Shown: one piece after another, positions 1 through 64,000 of the stretch
How the letters are laid out: every line of letters begins with the position of its first letter
How positions within the stretch are numbered: the stretch's first letter is position 1
Assembly: GCA_002298165.1 (NCBI GenBank)
Contig: DBMI01000041.1
Location: 51 to 64,050 of the forward strand
Origin: Desulfarculales bacterium UBA702
Lineage (GTDB): Bacteria; Desulfobacterota; Syntrophobacteria; Syntrophobacterales; Syntrophobacteraceae
Direction: 5' to 3'
Length of the DNA: 64,000 nt
The notes under the pieces: model-generated
What the model saw: only the letters and a program-made list of their open reading frames with translations
What the model was told of the DNA's origin: nothing
The model's database searches: none
Made by a program: the position numbers and the translations under genes

Positions 1-55
1 AGAATTCAGAAAAACGCAGCCTTCCCAAAGCATACTGCAAGTATTCTTATGGAAA

Positions 56-262
56 TCAGCAAGTGCAGATTTTTGCGATGGTGTGATCGGCTTTAATCGA
101 TCCGGGAATAAATCCCGAGCTACAATCAAGATGGAGCAAAGAATGCATGCGCAAAAGACCTGCACCGGAAAAGGACATTCTGCATCGTAAGCAGTAAATA
201 CTATCGCTATCCGGCGTTATGCCGCAGGAAATGGTGAGTTGTCCGCTAACCGGCGGCCTCAA
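56..262 (-). CDS. hypothetical small protein with C2H2 zinc-finger-like spacing (doubtful ORF)
   Basis: 68-codon ORF 80 nt downstream of proC on the same strand. Contains YCLRCRMSFSGAGLLRMHSLLH = C-x2-C-x3-F-x5-L-x2-H-x3-H. Only a TTG start and no clear RBS. Confidence 0.25.
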   Translation of the reverse strand: MRPPVSGQLTISCGITPDSDSIYCLRCRMSFSGAGLLRMHSLLHLDCSSGFIPGSIKADHTIAKICTC

Positions 263-343
263 TGTGAAGCGGAAATAGAAGATCGTCTCCTGGGCACACC
301 AAACCGCCGGAATCAGCTTAAGAGTGCGGGAAGTAAGGCATTC

Positions 344-1159
344 CTACCCCTTCCCCAATTCCTCCGACCTCCTCGTCGCGGCTTCAACCGCCTCGAAGAT
401 GGCTCCTCTCACACCTTTTTCCTCCAGGATTTTCAATCCCCTGATCGTCGTCCCACCAGGTGAGGTAATCATGTCTTTCATTTCTGCCGGGTGCTTTCCG
501 GACTTGTCGAGCATCGCCGATGTACCCGCGAAAGTCTGAACCGCCAATTCGCGGGAAAGATTGCGGGGTAGTCCCATGAGTACTCCAGCGTCTATCATGG
601 CTTCGATCATCAGGAGCACGTAGGCCGGACCGCTGCCGCTGAGGCCGGTAACCGTGTCCATCCATTTTTCCTCGACCTCGACCGCCTTGCCCACGGCCCT
701 GAAAATTTCGAGTGCAGTCTTCATCTGCTCATCGGTAACCGCCCCTCCTCGCGAAAGGGCCGATGCACCCATCAGGACGAGTGCGGGAGTATTTGGCATC
801 ACCCTTACCACGGGAGTTGCCTTGGGCAATTCCCTTTCGAGCATCGTAAGGGGAATACCGGCTGCAATGGAAATTACCAACTGCTTTTCGGCAATTGCCT
901 GTCGAAGCTCTCCCAATACCGGGAGTATTACCTGCGGCTTAACTGCAAGCAAAATCAGGGAGCAGTTTTCCGCAAGTTCGGAAATGCTCCGGTACGGCTT
1001 GATTTTGTATTCTCCTACAAGGTATTCCACCCTCGCGGCGCTCGGATCGTAGACGAACATTTTGTCCGGCTTGAACAGGGATGCCGATATAAGGCCGCGA
1101 ATGAGTGCCTCACCCATGTTGCCGCCGCCGATAAAGCCGATTGTCCGGTCCTTCGACAT
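344..1159 (-). CDS. proC: pyrroline-5-carboxylate reductase
   Basis: N-terminal dinucleotide fold IGFIGGGNMGEALIRG and full-length ProC-like sequence (RVMPNTPALV, SPGGTT). Start moved to the internal ATG (MSKDRTIGF). Confidence 0.9.
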   Translation of the reverse strand: MSKDRTIGFIGGGNMGEALIRGLISASLFKPDKMFVYDPSAARVEYLVGEYKIKPYRSISELAENCSLILLAVKPQVILPVLGELRQAIAEKQLVISIAAGIPLTMLERELPKATPVVRVMPNTPALVLMGASALSRGGAVTDEQMKTALEIFRAVGKAVEVEEKWMDTVTGLSGSGPAYVLLMIEAMIDAGVLMGLPRNLSRELAVQTFAGTSAMLDKSGKHPAEMKDMITSPGGTTIRGLKILEEKGVRGAIFEAVEAATRRSEELGKG

Positions 1160-1514
1160 AGATTTTCCTTCCAGGTAATTTGAAATCAAAAGATGCACAT
1201 CACCACGAAGAATTCCGTGCACGGAAAACGACATTTGCTCTGCCCGTGCAAGTTTTTACTAATCAAAGTAGATCATCTCTTCGAATATCTCTTCGTAATC
1301 TTGTTGCTCTTTATCGTTTGAAAGCAATAACAAATCAGGCAAACATCACGCAAGTGAAACTATCTCATGTTGTGCCAACCCGGCTCCGGCAAGCGATTTG
1401 CCTTACGGGTTGTTTTTCGATCGTGTATAATTACCTTTCATGCGTAATGAAATGGCTAAACAACTGAAAGAATTCGCTTTTTGCCGCTGCAAATAAAAGG
1501 AGGAAGGACCTGCC

Positions 1515-3308
1515 ATGGATGTTGCCTCAAAAGTAAGCCAGACAGCCGGAAAACATTCTCCCCTCGAGGAGGAGATTCGAAAGCTCCCCTTACCGGTCAC
1601 ATCGGTATTCCTTGGGAAAGATGGAAAGATAAGACCCGCGGCGTTCAGGGAAACGGATATGACGCTCGTGTGCAAGGGCCATGACAGAATAGCCGAAGTA
1701 TTTTCCAAGACTGTTTCAAAGAGCGGGAGCAAAATTTTAGAGGCGGTGGCAAGCGCGCAATCAAGTTCTGTTTCGGGCAAGCGAGTTGCCGTGCTTTTCT
1801 CGGGAGGTCCGGCCTCCGGCGGGCACAATGTTTTGGCTGGCCTTTCCGCGGCGTTGGGCAGGGGCAATACTCTTTTCGGGATCAAAAAAGGGCCGAAGGG
1901 CCTTCTTAACAGCGATCTTACCGAGATCACTCCACAGAATGTTCAGTCGATTCTTAACCTCGGCGGGTTCGATTTTCTCGGGACCGACCGCACCAAGATC
2001 AAAAGCCCGCAGCAATTCGAGCAGGTAAAGGAAACTATTATCAAGAACAGACTGGACGGCCTGGTGGTAGTCGGGGGCGACGACTCGAACACCAATGCCG
2101 CTTTTATAGCCGAGTACCTCGAACAGGAAGGCGTAAACTGCTCGGTTGTGGGCATTCCGAAAACCATAGATGGTGATTTGGCTGCCGGCAAAAATCTTCC
2201 CATATCGTTCGGGTTCGACACGGCCAGCAAAATCTTTTCCGAACTTGTCGGGAACCTCACCCAGGATGCGGCATCCGCGGTCAAGTACTACCATGTGGTG
2301 AAACTGATGGGCAGGACGGCAAGCAAGATCACCCTGGAGGTGGCCCTGCAGACCAAGCCGGCGATAGCACTAATTTCCGAGGAGATCGCCGAAAAGGATA
2401 TGTCGCTCGAGAGCATCGTCGATTACGTAGTGAGGGTAATCGTCGAGCGGCGCAAAAGGGGTATCAATCACGGCGTGATCCTTGTTCCGGAGGGGCTGGT
2501 CGAGTTCATACCGGAAATGAGGCGCCTGATCAGCGAGTTGAACGCGGTCCTCGGCGAGTACGAGTCGGATATTACAGACCTGCCCTCCCTGGAGCACAAG
2601 AAAGAATTCATCATTCCTCACCTCACGCCGGCTTCCGCCCAGTTGATGGCGTCGCTGCCCGACGAGATACAGGAAATGCTTATTCTCGACCGCGACGATC
2701 ACGGCAATGTAAAGGTATCGCAGATCGAGACGGAAAAGCTTCTCATCGAGAAAATCCGCTATCGCATATCCGAGATGAAACGCCACCCGGACAAGTTTTT
2801 CGGAGATGGCAAAATTCCCGCTACCCCTCAGCAGATAGAAGATTTCAAAAAGATGAGCCTCTCCACCCAGTCTCATTTTCTTGGCTATGAGGGGCGCAGC
2901 TCCAAGCCAACCAGGTTCGATGCCGCATTCACCTTCCTGCTCGGCCTTACCGCCGGGTCGCTGGTGCTTGCCGGAAAAACCGGGTACATGGCCGCAGTAA
3001 CAGATTTCGACAGGGGCGGCCGCATCCTTGCCCTGCCCCTTGCCGGGCTGATAACCGTCGAAATGCGCAAGGGAAAAGAGGAGTTCGTGATCGAAAAATC
3101 ACTCGTGGAACTGGATTCTCCCTCTTTCAAACTTTTTGCCGAAAACAGGGAACGGTGGGCAGAGGTGGACCTGTTCAGCAGCCCCGGATCGATCCAGTAC
3201 TGGGGGCCGACGAGCAGGCAAATACCCATAATTGTAGCCCTGGACCAGAATTATCCTGATTTTGGAACCTTTGAACTGGGCGAAGAAAGGGAAATCAAAA
3301 TAGATTAG
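1515..3308 (+). CDS. pfp: pyrophosphate-dependent 6-phosphofructokinase (PPi-PFK, long form)
   Basis: PFK family motifs VVVGGDDSNTNAA and GIPKTIDGDL. The GGDD and PKTIDGD variants are the PPi-type signatures rather than the ATP type. AGGAGG RBS upstream. Confidence 0.9.
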   Translation: MDVASKVSQTAGKHSPLEEEIRKLPLPVTSVFLGKDGKIRPAAFRETDMTLVCKGHDRIAEVFSKTVSKSGSKILEAVASAQSSSVSGKRVAVLFSGGPASGGHNVLAGLSAALGRGNTLFGIKKGPKGLLNSDLTEITPQNVQSILNLGGFDFLGTDRTKIKSPQQFEQVKETIIKNRLDGLVVVGGDDSNTNAAFIAEYLEQEGVNCSVVGIPKTIDGDLAAGKNLPISFGFDTASKIFSELVGNLTQDAASAVKYYHVVKLMGRTASKITLEVALQTKPAIALISEEIAEKDMSLESIVDYVVRVIVERRKRGINHGVILVPEGLVEFIPEMRRLISELNAVLGEYESDITDLPSLEHKKEFIIPHLTPASAQLMASLPDEIQEMLILDRDDHGNVKVSQIETEKLLIEKIRYRISEMKRHPDKFFGDGKIPATPQQIEDFKKMSLSTQSHFLGYEGRSSKPTRFDAAFTFLLGLTAGSLVLAGKTGYMAAVTDFDRGGRILALPLAGLITVEMRKGKEEFVIEKSLVELDSPSFKLFAENRERWAEVDLFSSPGSIQYWGPTSRQIPIIVALDQNYPDFGTFELGEEREIKID

Positions 3309-3343
3309 CTTTGCCTGGGGCACATGCCTCATTTATCGAGAAT

Positions 3344-3381
3344 ACGGGGCAGTCTTTTCCGTCTGCCCCGTATATTTTTTT
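3344..3381 (+). terminator. rho-independent terminator after pfp
   Basis: acggggcag / ctgccccgt 9-bp stem, 10-nt loop, followed by atattttttta. Confidence 0.6.
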
Positions 3382-3656
3382 ATACACCCGTCGATTTATT
3401 GCCTGCTCACACAATGTGCCACCGGCGATTCATTCAACCGTATATTTAAGTATACGTTTTGCCTCCATTTCTTCACTTCACTGACTTGCCCGCCCTTAAG
3501 CCTTAAAATTGATAACAGGCTGATATTTATATTCCTTTCAGCCATGCGCCATGCGGCGCCCTTCCCTTGCCGGCATGGCACGACCCTTGCCTGATGTAAA
3601 GTCGACTTAAGCTTTCATCCTATGTTCCCGGACTTTTCTTTGAAGGGATTACGGCA

Positions 3657-4163
3657 ATGAGTGCGAGCAAAAGCGATATCGGGGCGACAAGTGCGCGTAA
3701 GCTTAGAATCCTGGTGATCGAAGACGAATTATACGTGGCCAGGGCCTTAAAGATGATTTTAGACGAGGACGGATACGAAGTAGACGTGTCCATGACCGGA
3801 CAGGACGCACTGAGTCATTGCGCTGTACTGGAGTACGACCTCCTGATAGCCGACCTGCGGTTGCCTGACATCAACGGCATGGACGTCATTCGAAAAATAA
3901 AGGGCGATCATCCGGAAACCCAGGTGCTTGTGGTCACTGGGCATGCGACGGTGCAATCGGCAGTGGAGGCCATGAAGCTGGGTGCTTTCGATTACCTGCC
4001 CAAGCCCTTCACCGAAGAGCAACTCAAAACAGCCGTCTCTTCCGCTCTGCGGGAAAAGCCACACTTCCTCGACCGAGCAGCCGGAACTACCGGCATCAAG
4101 ACGGCAGCCTTAATACAGAAGAGCGAGGTAGTCAGTGTACTGAACAGGACCTCGCGTACTTAA
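3657..4163 (+). CDS. response regulator, receiver domain with short C-terminal tail
   Basis: CheY-like receiver: LRILVIEDE, DLLIADLRLPDINGMDV, VLVVTGHA, AFDYLPKPF. Confidence 0.85.
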   Translation: MSASKSDIGATSARKLRILVIEDELYVARALKMILDEDGYEVDVSMTGQDALSHCAVLEYDLLIADLRLPDINGMDVIRKIKGDHPETQVLVVTGHATVQSAVEAMKLGAFDYLPKPFTEEQLKTAVSSALREKPHFLDRAAGTTGIKTAALIQKSEVVSVLNRTSRT

Positions 4164-4706
4164 ACAGGCAACTATCCCATTTTTGTGGATGAAGAGACTG
4201 GTGAGGAAAAGAGATGAGAGTAATGTATTGCGAGCGCTACGGTAAATATGTGAGCCAGAAGCACTGTGAGTTTTTCAACAATGCGCAGGACCAGTGCAGC
4301 TATTATCGGCTGAGATGCTGGGAAAGTATAAGTAACCTGTTGCGCGACCATCAGAGGCCCAAAAAGGAAATCGGAGCAATAAGCAAGCCCTTTAAATGCG
4401 ATTTTTTCGGCGGAGGCCAAGGTTAATTCCGACTTGCCATTCCTGTATTCCAAATTCGGCAACGAAACGAGGTCCCGTTTTGTGCCGGTACGATGGCTGA
4501 ACCCGTCCGAATGGGCCAGGAGGTAGCGAAAACCAAAATTCATGAACGAGTCATTCATCCCCGGAACTAGCTGTGGAGCCCGGATCCGTACCCTACCCCG
4601 CTTCTTTGTGGTGGAGGTTAAACTTAGAAAGCACATGTCCTGGCGGCGAGTCCGAGGCAGACTGACGAAACCGCCACCTTTGCCTCATTTCAAGACTTGA
4701 ACTTTT

Positions 4707-5408
4707 CTACACCCTGAACTTTTTGCAGAAATCGCAGAACGCCCGCACTTTTTCAAGCTCTTCTCCGGGACCGTTGAAACTCATCCCGATAGCCGTGTAC
4801 TGCCGCATGTAAACCTGCTGGATATTGCGCACGGTGCATTGAACCTTCTCCACAAGCTGGTCGTCGGGGAGCTTGAAAGTTATCGCGGCAAGGGCACCTT
4901 TGGGAATATGCACTATGGCCGGCAATACCAGCATACAGCCGCCTTCGCTGATGTCCTTAACCGACCCGCGAACCGGCTGGTCCATACTCGCAATCTCGAA
5001 CTTGGCCTCGACACTCACTTTGATGCGGCGATGCTTTCTGAGCTGAATCGTTTCGAACTTGTCGGGGTATTCTATGCAGACGATTTTTTTGGACAGCTCC
5101 TTCTTCTGCTTGGTCCTGAACCTGTAGAGGTATCCCTCGTGAAGGTAGCTGCATGTATAATCGCTGTCGACAACGGCTGAGAGCCGGTCACTGATGCTGA
5201 ACTCCGGGCGCTCGATCATTATGCAATCGTGCTCCACCGCTCCGATGATCCTGGTTCTCGCCCTGTGCGCGGTATTGGAGACGTCATAGAGCATGATCTG
5301 CGAATTTATCTGGAGGGGAAGCTTTTTCGATGAGGTCGCATCGGGGGCCTTGTCCTCCAATTCCTCTTTGCTCAGTACGTCAAAAGCTGATGCCGAAGGT
5401 ACTTTCAT
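4707..5408 (-). CDS. PilZ-domain (c-di-GMP binding) protein, YcgR-like architecture
   Basis: RxxxR (LRKHRRIKV) and D-x-S-x-x-G (DISEGGC) PilZ motifs in the C-terminal half. GAGGAG RBS. Confidence 0.75.
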   Translation of the reverse strand: MKVPSASAFDVLSKEELEDKAPDATSSKKLPLQINSQIMLYDVSNTAHRARTRIIGAVEHDCIMIERPEFSISDRLSAVVDSDYTCSYLHEGYLYRFRTKQKKELSKKIVCIEYPDKFETIQLRKHRRIKVSVEAKFEIASMDQPVRGSVKDISEGGCMLVLPAIVHIPKGALAAITFKLPDDQLVEKVQCTVRNIQQVYMRQYTAIGMSFNGPGEELEKVRAFCDFCKKFRV

Positions 5409-5769
5409 ATTCTCCTCTAAAAACTTTAGTCCGTTACCTCTCTAATCGGTTTTTTCCGGAAATGAGTTAATCAAAACAACAGGAGCCTTTTTCGAAATAT
5501 ATCGGTAATGTCCCACCCAGCCAACTGCTTTGCCTGGGATTTTCCCAAGGAAGCCATCCATGGTGGAAATTATTTGGGAAAGCCCGCACCAGCCTATGGA
5601 TCTTCTATTAATTTGGCCGTATAAAATTTAAAATCGTCTCTACGGTCTTCGCGCCGGACCCATTGGCCACGGTTAAGCCAGGACATGCTGATTTTTCCAG
5701 CGGGCACCGTCACGATAAGGTCACCCGGAATATTTGGACAGGGCAGTGCCCGCGCAAAGGTGAAATAGA

Positions 5770-6510
5770 ATGTTTTATCTCAAAAAGATACTCTCACCCT
5801 TCCTTCTTCCCGTTCCGGTTTGCCTGGAAATTCTACTGCTTGGGTTATGGCTGCTCTGGTTTACCAGGAGAGAGCGAGCCGCCAGGATTATCATCTCCGC
5901 CGGAGTTCTCCTACTGTGCCTTTTCAGCTTCGGCCCCCTCCCCGATTACCTCCTGGGCAATCTGGAGTACAGGTACAATCCCCTCCCAGGTCCTGTGGAG
6001 GATGTGCGCTGGATCGTCGTGCTCGGGGACGGATTTTATTGTGATATGGGTTTGCCGCCCGGAAACCAGGTCGCTCCAAGCGGGATTTTCCGCCTGGTCG
6101 AGGGAGTGCGTCTCTTGAAGGAGAATCCCCGCGCCAGAATCATCTTCACCGGATATCAGGTTGCCCACGTAATGTCCGGAGTGGCCGGAATGCTGGGGGT
6201 TACAGACGCACAGATGGTTATTGAACCGGATCCACGAGACACTGAGGAAGAAGCAAAAGCTGTTTCCCTCCTGGTCGGCGGTGAACGGTTCATTCTGGTA
6301 ACGAGTGCATCTCACATACCTCGTGCAATGGCCCTTTTCGAAAAGGAGGGAATGCGCCCGATACCGGCGCCGGCGGAATACCTGGTGCGGAAATCGCAAT
6401 GCCTGATGCCCCACTCGGCTATACCGAGCCCCGAAGGCCTTAGAGCCTCCACGACAGCAGTCTACGAATATCTCGGCCTTGCATGGCTGAAGCTGAGGGG
6501 CAGGATTTAA
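5770..6510 (+). CDS. DUF218 / ElyC-YdcF family membrane-anchored protein
   Basis: N-terminal TM helices followed by a DUF218-like core (WIVVLGDG ... LVTSASHIPRAM). Confidence 0.75.
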   Translation: MFYLKKILSPFLLPVPVCLEILLLGLWLLWFTRRERAARIIISAGVLLLCLFSFGPLPDYLLGNLEYRYNPLPGPVEDVRWIVVLGDGFYCDMGLPPGNQVAPSGIFRLVEGVRLLKENPRARIIFTGYQVAHVMSGVAGMLGVTDAQMVIEPDPRDTEEEAKAVSLLVGGERFILVTSASHIPRAMALFEKEGMRPIPAPAEYLVRKSQCLMPHSAIPSPEGLRASTTAVYEYLGLAWLKLRGRI

Positions 6511-6760
6511 GGGGCTGATTCCTAAATAGTTTCCGGAAAATGCTAAGAAAAGTTGGATGGCACAAGCCAGATGACGATGTTCAACTCAAAGCTGAGATCC
6601 CGATAGATCATGCAGCGGATTTCGGCAACAGCCTGTAAATACCTGTCGGCTGATAATGGAGACTCGGCAGGCCGGATGGTTCAGACCAGGAGCACTTGAT
6701 GGCTTAAATTGTCCGCGCGGGCGCTGCATTTTGGAAGTGATCTGTTTTGAAAACCACTTG

Positions 6761-6910
6761 TCAGCTTGCTGCTTTTTCCAGAATTTCTCCAGGAAGGTGC
6801 ACAATCTTTGGATATGAAATCCCGCCTTTTTCTCTTGCGGCAACGCAAAGGCTTACAATGACTAAACCGGCCAGACATCCCGCCATGAAACCAATCAGAA
6901 ACAGCATCAT
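6761..6910 (-). CDS. possible 49-aa single-pass membrane peptide
   Basis: My own translation: MMLFLIGFMAGCLAGLVIVSLCVAAREKGG... preceded by AAGGAA. Below the ORF-track size cutoff; no homology recognised. Confidence 0.3.
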   Translation of the reverse strand: MMLFLIGFMAGCLAGLVIVSLCVAAREKGGISYPKIVHLPGEILEKAAS

Positions 6911-7237
6911 ATATTTCCTTTCTCCAGCAGGGGGAATCATCCAGTTTAGAAGAGCATGTTCCGTGCCAAAGAATGATTATCGATGCTGCCGCAACCTGGG
7001 TTGCTGGCTGCAAATCCTTATGGTACGCATTTCCTGCGTTTATTATTTTTGGACCTGTTGCCTCGATCTGGAGCGCGGGTCCTGGATTTTTGTTGGCGGT
7101 TGAGTACAAAAATCAGACTGAAATGTATGCATATCCCTACAGTGCAAAGGATTGATTCCATTTCCAACCTGATAAGAATTATTAACTTGTGGTAAGGAGT
7201 ATTATTTTCCACATTTCACAGGTGAAATTGAGAAAGG

Positions 7238-7549
7238 ATGAAAATGAAGAAGCTAGGTGTTCTTCTACTTGCAATGACACTCGTTTTTGGACCGGCCATG
7301 ATCTCCATGGCTGCCCAGTCCACTGGCGGGATAATGGATGACAGCGCCATCACTGCTCATATAAAGGCCAAGCTCGCGAAGGACGTTCGCCTCGGAACAT
7401 TGACCGGAATAGAAGTAAATACAACCGACGGCGTAGTGACTCTGGCCGGTAAGGTGAAAAGCAATGATGAAAAGCAGGCCATTGAGGAAATCGCCCGCAG
7501 TGTGGACGGTGTAAAAGACGTGAAGGATGCTCTGCAGGTCGTATCCTGA
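7238..7549 (+). CDS. BON-domain periplasmic protein (OsmY-like)
   Basis: Signal peptide followed by a BON pattern: DSAITAHIKAKL..., VNTTDGVVTLAGKV, DGVKDVKDALQV. Confidence 0.8.
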   Translation: MKMKKLGVLLLAMTLVFGPAMISMAAQSTGGIMDDSAITAHIKAKLAKDVRLGTLTGIEVNTTDGVVTLAGKVKSNDEKQAIEEIARSVDGVKDVKDALQVVS

Positions 7550-7580
7550 AGGAGACAATAACTCGGTTTTAAGATAGGAA

Positions 7581-7610
7581 AAGGCAGAGCAATATTGGCT
7601 CTGCCTTTTC
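7581..7610. terminator. hairpin terminator between the convergent BON and cysA genes
   Basis: aaggcagagc / gctctgcctt 10-bp stem with T-run on the plus side (ttttctcg) and A-run on the other side. Confidence 0.5.
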
Positions 7611-7746
7611 TCGTCAGAGATTGGCGGGAAGAATTTCGGCAGGCCGGTAAGCCTGCCCCCGCATGTTTCCTGCCTTTGTCCAACCTCCCTTTAATCCGTC
7701 GCACCTTACGATTAAGCTGACGTTGAGATTGGACCGGCCTCTCCCA

Positions 7747-9606
7747 TCAAACTTCCTCGGCAGGGATGACCAGCACGGGCTGTTGGGCTTCGGCGAGGAC
7801 CTGCAGGGTTATATCTTCGAGGGCGAACGGCGGACGTGAACCTGGGCCGTGGCTCCCAACCACAATCAGATCGTATTCTCCCTCTCGAGCTTCCGCCAGG
7901 ATGCCTTCCACGGGGTTCATCGCGGGGCGGATATGTATATTATTTGAAACGTCCATGGCTCGCAGGGTGGCCGCGGCAAGATGGAGATGATTACGGGCGA
8001 AACGCATTGCGCTATCCGACCCGGAGGCAACGTGCAACAATGTCGCCGGAATTCCCAAACGGCGCGCCAGCCGCCCCCCGACACGCACATTGTTCTTGCC
8101 TGCCTCGTGTGTCGCCGTACAAATCAGCATCCGCCTGTACTTCTCAGGCTCCTTTTTAACAACAAGCACCGCGGCATTGGTCATCGCCAGCACGCCTTGG
8201 ACTGTTTCTCGCAGCCGTTCTGGCTGAGTCTTATGCTCGTAGTCCACCGCGACCACAACCATTTCATAGAGCGCCTCGGCATACTCACATGCTATCTGCT
8301 CGGCCGGCAAGCCATATCTAAGACACTTTACCGCCAGGGAGAGATCGACTTCTTTCTGGGTCCTCAGCGCTGCAACCAGATCGAGACCGGCTTCCGACTC
8401 GTCGGTCACACCCAGGACGGTGGCCGAAGCATTGAGACGGTCCATCAGGTGTTTTCCGATATTCAATGTAGTCGCTGGGCCTGCCCCTGCATCATAAAGC
8501 AGAAGCCGCGGTTTTGGGTGGTTCAGTATATGCCATCCGCGAAGGCACACCCATACTTCCTGGCCATCCATGCCGACCTCCGCGGGCAAAACCGCCTCCA
8601 CCAGCAGGCCCTCTTCCCCGAAGGGCAATGGGGGTGCGATCTGCCGTGTGGACTTGAGGAGCGGCAACCGCAGTTGCAAGCGTCTCGCCGCACCTGCAAA
8701 GTTTTGACCGATGATGGTGCCGCGGCCAATGAGCGGAAGGTCCGATTGGGGTTTTTCACTGCTCAGGACAACGTGTTCGGGCCGAAAGAGAACCAGGGCG
8801 CGGCTTCCCTCGGTTAGGAGCATGTCATCCGGAACAGGCAGCGAAAAATCGCCGAAATGAGCGCGTCCGCCATGTGCCCGTCCCACAAGCACCGTGCCGG
8901 CGCCAAGGAAGGTAGCGGCAAAGAGCGATCTGGGGCGGGCGTAAAGCGCCTCGGGCCTATCGACCTCCAGCAGGTGCCCATGCTCTACGATGCCTATGCG
9001 GTCGGCTACATTCAGCGCCTCCTCCTGGTCATGGGTGACCAGGATGGTCGTTACTCCGAGGCGCCCCTGAATGTCTTTGAGGGTACGCCGCAGCCGCTCG
9101 CGAATCTTCACATCAAGAGCGCCGAAAGGCTCGTCGAGCAGCAGCACGTTGGGTTCGTAAGCAAGAGCCCTCGCGAGCGCAACCCGTTGCTGCTGACCTC
9201 CCGAGAGCTGGTGGGCATAGCGGTCGCCAAGACCTGTCAGGCCAACAAGGTCGAGCAGTTCATCGCGCTTCGCTTCGCGCCCGGGTTTTGGCACCTTCTG
9301 AACCATCATCCCGAACTCGATGTTGTCGGAAACACTCATGTGCCTGAAAATCGAGTAATTCTGAAAAACGAAGCCGGTTCCACGCTGTTGAGGCGGCAGG
9401 TCGGTCACGTCGCGTCCGTTTAGCAGTATTCGGCCGCTGGTGGGTTGGGTCAAACCGGCAATCAGCCGCAGGATGGTACTCTTGCCGCTTCCGCTGGCGC
9501 CGAGAAGAACAAAAAGTTCGCCGCGCTCTATTTCGAGCGAAACCTGATCAACTATATTCTGTGCGCCAAAACTTTTGCTGAGCCGGTCCAGAACGATTGC
9601 CATCAC
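7747..9606 (-). CDS. cysA: sulfate/thiosulfate ABC transporter ATPase fused to tandem universal-stress-protein domains
   Basis: Walker A GASGSGKST, signature LSGGQQQRVALARAL, Walker B LLLDEPF, and a CysA-type C-terminal regulatory region. The last ~250 aa are two USP-like halves (...DLIVVGSHGPGS...PVLVIP). Confidence 0.85.
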   Translation of the reverse strand: MMAIVLDRLSKSFGAQNIVDQVSLEIERGELFVLLGASGSGKSTILRLIAGLTQPTSGRILLNGRDVTDLPPQQRGTGFVFQNYSIFRHMSVSDNIEFGMMVQKVPKPGREAKRDELLDLVGLTGLGDRYAHQLSGGQQQRVALARALAYEPNVLLLDEPFGALDVKIRERLRRTLKDIQGRLGVTTILVTHDQEEALNVADRIGIVEHGHLLEVDRPEALYARPRSLFAATFLGAGTVLVGRAHGGRAHFGDFSLPVPDDMLLTEGSRALVLFRPEHVVLSSEKPQSDLPLIGRGTIIGQNFAGAARRLQLRLPLLKSTRQIAPPLPFGEEGLLVEAVLPAEVGMDGQEVWVCLRGWHILNHPKPRLLLYDAGAGPATTLNIGKHLMDRLNASATVLGVTDESEAGLDLVAALRTQKEVDLSLAVKCLRYGLPAEQIACEYAEALYEMVVVAVDYEHKTQPERLRETVQGVLAMTNAAVLVVKKEPEKYRRMLICTATHEAGKNNVRVGGRLARRLGIPATLLHVASGSDSAMRFARNHLHLAAATLRAMDVSNNIHIRPAMNPVEGILAEAREGEYDLIVVGSHGPGSRPPFALEDITLQVLAEAQQPVLVIPAEEV

Positions 9607-10442
9607 GCCCTCCTCCCCTGCCCTCCGGTGTACTGGAGCAGAAAGAAGAAGATGATAAATGAGAGCACGGCAAGAACTGCGGCCACGGCATTTGCGTTCG
9701 CGACATTGCCGGCCTCGAACTGGGCAAAAATATAGAGGGGGGCGGTTTGTGTGCGTAGACGCAGGTTTCCGGAGACAAGCACGGTAGCCCCGAATTCACC
9801 GAGAGAATGAGCAAAGGTGAGGAGCGTGCCGGTAAACAGGCCGCCGCGAAGGGCTGGCAGAATCACATACCGAAAAGTCTGCCATCGGCTTGCGCCCATT
9901 GTGTAGGCAGCCTCTTCGTAGGTCGTTTCGAGCTCATCGAGCACCGGTTTTACTGAACCCAACATGTACGGGAAAGTCACAAAAAGATGGGCAAGCAATA
10001 CCCCAAAAGGCGTAAACATCGGCTCCAGGCCGAATTTGCCCAGGAATTTGCCAAGCAACCCGATCGGCCCCCATAAAAGCAGCAGTGACGTACCGACAAC
10101 GACCGTCGGGATTGCGACGGGGAGGTTTACGACTATTCCCAGCGGCCGTTCGCCGGGAAAACGGTACTTGCTGAGAATGTATGCGGCGAAGGTGCCCAGC
10201 ACGGCATTGACGGCGGCCGTTGCAAAAGCGATAAACAGGCTGAATCGCAGAGCGAATACCGCATCCGGGGAACTCAGGGCGGTTATAAACGTCGATAAGC
10301 CGCCTTCGAAGGCAAAGATAAATATCGCCGCCAGGGGCATGAGCAGCAGCGGCAGGAGCACCAGCACCAGCAATCCGACAGGCGCGATCGCACTATGGGG
10401 CCGAGTCTTTGCCGTTGAGACATCGGGAATGTCCGGGCTCAT
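9603..10442 (-). CDS. sulfate ABC transporter permease (CysT/CysW family)
   Basis: Six-TM permease with an EAA-like loop (EEAAYTMGASRWQTFRYVILP). ATGA overlaps with both the upstream sbp gene and downstream cysA. Confidence 0.85.
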   Translation of the reverse strand: MSPDIPDVSTAKTRPHSAIAPVGLLVLVLLPLLLMPLAAIFIFAFEGGLSTFITALSSPDAVFALRFSLFIAFATAAVNAVLGTFAAYILSKYRFPGERPLGIVVNLPVAIPTVVVGTSLLLLWGPIGLLGKFLGKFGLEPMFTPFGVLLAHLFVTFPYMLGSVKPVLDELETTYEEAAYTMGASRWQTFRYVILPALRGGLFTGTLLTFAHSLGEFGATVLVSGNLRLRTQTAPLYIFAQFEAGNVANANAVAAVLAVLSFIIFFFLLQYTGGQGRRA

Positions 10443-11491
10443 TGCTTCAAATCCTTCAACACGCGATTCTTCCAAATCCCGTCGATAATTCTCTTTTTGG
10501 CCTCGGGCCAGCCGCCCAGATCCTCGATCAGGAAAGGATCCTGAATTTTGCCGAATTCCGGGTTCTCCAGATTCAGCGACTCATCGACACTGCGAAACCC
10601 GTAATTGACGAAAATCCGCTGTGCTTTTTCACTCCACATAAAATTTGCGAATGCCTCCACCAACTCCCGCTCTCCCGGTGCAATATTATGGTCCAGCAAC
10701 AGCAGGGTGTGTTCGCTCAGGATGGTCCTGCGGGGGTAGACCACTTCAAGTTTGAACCTGCTCCGAGCCTTGTCCCGGACTGCTTCCTGCTCGTAGGTGA
10801 TAAGGGCATCCCCAAAGCCCTGTTCGAACTCAGTGCGGGCGCCGCGCGCGGAAGCAGACAAGGCTGCAATGTTCTTCCAGATTCCCAGCAGCAATTGATA
10901 CCCTGCTTCAGGATTCGACGGATTTTGCCGCAGGCCGGCACCATATTCGGCAACTACGGCCCAATTAGCCCCGCCGGAGGTCATCGGGTCCGGATGGATT
11001 ATCCCGATACCCGGCCGGGTAAGATCGCTAAAATCGGCGATTCTTTTCGGATTGCCCCCGCGAACGAAAATCACAAATGGTGAGCGGTTCACGACGCCGC
11101 CGCAGGGCAGATTGCGCCAACTTCGAGGCTGGGTCAGATCGGCATCGGCCAGCCTTTGGGCGTCAAGCTCCGTGGCGAGCAGGACAATCTGGGCGGGCAC
11201 GCCCATGATAATCTGGTTGGTGACTGTGCCCGACCCTGCAAATGAGCTGATAAGCTCCACCTCCTCGCCTGTCCGCTCCCGCCATTCTTCCCGGAATGCC
11301 GGGAAAACGCCTTCGTTCATAACCTCGCCAAGGATACTGAACCCGTAGAGGACAATCGCACGCGGGGCCGCACCGCCGGAGTGCGGCGATATCCATGGAT
11401 GGATCGCAAAAAGTGCAAGCAAACCGAAGATTATTATGGGCAGCGCCGACCTGAGCCTTGGCAACAGCCCGGAACTTCTCCAATTGCGCAT
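10439..11491 (-). CDS. sbp: sulfate/thiosulfate-binding periplasmic protein
   Basis: Aligns by eye to E. coli Sbp as I recall it: TSGGANW, SARGARTEF, GDALITYEQEA, LGGWPEA. Confidence 0.85.
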   Translation of the reverse strand: MRNWRSSGLLPRLRSALPIIIFGLLALFAIHPWISPHSGGAAPRAIVLYGFSILGEVMNEGVFPAFREEWRERTGEEVELISSFAGSGTVTNQIIMGVPAQIVLLATELDAQRLADADLTQPRSWRNLPCGGVVNRSPFVIFVRGGNPKRIADFSDLTRPGIGIIHPDPMTSGGANWAVVAEYGAGLRQNPSNPEAGYQLLLGIWKNIAALSASARGARTEFEQGFGDALITYEQEAVRDKARSRFKLEVVYPRRTILSEHTLLLLDHNIAPGERELVEAFANFMWSEKAQRIFVNYGFRSVDESLNLENPEFGKIQDPFLIEDLGGWPEAKKRIIDGIWKNRVLKDLKQ

Positions 11492-11555
11492 GATTATTCC
11501 CAGGGAATGACATGAGGTGGACCGCCACCCTGAAACATTCTGGCGAAATCACCAA

Positions 11556-11679
11556 GGGCTGTTGCCTAAACAATTTGCGATGCAAATTCCCCTCCCTTTG
11601 ATGGGAGGGAGCCAAGGGAGCGGAGTTTTCCTTCAACTCCGGCCCATTATTTTCCTCTCATGTTTGGGCAACAACCTGA
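11556..11679. repeat. MITE-like palindromic element, short copy
   Basis: Terminal inverted repeats ctgttgcctaaaca / tgtttgggcaaca and a core hairpin ccctccc-tttgat-gggaggg. Homologous to 52065..52285. Confidence 0.6.
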
Positions 11680-11963
11680 CTAGTAATCGCCACGTACCCA
11701 ATATAAGCTTTGTCTCGCAAATTCGACAGGGCTACGGAAAAAGCTACGATCGGCACGAGAATAAGCACTGCTATGCGGTATGGGAGAATAGAAGGGCATC
11801 CCTTGGCTCTGATGAACCGGGGAGCGATTGCAATCTTAATGCATGCAGGTTGAGCAAAAGCTCACCGGTCCACTATGCAAATGCCGGCAGCAAATTTGTT
11901 AGGGCGAAAATTGTGGAATGGCGGGTAATGGCGAGCGATGTTCGCTAAAGATTGAAAGATCCG

Positions 11964-12389
11964 CTACTCGGTCGGTTTTTTCGGGTGATCCAGCTTTTTA
12001 GCAATGGAATTCATGATTTCTACCCACTCACCGAAAGTGGCCGGTTTGGTAATGAATGCGTCTGCCATTGCTCTAATTTTTACGGCAACTTCTTTTTCAT
12101 TGGAGGTGGTGAGAATAACTATTGGAATTTTCTTGAATACAGGATGGGATTTTATTTGAAACAGGGCGTCAGCGCCATTTTTTCTAGGCATATTCAGATC
12201 GAGAAGAATAAGGTCGGGCAGTCCCGGTCCCTTTGATCGAGCATTTTCGGCCAGCGAGTTTAAAAGCTCAACCCCATCCGAGACACAGGAGAAGGCAGCC
12301 TTTGACCCGGTTTCCGCAAAGGCTTCGGATGCCATGAAGCAGTCATCTGCGTCATCATCAGCCATCAGAATGGTCTTTTTGAAGTTCAT
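11964..12389 (-). CDS. single-domain response regulator (Rcp1-like)
   Basis: ILMADDDADD, DLILLDLNMPRKNG, PIVILTTS, AFITKP. ATGA overlap with the upstream kinase remnant. Confidence 0.85.
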   Translation of the reverse strand: MNFKKTILMADDDADDCFMASEAFAETGSKAAFSCVSDGVELLNSLAENARSKGPGLPDLILLDLNMPRKNGADALFQIKSHPVFKKIPIVILTTSNEKEVAVKIRAMADAFITKPATFGEWVEIMNSIAKKLDHPKKPTE

Positions 12390-12733
12390 TCTTTTGCACT
12401 ACTTTCCGCGGCTTGTTGAATCGGAAGAGTGATCATAAACGTTGACCCCTCCACGGGCTGACTCCTGTCTGTAATGCTTCCCCCCTGGCGCTCGACTATC
12501 TTGCGGCAAATGGCAAGTCCCGTGCCGGTCCCCTCATAATGACCTTTTGCATGAAGCCGCTGGAAGGGAGCAAAAATCTTGTCTACGAATTGTTCTTCAA
12601 ATCCAATCCCGTTATCCTCTACAAAAATTTGGCGGAATTTGCCACCCTGATTTTCACTATAGATTCGGATTTCCAAAGATTCGTTTTCTTTCACCGCACT
12701 TGGAGATACCCTTCCACGGTATTCATCCGCCAA
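12386..12733 (-). pseudogene. histidine kinase remnant (HATPase_c G1/G2 region only)
   Basis: Matches the last ~90 aa of the kinase at 15451..16848 (DNGIGF..FxPFQRLH..YEGTGxGLxICRKI). It lacks the HisKA domain and N-box, has a TTG start, and has a stop immediately upstream in frame. Confidence 0.6.
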
Positions 12734-12950
12734 TGGCTATCGGAAGAAAGAGGCCGAGGATCTAATTCGAATACCTGGATGAAGTCGACAAGCTTATGCC
12801 CAGCTATCTTGTAAGTAAGCCGCTCATATATTTTTAACACATACCCGGTGAGCAATCACCAATTTTGAGTGCTCCCCACCACCCAGGACCTGTTTGGGAA
12901 TAGACCGGCAACAGATGCACAATCACAAGTGGGTTTTGTATTTACTCGGA

Positions 12951-13955
12951 TCAATGTTCGGGAAGCTGCGGCGGCCCGGAGTCCAAAAGCTCTATCGAGC
13001 AGAGATCTTTCATTTTGCTCATGCTAAGTATCTTCTGACCGTCAAACCAGAATATCAGGACACCCACAATGACTATAGGGACGTGCTCGATTATATGGAG
13101 CGAGATGGCATAGCTCAATGCGAGGCCGCTTTCAACGGAAAACAGTTTCAGGGCCGCAACGGTTGCCACCTCAAATGGTCCGAAATTTCCAGGGGTGTTC
13201 ACAAGAGATATTCCGATATTCAGGAAAATCAATGTTACGGCCACAGCGCTCAAGGGCATCTGCATGTGAAAGGCCTTGAACATGGCCCATATGATTGCTC
13301 CCCGAATAATCCATATTGTGCTCGAAAGGAAAAATATGGGAATAAGAAGTCTCGATTTCTTTACAGCGGAGAGCCCGGCCACAAATCGATCAATCTCTTC
13401 CGATATCCTGCGCCCATATCTGCCGCCATATCTTTGGCTAAAGTACTTGAGCGATTTTACGAGAAAAAACGATGCAAAAATCACGGCCAACAACAGGACT
13501 ATCCCTGAGAAGATCAGCTTCTTCACGAATGGGTGAGATGGATAAAAGGGACTGGTAAGCGCTACCAGGACGAAAAAGAGGACTACATCGGCAATACGGT
13601 CCAGAATTACCGCGGAGAGCGAGACAGGTATACTTACGTTTTCTTTTTTCGCCAAAACATAAGTGCGCACGCCGTCACCCAATCTGCACGGCAGGATCGT
13701 GTTGCCCAGGAATCCGAGTAAAACGGCAGCAAAGGCGTTTTTAACCCTTACCCCTTTCTTGATGGATCCAAGTATGAGCGCCATCCGTGTGGATTCAATG
13801 CCGGAGTAGAGAAGATTCAGGGCAGGGGCCAACAAAGCCCATCGCCAGTCTATTCCGACGAAGGATTGCCGTATCCTGTGCCAGTCAGCATGAGACAGGA
13901 TAAGAGCGAGCACGATCAGGAGCACCAAAAGCAATGCGGAACGGATTATATTCAT
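12951..13955 (-). CDS. polytopic membrane protein, UPF0104 / LPG-synthase-TM (flippase-like) family
   Basis: About 8 predicted TM helices with a positively charged first loop (HADWHRIRQSF). Family assignment is from general resemblance only. Start placed at the internal ATG (MNIIRS). Confidence 0.5.
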   Translation of the reverse strand: MNIIRSALLLVLLIVLALILSHADWHRIRQSFVGIDWRWALLAPALNLLYSGIESTRMALILGSIKKGVRVKNAFAAVLLGFLGNTILPCRLGDGVRTYVLAKKENVSIPVSLSAVILDRIADVVLFFVLVALTSPFYPSHPFVKKLIFSGIVLLLAVIFASFFLVKSLKYFSQRYGGRYGRRISEEIDRFVAGLSAVKKSRLLIPIFFLSSTIWIIRGAIIWAMFKAFHMQMPLSAVAVTLIFLNIGISLVNTPGNFGPFEVATVAALKLFSVESGLALSYAISLHIIEHVPIVIVGVLIFWFDGQKILSMSKMKDLCSIELLDSGPPQLPEH

Positions 13956-14237
13956 CTGGCCTTCTGGAGGTCGTACCTCAAAGCATACCAACCGCAATGG
14001 CGGAAAGGTTTTTTGAGTAATTTTATCACGCCGGTCCTAAAATAATAATCTTACCGCGCGAAATTCTTTGTTTTCTCCTGAAAGATCTTTGGATGCCCAC
14101 CCAAATTGAACCAGAATTAACGGTGTTGCAGGCCAATGACTGTTTCAAAAACATTAAAAACCCCCTACAATTTAGCGGCTCAATCTTTGATGGATGGGTT
14201 TCCCGGTATCCAAAGCTAAACACCAGCGGAGTTGTTT

Positions 14238-14720
14238 ATGAAATCCAGGTCTTCTTTCGGAATCGTGGCGATCTTCTCTCTATTTCTTTTTCTTTCGGGA
14301 TGCCAGACAGCGTCTCTGACATCGCGGGCAGCACCGGCACCCGAGGAGAGAGTTCAAATCATGCAGGCACAAAATTCGGGGGTTTGGAAGGGAAAAGATA
14401 TTTGGGTAGATTACAAATATTCTCGCGAAGATAGAACCCTGATGCTATCCGGCGTGGTCAATTTCGGAAACCACTTGGTCCGTGGCTTCGAGATCATGAG
14501 CGATTTTCGCATGAGGGTGATCTTTATTGATGAAAATGGCAGGATTTTGGGAACGAGCGGCCTGCTGGCTGACCGTGGAGATTTCAGCCCGATTTCCTTC
14601 AAGAAGAAATTAGCGATCCCGGCATCCACTGCGTCGTTTGTTTTCGACTATGATGGAAATGCCCTGGAGATAGGTCCCGATGGTGCTTCAATGGCGTTTT
14701 GGCAGTATGCAATTTATTAG
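14238..14720 (+). CDS. lipoprotein, unknown function
   Basis: Signal peptide with lipobox LFLSGC. GGAG lies 6 nt upstream of the ATG. Confidence 0.6.
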   Translation: MKSRSSFGIVAIFSLFLFLSGCQTASLTSRAAPAPEERVQIMQAQNSGVWKGKDIWVDYKYSREDRTLMLSGVVNFGNHLVRGFEIMSDFRMRVIFIDENGRILGTSGLLADRGDFSPISFKKKLAIPASTASFVFDYDGNALEIGPDGASMAFWQYAIY

Positions 14721-14866
14721 CGGGTTATTGAGCAACGACAAGAGCCAGGCGTGCAGATATCGCAATGTTACCTGCCCTGGCTCTCATCGAAGGTTGAATC
14801 TCCGATATTAGTTCGGATTAAGAGAGCGATTTTGTGGATATGAACTTCAGACCCTGGCGGTTTAAG

Positions 14867-15070
14867 CTAGATCTTCTTTACCCTGACTGCCGATGGTCCC
14901 TTGGCCCCTTGCTCAACTTCAAAGCTAACGCGGTCGCCTTCCTGGAGGCTTTTAAAGCCGTTGCCTTCAATGGCGCTATGGTGAACGAAAACGTCTTTTC
15001 CACCGCCATCAACCGTGATAAACCCGAAACCCTTCTGATCGTTAAACCATTTTACCGTACCCTGCTGCAT
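14867..15070 (-). CDS. cspA: cold-shock protein, CspA family
   Basis: [15 protein letters not shown] (RNP1) and VFVHHSAI (RNP2); 67 aa. Confidence 0.95.
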
Positions 15071-15450
15071 TCCTGATTTCCTTCCATTGTGTTTGTTGGT
15101 GTTTATTACCTCTTAAGATAACAAATAAACGAATTGACGCAATGAAAAAGAGACGGTGTGTAAAATCAGCTCTGCTCCGGGCGGTTTTAGCAACAACCCC
15201 TCTCGACCCGCCGCTGAATCAAAATCCTGGATTGTCAGTAATCAGGGCAATCCAATCGCTTGACATTACTTCATAGTGTGCTGATATTACACTGAATTTA
15301 GTCATCAAATCCTGCTGAGGAGTAAATCCTCCGGGCATCGGGAGGAGGGGCCGGCACGCCGATCCACGTTTCGAGGCCATAGCGCAACCGATTACATAGC
15401 AAACGAAAATGTGGAACGCACCGCCGGAGCCATTGTCCTGAGGAGAACGG

Positions 15451-16848
15451 ATGGAAGGTCAACGGCAACGGGAACGTATCCAGGCGGAGCTGCTCAAACA
15501 GGCTCTGAAGTTAGCTCCCGTTGGTGTTTTTGCAACTTTTCTGAATTCATTGATTCTTGTCCTGGTTCTCTGGCAACCTGTTTCGCATACAAAATTACTC
15601 ACCTGGTTCTCGATTACTTTGTGTCTGGTGATTCAGCGCGGGCTTTTTCTGTACAAGCACCGGAGAGTCTCCCTCCTGCATGGAGAAGCGGCGCGCGCCA
15701 CCAAAGAATTTGTGGTTGGTATCGGCTTGGCTGGAATGGCCTGGGGTTCCCTTCCAATTTTTCTTTTTCCCCTGGAATCACCTACCCATCAAACCTTGAT
15801 TGTTTTTGTCCTATGCGGAATGGTAGCGGGTGCGGCGGAAACATTTGCTCCGGTTCTTCCGGCATTTATAGTGTTTGCTGTTTCTGCCCTGGTCCCATTA
15901 TTCATTCGCTTTCTTACCATTGGCGGTACCGTTTACTATGCAATGAGCGCCATGACGCTCATATACCTCGTTTTGACATTCGTCATAGCAAAGCGTGTCA
16001 ATATCACAAACAGGAAGCTGATCGAACTCAAGGAACACTACTCCCGGACAGCGGAGGAACTTGCAGCCTCCAACAAAAGGCTGCAGGAACGCACAGATGA
16101 GTTGAGCGTGTCGAATAAGGCGCTTGAGGGATATACCGAGAGGCTCGAACGGTTGAATGAAGAGTTACAGGATTTTGCCTTTGTTGCCTCTCACGATTTG
16201 CAGGAACCGCTTAGAAAAATTCAGACTTTCTGCAACATGATTCAGGAAAAATATTCATCTCGAATCGATAGCAGCGGGCAAGAATACCTGGGTCGAATCA
16301 TAAGTTCGGCCTCCCGTATGCGGCAATTAGTAAGCGATCTGCTTCAACTCTCTCGATTGACTTCGATACCAAAAGAATTCGAGATAGTAGACCTGGCAAA
16401 AATCGCGCGGGAAGCAGCAGATGTCTTTAAAAATACTGTGGAGCAAGCGGGCGGTTCAATTGAAGTCGGAACCCTGCCCGCACTTGAAGCCGATGAATCT
16501 CAGATCCTGCGCCTGTTCCAGAATCTGATTGGCAATGCAATCAAGTTCCACGGCACGGAGCCGCCAAAAATCGTCATTTACGCAAAGCTGGATGAGAATG
16601 GGATTTGTGAGATATTTATCGATGACAACGGCATTGGGTTCGATCCACAGTTTGCCGAACGTATTTTCAAGCCTTTCCAGAGACTGCATAAGCTCGGAGA
16701 ATATGAAGGCACCGGAATGGGGCTCACCATTTGCCGCAAAATAGCCGAATTCCACGGGGGCAGCATCAGTGCGCGGAGCGAGCCGGGAAAAGGTTCGACA
16801 TTTATAGTGAGACTGCCGCTAAAACAGACCGGGTTGGAAGGTCGGTAA
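15451..16848 (+). CDS. membrane sensor histidine kinase
   Basis: N-terminal multi-TM region and a coiled coil. HisKA H-box FVASHDLQEPLR, N-box QNLIGNAIKF, G-boxes DNGIGF and GTGMGL. Confidence 0.85.
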   Translation: MEGQRQRERIQAELLKQALKLAPVGVFATFLNSLILVLVLWQPVSHTKLLTWFSITLCLVIQRGLFLYKHRRVSLLHGEAARATKEFVVGIGLAGMAWGSLPIFLFPLESPTHQTLIVFVLCGMVAGAAETFAPVLPAFIVFAVSALVPLFIRFLTIGGTVYYAMSAMTLIYLVLTFVIAKRVNITNRKLIELKEHYSRTAEELAASNKRLQERTDELSVSNKALEGYTERLERLNEELQDFAFVASHDLQEPLRKIQTFCNMIQEKYSSRIDSSGQEYLGRIISSASRMRQLVSDLLQLSRLTSIPKEFEIVDLAKIAREAADVFKNTVEQAGGSIEVGTLPALEADESQILRLFQNLIGNAIKFHGTEPPKIVIYAKLDENGICEIFIDDNGIGFDPQFAERIFKPFQRLHKLGEYEGTGMGLTICRKIAEFHGGSISARSEPGKGSTFIVRLPLKQTGLEGR

Positions 16849-16862
16849 CGGATCACGCAGAC

Positions 16863-16897
16863 AAAAAAGGGGCCACGGTACATTTTACCGCAACCCC
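16863..16897 (-). terminator. copy of the tRNA-Arg terminator hairpin (may also stop the convergent kinase gene)
   Basis: The 12-bp stem is fully paired only on the minus strand (three G:U pairs) and is followed by a T-run. On the plus strand the same positions are C:A mismatches. Confidence 0.55.
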
Positions 16898-16906
16898 TTT
16901 GGTTTC

Positions 16907-16975
16907 TCTGGTTGCCCCGGCGCGACTCTAATTCACGGCACCAAGATTAGGAATATGCAACCCCGAGCTTCACAA
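16907..16975 (-). pseudogene. decayed partial copy of tRNA-Arg(CCT)
   Basis: The 3' acceptor strand and an 18-nt block (16937..16954) are identical to the tRNA at 35610..35683. The T-loop is non-canonical, and the 5' half and acceptor pairing are lost. Confidence 0.6.
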
Positions 16976-17272
16976 ACTCCTCAATTTGTCGTAAGTTACG
17001 GGAATTACTCAACTTGGAGTTTCCACTTTCCACATTTTAGCTGATTTTCTACGCTTTGGCAGATTTTGGAAAAATTCCTCACACGGTTCCCACACAGCCG
17101 ATGCGCTCTGCTCCTTGGGGTATACTTTCGCCAACTCCGAAGACGACACAATGTGGCTAAGCTCCCAGGAGCCTTGAAGATTTCTGGTTGGTACTCGCGG
17201 ACACTTGCCGAGTGTAGCATTCCATGTGTGCAGCAATAGATTACGCTCATCGGCGAGGCTAGTTGGAAATCT

Positions 17273-17312
17273 ATGCGCAAGCACAAGATATCATGCGCAA
17301 GCACAAGATGCC
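17273..17312. repeat. perfect 17-nt direct repeat at 20-bp spacing
   Basis: atgcgcaagcacaagat at 17273..17289 and again at 17293..17309. Confidence 0.85.
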
Positions 17313-17373
17313 GAGGTTCTTTGGGAAACCGACATCCCACACCCGACACCCGACCAACCGAAGAGCTGCGTGC

Positions 17374-17790
17374 TCACCGTTTCAGGATTCCGGCGAGGAG
17401 TTTCGTGGCTGAAGATGCACAGTCCATGTCCTGTTCAACGCTTCCACCGCTTACTCCAATCCCACCGATTATTGTCCCGTCCGCTTTCAGGGGAAATCCA
17501 CCCCCGAAAATGACAATACGACCGCCGACAGCGTTATGTATCCCAAACAGGGGTTGAGATGGTTGGGCCAGAGATGTCAATTCATGGGTCGGCATCTGCA
17601 AAGCGACTGCGGTGTAAGCTTTGTTTAATGAGATGTCGATGCTCACCAGGAGAGCGTTATCCATTTTCTGTTGGGCAACCAGATTTCCGCCTGCATCCAC
17701 AACAGCAATTATCATGGGAACGCCGATCTCGTCCGCCTTGGCGCGTGCGGTCTCAATCAGTTTCAGGGCCAAACCCAGATTCATTTGCAT
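17374..17790 (-). CDS. GlcG/HbpS-like DUF336 protein (PduO C-terminal-domain family), copy 2
   Basis: GVPMIIAVVDAGGNLV, SIDISLNKAYTA, GGGFPL..G.IIGGIGVSGGSVEQD. Confidence 0.8.
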   Translation of the reverse strand: MQMNLGLALKLIETARAKADEIGVPMIIAVVDAGGNLVAQQKMDNALLVSIDISLNKAYTAVALQMPTHELTSLAQPSQPLFGIHNAVGGRIVIFGGGFPLKADGTIIGGIGVSGGSVEQDMDCASSATKLLAGILKR

Positions 17791-17848
17791 TGTTTTCTCC
17801 TAAATGAGTGGTTCTCGACCTACCGCGTTTCCATCGGGCACATAGACC

Positions 17849-19243
17849 CTAAATTATCCTGAAAGCATCGACCAGTGTGCAGCGGCGGGCACGGGTAAAA
17901 GATCTTGCAGAGGTCAACCCTTCGCCCGTTGGTCCCGCAATCGTGAAAGCGGTATGCCCTTCTCCGCCAAGGCCGATTCCCGCGTAAGATGGGCCATTCT
18001 TTACGAATATGGTCGTTTCAACTTCTCGGGCGAACCTGGTCATATGTTCGATATGGTTTGAGTGAATGATAGCGGTGTGGCGATTTCCCTGTTCCACCTC
18101 CACTCCCAGCGAAATAGCTTCCGAAACGTTTGCGACGCGAACGATCGGAAGAATCGGCATCATCTGTTCGAGCCAAACCAGAGGATGTGTTCTAGGGGCT
18201 TCGAATATGGCAAGCCGGTATTGCTCTCCAATCGACAGGCCTATCTCTTTCAGGATCACCTGCACATTCTTTCCAATAAAAGCACCATTAATCTTTCGAT
18301 CGGATGTAACAACGATCCCGGTTATCTTCTCTACCTGTTCCGGGGTGAGGAGGTAGGCTTTGCCGGTTTCCTGCATGAACTTTATGAGAGCATTGGCGAC
18401 CGAGTCGACCACGATTACTTCTTTCTCGCTCGTGCAGAAGATGTTGTTATTAACACTCGCGCCGTCGATGATGCAGGAGGCGGCCCTGCGAATATTCGCG
18501 GTCTCATCCACTACGACCGGAGGATTACCGGCCCCGGCGCCTATTGCTTTTTTGCCGGATCGCAACACTGCTTGCACCACCGGCCTTCCTCCAGTTGCGA
18601 CCAGCATATCCACCTTCGGGTGAGCCATGAGTTCCCTGGCGGTTTCCAGGGTGGGTCTCGCGACCCCCCCGATCAACCCCGGCGGCCCTCCGGCTCGCAC
18701 TATGGCATCGTGCATTGTAGTAATGGTTTGGACACTGGTTCGGCCGGCATTCGGGTGAGCGTTGAATACAACGGAATTGCCTCCCGATATCATGCAAATG
18801 GAATTATGGATGAGCGTCCCGGTGGGGTTTGTGATAGGAGTCAGCGATCCGATAACTCCTCGCGGGGCATGTTCGACAAGCGTCAAACCATGGTCGCCGC
18901 TGTATGAGCGAGGTTCTATATCCTCGGGTCCGGTTGACTTCGTTGCACAAAGAATGTTTTCGCGGATTTTATCCTCGTAGCGTCCAAGCCCGGTTTCTTC
19001 AATTGCCAGTGCCGCGAGCCTTTCATTTCCATCCAGAGCAGCTTTCCGGATTGCTGCAATGATCTCCTTGCGACGGTCCAGGGAGAGCTTTTTCAATCGA
19101 TTCTGAGCCACCACCGCATTTTCTACAGCCTCATCGATTGTTTCGACGATTCCGGAATTGTTTCCCGAAAGCTCTCTTTCTTCCACCAACTCGATCAATA
19201 CTTTTTTAACCACTGCGGAGATGCTATCCAGATTGGTGTCCAT
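17849..19243 (-). CDS. pduP: CoA-acylating (propion)aldehyde dehydrogenase
   Basis: EutE/PduP-type ALDH with catalytic-Cys context NNNIFCTSEKEVIVV. The N-terminal amphipathic helix SISAVVKKVLIELV looks like an encapsulation peptide. Confidence 0.88.
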   Translation of the reverse strand: MDTNLDSISAVVKKVLIELVEERELSGNNSGIVETIDEAVENAVVAQNRLKKLSLDRRKEIIAAIRKAALDGNERLAALAIEETGLGRYEDKIRENILCATKSTGPEDIEPRSYSGDHGLTLVEHAPRGVIGSLTPITNPTGTLIHNSICMISGGNSVVFNAHPNAGRTSVQTITTMHDAIVRAGGPPGLIGGVARPTLETARELMAHPKVDMLVATGGRPVVQAVLRSGKKAIGAGAGNPPVVVDETANIRRAASCIIDGASVNNNIFCTSEKEVIVVDSVANALIKFMQETGKAYLLTPEQVEKITGIVVTSDRKINGAFIGKNVQVILKEIGLSIGEQYRLAIFEAPRTHPLVWLEQMMPILPIVRVANVSEAISLGVEVEQGNRHTAIIHSNHIEHMTRFAREVETTIFVKNGPSYAGIGLGGEGHTAFTIAGPTGEGLTSARSFTRARRCTLVDAFRII

Positions 19244-19262
19244 CGAAATATCTCCTCAAAAA

Positions 19263-19844
19263 CTAATGTCTATTATGATCCTGCAGGGCCAGGATGATTG
19301 AACCAGTCAGCAATGTTGACAATTCATACGGCAACCGGACACTTTGAACAGCTTCCCTCAGATTATTGTCCAGAGCTGAAAGAGCCTCATAGTGGCGACC
19401 CATGGGGAGCAATGCCCGAACCTTCGCGGCCAAAACCACCATCTCGTCGAAGCTTCTCACAACAGCATTTGCCACGCACTCGTCCTCTTCCACCGTTCCG
19501 CCGCTGATTCCGATCCCTCCCAGTACACGCCCATCCATACAAAGGGGAAGACCTCCGCCGAACAGTATGATCTTGCCGTTGTGAGTGTGCTCGATTCCAT
19601 AAAGGGGTCCGCCCGGCATCGCCAATTTTCCCAGTTCGCCGGTGGGCATGCGCAGAGCGGCAGCAGTATAAGCCTTGGAGATGGCAATTTCTGAGCTGGC
19701 TGGGAGTGTGCGATCCATCCTGGTGAAAAACTGAAGGTTTCCCGAGTGGTCCGCCAAGGCTATTGCCATCGGTACGCCCAACCCTGCGGCCTCGGCTTCA
19801 GCAATTGATCCTAAAAGCGAGTTGATTTCACAAGGTATTGTCAT
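19263..19844 (-). CDS. GlcG/HbpS-like DUF336 protein with ~60-aa C-terminal extension, copy 1
   Basis: GVPMAIALADHSGNL, SEIAISKAYTAA, GGGLPL..GRVLGGIGISGGTVEED. Start set at MTIPCE, giving a 17-nt overlap with pduO; the ORF could start at 19895. Confidence 0.75.
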   Translation of the reverse strand: MTIPCEINSLLGSIAEAEAAGLGVPMAIALADHSGNLQFFTRMDRTLPASSEIAISKAYTAAALRMPTGELGKLAMPGGPLYGIEHTHNGKIILFGGGLPLCMDGRVLGGIGISGGTVEEDECVANAVVRSFDEMVVLAAKVRALLPMGRHYEALSALDNNLREAVQSVRLPYELSTLLTGSIILALQDHNRH

Positions 19845-20436
19845 AAGCTGTTCTTCCGGATCTGGTTTTTCCGGGCGCAAGCTGAACAAGGACATCCTCT
19901 ATTCCGGCATAAACGGCAGTCGTCCAGGCCATTACAAAAAGCAAATCACTGAGCCTGTTGAAGTAAGGGATCAGGTCCCGATAGCTGTTGTTTTTTCGGT
20001 TCAGCCGCACCAGAAGGCGCTCGACCCGCCTGCACACCGATCTTGCGACATGAAGCGCGGCGCTGTCCGGTGAAGCGCCGGGGATAACGAAGGACTTGGA
20101 AAGGCCAAATGATTCGGTAAGCATGTCCAATTTGGCTTCCAGGGCCGTTATGTCTGATTTGTTCAAACGCCGTTTCAGGCTCGAAAGGGTGGGCGGAGTC
20201 GACGCCAATTCTGCTCCGGCCACAAAGAGGTCTTTCTGAATGGAAAAGATTATCGATCGCAAATCCTCCTGAGTCACCAGGGCGCGCGCCATTCCAAGGC
20301 TCGACTGCAGTTCATCGAGCGCCCCGTAGGTATCGACCCGAAGGTCGTCCTTCTCGACCGTTTCTCCGCTGAGGAGCCTGGTCCGACCCTGATCGCCAAA
20401 ACGGGTGTAAATCTTACTTTTCGCGTTTTCCATCAT
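19828..20436 (-). CDS. pduO: PduO-type ATP:cob(I)alamin adenosyltransferase (ATR domain only)
   Basis: KIYTRFGDQGRT..L, DDLRVDTYGALDELQSSLG, NRLSDLLFV. Confidence 0.88.
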   Translation of the reverse strand: MMENAKSKIYTRFGDQGRTRLLSGETVEKDDLRVDTYGALDELQSSLGMARALVTQEDLRSIIFSIQKDLFVAGAELASTPPTLSSLKRRLNKSDITALEAKLDMLTESFGLSKSFVIPGASPDSAALHVARSVCRRVERLLVRLNRKNNSYRDLIPYFNRLSDLLFVMAWTTAVYAGIEDVLVQLAPGKTRSGRTAYDNTL

Positions 20437-20471
20437 AATGTCTCACGTCCAATGGAGCGTCTGATCCGGAA

Positions 20472-20738
20472 TTAGCAGTTTATATCGTCTATAATCCCCA
20501 CTATCGTGGCATCCACCGGACATTCATTGTCGTCCAGACCCTGGCGTGCCCCGCTCCCCTGCACCACGAAAACACGCTCACCAACCCCGGCACCAACAGC
20601 ATCCACGGCAACAAACGGATCTCCCTTTGGCTCAATCCCCCTGTGGTCCAGAGGCTGGATGATCTGGATTTTACTTCCCAGCAGGCGCTCATGTTTGCGC
20701 GTGGCAACCAGAGTTCCGATGACTTTGGCAATAAGCAT
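20472..20738 (-). CDS. pduN: BMC-P pentameric vertex protein (EutN/PduN/CcmL family)
   Basis: 88 aa. MLIAKVIGTLVATRKHERLLGSKIQIIQPLD and the DAVGAG...VFVVQGS pattern. Confidence 0.88.
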   Translation of the reverse strand: MLIAKVIGTLVATRKHERLLGSKIQIIQPLDHRGIEPKGDPFVAVDAVGAGVGERVFVVQGSGARQGLDDNECPVDATIVGIIDDINC

Positions 20739-20767
20739 TGTCTGCCTCCTGTTTTGGACCCGCGACC

Positions 20768-21565
20768 CTAAGCCTTCATCAACTTGACGCCAAGTCTTCC
20801 GGCCAGGTCGCGTGCAAGGGGAGTCACGAGCCCGGCAGGTCCAAGATTTAAATTCGCCTTCTTCTTGTGAGCACTAAGTACATCTCCTGAAGTAGCGATC
20901 TTTCCCGAAACGGTAATCGCTTGACGGGGCAACGGCATGGGTTCCCTTGGGATTCGCCCGCGCGCTTCATTCCGGATCAATGAGTGTGCTGTTTCCGCGA
21001 GTGCACCGACGCCGGTCAGGGTGCACCCGAGTTCTTCCAGTTTTTTGAGGCGCTGGTGCATCAGTTCATTGAGCACGCTGTTTCCCTTATTGAAGCCCAG
21101 AGCCTTGCGGCCATCCCCGTAAGGGTCCGCTCCTTCTTTTGCCAATATGGTAGGCTTTCCGAAAAGGAGGGAATGCAGAAGGATATTGCTCACCAGATCG
21201 TCAGCAATGAGCAAAGAGAGTTTGGTTGCCGTATTGAGACTCAACAAAGGGACAGCCACAACTTCTGCCGCTTTTACTGAAGAAATCCATTTCTCGGGCG
21301 ATAAAAGACAAAGGTTCGGAAATCCGCTCAATTCCTCCCGGACCATTTCGGCAAAGAGGTGCCCGGCTGACCTGGAAAAAACCAGCTCGATTTTGTATCC
21401 ATCGAGGAGGAGAGATTTGACCTGCCGGATGCTTTCGACCAGTCCGACGGTTGCGCCGGTAAAGACGACTATTACGCTGCCCTTGGGCGCGTTATCGTTC
21501 ATGCGCGCGAGCAATCTGCGGATTACTTCCTCGACGATCAGTTGGAATTGTTCTTCCGTTATCAC
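20768..21565 (-). CDS. PduM-like microcompartment protein, long form with flavoprotein-like central domain
   Basis: The N-terminus EEQFQLIVEEVIRRLL and C-terminus LVTPLARDLAGRLGVKL match both ends of Salmonella PduM as I recall it. The middle resembles an HFCD flavoprotein fold (VVAVPLLSLNTATKLSLLIADDLVSN). Confidence 0.65.
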   Translation of the reverse strand: MITEEQFQLIVEEVIRRLLARMNDNAPKGSVIVVFTGATVGLVESIRQVKSLLLDGYKIELVFSRSAGHLFAEMVREELSGFPNLCLLSPEKWISSVKAAEVVAVPLLSLNTATKLSLLIADDLVSNILLHSLLFGKPTILAKEGADPYGDGRKALGFNKGNSVLNELMHQRLKKLEELGCTLTGVGALAETAHSLIRNEARGRIPREPMPLPRQAITVSGKIATSGDVLSAHKKKANLNLGPAGLVTPLARDLAGRLGVKLMKA

Positions 21566-22428
21566 GAGGTCCCGCTCCCTGTTAACCTTTCACTAGTCCC
21601 CATGGCAACATCACGACAATTTAAGGCTATCCCCAGAGGAGTTACCAGCAACGGCCGGACCGGTATTTCGACTTTGAGCCCAATTTCCGATTCCATTACC
21701 TGCTTTATCCCGGGAAAACTGCTTGTGCCTCCAACCAGGTAGATGGTATCCACCCGGTGACGCATAAGATGGCTCTTTACGATGGCGGCCATCTTTTCGA
21801 AAACGGGTCTTATGATGGGGAATATCTCCGGTTGGCGCGCGGGATCGGTCTTGATTTTTTCGGCTTCCGCAGTATCAATTTTGAACCGGCCCGCGATTAC
21901 CAGATCCGCATGAATCCCGCCCGTGGCTTCATCCGCGGTGTACACAACCGCACCGCCACGGATGATGCTGATGCCTGTCGTACCGCCACCGATATCTACA
22001 ACGGCCCCGTCGTTTATTCCCAGCACCACCGATGCCGCGGTAGGTTCCTCGATGAGTCCGGCAACCTCGAGATCGGCCGCATCGAGTACATTCGCAAAGA
22101 TCCTCGCATTCGCACGCCCGGTTCCTGGCGGATAAGCCGCCGCAGCCGTCCATATCTCGAAACCGGCCTCTCTCAGTGCGTTCACCTGCCGACGCAACGT
22201 TGAAACGGCCTGAACATAATCAAGAACGAGCCCATCCCTGATTGCCGAATGGCTGCGGGTAATCACACCGGCTACGGGAGCCCTTTTTGCGTCGACAACT
22301 GCCGTTACCGTGTAGGCCGTCCCGAGATCGACCCCGGCATATAAGGGCTCATCGCGCTCGATGACTTTTTCCAACGCAAGAGAAGCCTCAAATTCCAGCA
22401 GCAGTTTATTTGCTGATTTCGGTATCAT
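21562..22428 (-). CDS. eutJ: EutJ-like actin/Hsp70-fold ATPase
   Basis: VDLGTAYTV, DIGGGTTGISI, VYLVGGTSSFPGI. 4-nt overlap with the next gene. Confidence 0.85.
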   Translation of the reverse strand: MIPKSANKLLLEFEASLALEKVIERDEPLYAGVDLGTAYTVTAVVDAKRAPVAGVITRSHSAIRDGLVLDYVQAVSTLRRQVNALREAGFEIWTAAAAYPPGTGRANARIFANVLDAADLEVAGLIEEPTAASVVLGINDGAVVDIGGGTTGISIIRGGAVVYTADEATGGIHADLVIAGRFKIDTAEAEKIKTDPARQPEIFPIIRPVFEKMAAIVKSHLMRHRVDTIYLVGGTSSFPGIKQVMESEIGLKVEIPVRPLLVTPLGIALNCRDVAMGTSERLTGSGTS

Positions 22429-22437
22429 GGGCCTGCC

Positions 22438-23052
22438 TCATTCCTTGCCGGAAATCCTCAATACGGCCGTTTCAGCAGCATCTTTGGCGCGGGCGACATC
22501 AGATTCCTTGCCCCCGATATAAAGTCTCCCAACCGCTCCAAACGCCCGGCAGTCCACCAGCGTTATCTGAGAGTTTTTTTCTGCTTCGTTGGCTGCAAGC
22601 ATGATATAGCCGGCGGGAACGACTTCCAGAATGTACATATCCTGCCCGGGCAACACCATCGAACACAGCCTCGATACGTTCACCATCTGAACGTGGTAGT
22701 CGTTCATCTTGTGGATTATCTGGGAGTTCAGTATCTTAGGTTTAAGGCGGTCGTTCTGGACAACTCCAAGGGATTTCAGCGCGGCCTCGCCGGCATGCTT
22801 TACTTCCGCCTGAGCCTTCGAATGAAATTCCAGGACACCAAAATGCCGCTCAACCACCAGGAGACCGGGACGTACATTGGCGGCCTTGAGGGCTGCATCC
22901 GCGACCTGATTGATAAGGACTCCGGGGGCGATTTCCACAAGGATGGAAGCCATGCCGACAACGGGCAGGTATCCGCGCGCATTAGCTCCCATGTAGGCGG
23001 TGAACTGTGGTTGCATTCGATCGATATAAACAAAAGCACGGAGTTCGAGCAT
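22438..23052 (-). CDS. divergent tandem BMC-domain shell protein (BMC-T-like)
   Basis: Two halves each align by eye to the PduA core (ILVEIAPG..DAALKAANV; ILEVVPAG..NEAEKNSQI..GAVGRLYIGG). Each half has an extra ~30-aa leader. Confidence 0.6.
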   Translation of the reverse strand: MLELRAFVYIDRMQPQFTAYMGANARGYLPVVGMASILVEIAPGVLINQVADAALKAANVRPGLLVVERHFGVLEFHSKAQAEVKHAGEAALKSLGVVQNDRLKPKILNSQIIHKMNDYHVQMVNVSRLCSMVLPGQDMYILEVVPAGYIMLAANEAEKNSQITLVDCRAFGAVGRLYIGGKESDVARAKDAAETAVLRISGKE

Positions 23053-23077
23053 CAATGATCCTTTCGGTCTCCATCAG

Positions 23078-23593
23078 TTATTTTTCCGGTTTTTTCCTGC
23101 CCTTAGCCGATTTGAAAGACTTGGGTCCCCGGGTTTCCGGGACCTTTGGTGTCTTTGACCTGGTCGAACCGGTATTTGTATGTTCTGCAGGCCCGTCCTG
23201 CTCCATGACTGATTCAGCAATAGCATTAGGGCCGCTGACAATCGTGGGAACAGGCCGGTCTGAGGCCGTGGACAGGTCTTTCGTCCTTGCGGGAGCATAC
23301 TCTTTCCAGGCAGTATCCGGCGAAGCGGTGCCATTCGCGGCCAATTGCCCGTGAGGGCGTGGAATCACATGGACCGAGACGACTCGGCCAACTTTTCGCG
23401 CCGCCGCTGACCCTGCGGTGACCGCGGCCTTGACAGCCGCCACATCCCCCGAGAATTTCACGGTAACCAGGCCCATTCCCACAAAATGGTATCCGATAAA
23501 AACAACCCGGCTGGTTTTGCATGCTGTGTCAACTGCCTCCACCGCCGCCGTATAACCCTGGGTTTCTATCAGTCCGAGGCTTTCACGCTGCAT
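23078..23593 (-). CDS. pduK: BMC-H shell protein with long C-terminal tail (PduK-like)
   Basis: [24 protein letters not shown]...[18 protein letters not shown]...VHVIPRPH, then ~80 aa of low-complexity, Lys-rich tail. Confidence 0.8.
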
Positions 23594-23602
23594 TGGTCAT
23601 CC

Positions 23603-23965
23603 TTATTTGCCGTGCTTTTCGTCGATAACAAGCGGCTGTCCTTTTGCCAAACGGCCCGCATTTGTCCCCAACCGGCGAAGCCGCGATGGCTCAAAAATTT
23701 CGCCGGAAAGCCGAAACAAGGGCTGTCCCAAAGGCAAATCCCGGTGATGAAGAACTATTTCCTCTGCATTCTTTATGGCAATTCCGACGTTTAGCGCTGA
23801 ATTGCGGGAAGCCTCCTTGGCCAAGTCTGTCGCGCTTTCGCACCGAATAACCTCCCTGAGTTCGAAAAGGACGCCCTCTTCTTCAACGCCCCACAAAAGA
23901 GGCTCTACACTGCTGGTCTGAACCGATTGCGTCCGCAATATCAAAATGACTGGTTTGGCGCTCAC
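23603..23965 (-). CDS. pduH: diol dehydratase reactivase small subunit
   Basis: 120 aa immediately after, and overlapping by 4 nt with, the large reactivase subunit. DdrB/PduH-like size and position. Confidence 0.75.
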   Translation of the reverse strand: MSAKPVILILRTQSVQTSSVEPLLWGVEEEGVLFELREVIRCESATDLAKEASRNSALNVGIAIKNAEEIVLHHRDLPLGQPLFRLSGEIFEPSRLRRLGTNAGRLAKGQPLVIDEKHGK

Positions 23966-25794
23966 CTGTTCTTTTTACCCCGCTCGACCTGAGCCAGTAT
24001 CAAGCCCGTCGCGACAGCGTTCCTCGGCCCTTCTGTCCCCCGAACATTTGCGCGGCCCGTCACAACACCAAACTCGAACAGCGAGTCGGAAATCATCTTT
24101 GGAATTTCAAAATCCAGTGCCGAACCGCCTACCAGCGCGAGAAAATTTATCAGCCGAATGTTGCCGGCGGGGGCGATTCGTTTGAGGGCACGCAGGGTAT
24201 TGGAGACAAAAACTTTGTGCTTGGCCTGCCTGCGCACGGACACAATTTTTTCCAATGGAACATCCAAATCCAGAGGCTTTGGCCCGTTCTCGGTAATCAC
24301 CGCGACTCTTCCAAAAAGCTTAGGGGCGAGTGGTTCTTCGAAAAACTGTACTGACCCGTCCTCGTGCCGGATGTGGAAAAGACTCTCCACCTTGGCCAGA
24401 GGATGACGCTTGATTTGTTCCGCCAACTCCCTGTCATCCAGACCCAGTTCGGTGTCGATAAGCAGGGTGACCATTTCGCCCGCGCCGGCAAGGTGGATGG
24501 ACTGAATATTTCCATCGCGGTCTATGATGGCGGCATCAGTTGAACCTCCCCCGAGATCCAGTATGGCAAAGGGGGCAGTGGCGCCGGGGGTGGTGAGGGC
24601 GCCGAGGATTGCCATTTCCGCCTCAACACCTCCCACGCAGCACGGCACCATGGTTTCTTCATCAATTTTGGCAGCAAGGCGCATCATGGGCAGCTTGTGC
24701 GTTTCCACCATCGCGGCAAGCCCCACTGCGTTGCCAAGTGAATACTCTCCCGCAAGGCTTCCGACCACTTTTTGCGGCTTAAAAGTCTCGACAGCGAGAA
24801 TGTCTCTCACACTCACGCTGCGGACGGGCTGGTCGGTAAGTTCGGCCATAATTTTTCGCATGTGCTCGAACATCCCGCCGACATTGGTGCCGGGTTCCCC
24901 CAGGATTTCCTCAAGCGGTGATATTTCATCGGCTTTCGCCATAATGGCGTCGGCGCCTTCTTCCACCTGTGCCTCAACCCGGCGGCCCCGGCCCATAAGC
25001 ACGAGCTTTCCCGCGGGGATGCTTCGTTTCTGGATATCTCCCATTGGAGTTTTTATTACTACAGCACTCCGAACTCCCGTAAGTGCCCGGGCAATAGGAA
25101 CAATTTTGCGGGTCTCTTCCGGGCCGAGGTCAAAAAGGGTTGCTATATCATAGGGGTTGGAGAGCTTTTCAATCGACCTCCCTGGAGCCGCAACCTCAAC
25201 GGCCGCGGGCATGCCAATAGGAATCCGGTCAATAAATTCGACTTCATCGACTATGGGGATACGCATCGACAGGCGGTTGGCAACCAGGACCCCATCATCA
25301 TTTTGCAGTATCGCGCCGGCGATTCGGGCATTTCCCATCATCGAACGATTGAGCCTTGCGACGACGTTCTGAAAATCATTATTGCCGGGCACAACGACTA
25401 TGCAGGGCACCCCCGGAACTTTGGAGTCCAGCGATTCCAGTCTTATGGTGATTCCGGTGCCAAGCCCCTCTCCTCCGGGGGTTCCCGGGTTGTGGCCGAT
25501 CATGGCGGATTCGGTTATGACCGTTTCAGTGATAGTCTCCATGGCAACATCACCAATTACAGGGGTAGCTTCGTTGAGCAGTATCAGGGAGAGATCCTTC
25601 CGCTTCAGGGGAGTGGCCATAAGGGCTGTATCCAGCCCTTCAATGACACCCATGGCGTTTTGAATCGTGCCTTTTATGCCGACCGTTCTCACGGTGGCAC
25701 TCGAAATAAAATAGGCTTTCCCATCAGGGCTGACTTCGCCAACGGCAACTTCCGTAGTGTTGTTACCAACGTCCACTCCCGCGATATAGCTCAT
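23962..25794 (-). CDS. pduG: diol dehydratase reactivase large subunit
   Basis: 610 aa with Hsp70-like ATPase folds (IAGVDVGNNTTEVA, ILDLGGGSTDAAII). DdrA/PduG architecture and position. Confidence 0.88.
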   Translation of the reverse strand: MSYIAGVDVGNNTTEVAVGEVSPDGKAYFISSATVRTVGIKGTIQNAMGVIEGLDTALMATPLKRKDLSLILLNEATPVIGDVAMETITETVITESAMIGHNPGTPGGEGLGTGITIRLESLDSKVPGVPCIVVVPGNNDFQNVVARLNRSMMGNARIAGAILQNDDGVLVANRLSMRIPIVDEVEFIDRIPIGMPAAVEVAAPGRSIEKLSNPYDIATLFDLGPEETRKIVPIARALTGVRSAVVIKTPMGDIQKRSIPAGKLVLMGRGRRVEAQVEEGADAIMAKADEISPLEEILGEPGTNVGGMFEHMRKIMAELTDQPVRSVSVRDILAVETFKPQKVVGSLAGEYSLGNAVGLAAMVETHKLPMMRLAAKIDEETMVPCCVGGVEAEMAILGALTTPGATAPFAILDLGGGSTDAAIIDRDGNIQSIHLAGAGEMVTLLIDTELGLDDRELAEQIKRHPLAKVESLFHIRHEDGSVQFFEEPLAPKLFGRVAVITENGPKPLDLDVPLEKIVSVRRQAKHKVFVSNTLRALKRIAPAGNIRLINFLALVGGSALDFEIPKMISDSLFEFGVVTGRANVRGTEGPRNAVATGLILAQVERGKKNR

Positions 25795-25889
25795 GCCGGA
25801 CTCTTCCGTTTATTGGCGCCGGTTTAGGCAGCCGAAAACGCCAGTGTTGAACAAAACCCGGGCACCCAGCCACAGTTTCTTGAACTCTG

Positions 25890-26453
25890 TCAGCTGCTTT
25901 TCAACCGGCCCCGCTTGTCATACACCTCCGCGGCCTCACGAACGATGGCAGCACAGGCGCGGGCCTGGTACTGCGTCTCCAGTTCACTCGCAATGTCCAG
26001 CAGTTCCTTTTTGGTAGAGCGATACGGCCTCAAAGCCTCATAGATCTCCAGAAGCCGTTCGTCCGTGATGCGGGTCATTTCCGCCGCCCTGCGAATGTTG
26101 CCCGCAAGCTGCGGTCTTCCGACAGCCTCGGCAATTTGAGCCTGATACTCAAGAGTTTCAGGCCGAATCTTTATATCGTTGAAGCTGATTTTTCCTGCCT
26201 GCACCTGGTCGAGGTTAATTTCTTCGAGCTTGAGGCCGGTGGCGGTGCGAACCAGGTCCGGTCTTTTTTGTGCAATCGGATAGTCGGACCTGGGGTCAAG
26301 CCGTTTAAGCGAAGAAATAACCGAAGGGGCGCTCTCTCCACTCAAGACGGCCATAACCCTTTTTACGGCCTCCTGGATCAGATCCGGTGAAACATCGACT
26401 CCTTTACTTCGAGCCATTCGATCTACCAAAGCCGATATCTGTTCATCGCTCAT
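25890..26453 (-). CDS. pduE: B12-dependent diol/glycerol dehydratase small subunit
   Basis: Aligns to recalled Salmonella PduE (RPETLEYQAQIA, LLEIYEALRPYRSTKKELL, AAIVREAA). Carries an N-terminal extension. Confidence 0.9.
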   Translation of the reverse strand: MSDEQISALVDRMARSKGVDVSPDLIQEAVKRVMAVLSGESAPSVISSLKRLDPRSDYPIAQKRPDLVRTATGLKLEEINLDQVQAGKISFNDIKIRPETLEYQAQIAEAVGRPQLAGNIRRAAEMTRITDERLLEIYEALRPYRSTKKELLDIASELETQYQARACAAIVREAAEVYDKRGRLKSS

Positions 26454-26506
26454 AGCGCGTCTCTCCTGACAAAATGGTTCCGGAATTAAGAAGCCACTGA
26501 CCGACT

Positions 26507-27151
26507 CTACAGTCGGACCGCAACCTCTTCCGGCGGTTTATCGGGATTCAGGTACTGGACCTCTTTATTGTAGAGCAAAGCCGCCAGGCCCTGATAACGG
26601 GGTCTCGCCATCGGATCATTACGGACCGGAACCGGCCTCGGGCTGTCCCCCTTTGCATACTTGGCGGCGTTTCTTCCCATGGCGCGGAAAGTTGCCAGAT
26701 CCAGCAGAGGGGATTGTGAAAAAAGCTCGAGGTTTTGCAGGGGTTTAAGATCCTTCTGATGTATGACGGCGGTTCCCCTGGACTGCACGCCGATTCCGAT
26801 TCCGGAACCGCTGAGTTTGGCCGCATCATGGGACATGAAAGCAACATCGACCGTACGGTTTACCTTGATAATGCGTGCCTTCAGCCCTTCTTCCTCGATT
26901 CCGGCCAGGATTTCCCTTAAGACCTGCTGATGGGGGATGCCGATTATCGTACTGGTCATCGCGGTGCCAAACGCGGGCGGTATGGCTATTACGACTTCAT
27001 TCTTATCCACACCCTGCTTCGCCGGCCCTATCAGTTTGAATTCCACGGGCGCGGAAGCTTTACCGGCAGAGCTGCCCAAACCTCCATTGCCGGCCAGGTC
27101 CCGCAGCACCTCAAGGATGACCTCTCTTACTATGTCTTCAGTGATTTTCAT
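26507..27151 (-). CDS. pduD: B12-dependent diol/glycerol dehydratase medium subunit
   Basis: Aligns to recalled PduD (EVVIAIPPAFG, ILREILAGIEEEGLKARI, SGSGIGIGVQSRGT). The N-terminal helix DIVREVILEVLRDL is present. Confidence 0.9.
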   Translation of the reverse strand: MKITEDIVREVILEVLRDLAGNGGLGSSAGKASAPVEFKLIGPAKQGVDKNEVVIAIPPAFGTAMTSTIIGIPHQQVLREILAGIEEEGLKARIIKVNRTVDVAFMSHDAAKLSGSGIGIGVQSRGTAVIHQKDLKPLQNLELFSQSPLLDLATFRAMGRNAAKYAKGDSPRPVPVRNDPMARPRYQGLAALLYNKEVQYLNPDKPPEEVAVRL

Positions 27152-27176
27152 CTGTCTTGCCTCCTTGGGTGGCCTC

Positions 27177-28844
27177 CTAAATGTCTGCTGGGCTTATGGC
27201 CTGGGGAATATCTTTCAGTATCTCCCATCGCGCGCCTTCGAGGCGATATCCCGTACCCGGTCCTTTGTAGTCGTTAGGATCATTTACCGCGCTCAAGACA
27301 TCGAAGTTACCTTCGAGAATGGCAGATGTATGTAGATAGTCGCCGGTGATTTTTTGTCGCAGTATTCCGAGAACTGCCTCGGCGACATCCGTGAAACCAT
27401 TCTTAGCCAGTGCTCGCACAACATCCAGACCGTTGCCGCCCCGTTTCATGAAAGCGTCGATCGAGCTGAGGTCCTCGGTCGTGTTCCGGTCGGGAACATC
27501 TCTTGACCCATGAGCATAGGTCACCGCTTCGACCTCCTCATCGGTCACCGACGGCAGGCCCAAGTCCCTGAAGACCGCCTGAATGGCTCTGGCACCCTTG
27601 TTGCGAATCATAATTACGTCCTCCTCCTTGACCGGGATGCAACCCCCGTCGATCTGGAGGTCGCGCTGGAGGACGAGGTAGTCGTCATAATCATCGCAGT
27701 CGTGGGTCGAGCCCGCAAACATGTTGTCATAATTGGGGACACTACTGTAGCCGGAGAATATGAGGTCGGTGCCGGGAAGAAACTGCATGAGCATTCGGGC
27801 GGCATTGCGAATTGGCGAGTGGGTGAAGGTCTGGTCGTTTCCCGAGGCAACCTCCAGGTCCATCAGCACGGTCGCAACGTTCTCGCCAAGGACAGCGCGA
27901 ATACCCGAGGGCACCGCACCAGGAACTCCAATGCAGCTTATGGAGCCGTTCTGAAGACCCTGAACGCCTGCTCCCTTCGCCACCATTACACAACGGATTT
28001 CGAGATAAAGCATCGACTTGCCTTCAGCGTACCCCATCTGCACTTCCGAACCCGTACCGGACGTGAAGCGCATCTTGAGTCCACGCGATGCATAAGCGGA
28101 AGCCAGAAAAGCTTTGGACCACGGCGTATCATCGCCATCCACGAAGACCTGATCGGTCCCGTAAACGGAAACCGTTTCAGCATATGCAGTAAGTCCGCGC
28201 ATGCCCATACTCAGTTCCAGAGCTTCCTCGACGGCGCATTGGGTAATTACGCCGGGCCGGCCCGTCTGGGAACCAACGAGAATGGACAGAGCATTCATCG
28301 GAGCATATCGTCCTACACCGACGGTGGTTTCCAACTCGCTGAATCCCCTGAAAGCGGCTTCGGCGGCATCAGCGGCCAGGAGTACCGGGTGATCCTTCAA
28401 GTTTGTCACATGAGCCTGGTTGGACGGCGTGCGACGCGGCCGCATTTTCTGCATGGCCATCATCATCTCCACGACGTTCAGCTTCTTGATTACGTCCAGT
28501 ATTTTGGCAGGGGTCATGCCAACGGAGAGCCGGACAATTTCAGAACGCGGAACATTGATGTCCACAAGCATCCGGGCAAATTGAAGAGAATCCAGCGCCA
28601 TTGCTTCCTGGGCAACCGAGGTGTCAATGCAGTGATCGGCGATCCATGTATCGATCATGTCGAAGTCGGGACGTTTTTTTCCGTCCAGTTCCGCGACTTT
28701 GCCGTCCTGTATACGGATTCCCGGCTTGGGGTCATTGGGGTTTTCCATGGCAACCAGGCCGACCTCAACCCATTCTTTGATGAAGCCGTCCTTGTTGACG
28801 GGACGTTCTGCCAACACTTGAAATCTTTTCTGTCTTTTACTCAT
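27177..28844 (-). CDS. pduC: B12-dependent diol/glycerol dehydratase large subunit
   Basis: 555 aa. MSKRQKRFQVLAERPVNKDGFIKEW... and full-length PduC/DhaB1-like sequence. Confidence 0.92.
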   Translation of the reverse strand: MSKRQKRFQVLAERPVNKDGFIKEWVEVGLVAMENPNDPKPGIRIQDGKVAELDGKKRPDFDMIDTWIADHCIDTSVAQEAMALDSLQFARMLVDINVPRSEIVRLSVGMTPAKILDVIKKLNVVEMMMAMQKMRPRRTPSNQAHVTNLKDHPVLLAADAAEAAFRGFSELETTVGVGRYAPMNALSILVGSQTGRPGVITQCAVEEALELSMGMRGLTAYAETVSVYGTDQVFVDGDDTPWSKAFLASAYASRGLKMRFTSGTGSEVQMGYAEGKSMLYLEIRCVMVAKGAGVQGLQNGSISCIGVPGAVPSGIRAVLGENVATVLMDLEVASGNDQTFTHSPIRNAARMLMQFLPGTDLIFSGYSSVPNYDNMFAGSTHDCDDYDDYLVLQRDLQIDGGCIPVKEEDVIMIRNKGARAIQAVFRDLGLPSVTDEEVEAVTYAHGSRDVPDRNTTEDLSSIDAFMKRGGNGLDVVRALAKNGFTDVAEAVLGILRQKITGDYLHTSAILEGNFDVLSAVNDPNDYKGPGTGYRLEGARWEILKDIPQAISPADI

Positions 28845-28860
28845 TGGCAGCCTTCCTTGG

Positions 28861-29667
28861 TCAGATATAGGGTTGAGTTACAGGCTTGGCTTCCTGGCCC
28901 CATGCGGACAACAGCTTCACCCCTACTTCCCGCCCGGCTATTACCGCCTGCCGCACAGCACCCGAATCGCCCGACACCCAGATCATCACTTCATTGGTGA
29001 GGCTTGTCCCCTTCGAAGGCGACGCGTATCCCACCACTTCCACATCGGCAGCCTTGACGGCCGTATCGATCATCAGAACGCCGATAACGGCAGGCGCGCC
29101 CAGAATGAGTCCAAAAGCCTTCCCTTCGGGGGTGTTGAATACCTGATTGAGGCACCGGCTAGCGCGGGCCGTGTATTGAAGTTCAAGGTGGCCCTGATCG
29201 TTCGCGTAGACGTCTCCAAAATACTTTGGCAGTACCTCGAGGGTGACTTCGACGGCGCGTCGGGCATCCGATACATCTTCTGCTCCGAAGATGATCAGAT
29301 TTCCGTGTCCGGCCCCGCCTTTTGTGTCCCTGGGCATCTGAACCGAAAGTATGTCAGTGTTTGTCGCCTTCACGGCTTCATCTGCCGCCATTATATGGGG
29401 CCCCGCTCCGACACGGCCTCCAATGACACCGATCGAACGGTATTTCCCGTCTATCCCCATTAAATTGTGAATGCAGGGGTCAAGATTGGCTATGACGATG
29501 CCCTGGGTTTCCCCCATGCCGATGCCTACAAATTCCGTCACCTGTACCAGATCATCACGGCAGGCCGCCGCCGGGCCATTTTGCCTGGCCTCCTTCGTGC
29601 CTTCTGGAGCAGACCCCACCCTTTTCATTACTTCTTTCATGACTCTGTCGATCAGTTCCTCTTGCAT
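28861..29667 (-). CDS. pduB: BMC-T tandem-domain shell protein
   Basis: 268 aa. N-terminal helix ELIDRVMKEVMKRV, then VTEFVGIGMGETQGIVIANLDP. PduB-like, and sits in the pduA-pduB-pduC position. Confidence 0.85.
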   Translation of the reverse strand: MQEELIDRVMKEVMKRVGSAPEGTKEARQNGPAAACRDDLVQVTEFVGIGMGETQGIVIANLDPCIHNLMGIDGKYRSIGVIGGRVGAGPHIMAADEAVKATNTDILSVQMPRDTKGGAGHGNLIIFGAEDVSDARRAVEVTLEVLPKYFGDVYANDQGHLELQYTARASRCLNQVFNTPEGKAFGLILGAPAVIGVLMIDTAVKAADVEVVGYASPSKGTSLTNEVMIWVSGDSGAVRQAVIAGREVGVKLLSAWGQEAKPVTQPYI

Positions 29668-29694
29668 CGGATATCACCTCCCGCTCGCATCCTG

Positions 29695-30006
29695 CTAAGG
29701 ATGAGCTTTTGTGATCGATTCACCGGATTCCGTCAGTTGGGGCAGAATCATTTCGACTTCCTGGTGAGGCCTTGGGATCACATGGATCGAGATCACCTCG
29801 CCGACTTTCTGGGCAGCGGCGGCGCCTGCATCAGTGGCGGCCTTTACCGCGCCCACGTCTCCCCTCACCATTGTGGTTACAAGGCCGGCCCCTATTTTCA
29901 CATAACCAACCAATTGGACATTGGCTGCCTTGACCATGGCATCAGAAGCTTCGATCATCGCAACCAGGCCTCGTGTTTCTATCAATCCCAACGCTTCCTT
30001 AGTCAT
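29695..30006 (-). CDS. pduA: BMC-H hexameric shell protein
   Basis: [56 protein letters not shown]. Confidence 0.92.
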
Positions 30007-30083
30007 CAGAGTTCTCCTGTTTTCGATTGTTCACTATGAGGAAAATGTTGCCCGGGGGCGGCTTTTCAAGCCCCCGGGACCTG

Positions 30084-30584
30084 TTAGGCATTTTTGACGG
30101 CGGCTTCTTCTTCGGATTTTGCCTTGAACCATCCCGGGGCTGTTGCGGAGAGAATGCCGGCGCAGTTGCCGATCACCATGCAAACTGCCGTATTGATCAG
30201 AGTGTCGGTGATGAGGCCCTGATGAGCACCGAGATTGCCGAAAAAGACCGCTGCTCCGACAAATTGGGCAGGTATAGCGGAGAGCATCTTGATATTCCCC
30301 TCGATAGTCATGACGAAGCAAAACACTCCTATCCAGGCGGACAAAAGGAGCATGCTGCCTCCACCCAATTCCTTCCATGACCAGAAGAAAAGCGCACCCT
30401 GTATCATACCGGCGAGATTGGCGGCAATGGATTTGCTCAGCGCATCCTTATTGCCTCCGGCGAAGTAGAAGCTGGCCCATGCGGCGTATCCAACCCAAGC
30501 GACCAGCCATGCCACCTGGGTAGTGATAAAGAACCACAATCCGCAGAGCACACCGATACTGATGGATATGGGCATGAGAGCCAT
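30084..30584 (-). CDS. small polytopic inner-membrane protein, DUF1097 (YcdZ-like)
   Basis: 166 aa, about 5 TM helices. Resembles my recollection of E. coli YcdZ (W.G..A...YFA.G). Directly abuts the gldA stop codon. Confidence 0.5.
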   Translation of the reverse strand: MALMPISISIGVLCGLWFFITTQVAWLVAWVGYAAWASFYFAGGNKDALSKSIAANLAGMIQGALFFWSWKELGGGSMLLLSAWIGVFCFVMTIEGNIKMLSAIPAQFVGAAVFFGNLGAHQGLITDTLINTAVCMVIGNCAGILSATAPGWFKAKSEEEAAVKNA

Positions 30585-31691
30585 TTACAATCCTTTCCTG
30601 TAATCTTTGGCGAGTGCATCAGCCGTCCAGATTGCGGCTTCAACCTTGCTGGCCGTCACCTCAAACCAGGTGGCATGAATAGTTTCACCCGGGGCGGTTG
30701 TCGCTTCAGCCACCTTGCGTATTTCCTCGGGGGTGGGGTTATGAATTCCCAGATCATCGAGGCAGACTGGCAGTCCGACCGAGATGCAGAAATCCAGCAC
30801 CTCTTCAATTTCATCCGAGGAACGTCCCTCCATGATCAATTGGGTAAGGGTACCGAACGCCACTTTCTGGCCGTGGAGTTTATGATGAGAGGCTTCCAGA
30901 ACCGTAAATCCGTTGTGCACCGAATGGGCGCCCGCAAGACCGCCGCTTTCGAACCCGAGGCCGCTTAACAGCGTATTGGCCTCCACAATGGCTTCCACGG
31001 CTGGTGTGACCATGTTTTTCTCGACCGCCAGCTTCGCCTGTACGCCATATTCCAGCAAAGTCTCGTAGCAAAGGCGGGCAAGCGAGTGGGCAGAGCGGAA
31101 TGGAGGGCATCCGCCGGTGAGCACATTCGGCTTACAGCTCTTGAAGCAGGTGTCGGCCTCCCAGTAGGTAGCCAGGGCGTCCCCCATGCCCGAAACCAGG
31201 TATTCAGCAGGAGCCTTGGCAACGATACCAGTGTCTACCAGCACGCAATCGGGATTTTTTGGCAGAACGAGATAGCGCTCGAAGACCCCGTCATCGGTAT
31301 AGACAACCGAAAGAGCGGAACACGGGGCGTCCGTGGCGGCGATTGTGGGGATAACCACCACGGGGATTTTCATGTAGTGGGCTACTGCTTTTCCGGTATC
31401 GATCACCTTGCCGCCACCGGATGCTATAACAACGTCACACCCCTCTTTTTGCGCGATCTCCACCAGACGGTTAATCTCATTGGTCGAGCACTCACCATTG
31501 AAGAGTTCTTTGCGGCATGAAACACCCTTTTCAGCTAGACTTGACTCGATGGCCTGGCCGCATACGGACATTGCTCTTTTTCCGGCCGTGAAAAGGGCCT
31601 TGGTTCCAAGCCTTGCCGCATTAACGCCTATTTCGCTGATTGCGCCCTCTCCCTGAACGTAACGACTTGGTGCGATCAATATCCTGCTCAT
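30585..31691 (-). CDS. gldA: glycerol dehydrogenase (Fe-ADH superfamily, GldA type)
   Basis: Near full-length match to recalled E. coli GldA: PTIAATDAPCSALSVVYTD, GDALATYWEA, GFESGGLAGAHSVHNG, HGQKVAFGTLTQL. Confidence 0.9.
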   Translation of the reverse strand: MSRILIAPSRYVQGEGAISEIGVNAARLGTKALFTAGKRAMSVCGQAIESSLAEKGVSCRKELFNGECSTNEINRLVEIAQKEGCDVVIASGGGKVIDTGKAVAHYMKIPVVVIPTIAATDAPCSALSVVYTDDGVFERYLVLPKNPDCVLVDTGIVAKAPAEYLVSGMGDALATYWEADTCFKSCKPNVLTGGCPPFRSAHSLARLCYETLLEYGVQAKLAVEKNMVTPAVEAIVEANTLLSGLGFESGGLAGAHSVHNGFTVLEASHHKLHGQKVAFGTLTQLIMEGRSSDEIEEVLDFCISVGLPVCLDDLGIHNPTPEEIRKVAEATTAPGETIHATWFEVTASKVEAAIWTADALAKDYRKGL

Positions 31692-32096
31692 CCTGTTTTT
31701 CTCCTCTTTGTTAAAGTTGTGGGTTGGGGATAAACCCGGCTGACAGGTAAATCCTCCCGGCCAGGCACCTCACGGCGGCCCGGCCAGAAATGTTTGGGGC
31801 AAAATAGAGGCGGCACAATAGATCCTTTTCAGGTCAGTCAACCATGGCGGAGTCACAGTTGATGCATATCGAACCAAAAGTGCCGAAACTCTTGTGAAAA
31901 GAGGGAACAGAAACTGGTTGCAGCGGGAAATTTGGTCAGGGTGCGCTTGGTGCCTTCACTCTTTCGGGACTCCGGAAAGCGTCTTATGGATTTGGTGAGG
32001 ATATTAAACCGGAGAGGGGAGAAAAAAGAAATCCCCCTACAGAGGGGAAAGGCTCCCTCAAAAGGGGGATTAAAGGAGTAGATCCGTCAATGGAGT

Positions 32097-32729
32097 TTAA
32101 GAAAGAAGCTGCTTCTTTGCGGCAATCGAAGTGGCTTCTACGCGGTTTTTTACTTGCAGTTTCTGATATATGCTCTTGATATGGCTTTTTACCGTTTCGA
32201 TGCTGATAAAGAGCAGGTCGGATATTTCCTTATTGCTTCGGCCCTCCATGATCGCCTTTAGTATGTCTTTTTCCCTGTGGGTAAGCGGTTCGGGCGGTTC
32301 CGCGCAATCGTCCGTTTTGTTCTTCAGCGCGAGGTTTGCCAGGAAAGGGGAGACGATCTCCTTTCCTTCGAAGACAGAACGAATAATCTTCGCGAGTTGT
32401 GAGACATCCACGCATTTGAGGAGGTAACCATTCGCCCCTGCGGCCATTGCTTCAGTGATGTATTTTTCGTCGTCATGAGTCGATAACATAAGAATCTTCA
32501 TGTCGGGGACGGCTTTGCGCAGAATTCGAACAGCCCGAATGCCCGAAATCCCCGGCAAGTCCACATCAATTAATGACAAATCCGGTGGATTGTCCTGGAT
32601 TTTTTCCACTGCGCTGAAACCATCGCTTGCTTCCCCGATGACTTTCAGACCATCTTCCTGATCCAGCACAATTCTCAAGCCGATGCGAAAAAGCGGATGG
32701 TCGTCGACTAGAAAAATGTCCATGAACAT
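32097..32729 (-). CDS. NarL/FixJ-family response regulator (receiver + LuxR HTH)
   Basis: IFLVDDHPLFR, DLSLIDVDLPGISG, and C-terminal LTHREKDILKAIMEGRSNKEISDLLFISIETVKSHI. Confidence 0.9.
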   Translation of the reverse strand: MFMDIFLVDDHPLFRIGLRIVLDQEDGLKVIGEASDGFSAVEKIQDNPPDLSLIDVDLPGISGIRAVRILRKAVPDMKILMLSTHDDEKYITEAMAAGANGYLLKCVDVSQLAKIIRSVFEGKEIVSPFLANLALKNKTDDCAEPPEPLTHREKDILKAIMEGRSNKEISDLLFISIETVKSHIKSIYQKLQVKNRVEATSIAAKKQLLS

Positions 32730-32836
32730 CCTCCCGACAAGTGCACCGGCTTAGCCTTCAGAAATCAGGGTTTGAATGGAAGACTCCCCGAACTGATCAG
32801 CGCCGGATAATTTCAGCGGAGCGGGTACTGCCGGGA

Positions 32837-34531
32837 TCAGCCCGCCCGGCAATTACCGTGCGCGGGCAATGTGAAACAAAACCTGCAGCCGCTCTTACCC
32901 TTTCTGGTCTTTTCCATCACCGGGGATACTATCCAGATCCTGCCGCCATGAGCTTCGACCGCTAACCTGCAGAAGGCAAGCCCCAGACCTGTTCCTTCAC
33001 GGGATGGGACTCCGCCTGCGTTGATGGTAAAGTACTTATCGAAAATGGATGATTGATATGCCTTAGGTATCCCGGTGCCCTCATCTTCAACACTCACGAG
33101 GACTTCATCTTTCCGGTGTCCTTTGCCAGCTTCTCGCGCCGCCCTGGAATTTCCTGCCTGAAGCGCACACACTTCGCCCTGTTTTTCTATCCTGACAATA
33201 ATCCGGCTTTTCTCCGGGCTGTATTTGATGGCATTATCCAGAAGATTTACGCAAGTTCGGCGAATCCGGCTCTCGTCGATATTGACGTTGATAGGCTCAC
33301 GCTGTGCAACGAGTTCTAAAGTAATGCCCTTTTCCTTCGCAAGCAGTTCGAATTGACTCAGGCCTTCCTCCACGACCCGTTGAATCGCAACTCGCGAGCG
33401 TTGCAGAGCGAACTGTCCATTCTCGCTACGGTAGATGTCCAGTATATCACTCACCATGCCGTATAATTGATGGCAGGTGAAAAGGGCCAGGTCCACGACT
33501 TGTTTCTGATCCAGGCTAACCGACCCGCAAAACCCGTCCGAAATTATCTGAAGTGCCCGCTGCAGCGACAGCACGGGATTTCTCAAGTCATGGGTTATCA
33601 TGCCGATCAGGTCTTCTTTCATCCGCTCGATCTGTTTTTCCTCCGAAATGTCCCTGATAACACCCACGAAGCCAGCACTGGCTTCACGTTTATCATTTAT
33701 GGCGGAAAAGCATACCTGCACCGGAAATGAGGAACCGTCTGCCCTGACGGCGGTCAAATCGGTGCGAACCTTGCCGGGCAAAGCCCTGAATGCACCCTCA
33801 TGATGAGCGGCTTTGTACTGTTCTTCCGCAAAAAGCACATTGATTGGTTTTCCAACTATCTGGTCCGGCTTGTATCCAAACATCGCAGCGCCTGCTTGAT
33901 TAACCATGCCGACCGTATCATCGGCGCTGATGGAAATGATGCAATCCGAAACGCTGTTGACCAGCCTCGAGAGGTAGCGTTGAGATCTCTTTTGGGCCGT
34001 ATACTTCTGAAGAGCCAGTTCGCCGATCGTAACAGTGATCTCCGACATGAGGTTGACAACTTTGAGAAGCTTTTCGCGGCTCATCAACGGGATTTTAGCG
34101 AGTTCCCGCAGATAACCGTCAATGTCTTTGATGCCAATCGATCTGGCTCTCTCGATTGCCTGCTTCTCATCGGTCACGGGATTTTCCAGCACCTGGCCGC
34201 AAAGAACCGTAGCCAGATGATGCCCCTCGATTATCAAGGGAGCTGCACAATCAGTCAGGCCGGAATTCAGGCACTGATAAGTGAAAGGAGCCTGTATGCT
34301 AGCGGATTGCGAGCCTCCATAGTGATCGCTCTCAATACATTTAGCCCTGCCCTTTGCTGTGGCGCGGCAGTAGGTCTGGCAAAATGGCGTGAAATTGCAG
34401 GGCAGGGTAATCGGATGGCCGTCCGGGTAAGTGATAATGGAGGCAACTCCGGCAACTTCAGTGAAAACCTGAAGAATCCGCTCAAGTTTTTCCCTGCTGA
34501 CAAGGTCAAGCAGGTGAATCGGACGCGCCAT
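32837..34531 (-). CDS. soluble sensor histidine kinase with N-terminal PocR domain and a PAS domain
   Basis: PocR-type pattern (ASIITYPDGHPI..NFTPFC..C..SD..YQCLNSGLTDCAAPLIIEGHHLATVLCGQV), then PAS. H-box ITHDLRNP, N-box DNAIKYSP, G-boxes DEGTGIP and GTGLGL. Confidence 0.85.
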   Translation of the reverse strand: MARPIHLLDLVSREKLERILQVFTEVAGVASIITYPDGHPITLPCNFTPFCQTYCRATAKGRAKCIESDHYGGSQSASIQAPFTYQCLNSGLTDCAAPLIIEGHHLATVLCGQVLENPVTDEKQAIERARSIGIKDIDGYLRELAKIPLMSREKLLKVVNLMSEITVTIGELALQKYTAQKRSQRYLSRLVNSVSDCIISISADDTVGMVNQAGAAMFGYKPDQIVGKPINVLFAEEQYKAAHHEGAFRALPGKVRTDLTAVRADGSSFPVQVCFSAINDKREASAGFVGVIRDISEEKQIERMKEDLIGMITHDLRNPVLSLQRALQIISDGFCGSVSLDQKQVVDLALFTCHQLYGMVSDILDIYRSENGQFALQRSRVAIQRVVEEGLSQFELLAKEKGITLELVAQREPINVNIDESRIRRTCVNLLDNAIKYSPEKSRIIVRIEKQGEVCALQAGNSRAAREAGKGHRKDEVLVSVEDEGTGIPKAYQSSIFDKYFTINAGGVPSREGTGLGLAFCRLAVEAHGGRIWIVSPVMEKTRKGKSGCRFCFTLPAHGNCRAG

Positions 34532-35096
34532 AACCCATCCTGTATTCGAGTTGCCCTATCGGTCAGACGGTGTAAAACAGGAACGGCCGGAAAGAGAATG
34601 AATTTGAAACCACCTGCCAGACAGAACCGAAAGTGGGACGAAAGCGTTATGGGCCTGCAAAAATGAAGGGAATAGAAGAGCAGATGCTAATTCGAGCTGA
34701 CCAGCAAATCTGATTTGAGGTACCAAAAGGGTTGAGCCTGGCAGCTATTCAAAATGCGAATTGAAACCAAACCTTATTTTCATTCTGCCCGAACCTGAAT
34801 TGATAGTCAAGTCTTTTGCGAATTTGAACACAAGTTGCTTCGCGCCCGGATAGAGAGCCGGTATCCAGGGTCCGGGATCCGAAGCAGCGTGAAAATGCGA
34901 GAGCCAGGCATGGCGGAGGGCAGTTCCCCAAACCTGGCTCTCGGCTAAATTTATTAGCAGCAAAAGGTCTAACAGACTAATCGGCGATAGAGCGAATTTC
35001 CTAAACAAAAATTTTCCTTGGTTGGCGCTCGACTATTCTGTTGAAGCTAAAATCTACTCTTTCTTGCTTGCTTCTGCAGTTGGCCAGGGGCTGGGC

Positions 35097-35450
35097 TCAT
35101 CCTTTGGAGGGTTTACGTTCACAGTTGGGATCGCGCAGCTTCAAAATAGCGGCTCTCTGGAGTGCCTGAAGTTCTCCTTTTAGCCTTCCCACTTCCGACG
35201 CCATATTGCTTCCCGAAAGACTGGAAACCGGAACACCTAGCAGAATGACTCCGGCAATATCATTTGAGCGGCATTTCCTCTTAGCATCAGAAGCGGAGGA
35301 AAGGGCAGCTACCAACCGCGGCTGTTCTTCGGCTAATTGGTCGCATGTCCAACTTCTGTAATACATTTCGCTGATATAGGAGGGTTTAATGTTCTCTGGA
35401 GACGTAGCACAGCCGGCCAGGCATACGAGAGAGACAAAATCGGTGGGCAC
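35097..35450 (-). CDS. small lipoprotein, unknown function
   Basis: Lipobox LAGCA near the N-terminus. GTG start; 117 aa. Confidence 0.45.
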   Translation of the reverse strand: MPTDFVSLVCLAGCATSPENIKPSYISEMYYRSWTCDQLAEEQPRLVAALSSASDAKRKCRSNDIAGVILLGVPVSSLSGSNMASEVGRLKGELQALQRAAILKLRDPNCERKPSKG

Positions 35451-35558
35451 GAAAAGCCGTGCCCACCCTACATTCCCTGATAATTCACCAGGTTGAGAAC
35501 CGAAGCCAGGTAGATACCATCTTGAGAATCAAGGCGGTATCTACATTCTCACGCATAC

Positions 35559-35594
35559 AAAAAAAGGGGCCACGGTACATTTACCGCAACCCCC
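35559..35594 (-). terminator. rho-independent terminator of tRNA-Arg
   Basis: On the minus strand GGGGTTGCGGTA-loop-TACCGTGGCCCC (12 bp including G:U pairs) followed by TTTTTTT, 15 nt after the tRNA 3' end. Confidence 0.7.
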
Positions 35595-35609
35595 TTTGGT
35601 TTCTCTGGT

Positions 35610-35683
35610 TGCCCCCGACAGGACTCGAACCTGTGGCACCAAGATTAGGAATCTTGTGCTCTATCCACCTGAGCTACGGGGGC
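35610..35683 (-). tRNA. tRNA-Arg (anticodon CCT)
   Basis: Hand-folded cloverleaf: acceptor GCCCCCG/CGGGGGC, D-arm GCTC-AGGTGGATA-GAGC, anticodon arm CAAGA-TTCCTAA-TCTTG, T-arm ACAGG-TTCGAGT-CCTGT. 74 nt. Confidence 0.9.
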
Positions 35684-35755
35684 GAAGGCTGAAATTTACT
35701 CAATCTGAGCGAATCCCGCAAGACCTTTTCAGATTCTTTAAGGCGGCGACAAACT

Positions 35756-36184
35756 TTAGCTGCGCCCAAGCAGTTCATTAGGGTCAACCTCGGCCTTGCA
35801 CCGGGGGCAGGTTATGATTTCGGAGCTCTTTCCGCAAGTGTCGCATTTCTCGACGATATAACGCTCCTTTTTTTGATAATTATCGCACGAAACGCAATGC
35901 CACTTCTGGAATAGAGATATTTTCACACCGCAATTCGGGCAGGACTGGTAAGTTTCAGGTTTGTATCTCCTACCGATGAAAAAGCTCAGCAGTGCAATGA
36001 TTAAAAAGGTCCCGGCAAGAATAAGGAATGCAAGCTCGGATAAGCCAAACCTGTATTCGAAAAAATCAAGTCCCATGAAGGCAGCGAAAAGGAGCGCGAA
36101 GAAATTAAAGATAAGCGCAAATACTCGCGAGAGGGTTAATCTTTGACGTAAACTATTATTTATAGCCATTTTCCAGTCTACCAA
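35756..36184 (-). CDS. membrane protein with double zinc-ribbon C-terminus
   Basis: Two N-terminal TM helices followed by CPNC..CVSC and CDTC..CPRC pairs. Confidence 0.55.
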   Translation of the reverse strand: MVDWKMAINNSLRQRLTLSRVFALIFNFFALLFAAFMGLDFFEYRFGLSELAFLILAGTFLIIALLSFFIGRRYKPETYQSCPNCGVKISLFQKWHCVSCDNYQKKERYIVEKCDTCGKSSEIITCPRCKAEVDPNELLGRS

Positions 36185-36249
36185 AAAATTGAAGTTATAT
36201 TTCTTTGAAGCGGGATAATCTCCCGCTTGCTTCGTTCGTTTCCGATACG

Positions 36250-36930
36250 CTATCTCACCGCACCCAGTACGACATCCAGGCCCCGGATGAGTTGATCCAG
36301 GGTAAGTCGAGGGCCGAGTTCTGGAACAACAATGTGCATCTGCATACTTCTAAATAGTCCTCGGAGAAGCAGTAGAGCCGTCTCGATTTTTACTTCATCC
36401 GGGCCTTCCCCGTCGACCGGGAAGCTTTCCCCTTCCGAGCGGGCCAGGAGCATTTCTCTGAGTACAAGGTGAAGCGACTCGATCTTCGGGCCTAAATCGT
36501 AGTCCGGAGCGGCGGCAGTGGGAGAGTAGAAAATCAGGTTTACGAGTCGAAGCAGGTCGACGTTTCCCTCGAACAGTTGGATAGCCTCGCTGAAGAGGTT
36601 TATCAGGCGATCCCTTCTCGTGCCGCGAAAGGCCAGAGACCTCTCCAAAAGCTGAGAAAAGGTGGCCATCGCCATATCAATAAGCTTAACATAGAGATCT
36701 TCTTTGTTGCTGAAATAATAATACAAGGCGGGCTTGGTCACACCTGCGCTTTCGACTATTTCCCGTACCGCTGTTCCACTGTAGCCCTTTGTCGCAAACA
36801 GGCGCGCCGCGGCGAAGTAGATGCGATACTTGGTCCGATGTTCCTCGACCGTTGCGCCTGGATAAAACTTCTCGACAATTCCCCAGTCGATTTTTTGCGC
36901 CGGCGCGGCGGGATTTTGTGAAGAAGGCAT
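36250..36930 (-). CDS. TetR/AcrR-family transcriptional regulator
   Basis: HTH region AAARLFATKGYSGTAVREIVESAGVTKPALYYYFSNKEDLY. Confidence 0.88.
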   Translation of the reverse strand: MPSSQNPAAPAQKIDWGIVEKFYPGATVEEHRTKYRIYFAAARLFATKGYSGTAVREIVESAGVTKPALYYYFSNKEDLYVKLIDMAMATFSQLLERSLAFRGTRRDRLINLFSEAIQLFEGNVDLLRLVNLIFYSPTAAAPDYDLGPKIESLHLVLREMLLARSEGESFPVDGEGPDEVKIETALLLLRGLFRSMQMHIVVPELGPRLTLDQLIRGLDVVLGAVR

Positions 36931-37058
36931 TTGCGTGCATCCTTTGGGTGTATTGAAGCGAGGGCTGAGCTACCGGTAGGTAGTTCGAACGTTAACCCCC
37001 GCCAAACACCTTGTCAAGGGACTCGGCAAAAGGGGACCTGCAGCGGATTGGCCGGCCT

Positions 37059-38306
37059 TCAGTTCGCGCCGATCTTTCCGGCGTTCGTGTGGACTAGAAT
37101 GTAGTCGCGGACGACTTCAGCCGCAATGCGGTGCGCGAGAGGTGTCCAGTGGAGGTCGCGGGGGAAATAGAAGGGTTCTCCGTTTATTCCGGTTTCGGGC
37201 TGAGCCGCCCTCATTGCATTGGTTGGATCGACCATGTCGATGCCAAGCCTTGCACAGATCTCCTCCATTGCTGAAAAATAAGCCGATTTGAGTTTGGACT
37301 TAAGCTCTCCGGCATCTGCAGCGTAGATAACGAAAAGTTCTGCCCCGTGCGATTCGCAGGCAGCTCTCATTTCAGTAAGCTGATTTTCCATTATGCGAAT
37401 GTCGTCTGCCGACAAGCTCGGTGTCTTTCCATCCACAATCACCGGTGAAACGGGCGGCTCCGCAGCGCCTTCAGGCGGCTGAGTTCCGGGTGTCCGGGCT
37501 GGCTGAGCAGGCACTTTTTGCGCATGGGCAGGACCGGCGGGTAAATTCGACGGTATTGCTGCCTCAGCGGACTTCCCGCCTCCTTCTCCAAAATTTATGT
37601 TCCTTGTTCCATCTTTTATTATCTGCTTGAAAAAAGGAGCGGCAGTGGAGTCCCAGTAGTACGCAAGAAAGGATGCGACATACGAATAGCTTCTTAGTTT
37701 CCGGGACATGCCTCCCAGAACAGGACTTTCGACGGGATAATTATTAAGAGCCACCTTCCCGTTCTGAACGCTGCAAAACGGCCGCCTTAGCATTCGTCCA
37801 TCGACATTATCACTAAAATCATTATAGAAAAACATCACTCCGACAAGAGAAGGCTTATCGAGAGGAAGGCGCTTTTTCAGCAAAATATTTTCCTGGACCG
37901 TGCCGTACTTGGTCACCCCCCGGTTCAATACCCGGAATCGCTCGCCGAGTTTCTCCTGCAAAAAATCCGTAAAAACCTCTCCCTGCGATACTCCCCATCC
38001 CCAAAGGAATGAGTCTCCCATGAACAGCACGCGAGTTGCCGAATCAACCGGACGAACCCTCGATTCCATTTTTCGAAATCCATTTTCGTCAGTCGATATG
38101 ACCGCATCGAAGTCATCCCTTTTGAACCTTGCGGTAAACGAGGGATTAAGGACCCAGCCGAGTTCTTTGTCACCTCTGTGAAAAGCATTGAGGATGTTGA
38201 AATAGGGCACGCTCCTGCTGCCGATCCTGAGCGCCGCTTCGGCCAATATTAGTGAGGCTACGAAGGAGAGCAGAATGGTTATGAGCGGGAAAATCGCTTT
38301 CTTCAT
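37059..38306 (-). CDS. SGNH/GDSL-type hydrolase-like exported protein with Pro/Ala-rich insert
   Basis: N-terminal TM/signal sequence, block I VLFMGDSFLWGWG, C-terminal D-x-x-H (DLHWTP). Internal low-complexity PAQPARTPGTQPPEGAAEPP. Confidence 0.6.
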   Translation of the reverse strand: MKKAIFPLITILLSFVASLILAEAALRIGSRSVPYFNILNAFHRGDKELGWVLNPSFTARFKRDDFDAVISTDENGFRKMESRVRPVDSATRVLFMGDSFLWGWGVSQGEVFTDFLQEKLGERFRVLNRGVTKYGTVQENILLKKRLPLDKPSLVGVMFFYNDFSDNVDGRMLRRPFCSVQNGKVALNNYPVESPVLGGMSRKLRSYSYVASFLAYYWDSTAAPFFKQIIKDGTRNINFGEGGGKSAEAAIPSNLPAGPAHAQKVPAQPARTPGTQPPEGAAEPPVSPVIVDGKTPSLSADDIRIMENQLTEMRAACESHGAELFVIYAADAGELKSKLKSAYFSAMEEICARLGIDMVDPTNAMRAAQPETGINGEPFYFPRDLHWTPLAHRIAAEVVRDYILVHTNAGKIGAN

Positions 38307-38348
38307 GATCGCCGAGGGGCCTTTCAGGAAATCCTACCCACCCTGAGA

Positions 38349-38891
38349 TCAGGACGGGGACCGAATTAATGTGATGCATACCCGCCGGTTTGCCAGTCGT
38401 CCGGCATCCGTTGCGTTCGAAGCCGCCGGTTTGGACTCGCCCCAACCGCGGGCGGTTATCCTTGAAGCGTCCACCCCACCTGCCATCAGCGCCTCTTTTA
38501 CTGATGCGGCCCGCATCTCGGAGAGCACCATGTTGTCCTCTTCGGATAGAATGCAGTCGGTGTGGGCATCAACCTTTATCTCTGTTTCAGGATGTGCTTT
38601 TAAAATATCGGCCAGTTCGTCCAGTCCATGTGCAGGCGGCATTATTCGCTCGGAATTCCGATCGAAAAGGCTGTCGCAACGGAAAGTGATCCTGATGTAT
38701 TCCGGGCTTTGCTCGATGCTTATCCCTTCAACCCTTCCAAGGCGGGTCTGACATTCGACCCGCTGCTTTTCGAAAGCAGTAAGGGGTTTGCCTCCGGAAA
38801 GACCCTGATCGGGAGCCTGGCCGAAAAAACCCGCGCACGCGGAGAGTGCAATCGAATAGAATAGTAAAATAACCGGCAGCTTGCGATTCAT
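38349..38891 (-). CDS. OmpA-family (peptidoglycan-binding) lipoprotein
   Basis: Lipobox ALSAC. C-terminal OmpA-like domain (VDAHTD..., EMRAASVKEAL, GWGESKP, NRRVCITL). Start moved to MNRKLPV. Confidence 0.8.
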   Translation of the reverse strand: MNRKLPVILLFYSIALSACAGFFGQAPDQGLSGGKPLTAFEKQRVECQTRLGRVEGISIEQSPEYIRITFRCDSLFDRNSERIMPPAHGLDELADILKAHPETEIKVDAHTDCILSEEDNMVLSEMRAASVKEALMAGGVDASRITARGWGESKPAASNATDAGRLANRRVCITLIRSPS

Positions 38892-39060
38892 ACCCAGCCT
38901 TTCCGGGCTTTGCCCGAACTCCCTCATGCGGTGCATCTCTCGTGAAACACCATCCCCTCCTCCGGGACAGTGAATAACAGAATTGCTTTTTTTATGCAAT
39001 TACGCTGGGCCTCCAGCCGGAATAGTCGAATGCCGGCTCTTCAGCCAAAACGAAAAAATT

Positions 39061-39687
39061 ATGGAACTTTTTTCCTCCACCTGCGTATTTAGGTTTAACC
39101 GATGCAAGAAAGGGCGGCTGAAGGTGGACGACAGGCAGGCGATTAAACGCATTCAAAATGGTGATACGGAAGCCTTTGCAATTCTGGTTGAACGATACCA
39201 CCGAAATCTTCTCAATTTCATATACCGGCTTATCGGAGATGAAAGTCTGGTCGAAGATCTGGGGCAGGAGGTATTCATCACTATATTCAGGAAGTTACCG
39301 GAATTCGACATTGATCGGGGAGTTCCTTTTGCGGCCTGGCTTTTCATTGCCGCTCGAAATCGATGCGCCTCCCATCTCCGCGCATCTGGGCAGCGCCGCT
39401 TCGTCGACCTCGATGCGATAGCGGAACTGTCATCAAATGAGCAATCCGCTGAAGATGCTCTCCTGGCCAGGGAACGCCATGATGCCCTGCTAAAGTCTTT
39501 GGAAATACTACCCGAACCGTTCAGGGCAACTTTGCTCCAGAGTCTGGAAGGAAATTCCGTGGAGGAGATCGCGCTGGCCCAGGGTCTTCCCCCCGGAACC
39601 ATCAAGTCCAGGCTCTTCCGTGCGAAGGAACGAGTCGGTGCCATACTGGGAAAAATGCGCAAAGGAGAACTTCGTGAAAGAATATGA
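39061..39687 (+). CDS. ECF (sigma-70 family group 4) sigma factor
   Basis: Region 2 FAILVERYHRNLLNFIYRLIGDESLVEDLGQEVFITIF and region 4 SVEEIALAQGLPPGTIKSRLFRAKE. The start is uncertain (39061 or later). Confidence 0.85.
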   Translation: MELFSSTCVFRFNRCKKGRLKVDDRQAIKRIQNGDTEAFAILVERYHRNLLNFIYRLIGDESLVEDLGQEVFITIFRKLPEFDIDRGVPFAAWLFIAARNRCASHLRASGQRRFVDLDAIAELSSNEQSAEDALLARERHDALLKSLEILPEPFRATLLQSLEGNSVEEIALAQGLPPGTIKSRLFRAKERVGAILGKMRKGELRERI

Positions 39688-39886
39688 ACCATCACCTCAT
39701 TTTGTCGCTCGCGTAATGAACATGGTTCACGCCGAGAAGTCGGGCAACGAGTATACAACCCTCTGGTCGCTTTCATTGTCATCCACGCCGCTTAGATATT
39801 CGGTGGCGATTGGCGGCGCGCTGGTAACCATTGGGAACCTGCTTCGTATTCTAGCCCCATTTTTCACCCCGGCGCTTTGCCGCTAG
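39674..39886 (+). CDS. putative small anti-sigma factor (membrane-anchored)
   Basis: GTG start with AAAGGAG RBS, overlapping the sigma gene stop. 70 aa with one C-terminal TM helix. Confidence 0.5.
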   Translation: MKEYEPSPHFVARVMNMVHAEKSGNEYTTLWSLSLSSTPLRYSVAIGGALVTIGNLLRILAPFFTPALCR

Positions 39887-39916
39887 CCCGGGATTGGATT
39901 TGGAAGGGAGCACATC

Positions 39917-40711
39917 ATGAAACTTTCAGGATTTTCAAGTAAAAATATAAGATGGCCGGCTATTATCCTCGGCATGACGATGCCCGGCCTTGGTCAGATC
40001 CATAATGGCGAACTGCTCAAGGGGCTATGCTTTTTCGCGATATATCAAATGATTGCCATAGCGGGACTGCGCTCCGTCGTGCTGCTTCCCGACAACCTGC
40101 TGGTCGCCGCTACAGGGTTGGTCCTTTTCCTGGTAATCGCTTTTTACCTGTGGACAATCGCCGAGGCCGCCCGCAAGAAAATCCCCGGCGCGGAACCCGG
40201 GAAGTACAACCGCTGGTATTTCTACCTTGCGATCTGGCTGATATGCATGGCTGGAATCAATAGCTTGACGATTCATTATGTTAAATCATCGTCCATCGAG
40301 GCGTTCAAAATAGCAGGTCAAAGCATGCAGCCGGCTGTGCTGCGCGGAGACTTCGTGCTGGTCGACAAAACTGCATACCAGCGCCACGCACCTTGTTTGA
40401 ACGATGTGGTAGTCCTCACAAATCCAGACAATCGCAGCATGGTGCTTCTTCGCAAAATCGCAGCTCTGCCCGGCCAGCCGTTACCCGAACCAACCGAGGG
40501 GCATGCAAAGGTCCCTCATGGTATGGTGTACGTATCCGGCGAGAACCCCGAAGCAACAGGCAGCGCCTATTTCGGCTTCATTCCGCTCCGCGACCTGCTC
40601 GGAAAAGCCCGGCAGGTTTACTGGTCCTCGGGATCGGACGGAATCAGGTGGGATAGAATCGGAATGAAAGTATCGCCACGAAATGAATGTTCTCAAGGGC
40701 AGCCAAAATGA
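39917..40711 (+). CDS. lepB: signal peptidase I (S26) with extended N-terminal membrane domain
   Basis: Ser box GQSMQPAV and Lys box LLRKIAALPGQ. The N-terminal PGLGQIHNGE..KG membrane module is present. Box E is atypical (GENPEATGSAYFG). Confidence 0.75.
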   Translation: MKLSGFSSKNIRWPAIILGMTMPGLGQIHNGELLKGLCFFAIYQMIAIAGLRSVVLLPDNLLVAATGLVLFLVIAFYLWTIAEAARKKIPGAEPGKYNRWYFYLAIWLICMAGINSLTIHYVKSSSIEAFKIAGQSMQPAVLRGDFVLVDKTAYQRHAPCLNDVVVLTNPDNRSMVLLRKIAALPGQPLPEPTEGHAKVPHGMVYVSGENPEATGSAYFGFIPLRDLLGKARQVYWSSGSDGIRWDRIGMKVSPRNECSQGQPK

Positions 40712-40729
40712 ATTAGCAGTGACACACTT

Positions 40730-42511
40730 TTAAGCCGCTCTCAAAAGCCTTGGCGTAACCAGCCCATTGGTTTGTTTTTCAACCAATGAAGCATAATAGC
40801 CGCACCGATTCATCAATTCTTCGTGCCGGCCTTGGTCGATTATCTCTCCGTTCCGTATTACGAATATACGGTCGGCTTTAACCACCGTGTGGAGCCGATG
40901 AGCTATTATAAAGGTGGTGCGGCCGACGATCAGTTTGTCCAGCGCATCCTGGATCAGAGCCTCGCACTCGGCATCCAGGGCGGAAGTGGCTTCATCCAGG
41001 ATCAGTATCCGTGGCTGCTTCAGGAGCGCGCGGGCTATGGCGATTCTTTGCCTCTGGCCGGCGGACAAGCGGCTTCCCAGTTCACCGACCGGTGTGTTGT
41101 AGCCCTCGGGCAAATTCATAATGAAATCATGGGCGTTGGCGGCCCGCGCGGCTGCTTCGATTTCCTCGGGCTGCGCCGACGGTCTGCCGTAGGCGATATT
41201 GCTTGCAACTGTATCATTAAAGAGGATGCTTTCCTGGGGCACACATCCAATCTGCCGGCGAAGCGATGCCTTGCTTATTTGCCTGATATCCATTCCATCC
41301 AGGCAGATTCTGCCCGAGGTCGGGTTTTCGAAATGCTGGAGAAGCGACATCAGCGTTGTTTTGCCGGCCCCGCTTGGGCCCACGAGTGCAACACATTCGC
41401 CGGCGCGCACATCTATATTGATATTGCTGATTGCCGGAGCAGCGCCACCGTACCCAAAAGTCACGTCTTCGAAAGACACATCACCGCTAATCATTTCACA
41501 GGAAATTGCGTCTATCGAATCCTGAAGAGGGTCCGGTGCCTCAAGTATTTCGAAGATCGATTTGAGATAAACCGATGATTTTCGAAGCGTCTGGTATGTT
41601 CCGGTCAAGCCCTGGACTGGGCCAAAGAGTCCCCCCATGTAGCTTATGAAGGCAACCACCGTGCCGATGCTCGTTTTGCCGTTTAGCACCAGGTAGCCAC
41701 CTAAAAGAATGGTCGCAACCCGGCCGAGCTTTACCGTGAAGCCAATCACCGAACTAAACGATGTATCCCTGGCAACCCCGCGAAGCACGATCCGGTTCGT
41801 CTCCCGGATTTCGCCCATGAACGACTGCCGTTCGGCCGCCTCCCGATCAAAGATTTTAACTATCGCTATGCCGGCCAGAACTTCATGAAAACGGGAAAAT
41901 ATCCTGGTCCAGTTCGAAAGGAGCCTCTGTTCGCGCTCGGTCTGCTCCCTGGCCGCCAGGGCCCCTATCAGCGTTGGCACCGGCGCAAACGCCAGCGCAA
42001 GCGCAAAGAGCCACTTATTCAAAAAGAACATGCTGACAAGGGATATCCCAAGATAGATGAGGTTTGGAAATATCTTCGTGGTCACCTCGGCGAATGCCTC
42101 CATGTAACCATCGATTGCGCGGTTCACCTGCGTCACGATTCCGCCGACACTCCGGTTGCGGAAAAATGAGAGGGGCAACGAATAGAGCTTATCGACTATT
42201 GCTTCCCGCAAGTTGTCGTTTACGGATATGCGAACGCGCCAGATCAACCAATTTAGCAACCCGCAGAAACACTGGCTCACCACGGCGACTATAACCAGTC
42301 CGGCAGCGGCAATGGCGAAGCTTTCAAGCCCGAGTCTCCCCCGACCCAACGAATCGAAAAGGAGCTTCATCAGTAGCGGTTCTATCGCATCCATTGCGGC
42401 TTGAAACACTGTGAACAGCATGATTACCACAATGGACCAGCGAAACGAATTTACGAAGCGGAGTGTTTTTCCGGCAAGCAAAAGGGTGCTTGCGCCCGAA
42501 TTTCCAGCCAA
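40730..42511 (-). CDS. ABC exporter, fused permease/ATPase (MsbA-like)
   Basis: Six-TM domain, then Walker A GPSGAGKTT, signature LSAGQRQRIAIARAL, Walker B ILILDEATSALD. Confidence 0.88.
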   Translation of the reverse strand: MAGNSGASTLLLAGKTLRFVNSFRWSIVVIMLFTVFQAAMDAIEPLLMKLLFDSLGRGRLGLESFAIAAAGLVIVAVVSQCFCGLLNWLIWRVRISVNDNLREAIVDKLYSLPLSFFRNRSVGGIVTQVNRAIDGYMEAFAEVTTKIFPNLIYLGISLVSMFFLNKWLFALALAFAPVPTLIGALAAREQTEREQRLLSNWTRIFSRFHEVLAGIAIVKIFDREAAERQSFMGEIRETNRIVLRGVARDTSFSSVIGFTVKLGRVATILLGGYLVLNGKTSIGTVVAFISYMGGLFGPVQGLTGTYQTLRKSSVYLKSIFEILEAPDPLQDSIDAISCEMISGDVSFEDVTFGYGGAAPAISNINIDVRAGECVALVGPSGAGKTTLMSLLQHFENPTSGRICLDGMDIRQISKASLRRQIGCVPQESILFNDTVASNIAYGRPSAQPEEIEAAARAANAHDFIMNLPEGYNTPVGELGSRLSAGQRQRIAIARALLKQPRILILDEATSALDAECEALIQDALDKLIVGRTTFIIAHRLHTVVKADRIFVIRNGEIIDQGRHEELMNRCGYYASLVEKQTNGLVTPRLLRAA

Positions 42512-43028
42512 CTTTTTCCTTTGAACACCTCGCGCCGGATTTTCCGGTTGAGCTTCTGAAATTTAGAACGCGCTGTCGCAGGAGTTTCAGCCCCAAAAAC
42601 CATTTCTCACCGACACCGGGACACACCTTTGCCGCAGCCGGGGCTGCACCGCGCAAAGAAGGCATAAAAAGCCCCTCCCACGTGAGACCGCCCCCATGAA
42701 TGGACTCGGCAGGCAAAAGCCGACTGATCCGGATTTGCCGGATCAATGCCCGTTCGATTTAAGAATATTGTGTATTAGTTAAGTCTGGGATGCTGATGAC
42801 TATAATTCTCCGCAAAACTGTGGTCAATTAAAATCTACGTTAAGAGGAGTAAATAGTTCGAGGCAGAAAAATCAGGCCAATTCAATGGATCTGGAGGACG
42901 GCCCATGTTCTTTTCTCGCGCGGACCTGAGGAAAGAAAGGATCTTTGTTGACAAAGATCGCCTTGATTTTATCGTATAATCAACAGCTTAATAATCATCG
43001 CGCTGCGAAGGTCCAGGACAGGAAAAGA

Positions 43029-43259
43029 ATGAAAATGAATCGTTTTCTCAGAATCGCCGCTGGTTTTATTTTCATATTGCTCAGTTTTACAGGAATATTG
43101 ATCCCTATCGTGCCATGGGTATTCTTATTTACCGGTTTGTTGCTTTTATCCCCCGAGTTTCCCTTGCTTGATCGAGTCAAGAGAAAGCTGAAAGCGCACT
43201 TTCCGAAATTCCAGCGAATTGAAGATCGAATCAGGCAGTACTGCCGCCAGTGTATTTGA
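43029..43259 (+). CDS. small two-TM membrane protein
   Basis: MKMNRFLRIAAGFIFILLSFTGILIPIVPWVFLFTGLLLL; no function recognised. Confidence 0.45.
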   Translation: MKMNRFLRIAAGFIFILLSFTGILIPIVPWVFLFTGLLLLSPEFPLLDRVKRKLKAHFPKFQRIEDRIRQYCRQCI

Positions 43260-43338
43260 TGACCGGGTCCGATTAAACAATAGGCAAGCGACAAACACTC
43301 GAACTGATACATCTACGCGGCCAGGATCAACCAGGGCA

Positions 43339-44127
43339 TTATTGGGGATTTTGGTGGGACAAGCTGACCAGGCGGTCTTCCCTGATCGACTTTTGCAAGC
43401 CGCTATCAGAGCTTATATGCGAATTCAGCCCTTCGAGTTCGGGCTTCTTTGACAGAAAATCGAGCACATCCTTCATCCGAAAATTATTCTTTTTGCGGTA
43501 GACGTTGTTGAATATCGTACGCAGCAGTTCGTAATCCTCGGGATAATCAAGGGTCCAACGCTTTCCCGAAAGATTCTCTACATTTTTGAGGTAACGTATA
43601 TTAAACAACCCCGGATTGTTCGCGATATATATCGTGATGTGTTCGCGTTCGGAGAAGCGGAGTGCGCTCTGCCAAACCCTTGTTAGTGTCTCGTTTGTGA
43701 GAATCTCGACATCCTGGCCGACAGGATAGGTACGCTGGATGGTATTGGAAGTGTAATCGGCGCCGGATTCCAGATGCACTCCGATGGCTTCATCGATAAT
43801 TTCCGGATCGATCATTGGACAGTCCGATTTGATCCGCACAACGTGGGAGGCACCGAAGAGTCTTGCCGCCTGGTAATAGCGCTCCAGAGGGTCTTCCTCG
43901 CAACCGCGGTAGACACTTACACCCATGTCAACGCATACTTTGACTATGGGCAGGTCTGCCACATTTACGGTGGTTGCAATGATGAGCTTGCCGGTCAGCT
44001 TGCTCTGGCTGACCCTGTCAATCACATGTTCGAGCACGGTTTTTCCGGCGAGGTCCATCAGGGGCTTCGAAGGCAGCCTGGTTGATCTCAAGCGGGCCTG
44101 GATGATGGTCAAAACTTCATTCTGCAA
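43339..44127 (-). CDS. cytidylyltransferase-family protein (SpsF / acylneuraminate cytidylyltransferase-like)
   Basis: IIQARLRSTRLPSKPL nucleotide-binding loop. TTG start with GGAGGG RBS chosen; the ORF extends to 44157. Confidence 0.7.
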   Translation of the reverse strand: MQNEVLTIIQARLRSTRLPSKPLMDLAGKTVLEHVIDRVSQSKLTGKLIIATTVNVADLPIVKVCVDMGVSVYRGCEEDPLERYYQAARLFGASHVVRIKSDCPMIDPEIIDEAIGVHLESGADYTSNTIQRTYPVGQDVEILTNETLTRVWQSALRFSEREHITIYIANNPGLFNIRYLKNVENLSGKRWTLDYPEDYELLRTIFNNVYRKKNNFRMKDVLDFLSKKPELEGLNSHISSDSGLQKSIREDRLVSLSHQNPQ

Positions 44128-44407
44128 TGTTACCCTCCAGTTTAGCCAGTGGCTCACCTGGTTAATCGGGCAACCTGAAACACGACTTTAGTTCAAAAAA
44201 TTCCTGGAGGCGAGGGGGACGTTCCCACATCAGGAGCAGGCCGGTAGATCTGGGATATTACGGCAGCAGCAATTTTGCACCTTCCTTGACACGCGTCCAA
44301 ACTCATTGCTTGCCGCTCCGAAAGTCACTAAGTTTGATTGTGTAGTCTCATTAAATGAAAAGCATTTCTTTTTCACCACGAAGAATTGAAGCGAAGGAGT
44401 GACAGTC

Positions 44408-44608
44408 ATGGGGGATCAGGTTTGTAAAGAGGCGTGTGATGAGGCCTTCAAGGATGGAATTACAGGTTGTTATGGACTTCTTGCCGATTGCCTGCTTACA
44501 GCGGCAGATGAGGAAGAGAAGGCGGGCTGCAAGGCAGCGTCTGTCTCATGTATGGAACTCAACAAGCAGGCCAGTAACATTTGTATGGACGAGTGTCAAA
44601 AATTGTAA
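44408..44608 (+). CDS. 66-aa acidic Cys-rich protein, unknown function
   Basis: AAGGAG RBS 7 nt before the ATG. 8 Cys (CKEAC, GC, DC, GC, SC, IC, EC). No signal peptide. Confidence 0.45.
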   Translation: MGDQVCKEACDEAFKDGITGCYGLLADCLLTAADEEEKAGCKAASVSCMELNKQASNICMDECQKL

Positions 44609-44641
44609 TCCGGCGATGGCCAGGCATGAGTTCCGCCAGCG

Positions 44642-46759
44642 TTACTTGAATTGCTGGTATTCTATCCCCAGCCACTCTTCTCCCGGGGGATTTACCAGGA
44701 ATTTCGAACAGCGGTCGAGGTAGAGGCCTGTTGGGTGGTCCTGAGGAAATTTAATGGAAATGTTCGTGAAAATTTCGCTGGCTTCTGCCCAACTTTTTGA
44801 GAGATACGCATGAAATCCCCGTGTAAACTCGGTGCAAAGTTCCTCGTCCTCCTTTGCTTTCTTGCCGCTTCTCCTTCCGACCAGTTCGTAGATTTCCACA
44901 TGTTTCTTCTTCCCTTTCGCGGCAACAAGGCCGATAGGGCGGAACCAGAACTTTCCGGAGGCAGCATCGAAGGTTTTCCTGGTAACGAGAATTTCGGTCC
45001 CATAAATCTTATTCGAAGCTTCGAGGCGGCTCGCGATGTTAACGTTATCGCCTATCACGGTGTAGTTTATTCGCTCGATCGACCCCACGTTTCCGACCAC
45101 GCTTTCGCCCGTGCTTATGCCGATCCTCGTAATAAAGGGGCTCCTGCCCTCCTTTATCCACTTATTATTTAGTTCCCTGATTTTTTCCTGGCAAGCGAGT
45201 CCGGCATGGCAGGCATTTATTGCATGCTCGTCATCGTGGATCGGAGCGCCCCAAAAAGCGAGCATTGCATCGCCGATATACTTGTCAATAGTTCCCCTGT
45301 GATGGCTTACGATCCGGGTAAGTTCATCGAAATAGTCCGAAAGGTGCAGCATTAGTTCTTCGGGAGTGGTGCGTTCGGCAATCGAGGTGAAGCCCTTTAT
45401 GTCTGAAAAGAGAATAGTGAGTTCTTTTTTCTGCCCGCCGAGTTCGGCCCCTTTTCCAGTGCTTATCAATTGACGGACGAGCTCTGCTGGAACATACCTC
45501 CTGAATGCGTGGAGACCTTTTTGCATTGAGCAAATTGCTTCGTGCATCACTTGGATTTCAGTGGTGCGTGAAGGAATATGGATTACCTCTTCGAGGTTAA
45601 AGTTCTTGATCTTCCCCGTTGCCTCGGCCATGAGCCGAACGGGTCGGGTAAGACCACGCGAAATCAGGATGGCCACCAGTAAGGCAATCCCGAGCGTGAA
45701 TGCGGAGATGCCGCCCATCAGAATGACCGAGAGCTTGGCCTTGCCTATAAAGTCATCGAGAGGGGCGACGATTCCAATTTTCCACTGTACGGGAAATGGT
45801 TTTGGAATATCAATGAATGAGGCAATATATTTGTTCCCCTCGAATTCGACTAATAGCCCGCTCTTCTTTGTGATTTTATGCTGCCGGTACGCAACTGTGA
45901 GCGGCCCGAATCCGATTTCTTCCACTTTGACAGGACGCAAAGCTCCGTTTTCTTCTTTTATGATCTTTGAGTAATCCGGATAGGCAACGACCTCTCCCTT
46001 TTCATTAATGATCAGTTCAATACCGCTCTTTCCTACTTTTTGAGTCTTCAGAAAATTGGATATATCGTCCAGTTCGATGTCCATGGCCCAGACGCCGATC
46101 AATTCTCCGGTTTTGCCGTAAACAGGGTGGGAAGATGTAATTGCCGGTTTTTTGTTTCTGAAGAGGATATACACATCGGTCAAAAAGCTTCCTTCCGCCT
46201 CCCTGGCTCCGACGTACCACGGACGAATTCGTGGATCGTAGTCAATTTCTTCGATCTTCCGCACGCCTGAAACTTGAAATAAACTGTCCCGATAGACGTA
46301 GGAATCCGTAGGCGGAGAGTCTGCCGCCCTTATTATCCTGCTCTCCGTATTTCCATCGGGTAGCCGCCAGGCCCGGATGTAATTGCCTTGCTCATCGGCA
46401 AGAAAAAACATCGACACCTGAGGATAGGATTTCAAGACCCCGAGCGTATACATTTCAATCTGGGTGAAATCATTGCATGAAATTGCTCCGAGTTCGGAGA
46501 GTCTCGAACTCAACTCAACCGAAATTAAGGCCGGCAGGAAATAATTACCGGTCTTTTCGATTATCGTCCTTGAGTTTTGTTCCAGAAGCTCGTGTGTAAG
46601 CTCTGAAATGATGATCTTGTCCTGCCGGTAGACGAAATACATGATGGGCAGCACGGTGATCAGGAGCAGTGAGACAAAGGCGGAGACTATAGTGAAATAG
46701 AAGCTGCGGCTTTTGAAAATGGATGGTTTCCGGGAGGATTTACCTGCCGATTTCGACAT
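44642..46759 (-). CDS. membrane adenylate/guanylate cyclase (Cache-HAMP-class III cyclase)
   Basis: TM-periplasmic domain-TM-HAMP, then ILFSDIKGFTSIAE...IDKYIGDAMLAFWGAP...GISTGESVVGNVGS. AGGAGGAG RBS before MSKSAG. Confidence 0.85.
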   Translation of the reverse strand: MSKSAGKSSRKPSIFKSRSFYFTIVSAFVSLLLITVLPIMYFVYRQDKIIISELTHELLEQNSRTIIEKTGNYFLPALISVELSSRLSELGAISCNDFTQIEMYTLGVLKSYPQVSMFFLADEQGNYIRAWRLPDGNTESRIIRAADSPPTDSYVYRDSLFQVSGVRKIEEIDYDPRIRPWYVGAREAEGSFLTDVYILFRNKKPAITSSHPVYGKTGELIGVWAMDIELDDISNFLKTQKVGKSGIELIINEKGEVVAYPDYSKIIKEENGALRPVKVEEIGFGPLTVAYRQHKITKKSGLLVEFEGNKYIASFIDIPKPFPVQWKIGIVAPLDDFIGKAKLSVILMGGISAFTLGIALLVAILISRGLTRPVRLMAEATGKIKNFNLEEVIHIPSRTTEIQVMHEAICSMQKGLHAFRRYVPAELVRQLISTGKGAELGGQKKELTILFSDIKGFTSIAERTTPEELMLHLSDYFDELTRIVSHHRGTIDKYIGDAMLAFWGAPIHDDEHAINACHAGLACQEKIRELNNKWIKEGRSPFITRIGISTGESVVGNVGSIERINYTVIGDNVNIASRLEASNKIYGTEILVTRKTFDAASGKFWFRPIGLVAAKGKKKHVEIYELVGRRSGKKAKEDEELCTEFTRGFHAYLSKSWAEASEIFTNISIKFPQDHPTGLYLDRCSKFLVNPPGEEWLGIEYQQFK

Positions 46760-47062
46760 TAACGTCTCCTCCTGCCACCCAGTTTTGGATGAGAAGAAAT
46801 TCCGGAACGGCATAAAGCCAATTACCGAACCAACCCAAACTATTCAAAGGATATGTTCTAACCAATCGTACTTGAAGATGAAAAGGATGAGACCTTTTTG
46901 CCCAAACGGAATTGGCGGCATGTGCAGGTTGGTTTAAGCGGTGATTGGGAATTTCGCCGCTTTTAGCTACGATAGAGCGACACCAAACCTTCACCTTCAC
47001 GAAGGATCCTGAGTACGAAAAAAAAAGCGAATCCGGGCTAGCCAGTTTTTATGGAAAACCAT

Positions 47063-49321
47063 TCAGACCAAAATCGTTCTAATCCTGTGCAGCATTCGAA
47101 GCTGTTCACCGGTGAACTCCAGCTCCGGTCTTTGAGTGAAAATGGTTTCCACTTTCCCGAGAACATCCTTCATTCGTTGTAGTTCCTCGGGCCGGCTCAG
47201 CAGAGATGGAAGTGTAGCCAGGGCCCTCTCGGGTTCCAGAGAAACGATCACCTCCTGCTCCGAGTTTATCCTGCGCAAATCTTCTTCGGAGAGTCCGGAC
47301 AGGTCTCCACCCGAGTGCATGACCTCATCGGTTACTTCCAGGTTAAGGAGAGAGAAATGATGCGACTGGCTGCCGATAAGCGCCTCAATGCGGGCCACTG
47401 CCTGCGGGTAGCCGCCCTTTTCCATTTTTGCGAGCGCGTCCTTGACAAGCGGGAGGGTTCTTGGATTGATCCTTCTCTCCATTTCCCTGTAAATTTCCGG
47501 CTCGACTACTCCAAGCGCTATCATGCCGCCGTATACCTGAAAGAAGAGGACCTCGGACATCAAGTCGCGGGTGTCCCGATAGTAATTGAGAGCTGCGGAT
47601 ATGCAGCCCGACATTGCTTTTTCCATTGTATAAAATGGATTTTCGGGCGAAGTCTCCACACGCGACTCTCTTACGGCCAAAGCAGCCGATGGGAGTTGCC
47701 ATGTCAGAGGATTCCACGCAGTGCTAAAGGCCCATCTCTGCCAGCGCAGTGGATGAAATTTTCTGAGAAACTCCGCCAATTGCTCGTTAGCGGCTGAACG
47801 TATAAAGGGACGGCAGAAAAGAGAGTAGGCTTTCTCATTTAGAGTAGATACCTCCGCCACCGCCTCAAAAGCCATCTCGTCGCGCCTGTCGTATTTCGAG
47901 CCGAATTTCAGATCTTCGAGCCTTTTTTCCTCGAAAGCCACCTCGTACGCGAAACCACCACTACCGTCCGGCTTCTCGGATATCTCCATCTCATAGAGCC
48001 CTGGCCGAAGCGTCTGAATGTGATCGAGTACTTTGACGATCTGCGAGTGCTCTTTTTTTGCTACCATGCCGGAAACGAAAATTCCGAGATGGCCGATGTT
48101 CTTGTGCATCAACCCGACAATGACCTGGCCATTTGCCTTGATTTCCTCGGTGCTCCCGTAGACATCCGCGATCCAATAGAAAGCCTGCTGGGGCGGAGTG
48201 ATATTGTCGCCCATGGACGCAAACACGATTATCGGAGATTTAATTGACCGGATGTCCAGGGCCTGACGCATGCAGCTCTTTATCTCGCCTCGATCCAGCT
48301 TGTTTCCAATGAACAGGTTATCGACTATCCAGCGTATTTCCTGTTCATTCATCAAAAAGTATCCCCCCCACCATTTCTCGAATTCCAGGAAACGGTCGGG
48401 TTCAGTGTCGATATTGGCGTAGAGGTGGTGGTACTTCTCCCAGAAGGTATTGGCAGGGTTAAGTGTTTCGAAATTCTGCACCAGGTGCGCTCCGTCGAAC
48501 CTGCCGTTACCGAGATCACTCGCCAGCAACACACCCCAGCTTCCGCCCGAAAGGCCTCCGGAGTAGCGCATCGGGTTCTGATTCTCTTTGCCGCCCCAGT
48601 AGGACATAGGCGCACCGTTGATAACTACCGGGCCGGTAATATCGGGCTGGGATGCCGCAAGAAGCATCACCGCCCATCCTCCCTGGCAGTTGCCGTAAAT
48701 GACGGGCTTTTTGCTCCTGGGGTGCCTCCTGACGACTTCCCTGACAAATCTCGCCTCGGCTGCGCAAACATCAAGGAGGGTCTGCCCCGGCTCCGGATCG
48801 CGAAAAAACATCACAAAATAGACGGGGTGACCGGCTTTTAGAGCTACCCCAATTTCGGATTCCGCCTTGAATCCGCCTATGCCGGGGCCGTGGCCCGCAC
48901 GCGGATCGACAATTATATACGGTCGCAAAGTGTCGTCGGTAACCATGCCTTCGGGAGGGATGATCCTTACCAGGGCGTAGTTTACGGGGCGTTTAAAAAG
49001 ACGGCCGTCCTCAATCTCTTCAAAATCATAGAACAGCACCGGAGGTTCCCCCGCGCGCTCATGTTCTATAAAATTATCACCTCTTCGGCGCATCGTATCC
49101 CAGAACAACACAGATCGCTGGAACGAATCGGTCAAATAGGAGTTTAGAAATTGCCATGGATTCGTGAGATCCTTGGCAGCCGCACCGGAACCTTCAAGCA
49201 CTGCTTCCCGGCAATGGTCCAGAAAGTTGCGCTGCGCCTCCAGGGTCCCCGTGCAAAAACGTTCAAAAATATTGCCAGCCAATTCCATGAAGTTACTCGC
49301 GCGCTGAAATTGAGTCTCCAC
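47063..49321 (-). CDS. DUF3141-like large alpha/beta-hydrolase-type protein
   Basis: About 750 aa. N-terminal WQFLNSYLTDSFQRSVLFWDTMRRRGDNFIEHE and central GNCQGGW (nucleophile-elbow-like). The family name is from memory. GTG start with AAGGAG RBS. Confidence 0.55.
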   Translation of the reverse strand: METQFQRASNFMELAGNIFERFCTGTLEAQRNFLDHCREAVLEGSGAAAKDLTNPWQFLNSYLTDSFQRSVLFWDTMRRRGDNFIEHERAGEPPVLFYDFEEIEDGRLFKRPVNYALVRIIPPEGMVTDDTLRPYIIVDPRAGHGPGIGGFKAESEIGVALKAGHPVYFVMFFRDPEPGQTLLDVCAAEARFVREVVRRHPRSKKPVIYGNCQGGWAVMLLAASQPDITGPVVINGAPMSYWGGKENQNPMRYSGGLSGGSWGVLLASDLGNGRFDGAHLVQNFETLNPANTFWEKYHHLYANIDTEPDRFLEFEKWWGGYFLMNEQEIRWIVDNLFIGNKLDRGEIKSCMRQALDIRSIKSPIIVFASMGDNITPPQQAFYWIADVYGSTEEIKANGQVIVGLMHKNIGHLGIFVSGMVAKKEHSQIVKVLDHIQTLRPGLYEMEISEKPDGSGGFAYEVAFEEKRLEDLKFGSKYDRRDEMAFEAVAEVSTLNEKAYSLFCRPFIRSAANEQLAEFLRKFHPLRWQRWAFSTAWNPLTWQLPSAALAVRESRVETSPENPFYTMEKAMSGCISAALNYYRDTRDLMSEVLFFQVYGGMIALGVVEPEIYREMERRINPRTLPLVKDALAKMEKGGYPQAVARIEALIGSQSHHFSLLNLEVTDEVMHSGGDLSGLSEEDLRRINSEQEVIVSLEPERALATLPSLLSRPEELQRMKDVLGKVETIFTQRPELEFTGEQLRMLHRIRTILV

Positions 49322-49680
49322 TCGCAACTCCTTTGAATCTCGGACATCTGGTTTGGGGAAGCAATTGCGTTGGGCCGTCTTGACACCGATCCGGAAATGG
49401 TGTGTATTCTGAATAGTTTCAGCAAATTTACCGTCTGGGAATTGCGGTATTTTGATTCAGTGTAGTCAAATGAATACCTTTGTCAAAAGAAAAGGGTTCC
49501 GACAGAAACGAGATAAGCTCCCGCGCCTCATTATGCAACCACCCCCGAGCATCCGGGTCAGGCAGCCGCCTGTTATCCCCCTTTGCGCAAGTCGGATCGA
49601 ATGGACATGAACCCTGGAGTGTCTTAAACAAATCTCAGTATTCCAGCAGCTTCTATTGAAGGACACAGGGAGGATGAAAA

Positions 49681-50565
49681 ATGAGAGTGGGTTTTATCGG
49701 CCTTGGGCACATGGGGAGCGGCATGGCGGAAAACCTGACGGCAGCCGGACACGAAGTAACTGTCTATAATCGTACGCCCGGCAAGATGCAGCCCCTGGTG
49801 GAGAGGGGCGCAAGGGCCGCCGAGAGCATAGCGGATGCCTGCTTGGGAGATGCCGTAATTACGATGCTGGCGGACGATGCAGCCGTTGAAAGAGTCTCGT
49901 TTGGAAATGGCGGAATAATCGAAAGCCTCGGCAGGGGCGCAATTCACATATCCATGAGCACGATCAGTGTCGATCTATCGGAAAAGCTCACGGCAGCTCA
50001 TGCGAACGCCGGTCAGCGATTCGTCAGCGCGCCGGTTTTCGGGAGGCCGGATGCAGCGGCGGCGGCCAAGCTGTTTATAGTCGCAGGCGGCACGCTGGAT
50101 GACCTGGCCGCATGCGAGCCTCTTTTTGAAGCAATGGGGCAGAAAACCTTCCGGGTTAGCGATCGTCCCCCGGATGCAAACCTGATAAAGCTCAGCGGGA
50201 ATTTCCTGATTGCCTCGGTAATAGAGTCGCTTGGCGAGGCCGTTGCTCTGGTCGGCAAGGCAGGAATTGACAAAATGAAATACTTAGATCTTCTTACATC
50301 GACTCTTTTCAATGCGCCGGTTTATAAGACCTACGGCGGATTGATAGTCGATCAAAAATTCGACACCGGCGGATTTTCCGCCCCCCTTGGCCTCAAGGAT
50401 ATCCGCCTGGCACTTTCAGCAGCCGAAAAGCTTCGCGTGCCTATGCCTCTGGCGAGCCTTCTGCGCGACCGGCTTATCACCCTTATCGCAACCGGCGGGG
50501 AAGCCCTGGATTGGACTGCAATCGCCCTTCTCGCGGCAAAAGATGCCGGCGAGGTGAGCAGATGA
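49681..50565 (+). CDS. NAD(P)-dependent beta-hydroxyacid dehydrogenase (HIBADH/GarR family)
   Basis: MRVGFIGLGHMGSGMAENL and a family-typical length (294 aa). Confidence 0.85.
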   Translation: MRVGFIGLGHMGSGMAENLTAAGHEVTVYNRTPGKMQPLVERGARAAESIADACLGDAVITMLADDAAVERVSFGNGGIIESLGRGAIHISMSTISVDLSEKLTAAHANAGQRFVSAPVFGRPDAAAAAKLFIVAGGTLDDLAACEPLFEAMGQKTFRVSDRPPDANLIKLSGNFLIASVIESLGEAVALVGKAGIDKMKYLDLLTSTLFNAPVYKTYGGLIVDQKFDTGGFSAPLGLKDIRLALSAAEKLRVPMPLASLLRDRLITLIATGGEALDWTAIALLAAKDAGEVSR

Positions 50566-50677
50566 GTTGCACACGGCCGCAAACGATGCTTTATAAGGCA
50601 GATACCATGCTGTTATAAGTTCATAAGACAGGCCATGCCGGTTTTCGGATTAGCGCTGTTCCAGGAGGCAGCCGACT

Positions 50678-51877
50678 ATGGTGCTCTCATTTATAAATGC
50701 ATTGCGCCGGGAGGAGATTCCCGTAAGCGTGCGCCAGGTTCTGGAATTCCACGGAGCGCTGCGGGAGGGGCTTGCGCCCGACATAGACCATCTTTTTCTA
50801 CTTACCCGGCTGATTTTCATAAAACGGGTGGAGCACTACGATACTTTCGAGCGCGTTTTTGCATCTTTTTTCATGGGAAAGGATTTTCGGAAAATTTCGA
50901 CCGACTGGGAGGATGCACTTTCTTCAAAACCATTCGAACAGTGGCTGCGCGAAGAAATTGAAAAGGGTACCCTCACAGTTGACGAGCTTCGTGAATTTGG
51001 AACGGACGAGTTGCTGCGGCGATTTTGGGAAACAATTGCCAAACAGCAGGACCGGCACCGGCACGGGCGCACCTGGATCGGTACCTCCGGCACTTCCCCT
51101 TTCGGCCATGGAGGACGTGATGGAGGAGGTATAAGGGTCCACGGCAAGAGCATCCACGGAACCGCCCAGAAGGTGATCTCCGGCAGAAATTATTTGAATT
51201 ACAGCTCAAAATCCTCAATAGCACACGATAATTTGCATCAGGTGCTTGCATCTCTCAGGAACTTCCAGCTCGCCGGGCCGGAAACTGAACTCGATATTGA
51301 CGAGACGATCTCCCGTACCGCAAAAAACGGCGGCGAAATAGATCTCGTGTTCACCAGGGAAAGGCGAGACAGGCTGAAGCTGATAGTTTTGCTGGATAAC
51401 GGCGGGTACTCGATGGAGCCTTACATCGATCTTGTGAAAGCAGTTTTCGGAAAGATCCGCGACCAGTTTAAAGAACTTAAGTATTTCTATTTTCACAATT
51501 GCATCTACGGGACCGTTTACAGTGACCAGCCAAGGACCCGCCCCGTGCATTGGGAAAACTTTATTGGGCGAGGGCGCGACACCAGGCTAATCATAATAGG
51601 GGATGCCAATATGGCCCCCGCCGAGTTGATGGCCGCGAGCGGTTCCCTCTACTTTGTCAGCGAGGAGCGCAAATCGGGACGGGAGTGGCTAAAGGAGCTG
51701 AGGACTGCCTTTCCGGCGAGCATTTGGCTGAATCCGATTCCAAAGGAGCGCTGGGCCGGGGAAAGCATCAGTATCGACCGTATCGGGCGCATCTTCCCGA
51801 TGGAAGATCTCACACTCTCCGGTATCAAAAACGCCGTTGACAGATTGAACATTCAGGGGCAGACGGTGAGGGCGTAA
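50678..51877 (+). CDS. VWA-domain protein, CoxE-like
   Basis: N-terminus FINALRREEIPVSVRQVLEFHGAL and C-terminal VWA-like LIVLLDNGGSM...IIIGDA pattern. Confidence 0.65.
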   Translation: MVLSFINALRREEIPVSVRQVLEFHGALREGLAPDIDHLFLLTRLIFIKRVEHYDTFERVFASFFMGKDFRKISTDWEDALSSKPFEQWLREEIEKGTLTVDELREFGTDELLRRFWETIAKQQDRHRHGRTWIGTSGTSPFGHGGRDGGGIRVHGKSIHGTAQKVISGRNYLNYSSKSSIAHDNLHQVLASLRNFQLAGPETELDIDETISRTAKNGGEIDLVFTRERRDRLKLIVLLDNGGYSMEPYIDLVKAVFGKIRDQFKELKYFYFHNCIYGTVYSDQPRTRPVHWENFIGRGRDTRLIIIGDANMAPAELMAASGSLYFVSEERKSGREWLKELRTAFPASIWLNPIPKERWAGESISIDRIGRIFPMEDLTLSGIKNAVDRLNIQGQTVRA

Positions 51878-52064
51878 GGCGGTTGCGGGTTGCGGGTTGC
51901 GGGTGCAAGGTGCGTGAGCCCGCGACGAAATTTCCTCGCGTGATTACGCGTTCTCTGTTGTGGCATGGTCTCCCGACCCTGCCACCAACGCTGACCGAAG
52001 GTCTCCTATGGGTTCATGATCAAACTCGGAGAACTTCGGGTCGGGCACATGACGCAGTCAGGAC

Positions 52065-52285
52065 GGGCTGTTGCCCAAACAAGTTGCGATACAAATTCCC
52101 CTAGCTAATTTGTAGGGTGCTGGATGCGGATTCCCCCTCCCTTTGATGGGAGGGGGCCAGGGGGAGGGTGACAAAAAGATCTAAGGATTTCAACCCCCTC
52201 CCCCAGCCCCTCCCACCAGTGGAGGGGAGTTTCCCTCCAATTTCGGCCTATTATTTTTCCATTCGGGTTTTAGGCAACAGTCCGA
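52065..52285. repeat. MITE-like palindromic element, long copy
   Basis: Same ends as 11556..11679 (ctgttgcccaaaca / ttttaggcaacag), with a 34-bp internal duplication. An extra arm creates a ~22-bp G-rich long hairpin. Confidence 0.6.
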
Positions 52286-52381
52286 GGAGACCGCGCCATA
52301 ACCTGGTGGCGCTATAGCCGGGGTTGCACATAATCGCAGGCGGAACCAGCAAAGCCGCTTTTAACTCGCAACCCGCAAAGC

Positions 52382-53083
52382 CTAGCTCTTCTCCAAGTCC
52401 TTAAGCGATTCGACAACGAGCACCGTGGTTCCTGACTCGGCCCATTGGAAAAGGGATTCGGCTTTTTCGACCGGCAGAATAACGCAGCCATGTGAGCATC
52501 GCGCGCCAAAGACATTTCCGGCGTGTATATAGACGGTTTCATAGATTCGCAGCGAAAATGGCATCCAGGCGGGCTTGCCGAATTCATTTGGGTAGGAGCG
52601 CGAAACGTGTTCGGGATCCTTTTCCTGGACGCGGTAGAAGCCTGGTTTGGTGTCCTGCCCCATGTTGCCGATGCAGGCCTGGCTGTCGCCTGCCAGGGCA
52701 CCGGATTCATACCACCCGATAAAAGGAATGTCTTTGACCACCAGGATAAATTTAGGTGAACGATTGGCGGTTCCGAGCCTCAGCGGCAGCGGGGTCCAAT
52801 CCCTGAATGCCTGAAAATCGTTGGGGACCTTCAGCCTGCGGCTTTCCCTGATGTCCTCCCGAATATAGTACTGCTCTTTGGTGTTGAGGCGAGAGAGGAT
52901 TTCGCGGCAGGTATTCACGTCGAGATCCGGGTTAGTTCTCTCGATCTGGAGTAATTCATCTTCCGATATGACACGCTCGGTGAATGATGGATATGAATCG
53001 TAAGGCCCGGCAAAAAGAAGGCCGGCAGTGCCGGCGATCCAAAGCAGGGCTAAGCACAAACCTGTTTTGAGGGATAATTTCAT
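52382..53083 (-). CDS. L,D-transpeptidase (YkuD domain) protein
   Basis: Signal peptide. Catalytic motif IHAGNVFGARCSHGCVILP (H..SHGC). Confidence 0.85.
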   Translation of the reverse strand: MKLSLKTGLCLALLWIAGTAGLLFAGPYDSYPSFTERVISEDELLQIERTNPDLDVNTCREILSRLNTKEQYYIREDIRESRRLKVPNDFQAFRDWTPLPLRLGTANRSPKFILVVKDIPFIGWYESGALAGDSQACIGNMGQDTKPGFYRVQEKDPEHVSRSYPNEFGKPAWMPFSLRIYETVYIHAGNVFGARCSHGCVILPVEKAESLFQWAESGTTVLVVESLKDLEKS

Positions 53084-53122
53084 GATTCCAATCTAGTGCC
53101 GCGAAGTTGCTTATGAAGTAAC

Positions 53123-53159
53123 GAAACCCAACACTCCAGCGCCGGGGGTGTTGGGTTTC
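53123..53159 (-). terminator. strong hairpin between the LUD-domain gene and the L,D-transpeptidase gene
   Basis: gaaacccaacac / gtgttgggtttc perfect 12-bp stem with a 13-nt loop. The U-tract is weak, so terminator function is uncertain. Confidence 0.35.
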
Positions 53160-53273
53160 ACTCTTTCCTGATTAATTATTTGGCAGCGTTAGCCCCATTC
53201 GCCGCTCAGCCCGGTCTACGCTTTGCCACAATTCAATTTGGGGCAAACAGCCAATCCATTGCGCCCTAAACCA

Positions 53274-53927
53274 CTAGAGCCCGAATTCCCCTTTTATCAG
53301 CACGATCTTGATTCGACCCTTGGGGTAGGACTTCTCGGTGATCGTCCAGGTATTGCAGATGCGGTCGGGGCTGCGGCATTCCTCGCAGAATCCGGTCTTG
53401 ACGCATGGAGTTTTTTTGTCGAGCCGCATGGAGTTGGTCGGGGCCGAGTAGCTCTTAATCCTTAGCATGGCATCTTCGATATCGGGGACGATTTTATTTG
53501 TTCCAACGAGGATTACCACATTCCTGGGACCGAATCCGATTGCGCCCGTCCTGTTGCCGGTCATATCGAGGTTCACGAGCTTCCCGGTTTCGGTCACCGC
53601 ATTTGTACCGGTAACGAAAAAGTCGACCAGCAGGGAGCGCCGCCTGCGTTCGTACATTTCTGCCGCTGGGACCCCTTTTTCGAAGGTATCCAGTATCTCG
53701 ACTCCGGGATATCTCCTGAGCGCCTCATAGACACCGGTTTGCACAACCGTCATGGATCCTCCCCATGATAGACTGTGGGCATCGGTTTTGGGCAGGATCT
53801 CTTCCAAAACTATCCTTTTGGCCGCCGGTGCATCTTCCGCGATGTACACTTCAAAGTTGTTGGATTCCAGGATTTCCTTCAGGCTTTCAAGGCGAAGGGA
53901 CCAGAAGTTTTCGATTGGCTTGTCCAT
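53274..53927 (-). CDS. LUD-domain protein (LutC/YkgG-like)
   Basis: VDFFVTGTNAVTETGKLVNLD, GPRNVVILVGTNKIV, and a C-terminal Cys cluster CVKTGFCEECRSPDRIC. Confidence 0.6.
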   Translation of the reverse strand: MDKPIENFWSLRLESLKEILESNNFEVYIAEDAPAAKRIVLEEILPKTDAHSLSWGGSMTVVQTGVYEALRRYPGVEILDTFEKGVPAAEMYERRRRSLLVDFFVTGTNAVTETGKLVNLDMTGNRTGAIGFGPRNVVILVGTNKIVPDIEDAMLRIKSYSAPTNSMRLDKKTPCVKTGFCEECRSPDRICNTWTITEKSYPKGRIKIVLIKGEFGL

Positions 53928-53965
53928 TTTTTACACCCCCGTACATTAATTAAAACAACAGCAGC

Positions 53966-54427
53966 TCACGGATTCGACATCTTCATGAGCAGCTTTCTAT
54001 GTTCCATCTCCTGCTCCCGAATAAGCGCAAGGGTCGAAAGAGCCTCAGCATCGGTAACCAGCGAAGCAATGAATTCATAGAAAAGAATCGAGTCCTCCTC
54101 GAAATCCACCGCAGCCTTGAGGATTTCTTTTTCATCACTGATGGAGCCGGCCTCAAGCTCATCGAGCGAAAAGGCATGCCTTCCCATAGCGGCCCGCAGG
54201 GCGGTCCCGCTAGCTCCGGAAATAATATCGCGGCCTTTTCTGTTAGCGCACAGCCGAGCCTTGAGTTCCTGAAACTTCTGCCGGTGCATGACCTCCTGAT
54301 CGGCCAGCCAGCCGAGAAGATCTTTTAACTCACCTCGGACCACCCTGCCAAGGGCGCTCCTGTAATAATTTTCGCCATTCACTTCCACCTGGATCGCCAG
54401 ATCGAAAATCTCGGAAGCCGTAAACAT
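53966..54427 (-). CDS. ferritin-like / rubrerythrin-family four-helix protein
   Basis: Paired E..(E)..H style helices (AIQVEVNGENYY; ADQEVMHRQKF; AVDFEEDSILFY; REQEMEHRKLL). Confidence 0.55.
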   Translation of the reverse strand: MFTASEIFDLAIQVEVNGENYYRSALGRVVRGELKDLLGWLADQEVMHRQKFQELKARLCANRKGRDIISGASGTALRAAMGRHAFSLDELEAGSISDEKEILKAAVDFEEDSILFYEFIASLVTDAEALSTLALIREQEMEHRKLLMKMSNP

Positions 54428-54772
54428 TAGTATTCCTTATTCAGCCGCGGGAATTGCTCAGGGTCGGCTTTTCAGCACGCCATTTCGAGTCTTGGCGACC
54501 CGGAGATCCATCATCCGCCTCTGATACCACTTAGCGTTCGAGATCAGCATTTGCAAATGTTCGAGTTCAAGCCCAGCAGGCTTTCTATTTAATAAATAAC
54601 ATGAAAGAACGCCTGCAAAGGGCTAGATTACATCTGGACCGTAACCTGGTATGAGCAGGTATTAGAATCCGGCAGCCGGCACGGGAACGATCCGGATTTG
54701 CAATTCTAATTTATGCAGCCCGTCGCTGTATAGAACTTATTAACAGGCGGTCCGGGTATTATCTGCTTGGCC

Positions 54773-55267
54773 TTACATCCTGGATGGGACCGGATGTGAA
54801 GAGGATCTGGAGGCTTTACGTTTTCTATCTTCCTGGAATTTGACCAGATTTTCGGGCAAACCACGCTTTTTTGCGGCGCGGCTTCTAATGCGGGACAGCG
54901 ATTTGGCCGAAAGAGACTGCCTCATCGTAAATCCCCATTTCTTCTTGTAGTCGCGGGGAGTAAGTCCATGTGAACTAAGATGTTTCTTTGTCAGCTGCTT
55001 CATTTCTATACCGCACTCGATGCATATTATTTTATTCTCGCGAATTGAATCCTTAGGATCCAGGAACTCGGGTTTTTTAGCCGCTGGTTTCTCAGCCATC
55101 ATCATCTCAGGCTCCAGCAATTCGCCTCGATCTTCGAGATGTTGCATCCGCCGCAAAACAAGAAATGTATTGGTAAGAATCTGTTCGATCTCATCAGGGG
55201 AAATCCTACCGACAGACGCCCTTGCCTTTACAATGGCGGCGGCAATTTCAAGCAGTCTCTTTGCCAT
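54773..55267 (-). CDS. mucR: MucR/Ros-family zinc-finger transcriptional regulator
   Basis: KIICIECGIEMKQLTKKHLSSHGLTPRDYKKKWGF matches the Ros/MucR zinc-finger box. Confidence 0.85.
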   Translation of the reverse strand: MAKRLLEIAAAIVKARASVGRISPDEIEQILTNTFLVLRRMQHLEDRGELLEPEMMMAEKPAAKKPEFLDPKDSIRENKIICIECGIEMKQLTKKHLSSHGLTPRDYKKKWGFTMRQSLSAKSLSRIRSRAAKKRGLPENLVKFQEDRKRKASRSSSHPVPSRM

Positions 55268-55809
55268 CTTCCACGCTCCTTTGAATGAGAACTGAGAATA
55301 CAGGAATAGAAAATTCGTCTACCAAATGCGCCATATGTGGTACTGGAAGTACAATCACAAATCAGGCTGGAAGATTTACAACATTTAAGGTCTGTCATGA
55401 CGGATGCTGAATATAAAGATAAAAGCGTTTCTGATGCAAGTAAAAATAGAAGTTTACTGATGCTTTTATTATATTTTTGATAGATTTCATGTGAAGGTGT
55501 TCATTGCGGGAAATTTGGAATGAAAATTTGGCTTTTGATCAGTGTCATAATGTTTCACGGAGATAAGTTCTTCTGCCCGAACAAATTTTCATTCTGGATG
55601 TGTTTTTCATGCTGAGAATTTGGAATTATAAATCTGCTACAGGAATGCGAGCCCCAAATGATTTTCTTATGCCATCGCGGGTAAAAAGATGACTACAGCC
55701 TGGCAATACATTTAGGGCAGACTTTTCAGCCTGCCCCACGTGCCGATCCATAATTTCTTTATCTGATCGGGTTCAAATTGGATTAGCGAAACCGATGAAC
55801 GATGTCCGC

Positions 55810-57507
55810 CTATTCGCTTCCCTCGAACATTAAGAATCTTACCATTTGGGGCTCCGGCTGGTTTAGAGCAGAGAATGGCCGCATCTCACCTTCATAATCG
55901 CGCAGGACTGGGGTGAGGTATTCCGCCGCCTGCTCTCTTTTTTGAGGATCGGCAATTACCCGATGTACCCATTCCATCACCGCCCTGTCGATATCGGCTT
56001 GCTGGAGAAGAGGAAAAATTGAATCCCATTTGGAAGCGGGCAATGGTTCCGGGACCTGTTTTCCGCTGTAGAGGAACCGTGCCGCGGCAGTAAGGACAAG
56101 GACTCCCACGGTAATATCTTCGACAGACCTTATCTGGCCCTGTGTCCAGAGTCGAGGCTGAATGTCTCTCGGCTCTACCCCTAGCGCAGTGTAGAGGAGT
56201 CCTGCCGCTGTAATGACATCGATTAGCCGAGTAGCGGCGGCAAGGTCCCGCGGCGAGCGGAAAAAATCCTCTACGGGAGGGGATTCCAGTTCATCTCCGG
56301 GATGGCGTCTTAACAGTTTGGGGGTCCTTGCCAGCAGCAATTCGGCGGCTTCAAACCATTCCTCATCAAGACACCTTATTCCGGAAGGGCATTGCCCGAT
56401 CCAGCCCGATTTTACGAGCGCCCGCAGCCGTCCAGTGACTTTAGCGATTTCGGAGTGTGCAATCCTGAACAGGTGTTCGGCGTAAAAATTCTCGATTGCT
56501 TTTTTAGCCTCTTTATAATCGCCGCCCGAGACGATTTCGAGGCCAAGGTTGACGTAAGCCGCAGCTTTCTCGACCGCCCGGCGCAGTGCCTCACCGGAAT
56601 CGGTCGAAACCTGGTCGGCAACTACAACCTTGCTCGAAAGCGATGCCAGCTCGAATTGCAGCATCTCGATAATATCGCTTCCGTCCAATTCGCCAAGTAC
56701 CCTGCCCAGCAGGTCGGAGTCTGGAACCAACGCCAGCGCGAACGAAGGTGGGCTCTGCTCTCGCGGTTCCGGATGGGCTGGCAGCTTTCCAGTCAATTCC
56801 CCCGGTTTTATATTGCGGTAAATTTCCAGCGAATCGTAGTAGTCAGGGATGGCCTTTTCGGAAAGTCGCGCATGGTGGAACCGGTAGGCCAACTCCTCGA
56901 TTTCTATTGTAGGAGCGGAAAGAACATGGTTCATCAGTTCTTTGTAAAAAGTGTAGTTCGCTTGGAGAATGAGAGTGAGAACGTGCAGAATCAGCTCGTC
57001 ATATTGGGGATATCGCGATTCCCAGAAGAAGTGGTCATCTAGCGTTCTCTCGGGAAGACTTTGCCTTGATTCCACAAGATCGATATCCTCTGGAGCGACC
57101 TCCACAGTGATCCATTTTTTGAAAATCGATATGAGCAATTCGAAATCGGCATGATAGATCCATTCGAGAAGCTTCGGATCGCTTGCCCTGGACAGCCGGT
57201 CAAGCCAGCTGAGCGCCTTGGCCGGCTCTATTTCATCTTTCTTCCACCACTCGAGATCGAAAAGATGGTCCACCTGCTCGCGTGTGGCGAGTGTGAGTAA
57301 TGGCAAAGAATCGTCAGGCCCGATTTCCTGCAGCGTAAAGAAAAAATCGGCCGCATCCATAGCGGCCACGACAGCTTCGGCGTCGGAGCGCTCCACGATT
57401 ACTTCCAGGCGTCTTTTGGCCGGCAGATGCATAAGCTCGCGTGCGAGTTGCACCGCTGGAAGCCTCACCAGCCTTTTTTCATTGAGATTCAGTATATCCG
57501 CAGACAT
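55810..57507 (-). CDS. conserved hypothetical protein (helical; MgtE-N-like N-terminus)
   Basis: Long unbroken ORF (565 aa). N-terminus LPAKRRLEVIVERSDAEAVVAAMDAADFFFTLQEIGPDD. Function not recognised. Confidence 0.5.
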   Translation of the reverse strand: MSADILNLNEKRLVRLPAVQLARELMHLPAKRRLEVIVERSDAEAVVAAMDAADFFFTLQEIGPDDSLPLLTLATREQVDHLFDLEWWKKDEIEPAKALSWLDRLSRASDPKLLEWIYHADFELLISIFKKWITVEVAPEDIDLVESRQSLPERTLDDHFFWESRYPQYDELILHVLTLILQANYTFYKELMNHVLSAPTIEIEELAYRFHHARLSEKAIPDYYDSLEIYRNIKPGELTGKLPAHPEPREQSPPSFALALVPDSDLLGRVLGELDGSDIIEMLQFELASLSSKVVVADQVSTDSGEALRRAVEKAAAYVNLGLEIVSGGDYKEAKKAIENFYAEHLFRIAHSEIAKVTGRLRALVKSGWIGQCPSGIRCLDEEWFEAAELLLARTPKLLRRHPGDELESPPVEDFFRSPRDLAAATRLIDVITAAGLLYTALGVEPRDIQPRLWTQGQIRSVEDITVGVLVLTAAARFLYSGKQVPEPLPASKWDSIFPLLQQADIDRAVMEWVHRVIADPQKREQAAEYLTPVLRDYEGEMRPFSALNQPEPQMVRFLMFEGSE

Positions 57508-57619
57508 CTAATAAATTCCTTTTTATTGCAAAAGATACTATATTCATCCCTGATTAAGCGGCTCCGCGTCCAATTACTCTAAACTCATACAGCGGTTGCC
57601 GCAAGGCAGGAGTGAGCAG

Positions 57620-58546
57620 ATGATATACACTGTTACACTGAATCCGGCGTTAGACAGAACAATCGAGATCGATAAGCTGGTCTGTGAAGATACCATCCGT
57701 ATTATTAAAGAGACTTTTTATGCGGGTGGCAAGGGCATTGACGTTTCGCGGATGATAAAAGAATTCGGCGGGCGAACTGTTGCCCTGGGATACATTGGCG
57801 GTTTTGACGGATTGAAGCTCGAAGGGCTTTTGATAAATGCCGGGGTGGTGAGCGACTTTACTCGAATTGCTGGGGAAACCAGGACAAACATAATTATCAT
57901 CGAGAATTCCTCGGGATGTGAGTACGTAGTCAGCGCCTCCGGCCCGGAGATCAGCGCCTCGGAGGTAAGCTCGTTCTACCAGCACCTGCTCGGGTTGAGA
58001 GACATGGATTACCTCGTAGTAAGCGGGAGTCTGCCACGTGGAGCGACCCCCAATTTTTACGGCCAGATTATCCTGGCGGGGAAGAAAAACAAGGCATTCG
58101 TGCTTTTGGATACCGACGGCAAAACACTGAGGGAGTCGATCGAGTACCTCCCAACATGTATAAAGCCAAACCGATTCGAACTGTCGCGCCTGGTGGGCCG
58201 GGATCTCCAATCCGAAGCTGACCTTATTAGGGCATGCGATGAGGTACACGAAAAGGGTATCGAGATAGTACTGCTTTCGCGCGGCAAGGAAGGATTGATC
58301 CTTTCTCTTCGAGATCGAAAGCTGAGAGGCACGACGCCTCCGGTCGAAGTGGCAAGCACTGTCGGGGCGGGTGATTCCTCGATTGGCGGGTTTATCCTTG
58401 CACATTCTCGGGGCGAGAGCCTTGAAGATTGCCTGCGCCTTGCCTGCGCGGCCGGAGCAGCTACGGTTATGAGTCCAGGGACCGAATTGGGCAGCAGGGG
58501 TCAGGTTGAAAAGCTCCTCCCATTGGTAGAGATAACCGAACTTTAA
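57620..58546 (+). CDS. PfkB-family sugar-phosphate kinase (1-phosphofructokinase-like)
   Basis: MIYTVTLNPALDRT, AGGKGIDVSR, and C-terminal STVGAGDSSIGGF. AGGAG RBS. Confidence 0.8.
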   Translation: MIYTVTLNPALDRTIEIDKLVCEDTIRIIKETFYAGGKGIDVSRMIKEFGGRTVALGYIGGFDGLKLEGLLINAGVVSDFTRIAGETRTNIIIIENSSGCEYVVSASGPEISASEVSSFYQHLLGLRDMDYLVVSGSLPRGATPNFYGQIILAGKKNKAFVLLDTDGKTLRESIEYLPTCIKPNRFELSRLVGRDLQSEADLIRACDEVHEKGIEIVLLSRGKEGLILSLRDRKLRGTTPPVEVASTVGAGDSSIGGFILAHSRGESLEDCLRLACAAGAATVMSPGTELGSRGQVEKLLPLVEITEL

Positions 58547-58804
58547 GACGGAATAGGTGTGGGCAGCATTTAGCAGGTTTTGTACAGCATAAATTCACGA
58601 ACTTAACGGCCTTTTCCGATCTATGCATAATACGGCTTAAAAACTGACGGGAAGCCTTGATGCACCCGGTGAACGGCGGACTTATCTTGAGTATACATTT
58701 TCCAACCCTGATCGGTTTGCGGGCTGAAATCGCGCGCCGGCATGCCTGAACCGGAATGGATTTGCCTGAGGGCAGTTGGTAACAGATCAAATGGAGGAGT
58801 GGTC

Positions 58805-59122
58805 ATGAAGAGGTTTTTGATGCTGTTGGTTGCGGTTGTAATGATTTCCGCTTCAATTCCCGCTTTCGCGGAGGAAATGCTCCCGCCCGACCCGAACCGT
58901 CTTGGCGATTTCGGCGCCGAGTACCAGGGGGAGAGAATTCTGGTTGACATTTTCTTCGTACGCCCGCTTGGTCTGGCGGCAATAGCGGTCGGAGCGGCCG
59001 GTACGATAGTTGGTCTGCCGTGGGCTGCAACAAGTTGCAGTACTGACAGGCTCGGCCGTGAACTGCTTGAAAGGCCGTTGTCTTTCACATTCGAGCGTCC
59101 GGTGGGGGATGTAGATTTCTAA
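58805..59122 (+). CDS. small exported/membrane protein, unknown function
   Basis: Signal peptide MKRFLMLLVAVVMISASIPAFA and GGAGG RBS. Confidence 0.5.
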   Translation: MKRFLMLLVAVVMISASIPAFAEEMLPPDPNRLGDFGAEYQGERILVDIFFVRPLGLAAIAVGAAGTIVGLPWAATSCSTDRLGRELLERPLSFTFERPVGDVDF

Positions 59123-59144
59123 GTCCTCAAATCTGTTCCTTCGA

Positions 59145-59750
59145 ATGCGGAAATCCAAAATTGCACTTACCGGCGGGATTGCCACGGGAAAGAGTACCGT
59201 GGCAAGTATGTTGCGGGAATTGGGCGCCATCGTCATTGATGCGGATGAGCAGGCAAGGCGCGTAGTCGAGCCGGGAACCGAATCGTGGGATCAGTTGCGC
59301 AACCTGTTAGGAGAGGAATATTTCAATCCGGACGGGACCCTGAAAAGGCGCGAGCTCCGCGAAAGAATCATCAGAGACCCCGATTGCCGGAAAAGACTAG
59401 AGTCGGTGCTCCATCCGTTCATTCTCGGGGCAATGTGGAGTGAATGGGAAAAAACCATGGCGTTGCACCCCGACTCGGTAATCGTGCTAGATATTCCGCT
59501 TCTCTTCGAAGGCGGATTTGACAAGAACTTCGATGTAATAATCCTGGTCTACGCCCCGCCGCCGGTCCAGGTTGGCAGGCTGGTCACAAGAGACGGACTC
59601 GACCCCGACGAAGCGCAAAAGACCCTCTCTATTCAATATCCGATCGATTCCAAGAAATCGAATTCTACTTACATCATTGACAACTCAGGCGACCTGGAAT
59701 TTACCCGTGAGCAGGTAAAGCAACTTTGGAGCGATCTGACCAAAGGATAG
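59145..59750 (+). CDS. coaE: dephospho-CoA kinase
   Basis: IALTGGIATGKSTV P-loop; 201 aa; family-typical layout. Confidence 0.88.
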   Translation: MRKSKIALTGGIATGKSTVASMLRELGAIVIDADEQARRVVEPGTESWDQLRNLLGEEYFNPDGTLKRRELRERIIRDPDCRKRLESVLHPFILGAMWSEWEKTMALHPDSVIVLDIPLLFEGGFDKNFDVIILVYAPPPVQVGRLVTRDGLDPDEAQKTLSIQYPIDSKKSNSTYIIDNSGDLEFTREQVKQLWSDLTKG

Positions 59751-59811
59751 GCAGGTTAAATGGGGCAGCCGGATTTAATCCGGGGTGGTACAGAAGTTGA
59801 CGTCCATGGGG

Positions 59812-62379
59812 TTATATCGAGGTCCGGAGATCCAGCACCCCGCGGATCGCTTCGGCCAGTGATTTTACTGAAAAGGGCTTCATTATGAATTTTTTGATGC
59901 CCATGGAAATTGCGTCGCCTTCATCCAGAAGTTCGCTATAGCCGGTACAGATTATAATGGCCACATCGGAACGGATTTTGAGCACTTCTCGTGAGAACTC
60001 AACACCGTTGAGTTTGGGCATGGTTGTATCGGTTATAACCAGGTCGAAGTAGTCTGGATTTTCACGGAATAGTCTAAGTGCATCGATGCTGTCGGTTGTA
60101 GCGACTACCCTGTACCCGAGATCTTCAAGCATGTCCCTGCCCATCTCCACCAGGAGTTCTTCATCATCGACGAAAAGGACCCGCTCCACCCCGCGTGGTA
60201 GCGACCCGGCGAGTTGTGGGGCGGCTTGCGCTTCACCCGGCAGGCCGGGTAAGTAAACTGTAAAGATGGTCCCCTGTCCGGGCTCGCTTTGGACGGTTAT
60301 GGCCCCTCCCGACTCGCTTATGATCCCATAAACGACTGAGAGCCCCAGACCGGTACCCTCCCCCTTTTTCTTGGTGGTGAAAAACGGGTCAAAAATGCGA
60401 CCCATTATCAACGGGTCGATACCCTTGCCGTTATCGATTACCGAGATCTTCACATAAGGGCCGGGTTCGAGGTCTGCCTGCAGGCCTTCCATATCCGGCA
60501 ATACCTCGAAATTTCCCACATCGATTTGGATCAGACCGCCTGTTTCAGGGATGGCATGGGCGCTGTTGGTACAAAGGTTGATTATGACCTGGTGGATCTG
60601 CGTGCGGTCGGCGAGAACCTGGAACAGGTCGGGCGCACTGGACACGCATATTTCCAGGGTAGATGGAAGTGTTGCCCGTAGGAGTTTCCGAGCCTCTTCG
60701 ACAATCGATCCGATATCAATTGGTTTCTTCTCCTGGCGGTCCGCGCGGCTAAACGCCAGGATCTGTCCGACAAGGCTCTTGGCTCTTTCACCAGCCAGGA
60801 GTACCTGCTCCATGTATCCTATGAGTTTTGGGTCGCGCAGCCCCAGCTTTGTCATCTCGGCAAATCCAAGGACCGCGGCGAGAATATTATTGAAATCATG
60901 AGCAATTCCGCCGGCCAGCGTGCCTATGGCCTCCATTTTCTGGGCCTGGAGCAGGCGGGATTCGAGCAGCTTGCGCCCGGTAATATCCTGGGCCGTACCC
61001 TCGAGGTAATCAATCCTGCCGTTATTGTCGCGCACGGCACGGGCATTTATAGATATCCAGGCAATGGAACCGTTCTTGCGAACATATTGAAACTCGAATT
61101 CCTGAATAACCCCATATTGCTCGATCCCACGGACCAGCTCCGGGTACCGGCTGCCTTCGGTGTTTAGATGCCACGCCAGGTCCGATTTGGAGTTCAGCAG
61201 ATCATCGACTTCATCATAGCCCAGGATTCTTGCAAATGCCTTGTTCGCGCTGATAAGGTCCCCACGTGGAGTCACCTGGAAAATTCCCATAACCGCGTGT
61301 TCGAATATGCTTCTGTATTTCTCCTCTGCCCTGCTGATCGCTTCATGGGCAAGTTTCTGCTCGGTAATGTCCCGGATGGATTCTATGGTTCCGACGCGGT
61401 TTCCGTGAGCATCCAGCAACGGGGCGGCCATTGCGAACAGGTGTGCTCCCCTGCCGCCGTTTACCATCGGCGCGAAAATTTCCGAGCAAAGTTTATCGCC
61501 CTTACGCTTTAGATCGTCCACCCTGCCTTCCTGCCCGGATTCGATTCTGTCGAGACGATCTATGAGATCATGTCCCTTTGAGCCATAAAAGGGAACAACA
61601 TCCGGATAATTATCTTTGCCTATGATTTCGCTCTTGCCAACCCCTGTAATTTCCTCCATTGCCCGGTTCCACGCAATGACTTTCCTGCTGTTATCGAGCA
61701 CCACTATGGAATCCGGCAGGAATTCAATTATGTTCTGAAATTGCTGGCTGGCGGAGATCAGCGCCTCATTGGCCGACCGGAGTTCCCGCGTCCGCTCCTC
61801 GACCCGCTGTTCCAACTCGCGGAGGACCTTCTTCAGTTCGGCTTCGATGGCTGTGCGGTTCTGAATCTGCTCCGAGAGTTCCCTGTTGATCCTCTCGATC
61901 CTGTCGCTTTGGGTACAGGCAATACAGGCTCCGGCAAGTTTCATGTTCAACCGGTCAACAGCCCCTATGACAGTCTCTTCGAGCGGTTCTCCTGTTTTCA
62001 CCAGAAGAAGCAGGCCGAATCCTGGAAGGTCCATGAGGTAAAAAAAATCCCCTTCCGAGCAACCGCGGATGGGGAGTTGGGCTCGAAAATCCAGGTATTC
62101 GGATTCAGTGGCAGTTTGTGGGATTCGCTGAAAGGCCGACTTGCAGGCATCGAGGAAGCCGGCGTTACGAGGAATGGCATAGACAGGGGTAAATCGAAAC
62201 GATCCTTCGGGTTCCTCTCTCATTTCCGCCACTATCCCGGCTGAGCACCCGAGTTTTTTTATGTAAGTCGAAAGGCTCCATCGCAGCATGCTTACCAGGT
62301 CGAGGCTGTTGCCGATAGACATGGCAATTTCATAGAGCATCTGAGCCTGAACCGGTGTATCGCTCATTGGGAATTCCAA
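59812..62379 (-). CDS. hybrid sensor histidine kinase (GAF-like, coiled coil, 2x PAS, HisKA, HATPase, receiver)
   Basis: H-box GIAHDFNNIL, N-box INLCTNSAHA, G-boxes DNGKGI and GTGLGLS. C-terminal receiver VLFVDDEE..DLVITDTTMPKLNG. Confidence 0.88.
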   Translation of the reverse strand: MEFPMSDTPVQAQMLYEIAMSIGNSLDLVSMLRWSLSTYIKKLGCSAGIVAEMREEPEGSFRFTPVYAIPRNAGFLDACKSAFQRIPQTATESEYLDFRAQLPIRGCSEGDFFYLMDLPGFGLLLLVKTGEPLEETVIGAVDRLNMKLAGACIACTQSDRIERINRELSEQIQNRTAIEAELKKVLRELEQRVEERTRELRSANEALISASQQFQNIIEFLPDSIVVLDNSRKVIAWNRAMEEITGVGKSEIIGKDNYPDVVPFYGSKGHDLIDRLDRIESGQEGRVDDLKRKGDKLCSEIFAPMVNGGRGAHLFAMAAPLLDAHGNRVGTIESIRDITEQKLAHEAISRAEEKYRSIFEHAVMGIFQVTPRGDLISANKAFARILGYDEVDDLLNSKSDLAWHLNTEGSRYPELVRGIEQYGVIQEFEFQYVRKNGSIAWISINARAVRDNNGRIDYLEGTAQDITGRKLLESRLLQAQKMEAIGTLAGGIAHDFNNILAAVLGFAEMTKLGLRDPKLIGYMEQVLLAGERAKSLVGQILAFSRADRQEKKPIDIGSIVEEARKLLRATLPSTLEICVSSAPDLFQVLADRTQIHQVIINLCTNSAHAIPETGGLIQIDVGNFEVLPDMEGLQADLEPGPYVKISVIDNGKGIDPLIMGRIFDPFFTTKKKGEGTGLGLSVVYGIISESGGAITVQSEPGQGTIFTVYLPGLPGEAQAAPQLAGSLPRGVERVLFVDDEELLVEMGRDMLEDLGYRVVATTDSIDALRLFRENPDYFDLVITDTTMPKLNGVEFSREVLKIRSDVAIIICTGYSELLDEGDAISMGIKKFIMKPFSVKSLAEAIRGVLDLRTSI

Positions 62380-62632
62380 CGTGAAAAGCTGTTGTTCAGC
62401 AAGAGTTCAAAGGTAATTGATCCGCACCGGCGATAGTCAAAATCGCACCAGCCGCAAAACCGCCCTTACCTCAAACCATCAGGCACTTACCTCGTAACCT
62501 GCAATTAGGATGTGTTTTATTCAGTTTATTTGCCGGGTAGTATAGCAAACAAATCCACGCTTAAAAAGCGAGATTGGGCACAGCACCTTACCCTCGGCCA
62601 GTGTTATTTCTTCAGCTCCTCCGTCTTCCATC

Positions 62633-63067
62633 TCATAATCGCCCTTGTTCCGTCTGGGTGATTCTTTGTCTAAGTTCTTCCGGCATGAGGGCCTTCTGGT
62701 TTTTGTTGTAGTCGAACATGACCAGTACCCCTTCGCCCTCGGCAGCAATTTTAGAGTGACGGTGGCTGAAAACTATATGTTTCATCTTAAAGCGGTCCTC
62801 GCCTATCTCGGTCACTCGTACCCCTGATGAAACAACATCGGGATAGGTCAACGGCAAGCGAAACCTGCAGTTAGTGGTCGACAGAATGGGCCCTATTCCG
62901 CTCTCGACCATGAACTCAAAGCCTTTGATTCTGTCGAAGTATGCTATTCTGGCGCTCTCGAAATAGCGAAAATAAACTACGTTATTCACATGGTTGAAGG
63001 AATCCATTTCTCCCCAGGCAACCGGGATCTCTATAATGACTGGAAAATCTTTTAGGATGTCTTTCAT
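62633..63067 (-). CDS. hotdog-fold acyl-CoA thioesterase (4HBT/YbgC-like)
   Basis: 144 aa. VAWGEMDSFNHVNNVVYFRYFE active-site region. Confidence 0.8.
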   Translation of the reverse strand: MKDILKDFPVIIEIPVAWGEMDSFNHVNNVVYFRYFESARIAYFDRIKGFEFMVESGIGPILSTTNCRFRLPLTYPDVVSSGVRVTEIGEDRFKMKHIVFSHRHSKIAAEGEGVLVMFDYNKNQKALMPEELRQRITQTEQGRL

Positions 63068-63230
63068 TTGACTTCTCCTAACTCATTGTTAACGAAAAAC
63101 AAGCCAATGAGAGCGCAGGAGTGAGAGGAGATCGCCGGGGGAGATGTCAGGGTTTTTGGCTGCCCTTGCATAGAAACCATCGATTTTCCTGTAGTACCGG
63201 GGCTGGAAGATTTCAATAAAAAACGCGATT

Positions 63231-64000
63231 ATGGAAAAAATGCACAAAACGAAACCAGGGGATATCACTCCCTTGCTGGACCCGGAAGAAACGAAAAGGC
63301 GACTGGCCGACCATTTAAAAGCCCTCACCGTAACTATTGGCGAGCGGAACATGTTTTCACCGGATAAATTGACGGCCGCTGCTAGCTACATAGAGTCAAT
63401 CCATCGGCAAAATGGCCTGGACGTTGAGCTTGAGCACTATCCCTGCAACCATTTCACTGCAGTGAACGTGGTTGCTTTTTCCGGTCCACCGGAGGCGCCC
63501 CCTGTTAAACGCTACCTGGTTGGGGCGCACTATGACTGCGTGCTTGGGACCGTCGGAGCCGACGATAACGCAAGCTCCGTGGCGGTGCAGCTTGAAACAG
63601 CGCGCCAACTCCATATTTTGCGCAGCTCCAGGGAAATTCCAGCCCTGGTAAAATTCGTCTCCTTTGCTCTCGAAGAATACCCTGCTTATGCAACCATGCG
63701 CATGGGCAGCCGCGTGCATGCCAGGGGCATGAAGTTAAGGAATGAGACAACAGACGGGATGATCTGCCTGGAAATGGTCGGCTACACCTGCAACATCCCA
63801 GGTTGCCAGAAATACCCTTTCCCCCTCTCCCTCATGAACTATCCGAGGCAGGGGGACTACATATCCATAATTGGAAATTTCGGCTCGAAAAAACTTGTCA
63901 GTGATCTTGCGGGAAGCTTCGCTAAAAACCCTGCTCTTCCCATAGTACCCCTCATCGTTCCCCTAAACGGTTGGATCATGCCCGCGGTGAGGCTGAGCGA
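63231..64000 (+). CDS. M28-family metallopeptidase (3' end outside the window)
   Basis: My own translation from the ATG at 63231: ...YLVGAHYDCVLGTVGADDNASSVAVQLE...FALEE...; the frame stays open to the window edge, so it is absent from the ORF track. Confidence 0.7.
   Translation, partial: MEKMHKTKPGDITPLLDPEETKRRLADHLKALTVTIGERNMFSPDKLTAAASYIESIHRQNGLDVELEHYPCNHFTAVNVVAFSGPPEAPPVKRYLVGAHYDCVLGTVGADDNASSVAVQLETARQLHILRSSREIPALVKFVSFALEEYPAYATMRMGSRVHARGMKLRNETTDGMICLEMVGYTCNIPGCQKYPFPLSLMNYPRQGDYISIIGNFGSKKLVSDLAGSFAKNPALPIVPLIVPLNGWIMPAVRLS

Follow-up and report, generated by a model that had tools for sequence, protein, structure and literature searches.

A direct repeat of the tRNA-Arg(CCT) 3′ half brackets a diol-dehydratase microcompartment module in a Syntrophobacteraceae genome

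In a 64-kb window of the Desulfarculales bacterium UBA702 genome (64,000 nt of contig DBMI01000041.1, family Syntrophobacteraceae), a B12-dependent diol/glycerol dehydratase microcompartment operon and its regulator pair lie between an intact tRNA-Arg(CCT) gene and a broken direct copy of the 3′ part of that gene. The features at the locus, in window coordinates, are as follows.

15451..16848, plus strand: HisKA/HATPase sensor kinase (Pfam) in the outer left flank, convergent, within the low-GC3 stretch 11964..16848
16852..16954, minus strand: repeat copy A, attR-like; broken 3′ part of the tRNA plus terminator T2
16866..16900, minus strand: hairpin of terminator T2, in copy A, with a U6 tail
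16955..17373, no strand: unassignable spacer from copy A to the last operon gene
17374..31691, minus strand: B12-dependent diol/glycerol dehydratase microcompartment (BMC) operon, 18 genes (Pfam, NCBIfam)
32097..34531, minus strand: two-component regulator pair as a whole, collinear with the operon in five relatives
32097..32729, minus strand: NarL/LuxR-type response regulator (Pfam)
32837..34531, minus strand: PocR-PAS histidine kinase (Pfam)
34532..35547, no strand: ~1 kb beside the tRNA-proximal repeat, with no recognisable gene save a lipobox ORF
35548..35652, minus strand: repeat copy B, attL-like; tRNA nt 31-73 plus the downstream intrinsic terminator T1
35562..35597, minus strand: hairpin of terminator T1, with a U7 tail, downstream of tRNA-Arg(CCT)
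35610..35683, minus strand: intact tRNA-Arg(CCT) (ARAGORN; Rfam RF00005, 67.4 bits)
35756..36930, minus strand: outer right flank, a low-GC zinc-ribbon membrane protein and a TetR regulator

The interval between the repeats measures 18.6 kb and contains only the regulator pair, the operon and ~1.4 kb of unassignable DNA. The operon runs in the order GldA-type glycerol dehydrogenase, DUF1097, PduA-like, PduB, PduCDE, PduGH reactivase, BMC-H, CcmP/CsoS1D-like BMC-T, EutJ-like, flavoprotein, EutN/PduN, PduO adenosyltransferase, HbpS-like, PduP aldehyde dehydrogenase and a second HbpS-like gene. PduB, PduC/D/E, DDR, EutN, the PduO N-terminal domain and the PRK15398 aldehyde dehydrogenase all exceed the curated cut-offs of Pfam and NCBIfam. 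The locus has the components of a Pdu-type metabolosome, namely PduCDE, the reactivase, a BMC-H/T/P shell, an acylating aldehyde dehydrogenase and the adenosyltransferase; neither PduL nor PduW was recognisable. The first-pass annotation, made from the sequence alone, had listed a BMC operon, a PocR-kinase/NarL pair and one lipoprotein gene between the repeats, and this inventory stands with the operon enlarged from 16 to 18 genes.

The two inner edges of the interval are occupied by the unassignable DNA. The spacer 16955..17373 carries a perfect 17-nt direct repeat (17273-17289 and 17293-17309), the last 10 nt of which equal tRNA nt 24-33 on the opposite strand. At the other edge, 34532..35547 includes the lipobox ORF (35097..35450, 89-117 aa, without a family match), a hairpin with 16-nt arms at 35510..35544 and a second terminator-like hairpin at 35442..35467; only ~60 nt, just upstream of the kinase gene, resemble the relative L020. 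This tRNA-proximal spacer is the usual place of an integrase gene. No integrase remnant was detected in the end spacers or small ORFs beside both copies (the 1-kb tRNA-proximal spacer being searched at E≤5), and integrase, excisionase and transposase domains were found neither in the interval ORFs nor elsewhere in the 64-kb window, every ORF of which lacks Phage_integrase or any other recombinase domain. The absence of a recombinase inside the interval, as first read from the sequence, was borne out, and the interval does not carry the internal integrase of a typical tRNA-integrated island.

ARAGORN called a single tRNA in the window, tRNA-Arg(CCT) at 35610..35683(-), in agreement with Rfam. 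The gene does not encode CCA, its T-arm is ACAGG/TTCGAGT/CCTGT, and the tRNA-Arg(CCT) on metagenome contig L027 is identical to it at 73/74 positions. At 16.9 kb ARAGORN likewise reported no tRNA, nor did Rfam even at E≤1. Copy A lacks the 5′ half of the tRNA, its acceptor 3′ strand is one G short, and its T-arm (GTGAA/TTAGAGT/CGCGC) is divergent and broken, without G53 and C56. Copy A, which lies in direct orientation, is a 3′ fragment of the tRNA that does not function, and not a second functional tRNA arising by gene duplication.

The direct repeat is ~103 nt long, with copy A (16852..16954) and copy B (35548..35652) in the same orientation and identical in 93/109 columns of a global alignment made in the tRNA orientation. 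Copy A begins 4 nt past the stop codon of the convergent kinase gene. The inner repeat edge maps to tRNA nt 30/31, on the 5′ side of the anticodon loop, which is where similarity had been said to stop. An identical 18-nt block (16937..16954 = 35635..35652), spanning the anticodon loop, stem and variable loop, had also been described; it has no further match in the 64-kb window with ≤3 mismatches allowed, and 0/100 shuffles gave two matches. A third copy of the repeat was not found in the window even at low stringency, and the repeat is unique in 64 kb and far above chance. Misassembly is unlikely because the Logan assembly of SRR5320860, which may share its source sample with the JGI contig, is 100% identical over both copies; the insert is present in every contig found for this strain. 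Contig L013 was considered as a strain variant and set aside, since it ends inside the tRNA at 35655 and low coverage or graph branching among tRNA genes explains this equally well.

The repeat extends beyond the tRNA into a terminator segment that is present twice (16863..16918 and 35560..35615). The one substitution and three homopolymer indels counted previously in the flank and terminator were recovered, and the acceptor G-run adds another 1-nt indel, the fourth. Each hairpin was called as an intrinsic terminator, and only on the minus strand; the folding energies are -27.8 and -36.2 kcal/mol, with z = -4.2 and -4.7. On the plus strand both fold more weakly, in line with the earlier view that the hairpin pairs fully only in the tRNA orientation. 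Both remain oriented to work: T1 would stop the tRNA transcript, and T2 would stop the Pdu operon and close the convergent kinase gene.

Differences between the two copies are concentrated in the T-arm, at 9/17 positions vs 1/84 elsewhere (Fisher p = 1e-7), and for this reason we regard the repeat as a mosaic rather than the product of simple decay. The 3′ stem strand of the copy A T-arm, CGCGC, matches a different natural tRNA-Arg(CCT) allele (L024), as would be expected if part of the repeat came from the tRNA of another lineage. The first-pass annotation had described a decayed copy; the copy is indeed broken and non-functional, but decay alone is too simple, given the clustering in the T-arm and the match to the L024 allele. 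A single crossover in the anticodon loop followed by neutral decay does not predict such a mosaic, and near-identical terminators beside a very different T-arm run counter to it. Since the intact gene has a host-type T-arm and the fragment an odd one, the most likely place of the exchange is the block of identity across acceptor and terminator, on the 3′ side of the T-arm; the other possibility is a history of more than one event at the locus. Compensatory T-stem changes were tried as proof of a functional donor and discarded: two of the three double-changed pairs keep pairing, and double transitions do so automatically. With this test dropped, the mosaic argument relies on the clustered differences and the L024 match. 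Neither the copy A T-arm nor the 18-nt core had a match among the viral contigs or phage genomes searched.

The compositional contrast expected of an island was not observed. GC3 is 0.583 in the interval vs 0.595 in the flanks (p = 0.14), and the codon-usage distance of the interval is 0.257, with flank blocks spanning 0.24-0.44; the interval thus lacks the atypical composition of a genomic island, which tells in part against acquisition. The atypical DNA is the left flank and not the interval, with the lowest GC3 of the window at 11964..16848. On the right, the TetR orthologue heads an RND efflux operon in four relatives, and this operon is missing here. Because both immediate outer flanks are compositionally odd or rearranged, the DNA that was acquired may in fact extend past the repeats.

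Comparison with other genomes (GTDB genomes and a set of 5.8 billion proteins) recovered orthologues of the left-flank kinase at 66-71% protein identity, with no shared neighbours. Orthologues of the TetR regulator have 56-68% identity in protein and are followed by RND efflux genes and not by a tRNA. No empty site was found, and none could have shown up among the relatives available, the nearest of which have only ~70% protein identity and no synteny in the flanks. The regulators and operon have their closest homologues in collinear modules of other Syntrophobacteraceae and Desulfobacterota, so that any transfer would have stayed within the family, or the module would be old. The same collinear module stands beside five different gene sets in five relatives; these differing neighbourhoods hint only weakly at mobility, given that synteny is lost for the flank genes as well in relatives this distant. 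A tRNA or tyrosine integrase beside the Pdu module was seen in 0/5 relatives within 10-kb flanks, the far end of the module being beyond reach. In one of the five, an IS200-type Y1 transposase lies 8 kb from the module. Plasmid-borne relatives of the PocR kinase were represented only by distant matches (≤30% identity).

We consider it somewhat better than an even chance that the repeats are attL-/attR-like scars left when foreign DNA entered the 3′ half of tRNA-Arg(CCT) by site-specific integration. A tRNA 3′ segment recurs in direct orientation at the far end, as in tRNA islands, and a tRNA-Arg(CCT) 3′ fragment on the unrelated metagenome contig L029 starts at the same nucleotide and lacks the 5′ half. 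The insertion side is 3′ of the intact gene, the interval starting at the tRNA 3′ end. In a Klebsiella survey (bioRxiv 10.1101/2020.11.02.365908), which also cites the 5′ side of the anticodon loop as a recognised integrase sublocation, tDNA-island direct repeats measure 15-221 bp and 27/162 islands have no integrase, placing the ~100-nt repeat and the missing integrase here within the reported range. Recombination would have kept the tRNA whole at one end and moved a 3′ fragment with its terminator to the other, enclosing what is now the PocR-kinase/NarL-regulated diol-dehydratase module. The recombinase gene would later have been deleted, or never carried in cis, and the module would therefore now be a fixed, integrase-less islet of the cis-mobilisable element (CIME) type. 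By inference, the junctions are the work of a tyrosine integrase, the cargo was the Pdu module, and a related member of the Syntrophobacteraceae served as donor. The repeats are ~99% identical in substitutions outside the T-arm, which suggests a fairly recent event. The island with a lost integrase, as originally proposed, is only partly supported: it keeps its 3′ fragment, its anticodon-loop edge with the L029 parallel and its lack of an integrase, and is weakened by the host-like composition, the collinear closest homologues within the family, the failure to find an empty site among the relatives available and the mosaic repeat.

The identity that runs ~60 nt past the tRNA into the intergenic terminator exceeds what an att core needs, and, together with the host-identical composition, the same-family origin of all closest homologues and the absent recombinase, it would suit a route without integrase action in this genome. 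A close strain would then have supplied the whole structure, or a circle with a 100-nt tRNA-terminator segment, by RecA-dependent homologous recombination, with the repeats as the homology used and any site-specific event placed earlier, in a donor lineage. We hold this to be a minor but appreciable possibility, since homologous recombination gives no reason for an inner repeat edge exactly at the anticodon-loop boundary, as in L029, and the T-arm mosaic still requires a foreign tRNA-like donor segment. Serial, tandem accretion at the one tRNA would cover both oddities of the repeat, near-identical terminators coming from related attP modules and the T-arm being a once-functional one with 2-3 inactivating changes. 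An older element, including the low-GC3 stretch with the kinase left of copy A, would have arrived first, its A-type T-arm/T2 end joining the working tRNA; a related Pdu-bearing element would then have integrated and pushed that end inward to decay, making copy A an inner att site and both terminators element-borne. The lowest GC3 of the window directly left of copy A and the unrelated contexts of the kinase orthologues in relatives fit this course, but it calls for a pair of related elements that each lost an integrase, no integrase is present in either segment, and a third repeat copy is missing from the window; we rate it as unlikely.

The host-like composition, the wide occurrence of the module in the family and the unassignable DNA just inside the two repeats (~1.4 kb in all) would also be compatible with a Pdu module native to this place, bracketed incidentally by a repeat left by an unrelated and later lost tRNA-integrated element, or by local duplication and rearrangement. 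Direct att repeats, however, enclose integrated DNA, so native genes between them need an extra inversion or transposition; none of the five relatives has the module near a tRNA, and duplication plus deletion needs precise breakpoints and leaves the T-arm mosaic unexplained. This explanation is quite improbable in our judgement. A further, speculative model with little chance of being right treats the PocR-kinase/NarL and BMC module as a family-wide mobile cassette of the Syntrophobacteraceae that has no recombinase of its own and depends on a borrowed integrase acting in trans. A mimic of the tRNA-Arg 3′ part, joined to a working terminator, would serve as the att site of the cassette; it would double as the operon stop and rebuild the tRNA 3′ end and terminator on insertion, and the 17-nt tandem repeat with the sequence of tRNA nt 24-33, ~320 bp inside the end, would be a putative recombinase binding site.

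If site-specific integration is the correct reading, the locus would be a dated, physically delimited case of a complete metabolosome installed as a unit with its own two-component regulator in syntrophic Desulfobacterota. Such a case would add weight to the idea that BMC loci are self-contained modules that can be transferred, and would make tRNA-Arg(CCT) a hotspot of insertion in the group. In practice the gain is modest: comparative or synthetic studies can take the repeat limits as module borders, and tools that infer att cores from tRNA fragments are given a small caution by the mosaic repeat.

Among known systems, the locus resembles PocR-regulated Pdu/Dha-type BMC loci in its PduABCDE, PduGH reactivase, PduN, PduO, PduP and PocR sensory domain, but differs in having a PocR-PAS histidine kinase with a NarL-type partner instead of an AraC-type PocR, a GldA-type glycerol dehydrogenase in first position and a CcmP/CsoS1D-like BMC-T. 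With tyrosine-integrase tRNA islands of the anticodon-loop sublocation it shares an intact tRNA at one end, a direct repeat at the other that runs from the anticodon loop through the tRNA 3′ end, and a metabolic operon as cargo. Unlike them, it has no integrase or excisionase and no compositional contrast with the host, its repeat continues ~60 nt past the tRNA into a terminator, and the T-arm segment is mosaic. The locus is best described as an integrase-less, tRNA-linked islet, a kind already known. CIMEs, described in the Streptococcus thermophilus ICESt literature, are cis-mobilisable, att-flanked remnants of integrative elements that have lost the recombination and transfer genes. A difference from CIMEs is that this site has no known cognate integrase or integrative element. 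In being bounded by attL-/attR-like repeats and containing cargo genes only, the locus has the make-up of a CIME-like remnant, and by analogy its mobilisation in trans, or by accretion with an incoming element, would be possible in principle.

The microcompartment locus lies between an intact tRNA-Arg(CCT) gene and a broken second copy of the 3′ part of that gene with its terminator (copy A); the same segment at the intact gene (35548..35652) is referred to as copy B. The two ends are made up as follows.

35610..35683, minus strand: tRNA-Arg(CCT), the sole tRNA gene in the window (ARAGORN; Rfam, 67 bits)
35562..35597, minus strand: hairpin and U7 tract, the tRNA terminator (intrinsic terminator called on the minus strand only)
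16852..16954, same orientation as the intact tRNA: copy A, terminator and tRNA 3′ part, beginning 4 nt past the kinase stop codon
15451..16848: convergent histidine-kinase gene adjoining copy A
35510-35525 / 35529-35544: hairpin with 16-nt arms, just outside copy B
35442-35467, minus strand: terminator-like hairpin overlapping the GTG start of a 117-aa ORF

The canonical tRNA and terminator hairpin reported here by the first-pass annotation were recovered consistently by ARAGORN, Rfam and the terminator call. The hairpin has a predicted folding energy of -27.8 kcal/mol (z = -4.2), with weaker folding on the plus strand. The last two features listed form a separate pair of hairpins at 35442-35544; because the second of them overlaps the GTG of the 117-aa ORF, the true start of this ORF is probably the later ATG at 35366.

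Global alignment of copies A and B gave 93 identical columns out of 109. Both copies contain the identical 18-nt block ATTCCTAATCTTGGTGCC, corresponding to tRNA nt 31-48; it takes in the final 5′ anticodon-stem base and extends over the anticodon loop and the 3′ stem to the variable loop. With up to 3 mismatches allowed, this block had no further occurrence in the window, and two matches were seen in 0 of 100 shuffles. The terminator and flank are 1 substitution and three 1-nt homopolymer indels apart, the same count as obtained originally by hand, and the acceptor strand adds one 1-nt indel. The inner edge of the repeat falls at tRNA nt 30/31, in agreement with the earlier statement that similarity ends at the 5′ edge of the anticodon loop. 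When the tRNA call proposed for both loci was made, ARAGORN returned 35610..35683 only; copy A was likewise not recognized by Rfam at E≤1. The same DNA was found in JGI 3300029327 (contig Ga0243509_100186) and in two Logan runs. The Logan assembly of SRR5320860, which may or may not share its sample with the JGI contig, was 100% identical over both copies. The insert is present in all contigs that extend as far as the insertion; a 1660-bp Logan contig (DRR012576) ends inside the tRNA, short of the repeat, and gives no information on this point. The repeat observation is confirmed in full.

The description of copy A as a decayed tRNA was too simple, as the differences cluster in the T-arm and the 3′ T-stem strand matches another allele. 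Over the 84 aligned positions outside the T-arm there is a single substitution, whereas 9 of the 17 T-arm positions differ (Fisher p = 1e-7). Seven of these nine differences are transitions in mixed directions, which disfavours hypermutation; they look like ordinary divergence between homologues. The T-arm of the intact gene (ACAGG/TTCGAGT/CCTGT) is shared by the tRNA-Arg(CCT) of L027, an unrelated 82-kb metagenome contig, which matches the intact gene at 73/74 positions; comparison contig L026 has the same T-arm apart from a single change in the loop (TTCGATT). That of copy A (GTGAA/TTAGAGT/CGCGC) lacks the near-universal G53 and C56, and its 3′ strand, CGCGC, is that of the natural allele L024 (GCGTG/TTCGAAT/CGCGC). 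Judged from these alignments, copy A is a mosaic and not a decayed duplicate, in which the 18-nt core is combined with another allele's T-arm bearing a few inactivating changes and with a near-host acceptor strand and terminator. Such a mosaic is not predicted by a single anticodon-loop crossover followed by neutral decay. It fits an exchange 3′ of the T-arm, within the 66-nt acceptor/terminator identity block, in which case the working T-arm would still be the host's and that of the fragment a relic of the element; it also fits a history of several events at the site.

The interval between the copies contains the following genes.

32837..34531: PocR-PAS histidine kinase
32097..32729: NarL-type response regulator
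31691..17374, minus strand: 18-gene operon for a B12-dependent diol/glycerol dehydratase microcompartment

From its first gene to its last, the operon encodes GldA-type glycerol dehydrogenase, DUF1097, PduA-like, PduB, PduCDE, PduGH, BMC-H, CcmP/CsoS1D-like BMC-T, EutJ-like, flavoprotein, EutN/PduN, PduO, HbpS-like, PduP and a second HbpS-like protein. The leftover DNA comprises ~420 nt adjoining copy A and ~1 kb adjoining the tRNA, the latter with one 89-117-aa lipobox ORF for which a family match was sought and none found. The contents given in the first-pass annotation (operon, kinase/regulator pair, lipoprotein gene) therefore stand, with 18 operon genes in place of 16. Also upheld was its report of no integrase, excisionase or transposase inside: no such domains were found in the interval or the small spacer ORFs at permissive thresholds, nor in the large ORFs that were scanned in the rest of the window. 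The first operon gene (30585-31691; NF006941, 508 bits) is not a PduQ-type alcohol dehydrogenase, neither PduL nor PduW is recognizable in the operon, and the shell set takes in the CcmP/CsoS1D-like BMC-T; glycerol may be as likely a substrate as 1,2-propanediol. About 320 bp inward of copy A lie two perfect copies of a 17-nt direct repeat, ATGCGCAAGCACAAGAT, at 20-bp spacing (17273-17309), a possible protein-binding site. The final 10 nt of this 17-mer are the same as tRNA nt 24-33 on the opposite strand, which span the boundary of the tRNA repeat (estimated chance of such a 10-mer match, roughly 0.1-0.2).

The suggested composition check revealed no island-type contrast. GC3 was 0.583 in the interval and 0.595 in the flanks (p = 0.14), and the interval-to-flank codon-usage distance of 0.257 lay within the 0.24-0.44 of equally long flank blocks; this likeness weakens the island claim. 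The most atypical and lowest GC3 in the window (0.45-0.57 vs about 0.60 elsewhere) belongs to the left flank, 11964..16848, which is compositionally more island-like than the Pdu interval. It carries a split response-regulator/HATPase pair, an LPG-synthase-like membrane protein, small ORFs and the kinase, with an Rfam hit, below threshold, to the cspA thermoregulator 5′ UTR at 14838-15224 (minus strand; 44 bits vs gathering score 78, E = 2e-8). The zinc-ribbon gene on the right-hand side of the tRNA likewise has a low GC content. Elsewhere, a GC-rich 30-nt palindrome, CCCCTCCCTTTGATGGGAGGG..., recurs with 93% identity at 11589-11618 and 52134-52163, 40 kb apart, near a 33-nt inverted match (11538-11570 / 52269-52301), and may be a dispersed terminator or REP-like element.

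No relative in the collections searched was closer than ~70% protein identity. Full-length homologues of the PocR kinase are numerous (76%, 68%, 66% and lower; those named are from Syntrophobacteraceae, Desulforhabdus, Desulfosoma and Desulfoferrobacter). Their identities are much like those seen for the flank proteins (kinase 71%, TetR 68%), which also weakens the island claim. In four relatives the module is collinear, starting from the PocR kinase; PduC was aligned by tblastn in two of them (L021 and L022) and is ~92% identical. The contig of a fifth (L020) stops just past the response regulator. Upstream neighbours differ in all five: MFS transporter; TyrRS and ATP synthase; succinate dehydrogenase; squalene-hopene cyclase; DUF188 and RluA. 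Within 10 kb, neither a tRNA nor a tyrosine integrase occurs in any of the five. This variety would fit a relocating module, as weak evidence, because the flank genes also lack synteny at such divergence. TetR orthologues (TetR gene, 36250-36930) on four contigs (L014, L015, L017 and L019) are each directly followed by MFP-RND-OMP efflux genes. In the window this operon is absent, and a low-GC zinc-ribbon membrane protein and then the tRNA stand there (35756-36930), indicating that the right flank has itself been remodelled.

The most economical reading, which we favour with some reserve, is that integration at tRNA-Arg(CCT) left an att-flanked remnant without an integrase, and that the Pdu module is what this remnant now contains. 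A donor from the same family, which is probable, would account for the host-like composition. Integration is supported by the inner repeat edge at tRNA nt 30/31, a recognized integrase sublocation (bioRxiv 10.1101/2020.11.02.365908). Among nine metagenome matches to the 18-nt core (four complete tRNA-Arg(CCT) genes, four chance matches), one is a tRNA-Arg(CCT) 3′ fragment lacking its 5′ half, located after unrelated AT-rich DNA (L029, Ga0124853_1383423, 440-481, minus strand). It starts at the same anticodon-loop nucleotide as copy A, looks like a further att scar in a different organism, and lends independent support to the use of this position as an att boundary.

That the DNA entered by homologous recombination, without an integrase acting locally, is rather unlikely; this would not account for a repeat edge at the anticodon-loop boundary, as also seen in L029. 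Tandem accretion, in which the kinase side would be an older element, is less likely again, although the atypical composition of the left flank would suit it. Least probable is incidental bracketing of a native locus, with which the interval's host-like composition would agree.

Returning to the favoured integration remnant, a survey of Klebsiella tDNA islands (bioRxiv 10.1101/2020.11.02.365908) reported direct repeats measuring 15-221 bp and found no integrase in 27 of 162 islands, so that a 100-nt repeat and an absent integrase are unexceptional here. The mosaic make-up of the repeat and the doubling of a terminator that still faces the right way are small peculiarities that imply no new mechanism, and the structure adds one more example to a well-known kind.

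What the first reader, a model, noticed from the sequence alone, without database searches (positions are those of the whole stretch)
17374..31691. Compact B12-dependent diol/glycerol-dehydratase microcompartment operon with an incomplete enzyme core
Sixteen co-directional genes are tightly spaced or overlapping. The order A-B-C-D-E-G-H-K-(x)-(x)-M-N-O-(x)-P is colinear with the Salmonella pdu operon. Nothing recognisable as PduL (phosphotransacylase), PduQ (NAD+-recycling alcohol dehydrogenase), PduW, PduS, PduJ/T/U/V/X or PduF is present. Both operon ends are fixed in this window, by the tRNA remnant on one side and the regulator genes on the other. A shell, a signature enzyme, a reactivase, an adenosyltransferase and an acylating aldehyde dehydrogenase are present without CoA- or NAD+-recycling partners. 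This implies cofactor regeneration happens by another route: unlinked genes, exchange across the shell, or one of the unassigned proteins here. Propionyl-CoA or 3-hydroxypropionyl-CoA may be handed directly to central metabolism rather than converted to the acyl-phosphate.
Basis: partly seen in the sequence, partly recalled or inferred. Interest (0 to 1): 0.75.

Follow-up and report, generated by a model that had tools for sequence, protein, structure and literature searches.

The report
Compact PDU1D propanediol microcompartment operon
This is an intact B12-dependent diol (or glycerol) dehydratase microcompartment operon of the already catalogued PDU1D type, in a Syntrophobacteraceae bacterium on an 18.7 kb tRNA-flanked cassette; it lacks the usual CoA-recycling enzyme, as many catalogued loci do.

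Summary
The operon is real: 18 tightly packed genes on the minus strand (31691 to 17374), preceded by a PocR-domain histidine kinase and a LuxR-type response regulator. Gene order is colinear with the enterobacterial pdu operon.

No PduL, Pta-type transacylase, acetate/propionate kinase, PduS, PduT, PduU, PduV or PduF is encoded anywhere in the 64 kb window.

- The first operon gene is a full-length glycerol-dehydrogenase-family enzyme. It is not a PduQ orthologue and has no encapsulation peptide.
- The gene called 'M' is a 265 aa UbiX/CoaC-fold flavoprotein with an encapsulation-peptide-like N-terminus. Only its C-terminal domain is PduM-like.

The locus type is already catalogued as PDU1D (Axen 2014; Sutter 2021). 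The catalogue names two relatives I retrieved as PDU1D main loci. The 15-gene core is colinear in about 25 full-length MAG loci from four phyla, and PduL was detected in only one.

The cassette is bounded by tRNA-Arg and a 92 nt copy of its 3' half plus terminator.

How cofactors are recycled remains inferred. My best guess is exchange through the CcmP-like gated BMC-T, with propionyl-CoA fed directly into central metabolism.

Verdict: a new member of a known kind, of modest interest.

The parts
32837..34531 (-). Sensor histidine kinase with an N-terminal PocR domain, PAS, HisKA and HATPase_c domains
   Evidence: Pfam PocR 6e-44 and HATPase_c 7e-23. The E. coli PocR protein matches only this ORF. 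This kinase is the PDU1D hallmark according to Axen 2014.
32097..32729 (-). LuxR/GerE-type response regulator
   Evidence: Response_reg 1e-28 and GerE 6e-21. A terminator-like hairpin follows at 32049-32032.
30585..31691 (-). First operon gene: a glycerol-dehydrogenase-family (GldA-type, Fe-ADH superfamily) polyol dehydrogenase with no terminal extension
   Evidence: PF00465 6e-33. NF006941 1e-152, residues 1-366 of 368. PDB glycerol dehydrogenases score 390 bits, aligned from residue 1. Present upstream in the Syntrophobacteraceae relatives only.
30084..30584 (-). DUF1097 small integral membrane protein directly abutting gldA; candidate substrate channel (inferred)
   Evidence: PF06496 1e-24. 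Conserved next to gldA in L005-L007, L009, L011 and L014, and fragmentary in L004.
29695..30006 (-). PduA/PduJ-type BMC-H shell protein
   Evidence: PF00936 8e-29. PduA 132 bits and PduJ 131 bits.
28861..29667 (-). PduB-type BMC-T (single-layer, permuted) shell protein
   Evidence: PF00936, two stretches. E. coli PduB 307 bits.
25890..28844 (-). PduC, PduD and PduE: B12-dependent diol/glycerol dehydratase large, medium and small subunits. PduD and PduE carry N-terminal amphipathic extensions.
   Evidence: PF02286 1019 bits, PF02288 and PF02287. PduC scores 861 bits to diol dehydratase 1dio and 847 bits to glycerol dehydratase 1iwp. N-terminal sequences read.
23603..25794 (-). PduG and PduH: dehydratase reactivase large and small subunits
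   Evidence: DDR 3.5e-152, DDR_swiveling and Dehydratase_MU. PduG 723 bits.
23078..23593 (-). PduK-like BMC-H with a low-complexity, lysine-, proline- and threonine-rich C-terminal tail
   Evidence: PF00936 1e-24, residues 5-80 of 171. Sequence.
22438..23055 (-). CcmP/CsoS1D-like double-stacking BMC-T (BMC-Tdp) with the VVER (E69, R70) pore motif
   Evidence: NF053796 CcmP 251 bits, below its cutoff. PF27545 CsoS1D_N. 199 bits to H. ochraceum BMC-T 5v74/6n07 and 195 bits to CcmP 4ht5. 80% identical to the Tdp of Syntrophobacterales GWC2_56_13, which is catalogued as PDU1D.
21562..22428 (-). EutJ-like actin/Hsp70-fold ATPase
   Evidence: NF011660 EutJ 7e-100.
20768..21565 (-). 265 aa flavoprotein in three parts: an N-terminal encapsulation-peptide-like helix, a UbiX/CoaC (HFCD) fold, and a PduM-like C-terminal domain
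   Evidence: PF02441 25.4 bits, cutoff 22.7. AF2 pLDDT 87.7. Foldseek top matches are UbiX, PPC decarboxylase and EpiD, E 3e-7. hhalign to the PduM family covers the C-terminal 50 residues, probability 76%, E 2e-5. The Sutter 2021 supplement holds an EP HMM named 'HMM02441_04.PDU1D'.
20472..20738 (-). PduN/EutN BMC-P pentamer
   Evidence: PF03319 2e-31.
19828..20436 (-). PduO-type ATP:cob(I)alamin adenosyltransferase (N-terminal domain only)
   Evidence: PF01923 1e-51, TIGR00636 1e-49.
19263..19895 (-). DUF336/HbpS-like protein, equivalent to the PduO C-terminal domain, with a roughly 60 aa C-terminal extension. The likely start is 19844 (193 aa).
   Evidence: PF03928 2e-36. The public gene call gives 193 aa. 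It is separate from the adenosyltransferase gene in most relatives and appears fused in frame in L027 and L037.
17849..19243 (-). [quoted passage not shown]
   Evidence: NF011927 620 bits. E. coli PduP 382 bits. N-terminus read.
17374..17790 (-). Second, short DUF336/HbpS-like protein; last gene of the operon
   Evidence: PF03928 1.6e-42. Present only in the Syntrophobacteraceae relatives.
35610..35683 (-). Intact tRNA-Arg(CCT), upstream boundary of the cassette
   Evidence: ARAGORN. Rfam RF00005 67.4 bits.
35560..35652 (-). Direct-repeat copy 1: the 3' half of tRNA-Arg plus a terminator hairpin
   Evidence: the repeat finder families D1 and D2. Terminator at 35597-35562. Sequence.
16863..16954 (-). 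Direct-repeat copy 2: a decayed tRNA-Arg 3' half (the 'tRNA remnant') plus the same terminator hairpin, 18.7 kb from copy 1
   Evidence: The two segments are 89% (56 nt) and 78% (40 nt) identical to copy 1. Terminator at 16900-16866. Sequence.

Best explanation
The region is a self-contained 18.7 kb cassette. It lies between tRNA-Arg(CCT) and a decayed copy of that tRNA's 3' half, in a Syntrophobacteraceae (Desulfobacterota) genome. It encodes a PDU1D-type B12-dependent vicinal-diol metabolosome.

Shown by sequence:
- A PocR-domain histidine kinase and a LuxR-type regulator precede an 18-gene operon.
- The shell set is complete: two BMC-H, a PduB-type BMC-T, a CcmP-like double-layer BMC-T and a pentamer.
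- PduCDE dehydratase is present with the PduGH reactivase and a PduO-type adenosyltransferase.
- PduP is present, as are an EutJ-like ATPase, a PduM-related flavoprotein and two DUF336 proteins.
- PduD, PduE, PduP and the flavoprotein carry N-terminal amphipathic helices of the encapsulation-peptide kind. The GldA-type dehydrogenase does not.

Inferred:
- 1,2-propanediol, or glycerol or another vicinal diol, is sensed through the PocR domain and enters, possibly via the DUF1097 membrane protein.
- It is dehydrated inside the shell to propionaldehyde (or 3-hydroxypropionaldehyde) and oxidised by PduP to the acyl-CoA.
- No phosphotransacylase, PduQ-type dehydrogenase or PduS/PduT pair is encoded here. 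Acyl-CoA/CoA and NADH/NAD+ therefore most likely cross the shell, with the large gated pore of the BMC-Tdp as the obvious conduit.
- Propionyl-CoA then enters the host's methylmalonyl-CoA pathway directly instead of being converted to propionyl-phosphate.
- The GldA-type enzyme most likely acts in the cytosol on the substrate side, interconverting glycerol and dihydroxyacetone, or acetol and 1,2-propanediol. It is probably not the lumenal NAD+ recycler.
For: Identity of the parts.

Classification:
- Axen 2014 defines PDU1D by the PocR-domain kinase two-component system.
- Sutter 2021 states that only PDU1D loci from Proteobacteria and one Acidobacterium carry a basal CcmP-like BMC-Tdp.
- The supplement trees of that paper label Syntrophobacterales GWC2_56_13 and Telmatospirillum 26-4b1 as PDU1D main loci. 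I retrieved both as relatives, L010 and L035.

Conservation: the core A-B-C-D-E-G-H-K-Tdp-EutJ-flavoprotein-N-O-DUF336-P is colinear in about 25 full-length loci from four phyla (the two Rhodospirillales loci L033 and L036 lack the adenosyltransferase).

Absence of recycling enzymes:
- Six-frame phmmer over the window finds none, and Pfam assigns all other large ORFs to unrelated families.
- tblastn over the relatives finds PduL only in L035, and PduS plus a PduT-like gene only in L009-L011.
- Flank genes of the Syntrophobacteraceae relatives are housekeeping genes.

Other points:
- GldA has no extension.
- The flavoprotein has a UbiX/CoaC fold, not a PduL fold.
- Cassette boundaries and higher GC (0.54-0.56 against about 0.48-0.52 in the flanks).
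- A large gated Tdp pore as a proposed conduit for larger metabolites is stated in Sutter 2021.
- Cofactor exchange across the shell is discussed as a possibility in PMC11626177.
- The methylmalonyl-CoA pathway in Syntrophobacter is from my own knowledge.
Against: - The rest of the genome is not available, so a satellite locus with PduL, PduQ or PduS/T cannot be excluded. Such satellites are common in the catalogue.
- Telmatospirillum has the same core and the same Tdp together with PduF, PduQ and PduL. Tdp presence therefore does not by itself imply a PTAC-free mechanism.
- Salmonella PduQ is reported to be encapsulated without a classical N-terminal peptide (from my own knowledge). Lack of an extension therefore does not prove that GldA is cytosolic.
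- No experiment links Tdp pores to CoA or NAD transport.
- Substrate specificity cannot be decided: PduC is equidistant from diol and glycerol dehydratases.
- No integrase lies within the cassette, so 'integrated island' is an inference from the repeats and the GC shift alone.
Confidence: 0.6

Rival explanations
1. The core is complete but dispersed. PduL (and PduQ or PduS/PduT) are encoded in a satellite locus elsewhere in the genome and are targeted to this shell, so the compartment works exactly like the Salmonella paradigm.
For: Satellite loci and 'consolidated loci' are a standard feature of the catalogue. Relatives with the same core carry PduL, PduQ and PduF (L035) or PduS plus a PduT-like gene (L009-L011) immediately downstream, so these modules are compatible with this shell.
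Against: None is present in 64 kb around the operon. Apart from L035, none of the related loci has a detectable PduL within 10 kb of the Tdp gene. The cassette is bounded by repeats and carries its own regulators, which suggests it travels as a functional unit.
Confidence: 0.3
2. The compartment is primarily a glycerol (3-hydroxypropionaldehyde) organelle rather than a 1,2-propanediol organelle. GldA provides the oxidative dihydroxyacetone branch, as in the Klebsiella/Citrobacter dha regulon.
For: A glycerol-dehydrogenase-family gene heads the operon. PduC scores almost equally to glycerol dehydratase. The acidobacterial locus L016 carries a GlpP glycerol-3-phosphate antiterminator, and L016 and L035 each carry an OprB porin downstream. 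Axen 2014 notes a PocR-domain two-component system in the C. butyricum 1,3-propanediol operon.
Against: There is no DhaT-type 1,3-propanediol oxidoreductase and no dihydroxyacetone kinase in the window. PduD and PduE have the N-terminal extensions typical of encapsulated diol dehydratases. GldA enzymes also act on 1,2-propanediol/acetol, and NCBIfam names a bifunctional family. This reading is not exclusive of the best explanation.
Confidence: 0.3
3. The encapsulation-peptide-tagged flavoprotein (20768-21565) is the missing lumenal NAD+ regenerator. It would be an FMN-dependent NADH oxidoreductase that replaces PduQ and PduS.
For: It has a confident UbiX/CoaC FMN-binding fold and an N-terminal EP-like helix, with an EP HMM in the Sutter supplement. 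It is strictly conserved in every locus of this clade. Flavin-binding families are a recurrent, unexplained feature of BMC loci.
Against: No electron exit route is encoded: I found no PduT-type Fe-S shell protein. HFCD-family enzymes are not known NADH dehydrogenases (from my own knowledge). Its C-terminal domain and position match PduM, which is described as a structural or assembly protein (from my own knowledge). It co-occurs with PduS and the PduT-like gene in L009-L011 and with PduQ in L035, so it is not an alternative to them.
Confidence: 0.12
4. The cassette is a decaying, non-functional remnant of a larger pdu island that lost its 3' genes (pduQ, pduS, pduT, pduL).
For: It is flanked by a tRNA and a degenerate tRNA copy, with no integrase. 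Relatives carry additional downstream genes.
Against: All 18 ORFs are intact, full length against their family models, and tightly coupled. The same compact form (gldA to short DUF336, no PduS/T) is kept in five further genomes (L004-L007, L014) at 47-96% protein identity by gene.
Confidence: 0.04

Closest known systems
PDU1D loci of the Kerfeld-lab BMC catalogue (Axen 2014; Sutter 2021), specifically the Tdp-containing proteobacterial/acidobacterial subset, e.g. Syntrophobacterales bacterium GWC2_56_13 (MICJ01000009.1, my L010)
   Same: PocR-domain kinase plus response regulator, gldA upstream, and the identical core order A-B-C-D-E-G-H-K-Tdp-EutJ-flavoprotein-N-O-DUF336-P. Protein identities to L010 range from 41% (PduK) to 95% (PduA), for example Tdp 80% and PduC 87%.
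   Different: L010 and its near relatives L009 and L011 add PduS and a PduT-like BMC-T downstream of PduP. L010 lacks DUF1097, and L010 and L011 lack the short DUF336. The window's lineage (with L004-L007 and L014) has no PduS/T and ends with the short DUF336.
Telmatospirillum siberiense 26-4b1 PDU1D locus (NZ_PIUM01000014.1, my L035)
   Same: Same 15-gene core including Tdp (66% identity), the EutJ-like gene and the flavoprotein. Catalogued as a PDU1D main locus.
   Different: It continues downstream with an MntP-like membrane protein, an OprB porin, a PduF-like channel, a PduQ-like Fe-ADH, two more BMC-H genes and PduL. Its core is therefore complete. It has no gldA/DUF1097 upstream.
Enterobacterial pdu operon (PDU1A/AB; Salmonella, here E. 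coli 6EVA, L038)
   Same: Homologous and colinear PduA, B, C, D, E, G, H, K, N, O and P. Same chemistry is expected: diol to aldehyde to acyl-CoA.
   Different: This locus lacks PduJ, L, Q, S, T, U, V, F and the AraC-type PocR. It has a split PduO, a long flavoprotein in place of the 163 aa PduM, and an added EutJ, BMC-Tdp, gldA, DUF1097 and second DUF336. Control is by a two-component system rather than an AraC-type regulator.
Metabolosome loci with incomplete cores, and the PduS/PduT (MNdh/BMC-T^SE) NAD+ regeneration module (Axen 2014; PMC11626177)
   Same: An acylating AldDH is present without a locus-encoded PTAC and without a PduQ-type AlcDH. [quoted passage not shown]
   Different: Those 361 loci are explained by PduS/PduT. 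Here that pair is also absent, so none of the three described recycling modules is encoded in the cassette.
CcmP / CsoS1D / Haliangium ochraceum BMC-T2,T3 double-stacking trimers
   Same: Full-length homology (174-199 bits) and a conserved VVER pore segment.
   Different: It sits in a PDU locus, which the catalogue calls an unusual outlier at the base of the Tdp tree. It scores below the NCBIfam CcmP cutoff (251 against 340 bits).

Membership tests
PDU-type metabolosome locus | Shell genes: at least one PF00936 BMC-H/T and one PF03319 BMC-P | tested here: met
   Four PF00936 proteins and one PF03319 protein.
PDU-type metabolosome locus | Signature enzyme: B12-dependent diol dehydratase subunits PF02286, PF02288 and PF02287 | tested here: met
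   1019, 128 and 195 bits. 861 bits to PDB 1dio.
PDU1D subtype (Axen 2014) | A two-component system whose histidine kinase carries a PocR domain, and no AraC-type PocR | tested here: met
   PocR-PAS-HisKA-HATPase kinase plus a LuxR-type regulator directly upstream. E. coli PocR matches only the kinase's PocR domain. Definition read.
PDU1D subtype, Tdp-containing subset (Sutter 2021) | A BMC-Tdp of the basal CcmP-like clade within the PDU locus | tested here: met
   The Tdp is 80% identical to that of Syntrophobacterales GWC2_56_13 and 66% to that of Telmatospirillum 26-4b1. [quoted passage not shown]
PDU1D subtype | Formal assignment with the catalogue's own HMM set (BMC Caller) | not testable with these tools
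   The locus-typing HMM library is not available here. The assignment rests on colinearity and identity with catalogued members.
Canonical complete metabolosome core (signature enzyme + AldDH + AlcDH + PTAC) | CoA-acylating aldehyde dehydrogenase PF00171 with an encapsulation peptide | tested here: met
   PduP NF011927 620 bits. N-terminal amphipathic helix read.
Canonical complete metabolosome core | Phosphotransacylase: PduL PF06130 or Pta PF01515 | tested here: not met
   No PduL match in the six-frame translation of the 64 kb window at E <= 10. No large ORF hits either family. The rest of the genome was not available.
Canonical complete metabolosome core | Encapsulated alcohol dehydrogenase of the PduQ/EutG Fe-ADH type | tested here: inconclusive
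   Gene 1 hits PF00465 (6e-33) but belongs to the glycerol dehydrogenase subfamily. Its hit to EutG is 2.8e-07 over about 100 residues only, and E. coli PduQ gives phmmer E = 0.0015. It has no terminal extension. Localisation cannot be tested here.
PduS/PduT (MNdh/BMC-T^SE) electron-export module | A PF01512-type PduS adjacent to a PduT-type BMC-T with a pore cysteine | tested here: not met
   No PduS match in the window. The module is present in relatives L009-L011.
PduM family (PF15953) | A match to the PduM profile over its length | tested here: not met
   No PF15953 hit even at E <= 10. BLASTP to E. coli PduM gives E = 0.11. Only the C-terminal 50 residues align in a profile-profile comparison (76%, E 2e-5). 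The protein is related to PduM but is not a member.
HFCD / UbiX-type flavoprotein (PF02441) | A profile match above the gathering score, and the Rossmann-like flavin-binding fold | tested here: met
   25.4 bits against a cutoff of 22.7. Foldseek to UbiX, PPC decarboxylase and EpiD gives E 3e-7 and TM about 0.6-0.69 normalised to the target. Flavin binding itself was not tested.
tRNA-integrated genomic island | Direct repeats made of a tRNA 3' segment at both ends | tested here: met
   A 92 nt repeat at 35560-35652 and 16863-16954.
tRNA-integrated genomic island | An integrase or recombinase gene inside the element, and an empty site in a relative | tested here: not met
   The two small unassigned ORFs at the cassette edges have no Pfam hit. 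The empty-site search retrieved only distant TetR homologues. Flanks of relatives are unrelated.

The most novel reading that the evidence does not exclude
This lineage (the window plus L004-L007 and L014) may carry a naturally minimal PDU organelle that lacks all three described cofactor-recycling modules: PduL, a PduQ-type ADH, and PduS/PduT. It would work as an open system. Acyl-CoA, CoA, NADH and NAD+ would pass through the gated pore of the CcmP-like double-layer BMC-T. The PduM-related lumenal flavoprotein might contribute redox or assembly functions. Propionyl-CoA would be delivered directly to the methylmalonyl-CoA pathway of a syntrophic or sulfate-reducing host.
Probability: 0.2. Interest if true: 0.6.

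Novelty: new member of a known kind. Interest (0 to 1): 0.33.

Why it matters
Whether bulky cofactors cross microcompartment shells, or must be recycled inside, is a standing question in the BMC field. A compact, self-regulated 18.7 kb cassette encodes a full shell with a gated double-layer trimer but none of the known recycling enzymes. It would make a convenient natural test bed for heterologous expression, pore-gating mutants and cofactor-dependence assays.

Ecologically, it suggests that Syntrophobacteraceae and many soil and peat Acidobacteriaceae can use 1,2-propanediol or glycerol through an organelle and feed propionyl-CoA straight into central metabolism.

As a discovery it is incremental. 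The locus type, its odd BMC-Tdp, its PocR kinase and the existence of incomplete cores are all already published.

Tried and rejected
- Megablast of the operon against E. coli genomes found no match. The organism is not enterobacterial.
- I used a metagenome-contig scan with the neighbouring TetR protein to look for an 'empty site' lacking the cassette. It returned only TetR homologues of 48% identity or less, and not even the source contig.
- tblastx of the window flanks and blastn of the 92 nt repeat against the related loci found nothing. Contexts differ, but this cannot separate mobility from ordinary loss of synteny.
- I tested whether the 265 aa protein could be a cryptic PduL. Sequence search against the PDB found nothing. 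The structure prediction and fold search gave a UbiX/CoaC flavoprotein fold, so that idea is rejected.
- I tested whether it is PduM. There is no PF15953 hit, so it is not a member. Only the C-terminal domain is homologous.
- I tried to discriminate diol from glycerol dehydratase by PDB scores: 861 against 847 bits, which is uninformative.
- There is no cobalamin riboswitch or any other Rfam family in the window apart from the tRNA.
- The promoter and terminator consensus scan found no more sites than shuffled controls. Only the duplicated hairpins and the one after the regulator gene were informative.
- Supplementary locus tables of Sutter 2021 that would list satellite genes per genome are not held as text.
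- Two literature searches for this locus type in Syntrophobacter or Acidobacteria found nothing specific.

Full report
**What is there**

ORF listing and profile searches show 18 co-directional genes on the minus strand from 31691 to 17374. Most gaps run from -4 to 95 nt. The exception is the overlap between the adenosyltransferase gene and the long DUF336 gene, which is 68 nt with the longest ORF and 17 nt with the start used by the public gene call.

In transcription order the genes are:
- a glycerol-dehydrogenase-family enzyme (30585-31691)
- a DUF1097 membrane protein
- a PduA-type BMC-H
- PduB
- PduC, PduD and PduE
- PduG and PduH
- a PduK-like BMC-H with a low-complexity tail
- a CcmP/CsoS1D-like double-layer BMC-T
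- an EutJ-like ATPase
- a 265 aa PF02441 flavoprotein
- PduN
- a PduO N-terminal-type adenosyltransferase
- a DUF336 protein
- PduP
- a second, short DUF336 protein (17374-17790)

Directly upstream, on the same strand, are a LuxR-type response regulator and a PocR-PAS histidine kinase. The statistics leave no room for chance: PduC scores 1019 bits, PduG 3.5e-152 and PduP 620 bits.

**Source of the window**

The window is JGI metagenome contig Ga0243509_100186. It has no megablast match in E. coli genomes. Its closest relatives among species-representative genomes are Syntrophobacteraceae MAGs, whose double-layer BMC-T is 80-91% identical.

**Checking the claimed absences**

I took an annotated E. 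coli pdu operon as a reference and ran phmmer with its proteins against all six-frame ORFs of at least 40 aa in the 64 kb window.
- PduA, B, C, D, E, G, H, J/K, N, O and P found their counterparts in colinear order.
- PduL, PduS, PduM, PduU, PduV and PduF found nothing.
- PocR matched only the kinase's sensor domain.
- PduQ matched only the first operon gene, marginally (E = 0.0015).
- PduT could not be used as a query because it is a pseudogene in the reference. No extra BMC-domain ORF appeared outside the operon.

Every other ORF of 230 aa or more in the window belongs to an unrelated family. That excludes acetate/propionate kinase, Pta and PduX. The phosphotransacylase and the downstream pdu genes are therefore genuinely missing from this contig.

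First, the interval holds 18 genes, not 16.

Second, gene 1 hits the Fe-ADH model PF00465 at 6e-33. The protein is a full-length member of the glycerol dehydrogenase subfamily:
- NF006941 scores 1e-152.
- Solved glycerol dehydrogenases score about 390 bits and align from residue 1.

It is thus an NAD-linked polyol dehydrogenase, but not a PduQ or EutG orthologue, and it has no terminal extension that could serve as an encapsulation peptide. By contrast, PduD, PduE, PduP and the flavoprotein all begin with amphipathic helices of the encapsulation-peptide kind.

Third, the gene labelled 'M' does not match the PduM family, even at E = 10.
- With an alignment of 41 homologues AlphaFold gives a confident model (pLDDT 87.7).
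- The core of that model superposes on UbiX, phosphopantothenoylcysteine decarboxylase and EpiD (Foldseek E 3e-7). It is a flavoprotein fold, not a PduL fold.
- A profile-profile comparison with a PduM alignment shows that only the C-terminal 50 residues are homologous (probability 76%, E 2e-5).
- The N-terminal helices also look alike, but not significantly.

The protein is best described as a long, flavoprotein-containing relative of PduM that occupies PduM's position in the operon.

**Is it a known kind?**

Yes. Axen et al. 2014 single out PDU1D loci for a two-component system whose kinase carries a PocR domain. Sutter et al. 2021 report that the only PDU loci with a double-layer BMC-T are PDU1D loci from Proteobacteria and one Acidobacterium, which form an outlier at the base of that tree.

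The phyloXML supplements of the 2021 paper label 'Syntrophobacterales GWC2_56_13' and 'Telmatospirillum 26-4b1' as PDU1D main loci with this 'basal ccmP-like' trimer. They also contain an encapsulation-peptide HMM named for the PF02441 protein of PDU1D. Both genomes came up independently in my search (L010 and L035).

**Comparative picture**

tblastn of the window's proteins against 34 related loci shows the same 15-gene core, from PduA through PduP, in the same order in about 25 full-length loci (the two Rhodospirillales loci L033 and L036 lack the adenosyltransferase). The shorter contigs carry matching fragments. The hosts are Syntrophobacteraceae, Acidobacteriaceae, a Verrucomicrobiia MAG and Rhodospirillales.

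Accessory genes vary by lineage:
- gldA plus DUF1097 upstream, and the short DUF336 downstream, occur only in the Syntrophobacteraceae.
- PduS plus a PduT-like trimer follow PduP in L009-L011.
- The acidobacterial loci examined carry several accessory genes: a divergent true Fe-ADH and an MntP-like membrane protein in several loci, an OprB porin and a GlpP antiterminator in L016, and a PocR-GAF-sigma54 activator in L019.
- Telmatospirillum continues with a PduF-like channel, a PduQ-like dehydrogenase, two more BMC-H genes and PduL.

PduL was detected in only that one locus. The downstream flanks of the Syntrophobacteraceae relatives hold housekeeping genes.

The window's form has no PduL, no PduQ-type enzyme and no PduS/PduT. 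Five further genomes share it (L004-L007 and L014). It is the most reduced version of a catalogued type.

**Boundaries**

- An intact tRNA-Arg(CCT) lies at 35610-35683.
- Its 3' half, from the anticodon loop onward, together with the terminator hairpin after it (35560-35652), is repeated at 16863-16954. That is about 420 nt beyond the last operon gene.
- The T-arm of the second copy has decayed.

The 18.7 kb between the repeats contains exactly the two regulators and the operon. Its GC content is 0.54-0.56, against roughly 0.48-0.52 in the flanks. This is the signature of a cassette acquired at a tRNA gene.

Two caveats apply. No integrase is present. My attempt to find an empty site also failed. 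The flanks of the relatives are unrelated to those of the window.

**How it most likely works**

Shown by sequence:
- a complete shell set
- an encapsulation-tagged dehydratase with its reactivase and adenosyltransferase
- an encapsulation-tagged acylating aldehyde dehydrogenase

Inferred:
- A vicinal diol is sensed by the PocR-domain kinase. It is dehydrated in the lumen and oxidised by PduP to the acyl-CoA.
- PduC scores equally to solved diol and glycerol dehydratases (861 against 847 bits). The substrate could therefore be 1,2-propanediol, glycerol or both. The gldA gene here, and the GlpP gene in an acidobacterial locus, keep glycerol in play.
- None of the three described recycling routes is encoded in the cassette. 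Those routes are PduL for CoA, PduQ for NAD+, and PduS/PduT for electron export (PMC11626177). The simplest reading is that CoA/acyl-CoA and NAD+/NADH exchange across the shell.
- The double-layer trimer is the natural candidate conduit. It is fully homologous to CcmP and to the H. ochraceum BMC-T, and the VVER pore segment is conserved. The literature proposes the large gated pore of such trimers as a route for larger metabolites.
- In a Syntrophobacteraceae host, propionyl-CoA is itself the entry metabolite of the methylmalonyl-CoA pathway (from my own knowledge). Converting it to propionyl-phosphate would then be pointless.

These last steps are not demonstrated. Telmatospirillum has the same trimer together with PduL and PduQ. 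In addition, the rest of this genome is unseen, so a satellite locus remains a serious rival (about 0.3).

**Verdict**

- The 'incomplete core' is real for the phosphotransacylase. It is overstated for the dehydrogenase.
- The locus is a member of a published subtype within a field that already recognises incomplete cores as common.
- What is mildly new is that this Syntrophobacteraceae form lacks all three known recycling modules, and that it sits on a repeat-bounded, self-regulated cassette. That would make it a practical system for testing cofactor passage through shells.

Interest is modest (0.33). Novelty: a new member of a known kind.

Noticed in passing
window 16863-16954 and 35560-35652: A 92 nt direct repeat, made of the tRNA-Arg(CCT) 3' half plus a terminator hairpin, brackets exactly the two regulators and the pdu operon (18.7 kb, higher GC). 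No integrase lies inside. It looks like a tRNA-targeted cassette whose recombinase has been lost.
   Followed up: partly
window 20768-21565; alignments A1 and A2: The C-terminal ~50 aa domain (consensus VTAADV..AH..G..L.L.....VTPLARDLA...GV.L) of the PDU1D flavoprotein is homologous to the C-terminus of enterobacterial PduM (hhalign 76%, E 2e-5). Both proteins start with a similar amphipathic helix. PduM may be a reduced descendant of a BMC flavoprotein that lost its flavin-binding core.
   Followed up: partly
window 19828-19895; L027 about 12733-13884; L037 about 12720-13886: The adenosyltransferase and DUF336 halves of 'PduO' are separate genes, often overlapping, in most loci of this clade. 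They appear fused in one reading frame in two acidobacterial loci.
   Followed up: partly
L016 1109-2260, 15521-18657; L019 18-2144; L023 15509-16153: Acidobacterial and verrucomicrobial versions of the locus swap the two-component system for a PocR-GAF-sigma54 activator. They also add a divergent true Fe-ADH, an MntP-like membrane protein directly after PduP, an OprB porin and a GlpP glycerol-3-phosphate antiterminator.
   Followed up: partly
L035 15374-20612: The Telmatospirillum siberiense locus continues after PduP with an MntP-like protein, an OprB porin, a PduF-like channel, a PduQ-like Fe-ADH, two BMC-H genes and the start of PduL. The same core therefore exists with a complete recycling set.
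   Followed up: partly
L028 7717-10800; L030 14039-17197: Two acidobacterial loci carry two tandem PduP paralogues, about 47% and 67% identical to the window's PduP.
   Followed up: no
L010 17378-19153 (minus strand): In the catalogued Syntrophobacterales GWC2_56_13 locus, a 591 aa AMP-binding acyl-CoA synthetase-like gene converges on the end of the PduS/PduT pair.
   Followed up: no
window 47063-49327 and 55810-57507: Two large conserved proteins of unknown function (DUF3141, 813 bits; DUF6178, 499 bits) lie elsewhere in the window, unrelated to the operon.
   Followed up: no
window 17005-17349 and 35097-35450: Two small ORFs (114 and 117 aa) at the inner edges of the cassette have no Pfam match. 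They may be spurious, or remnants of mobility genes.
   Followed up: partly
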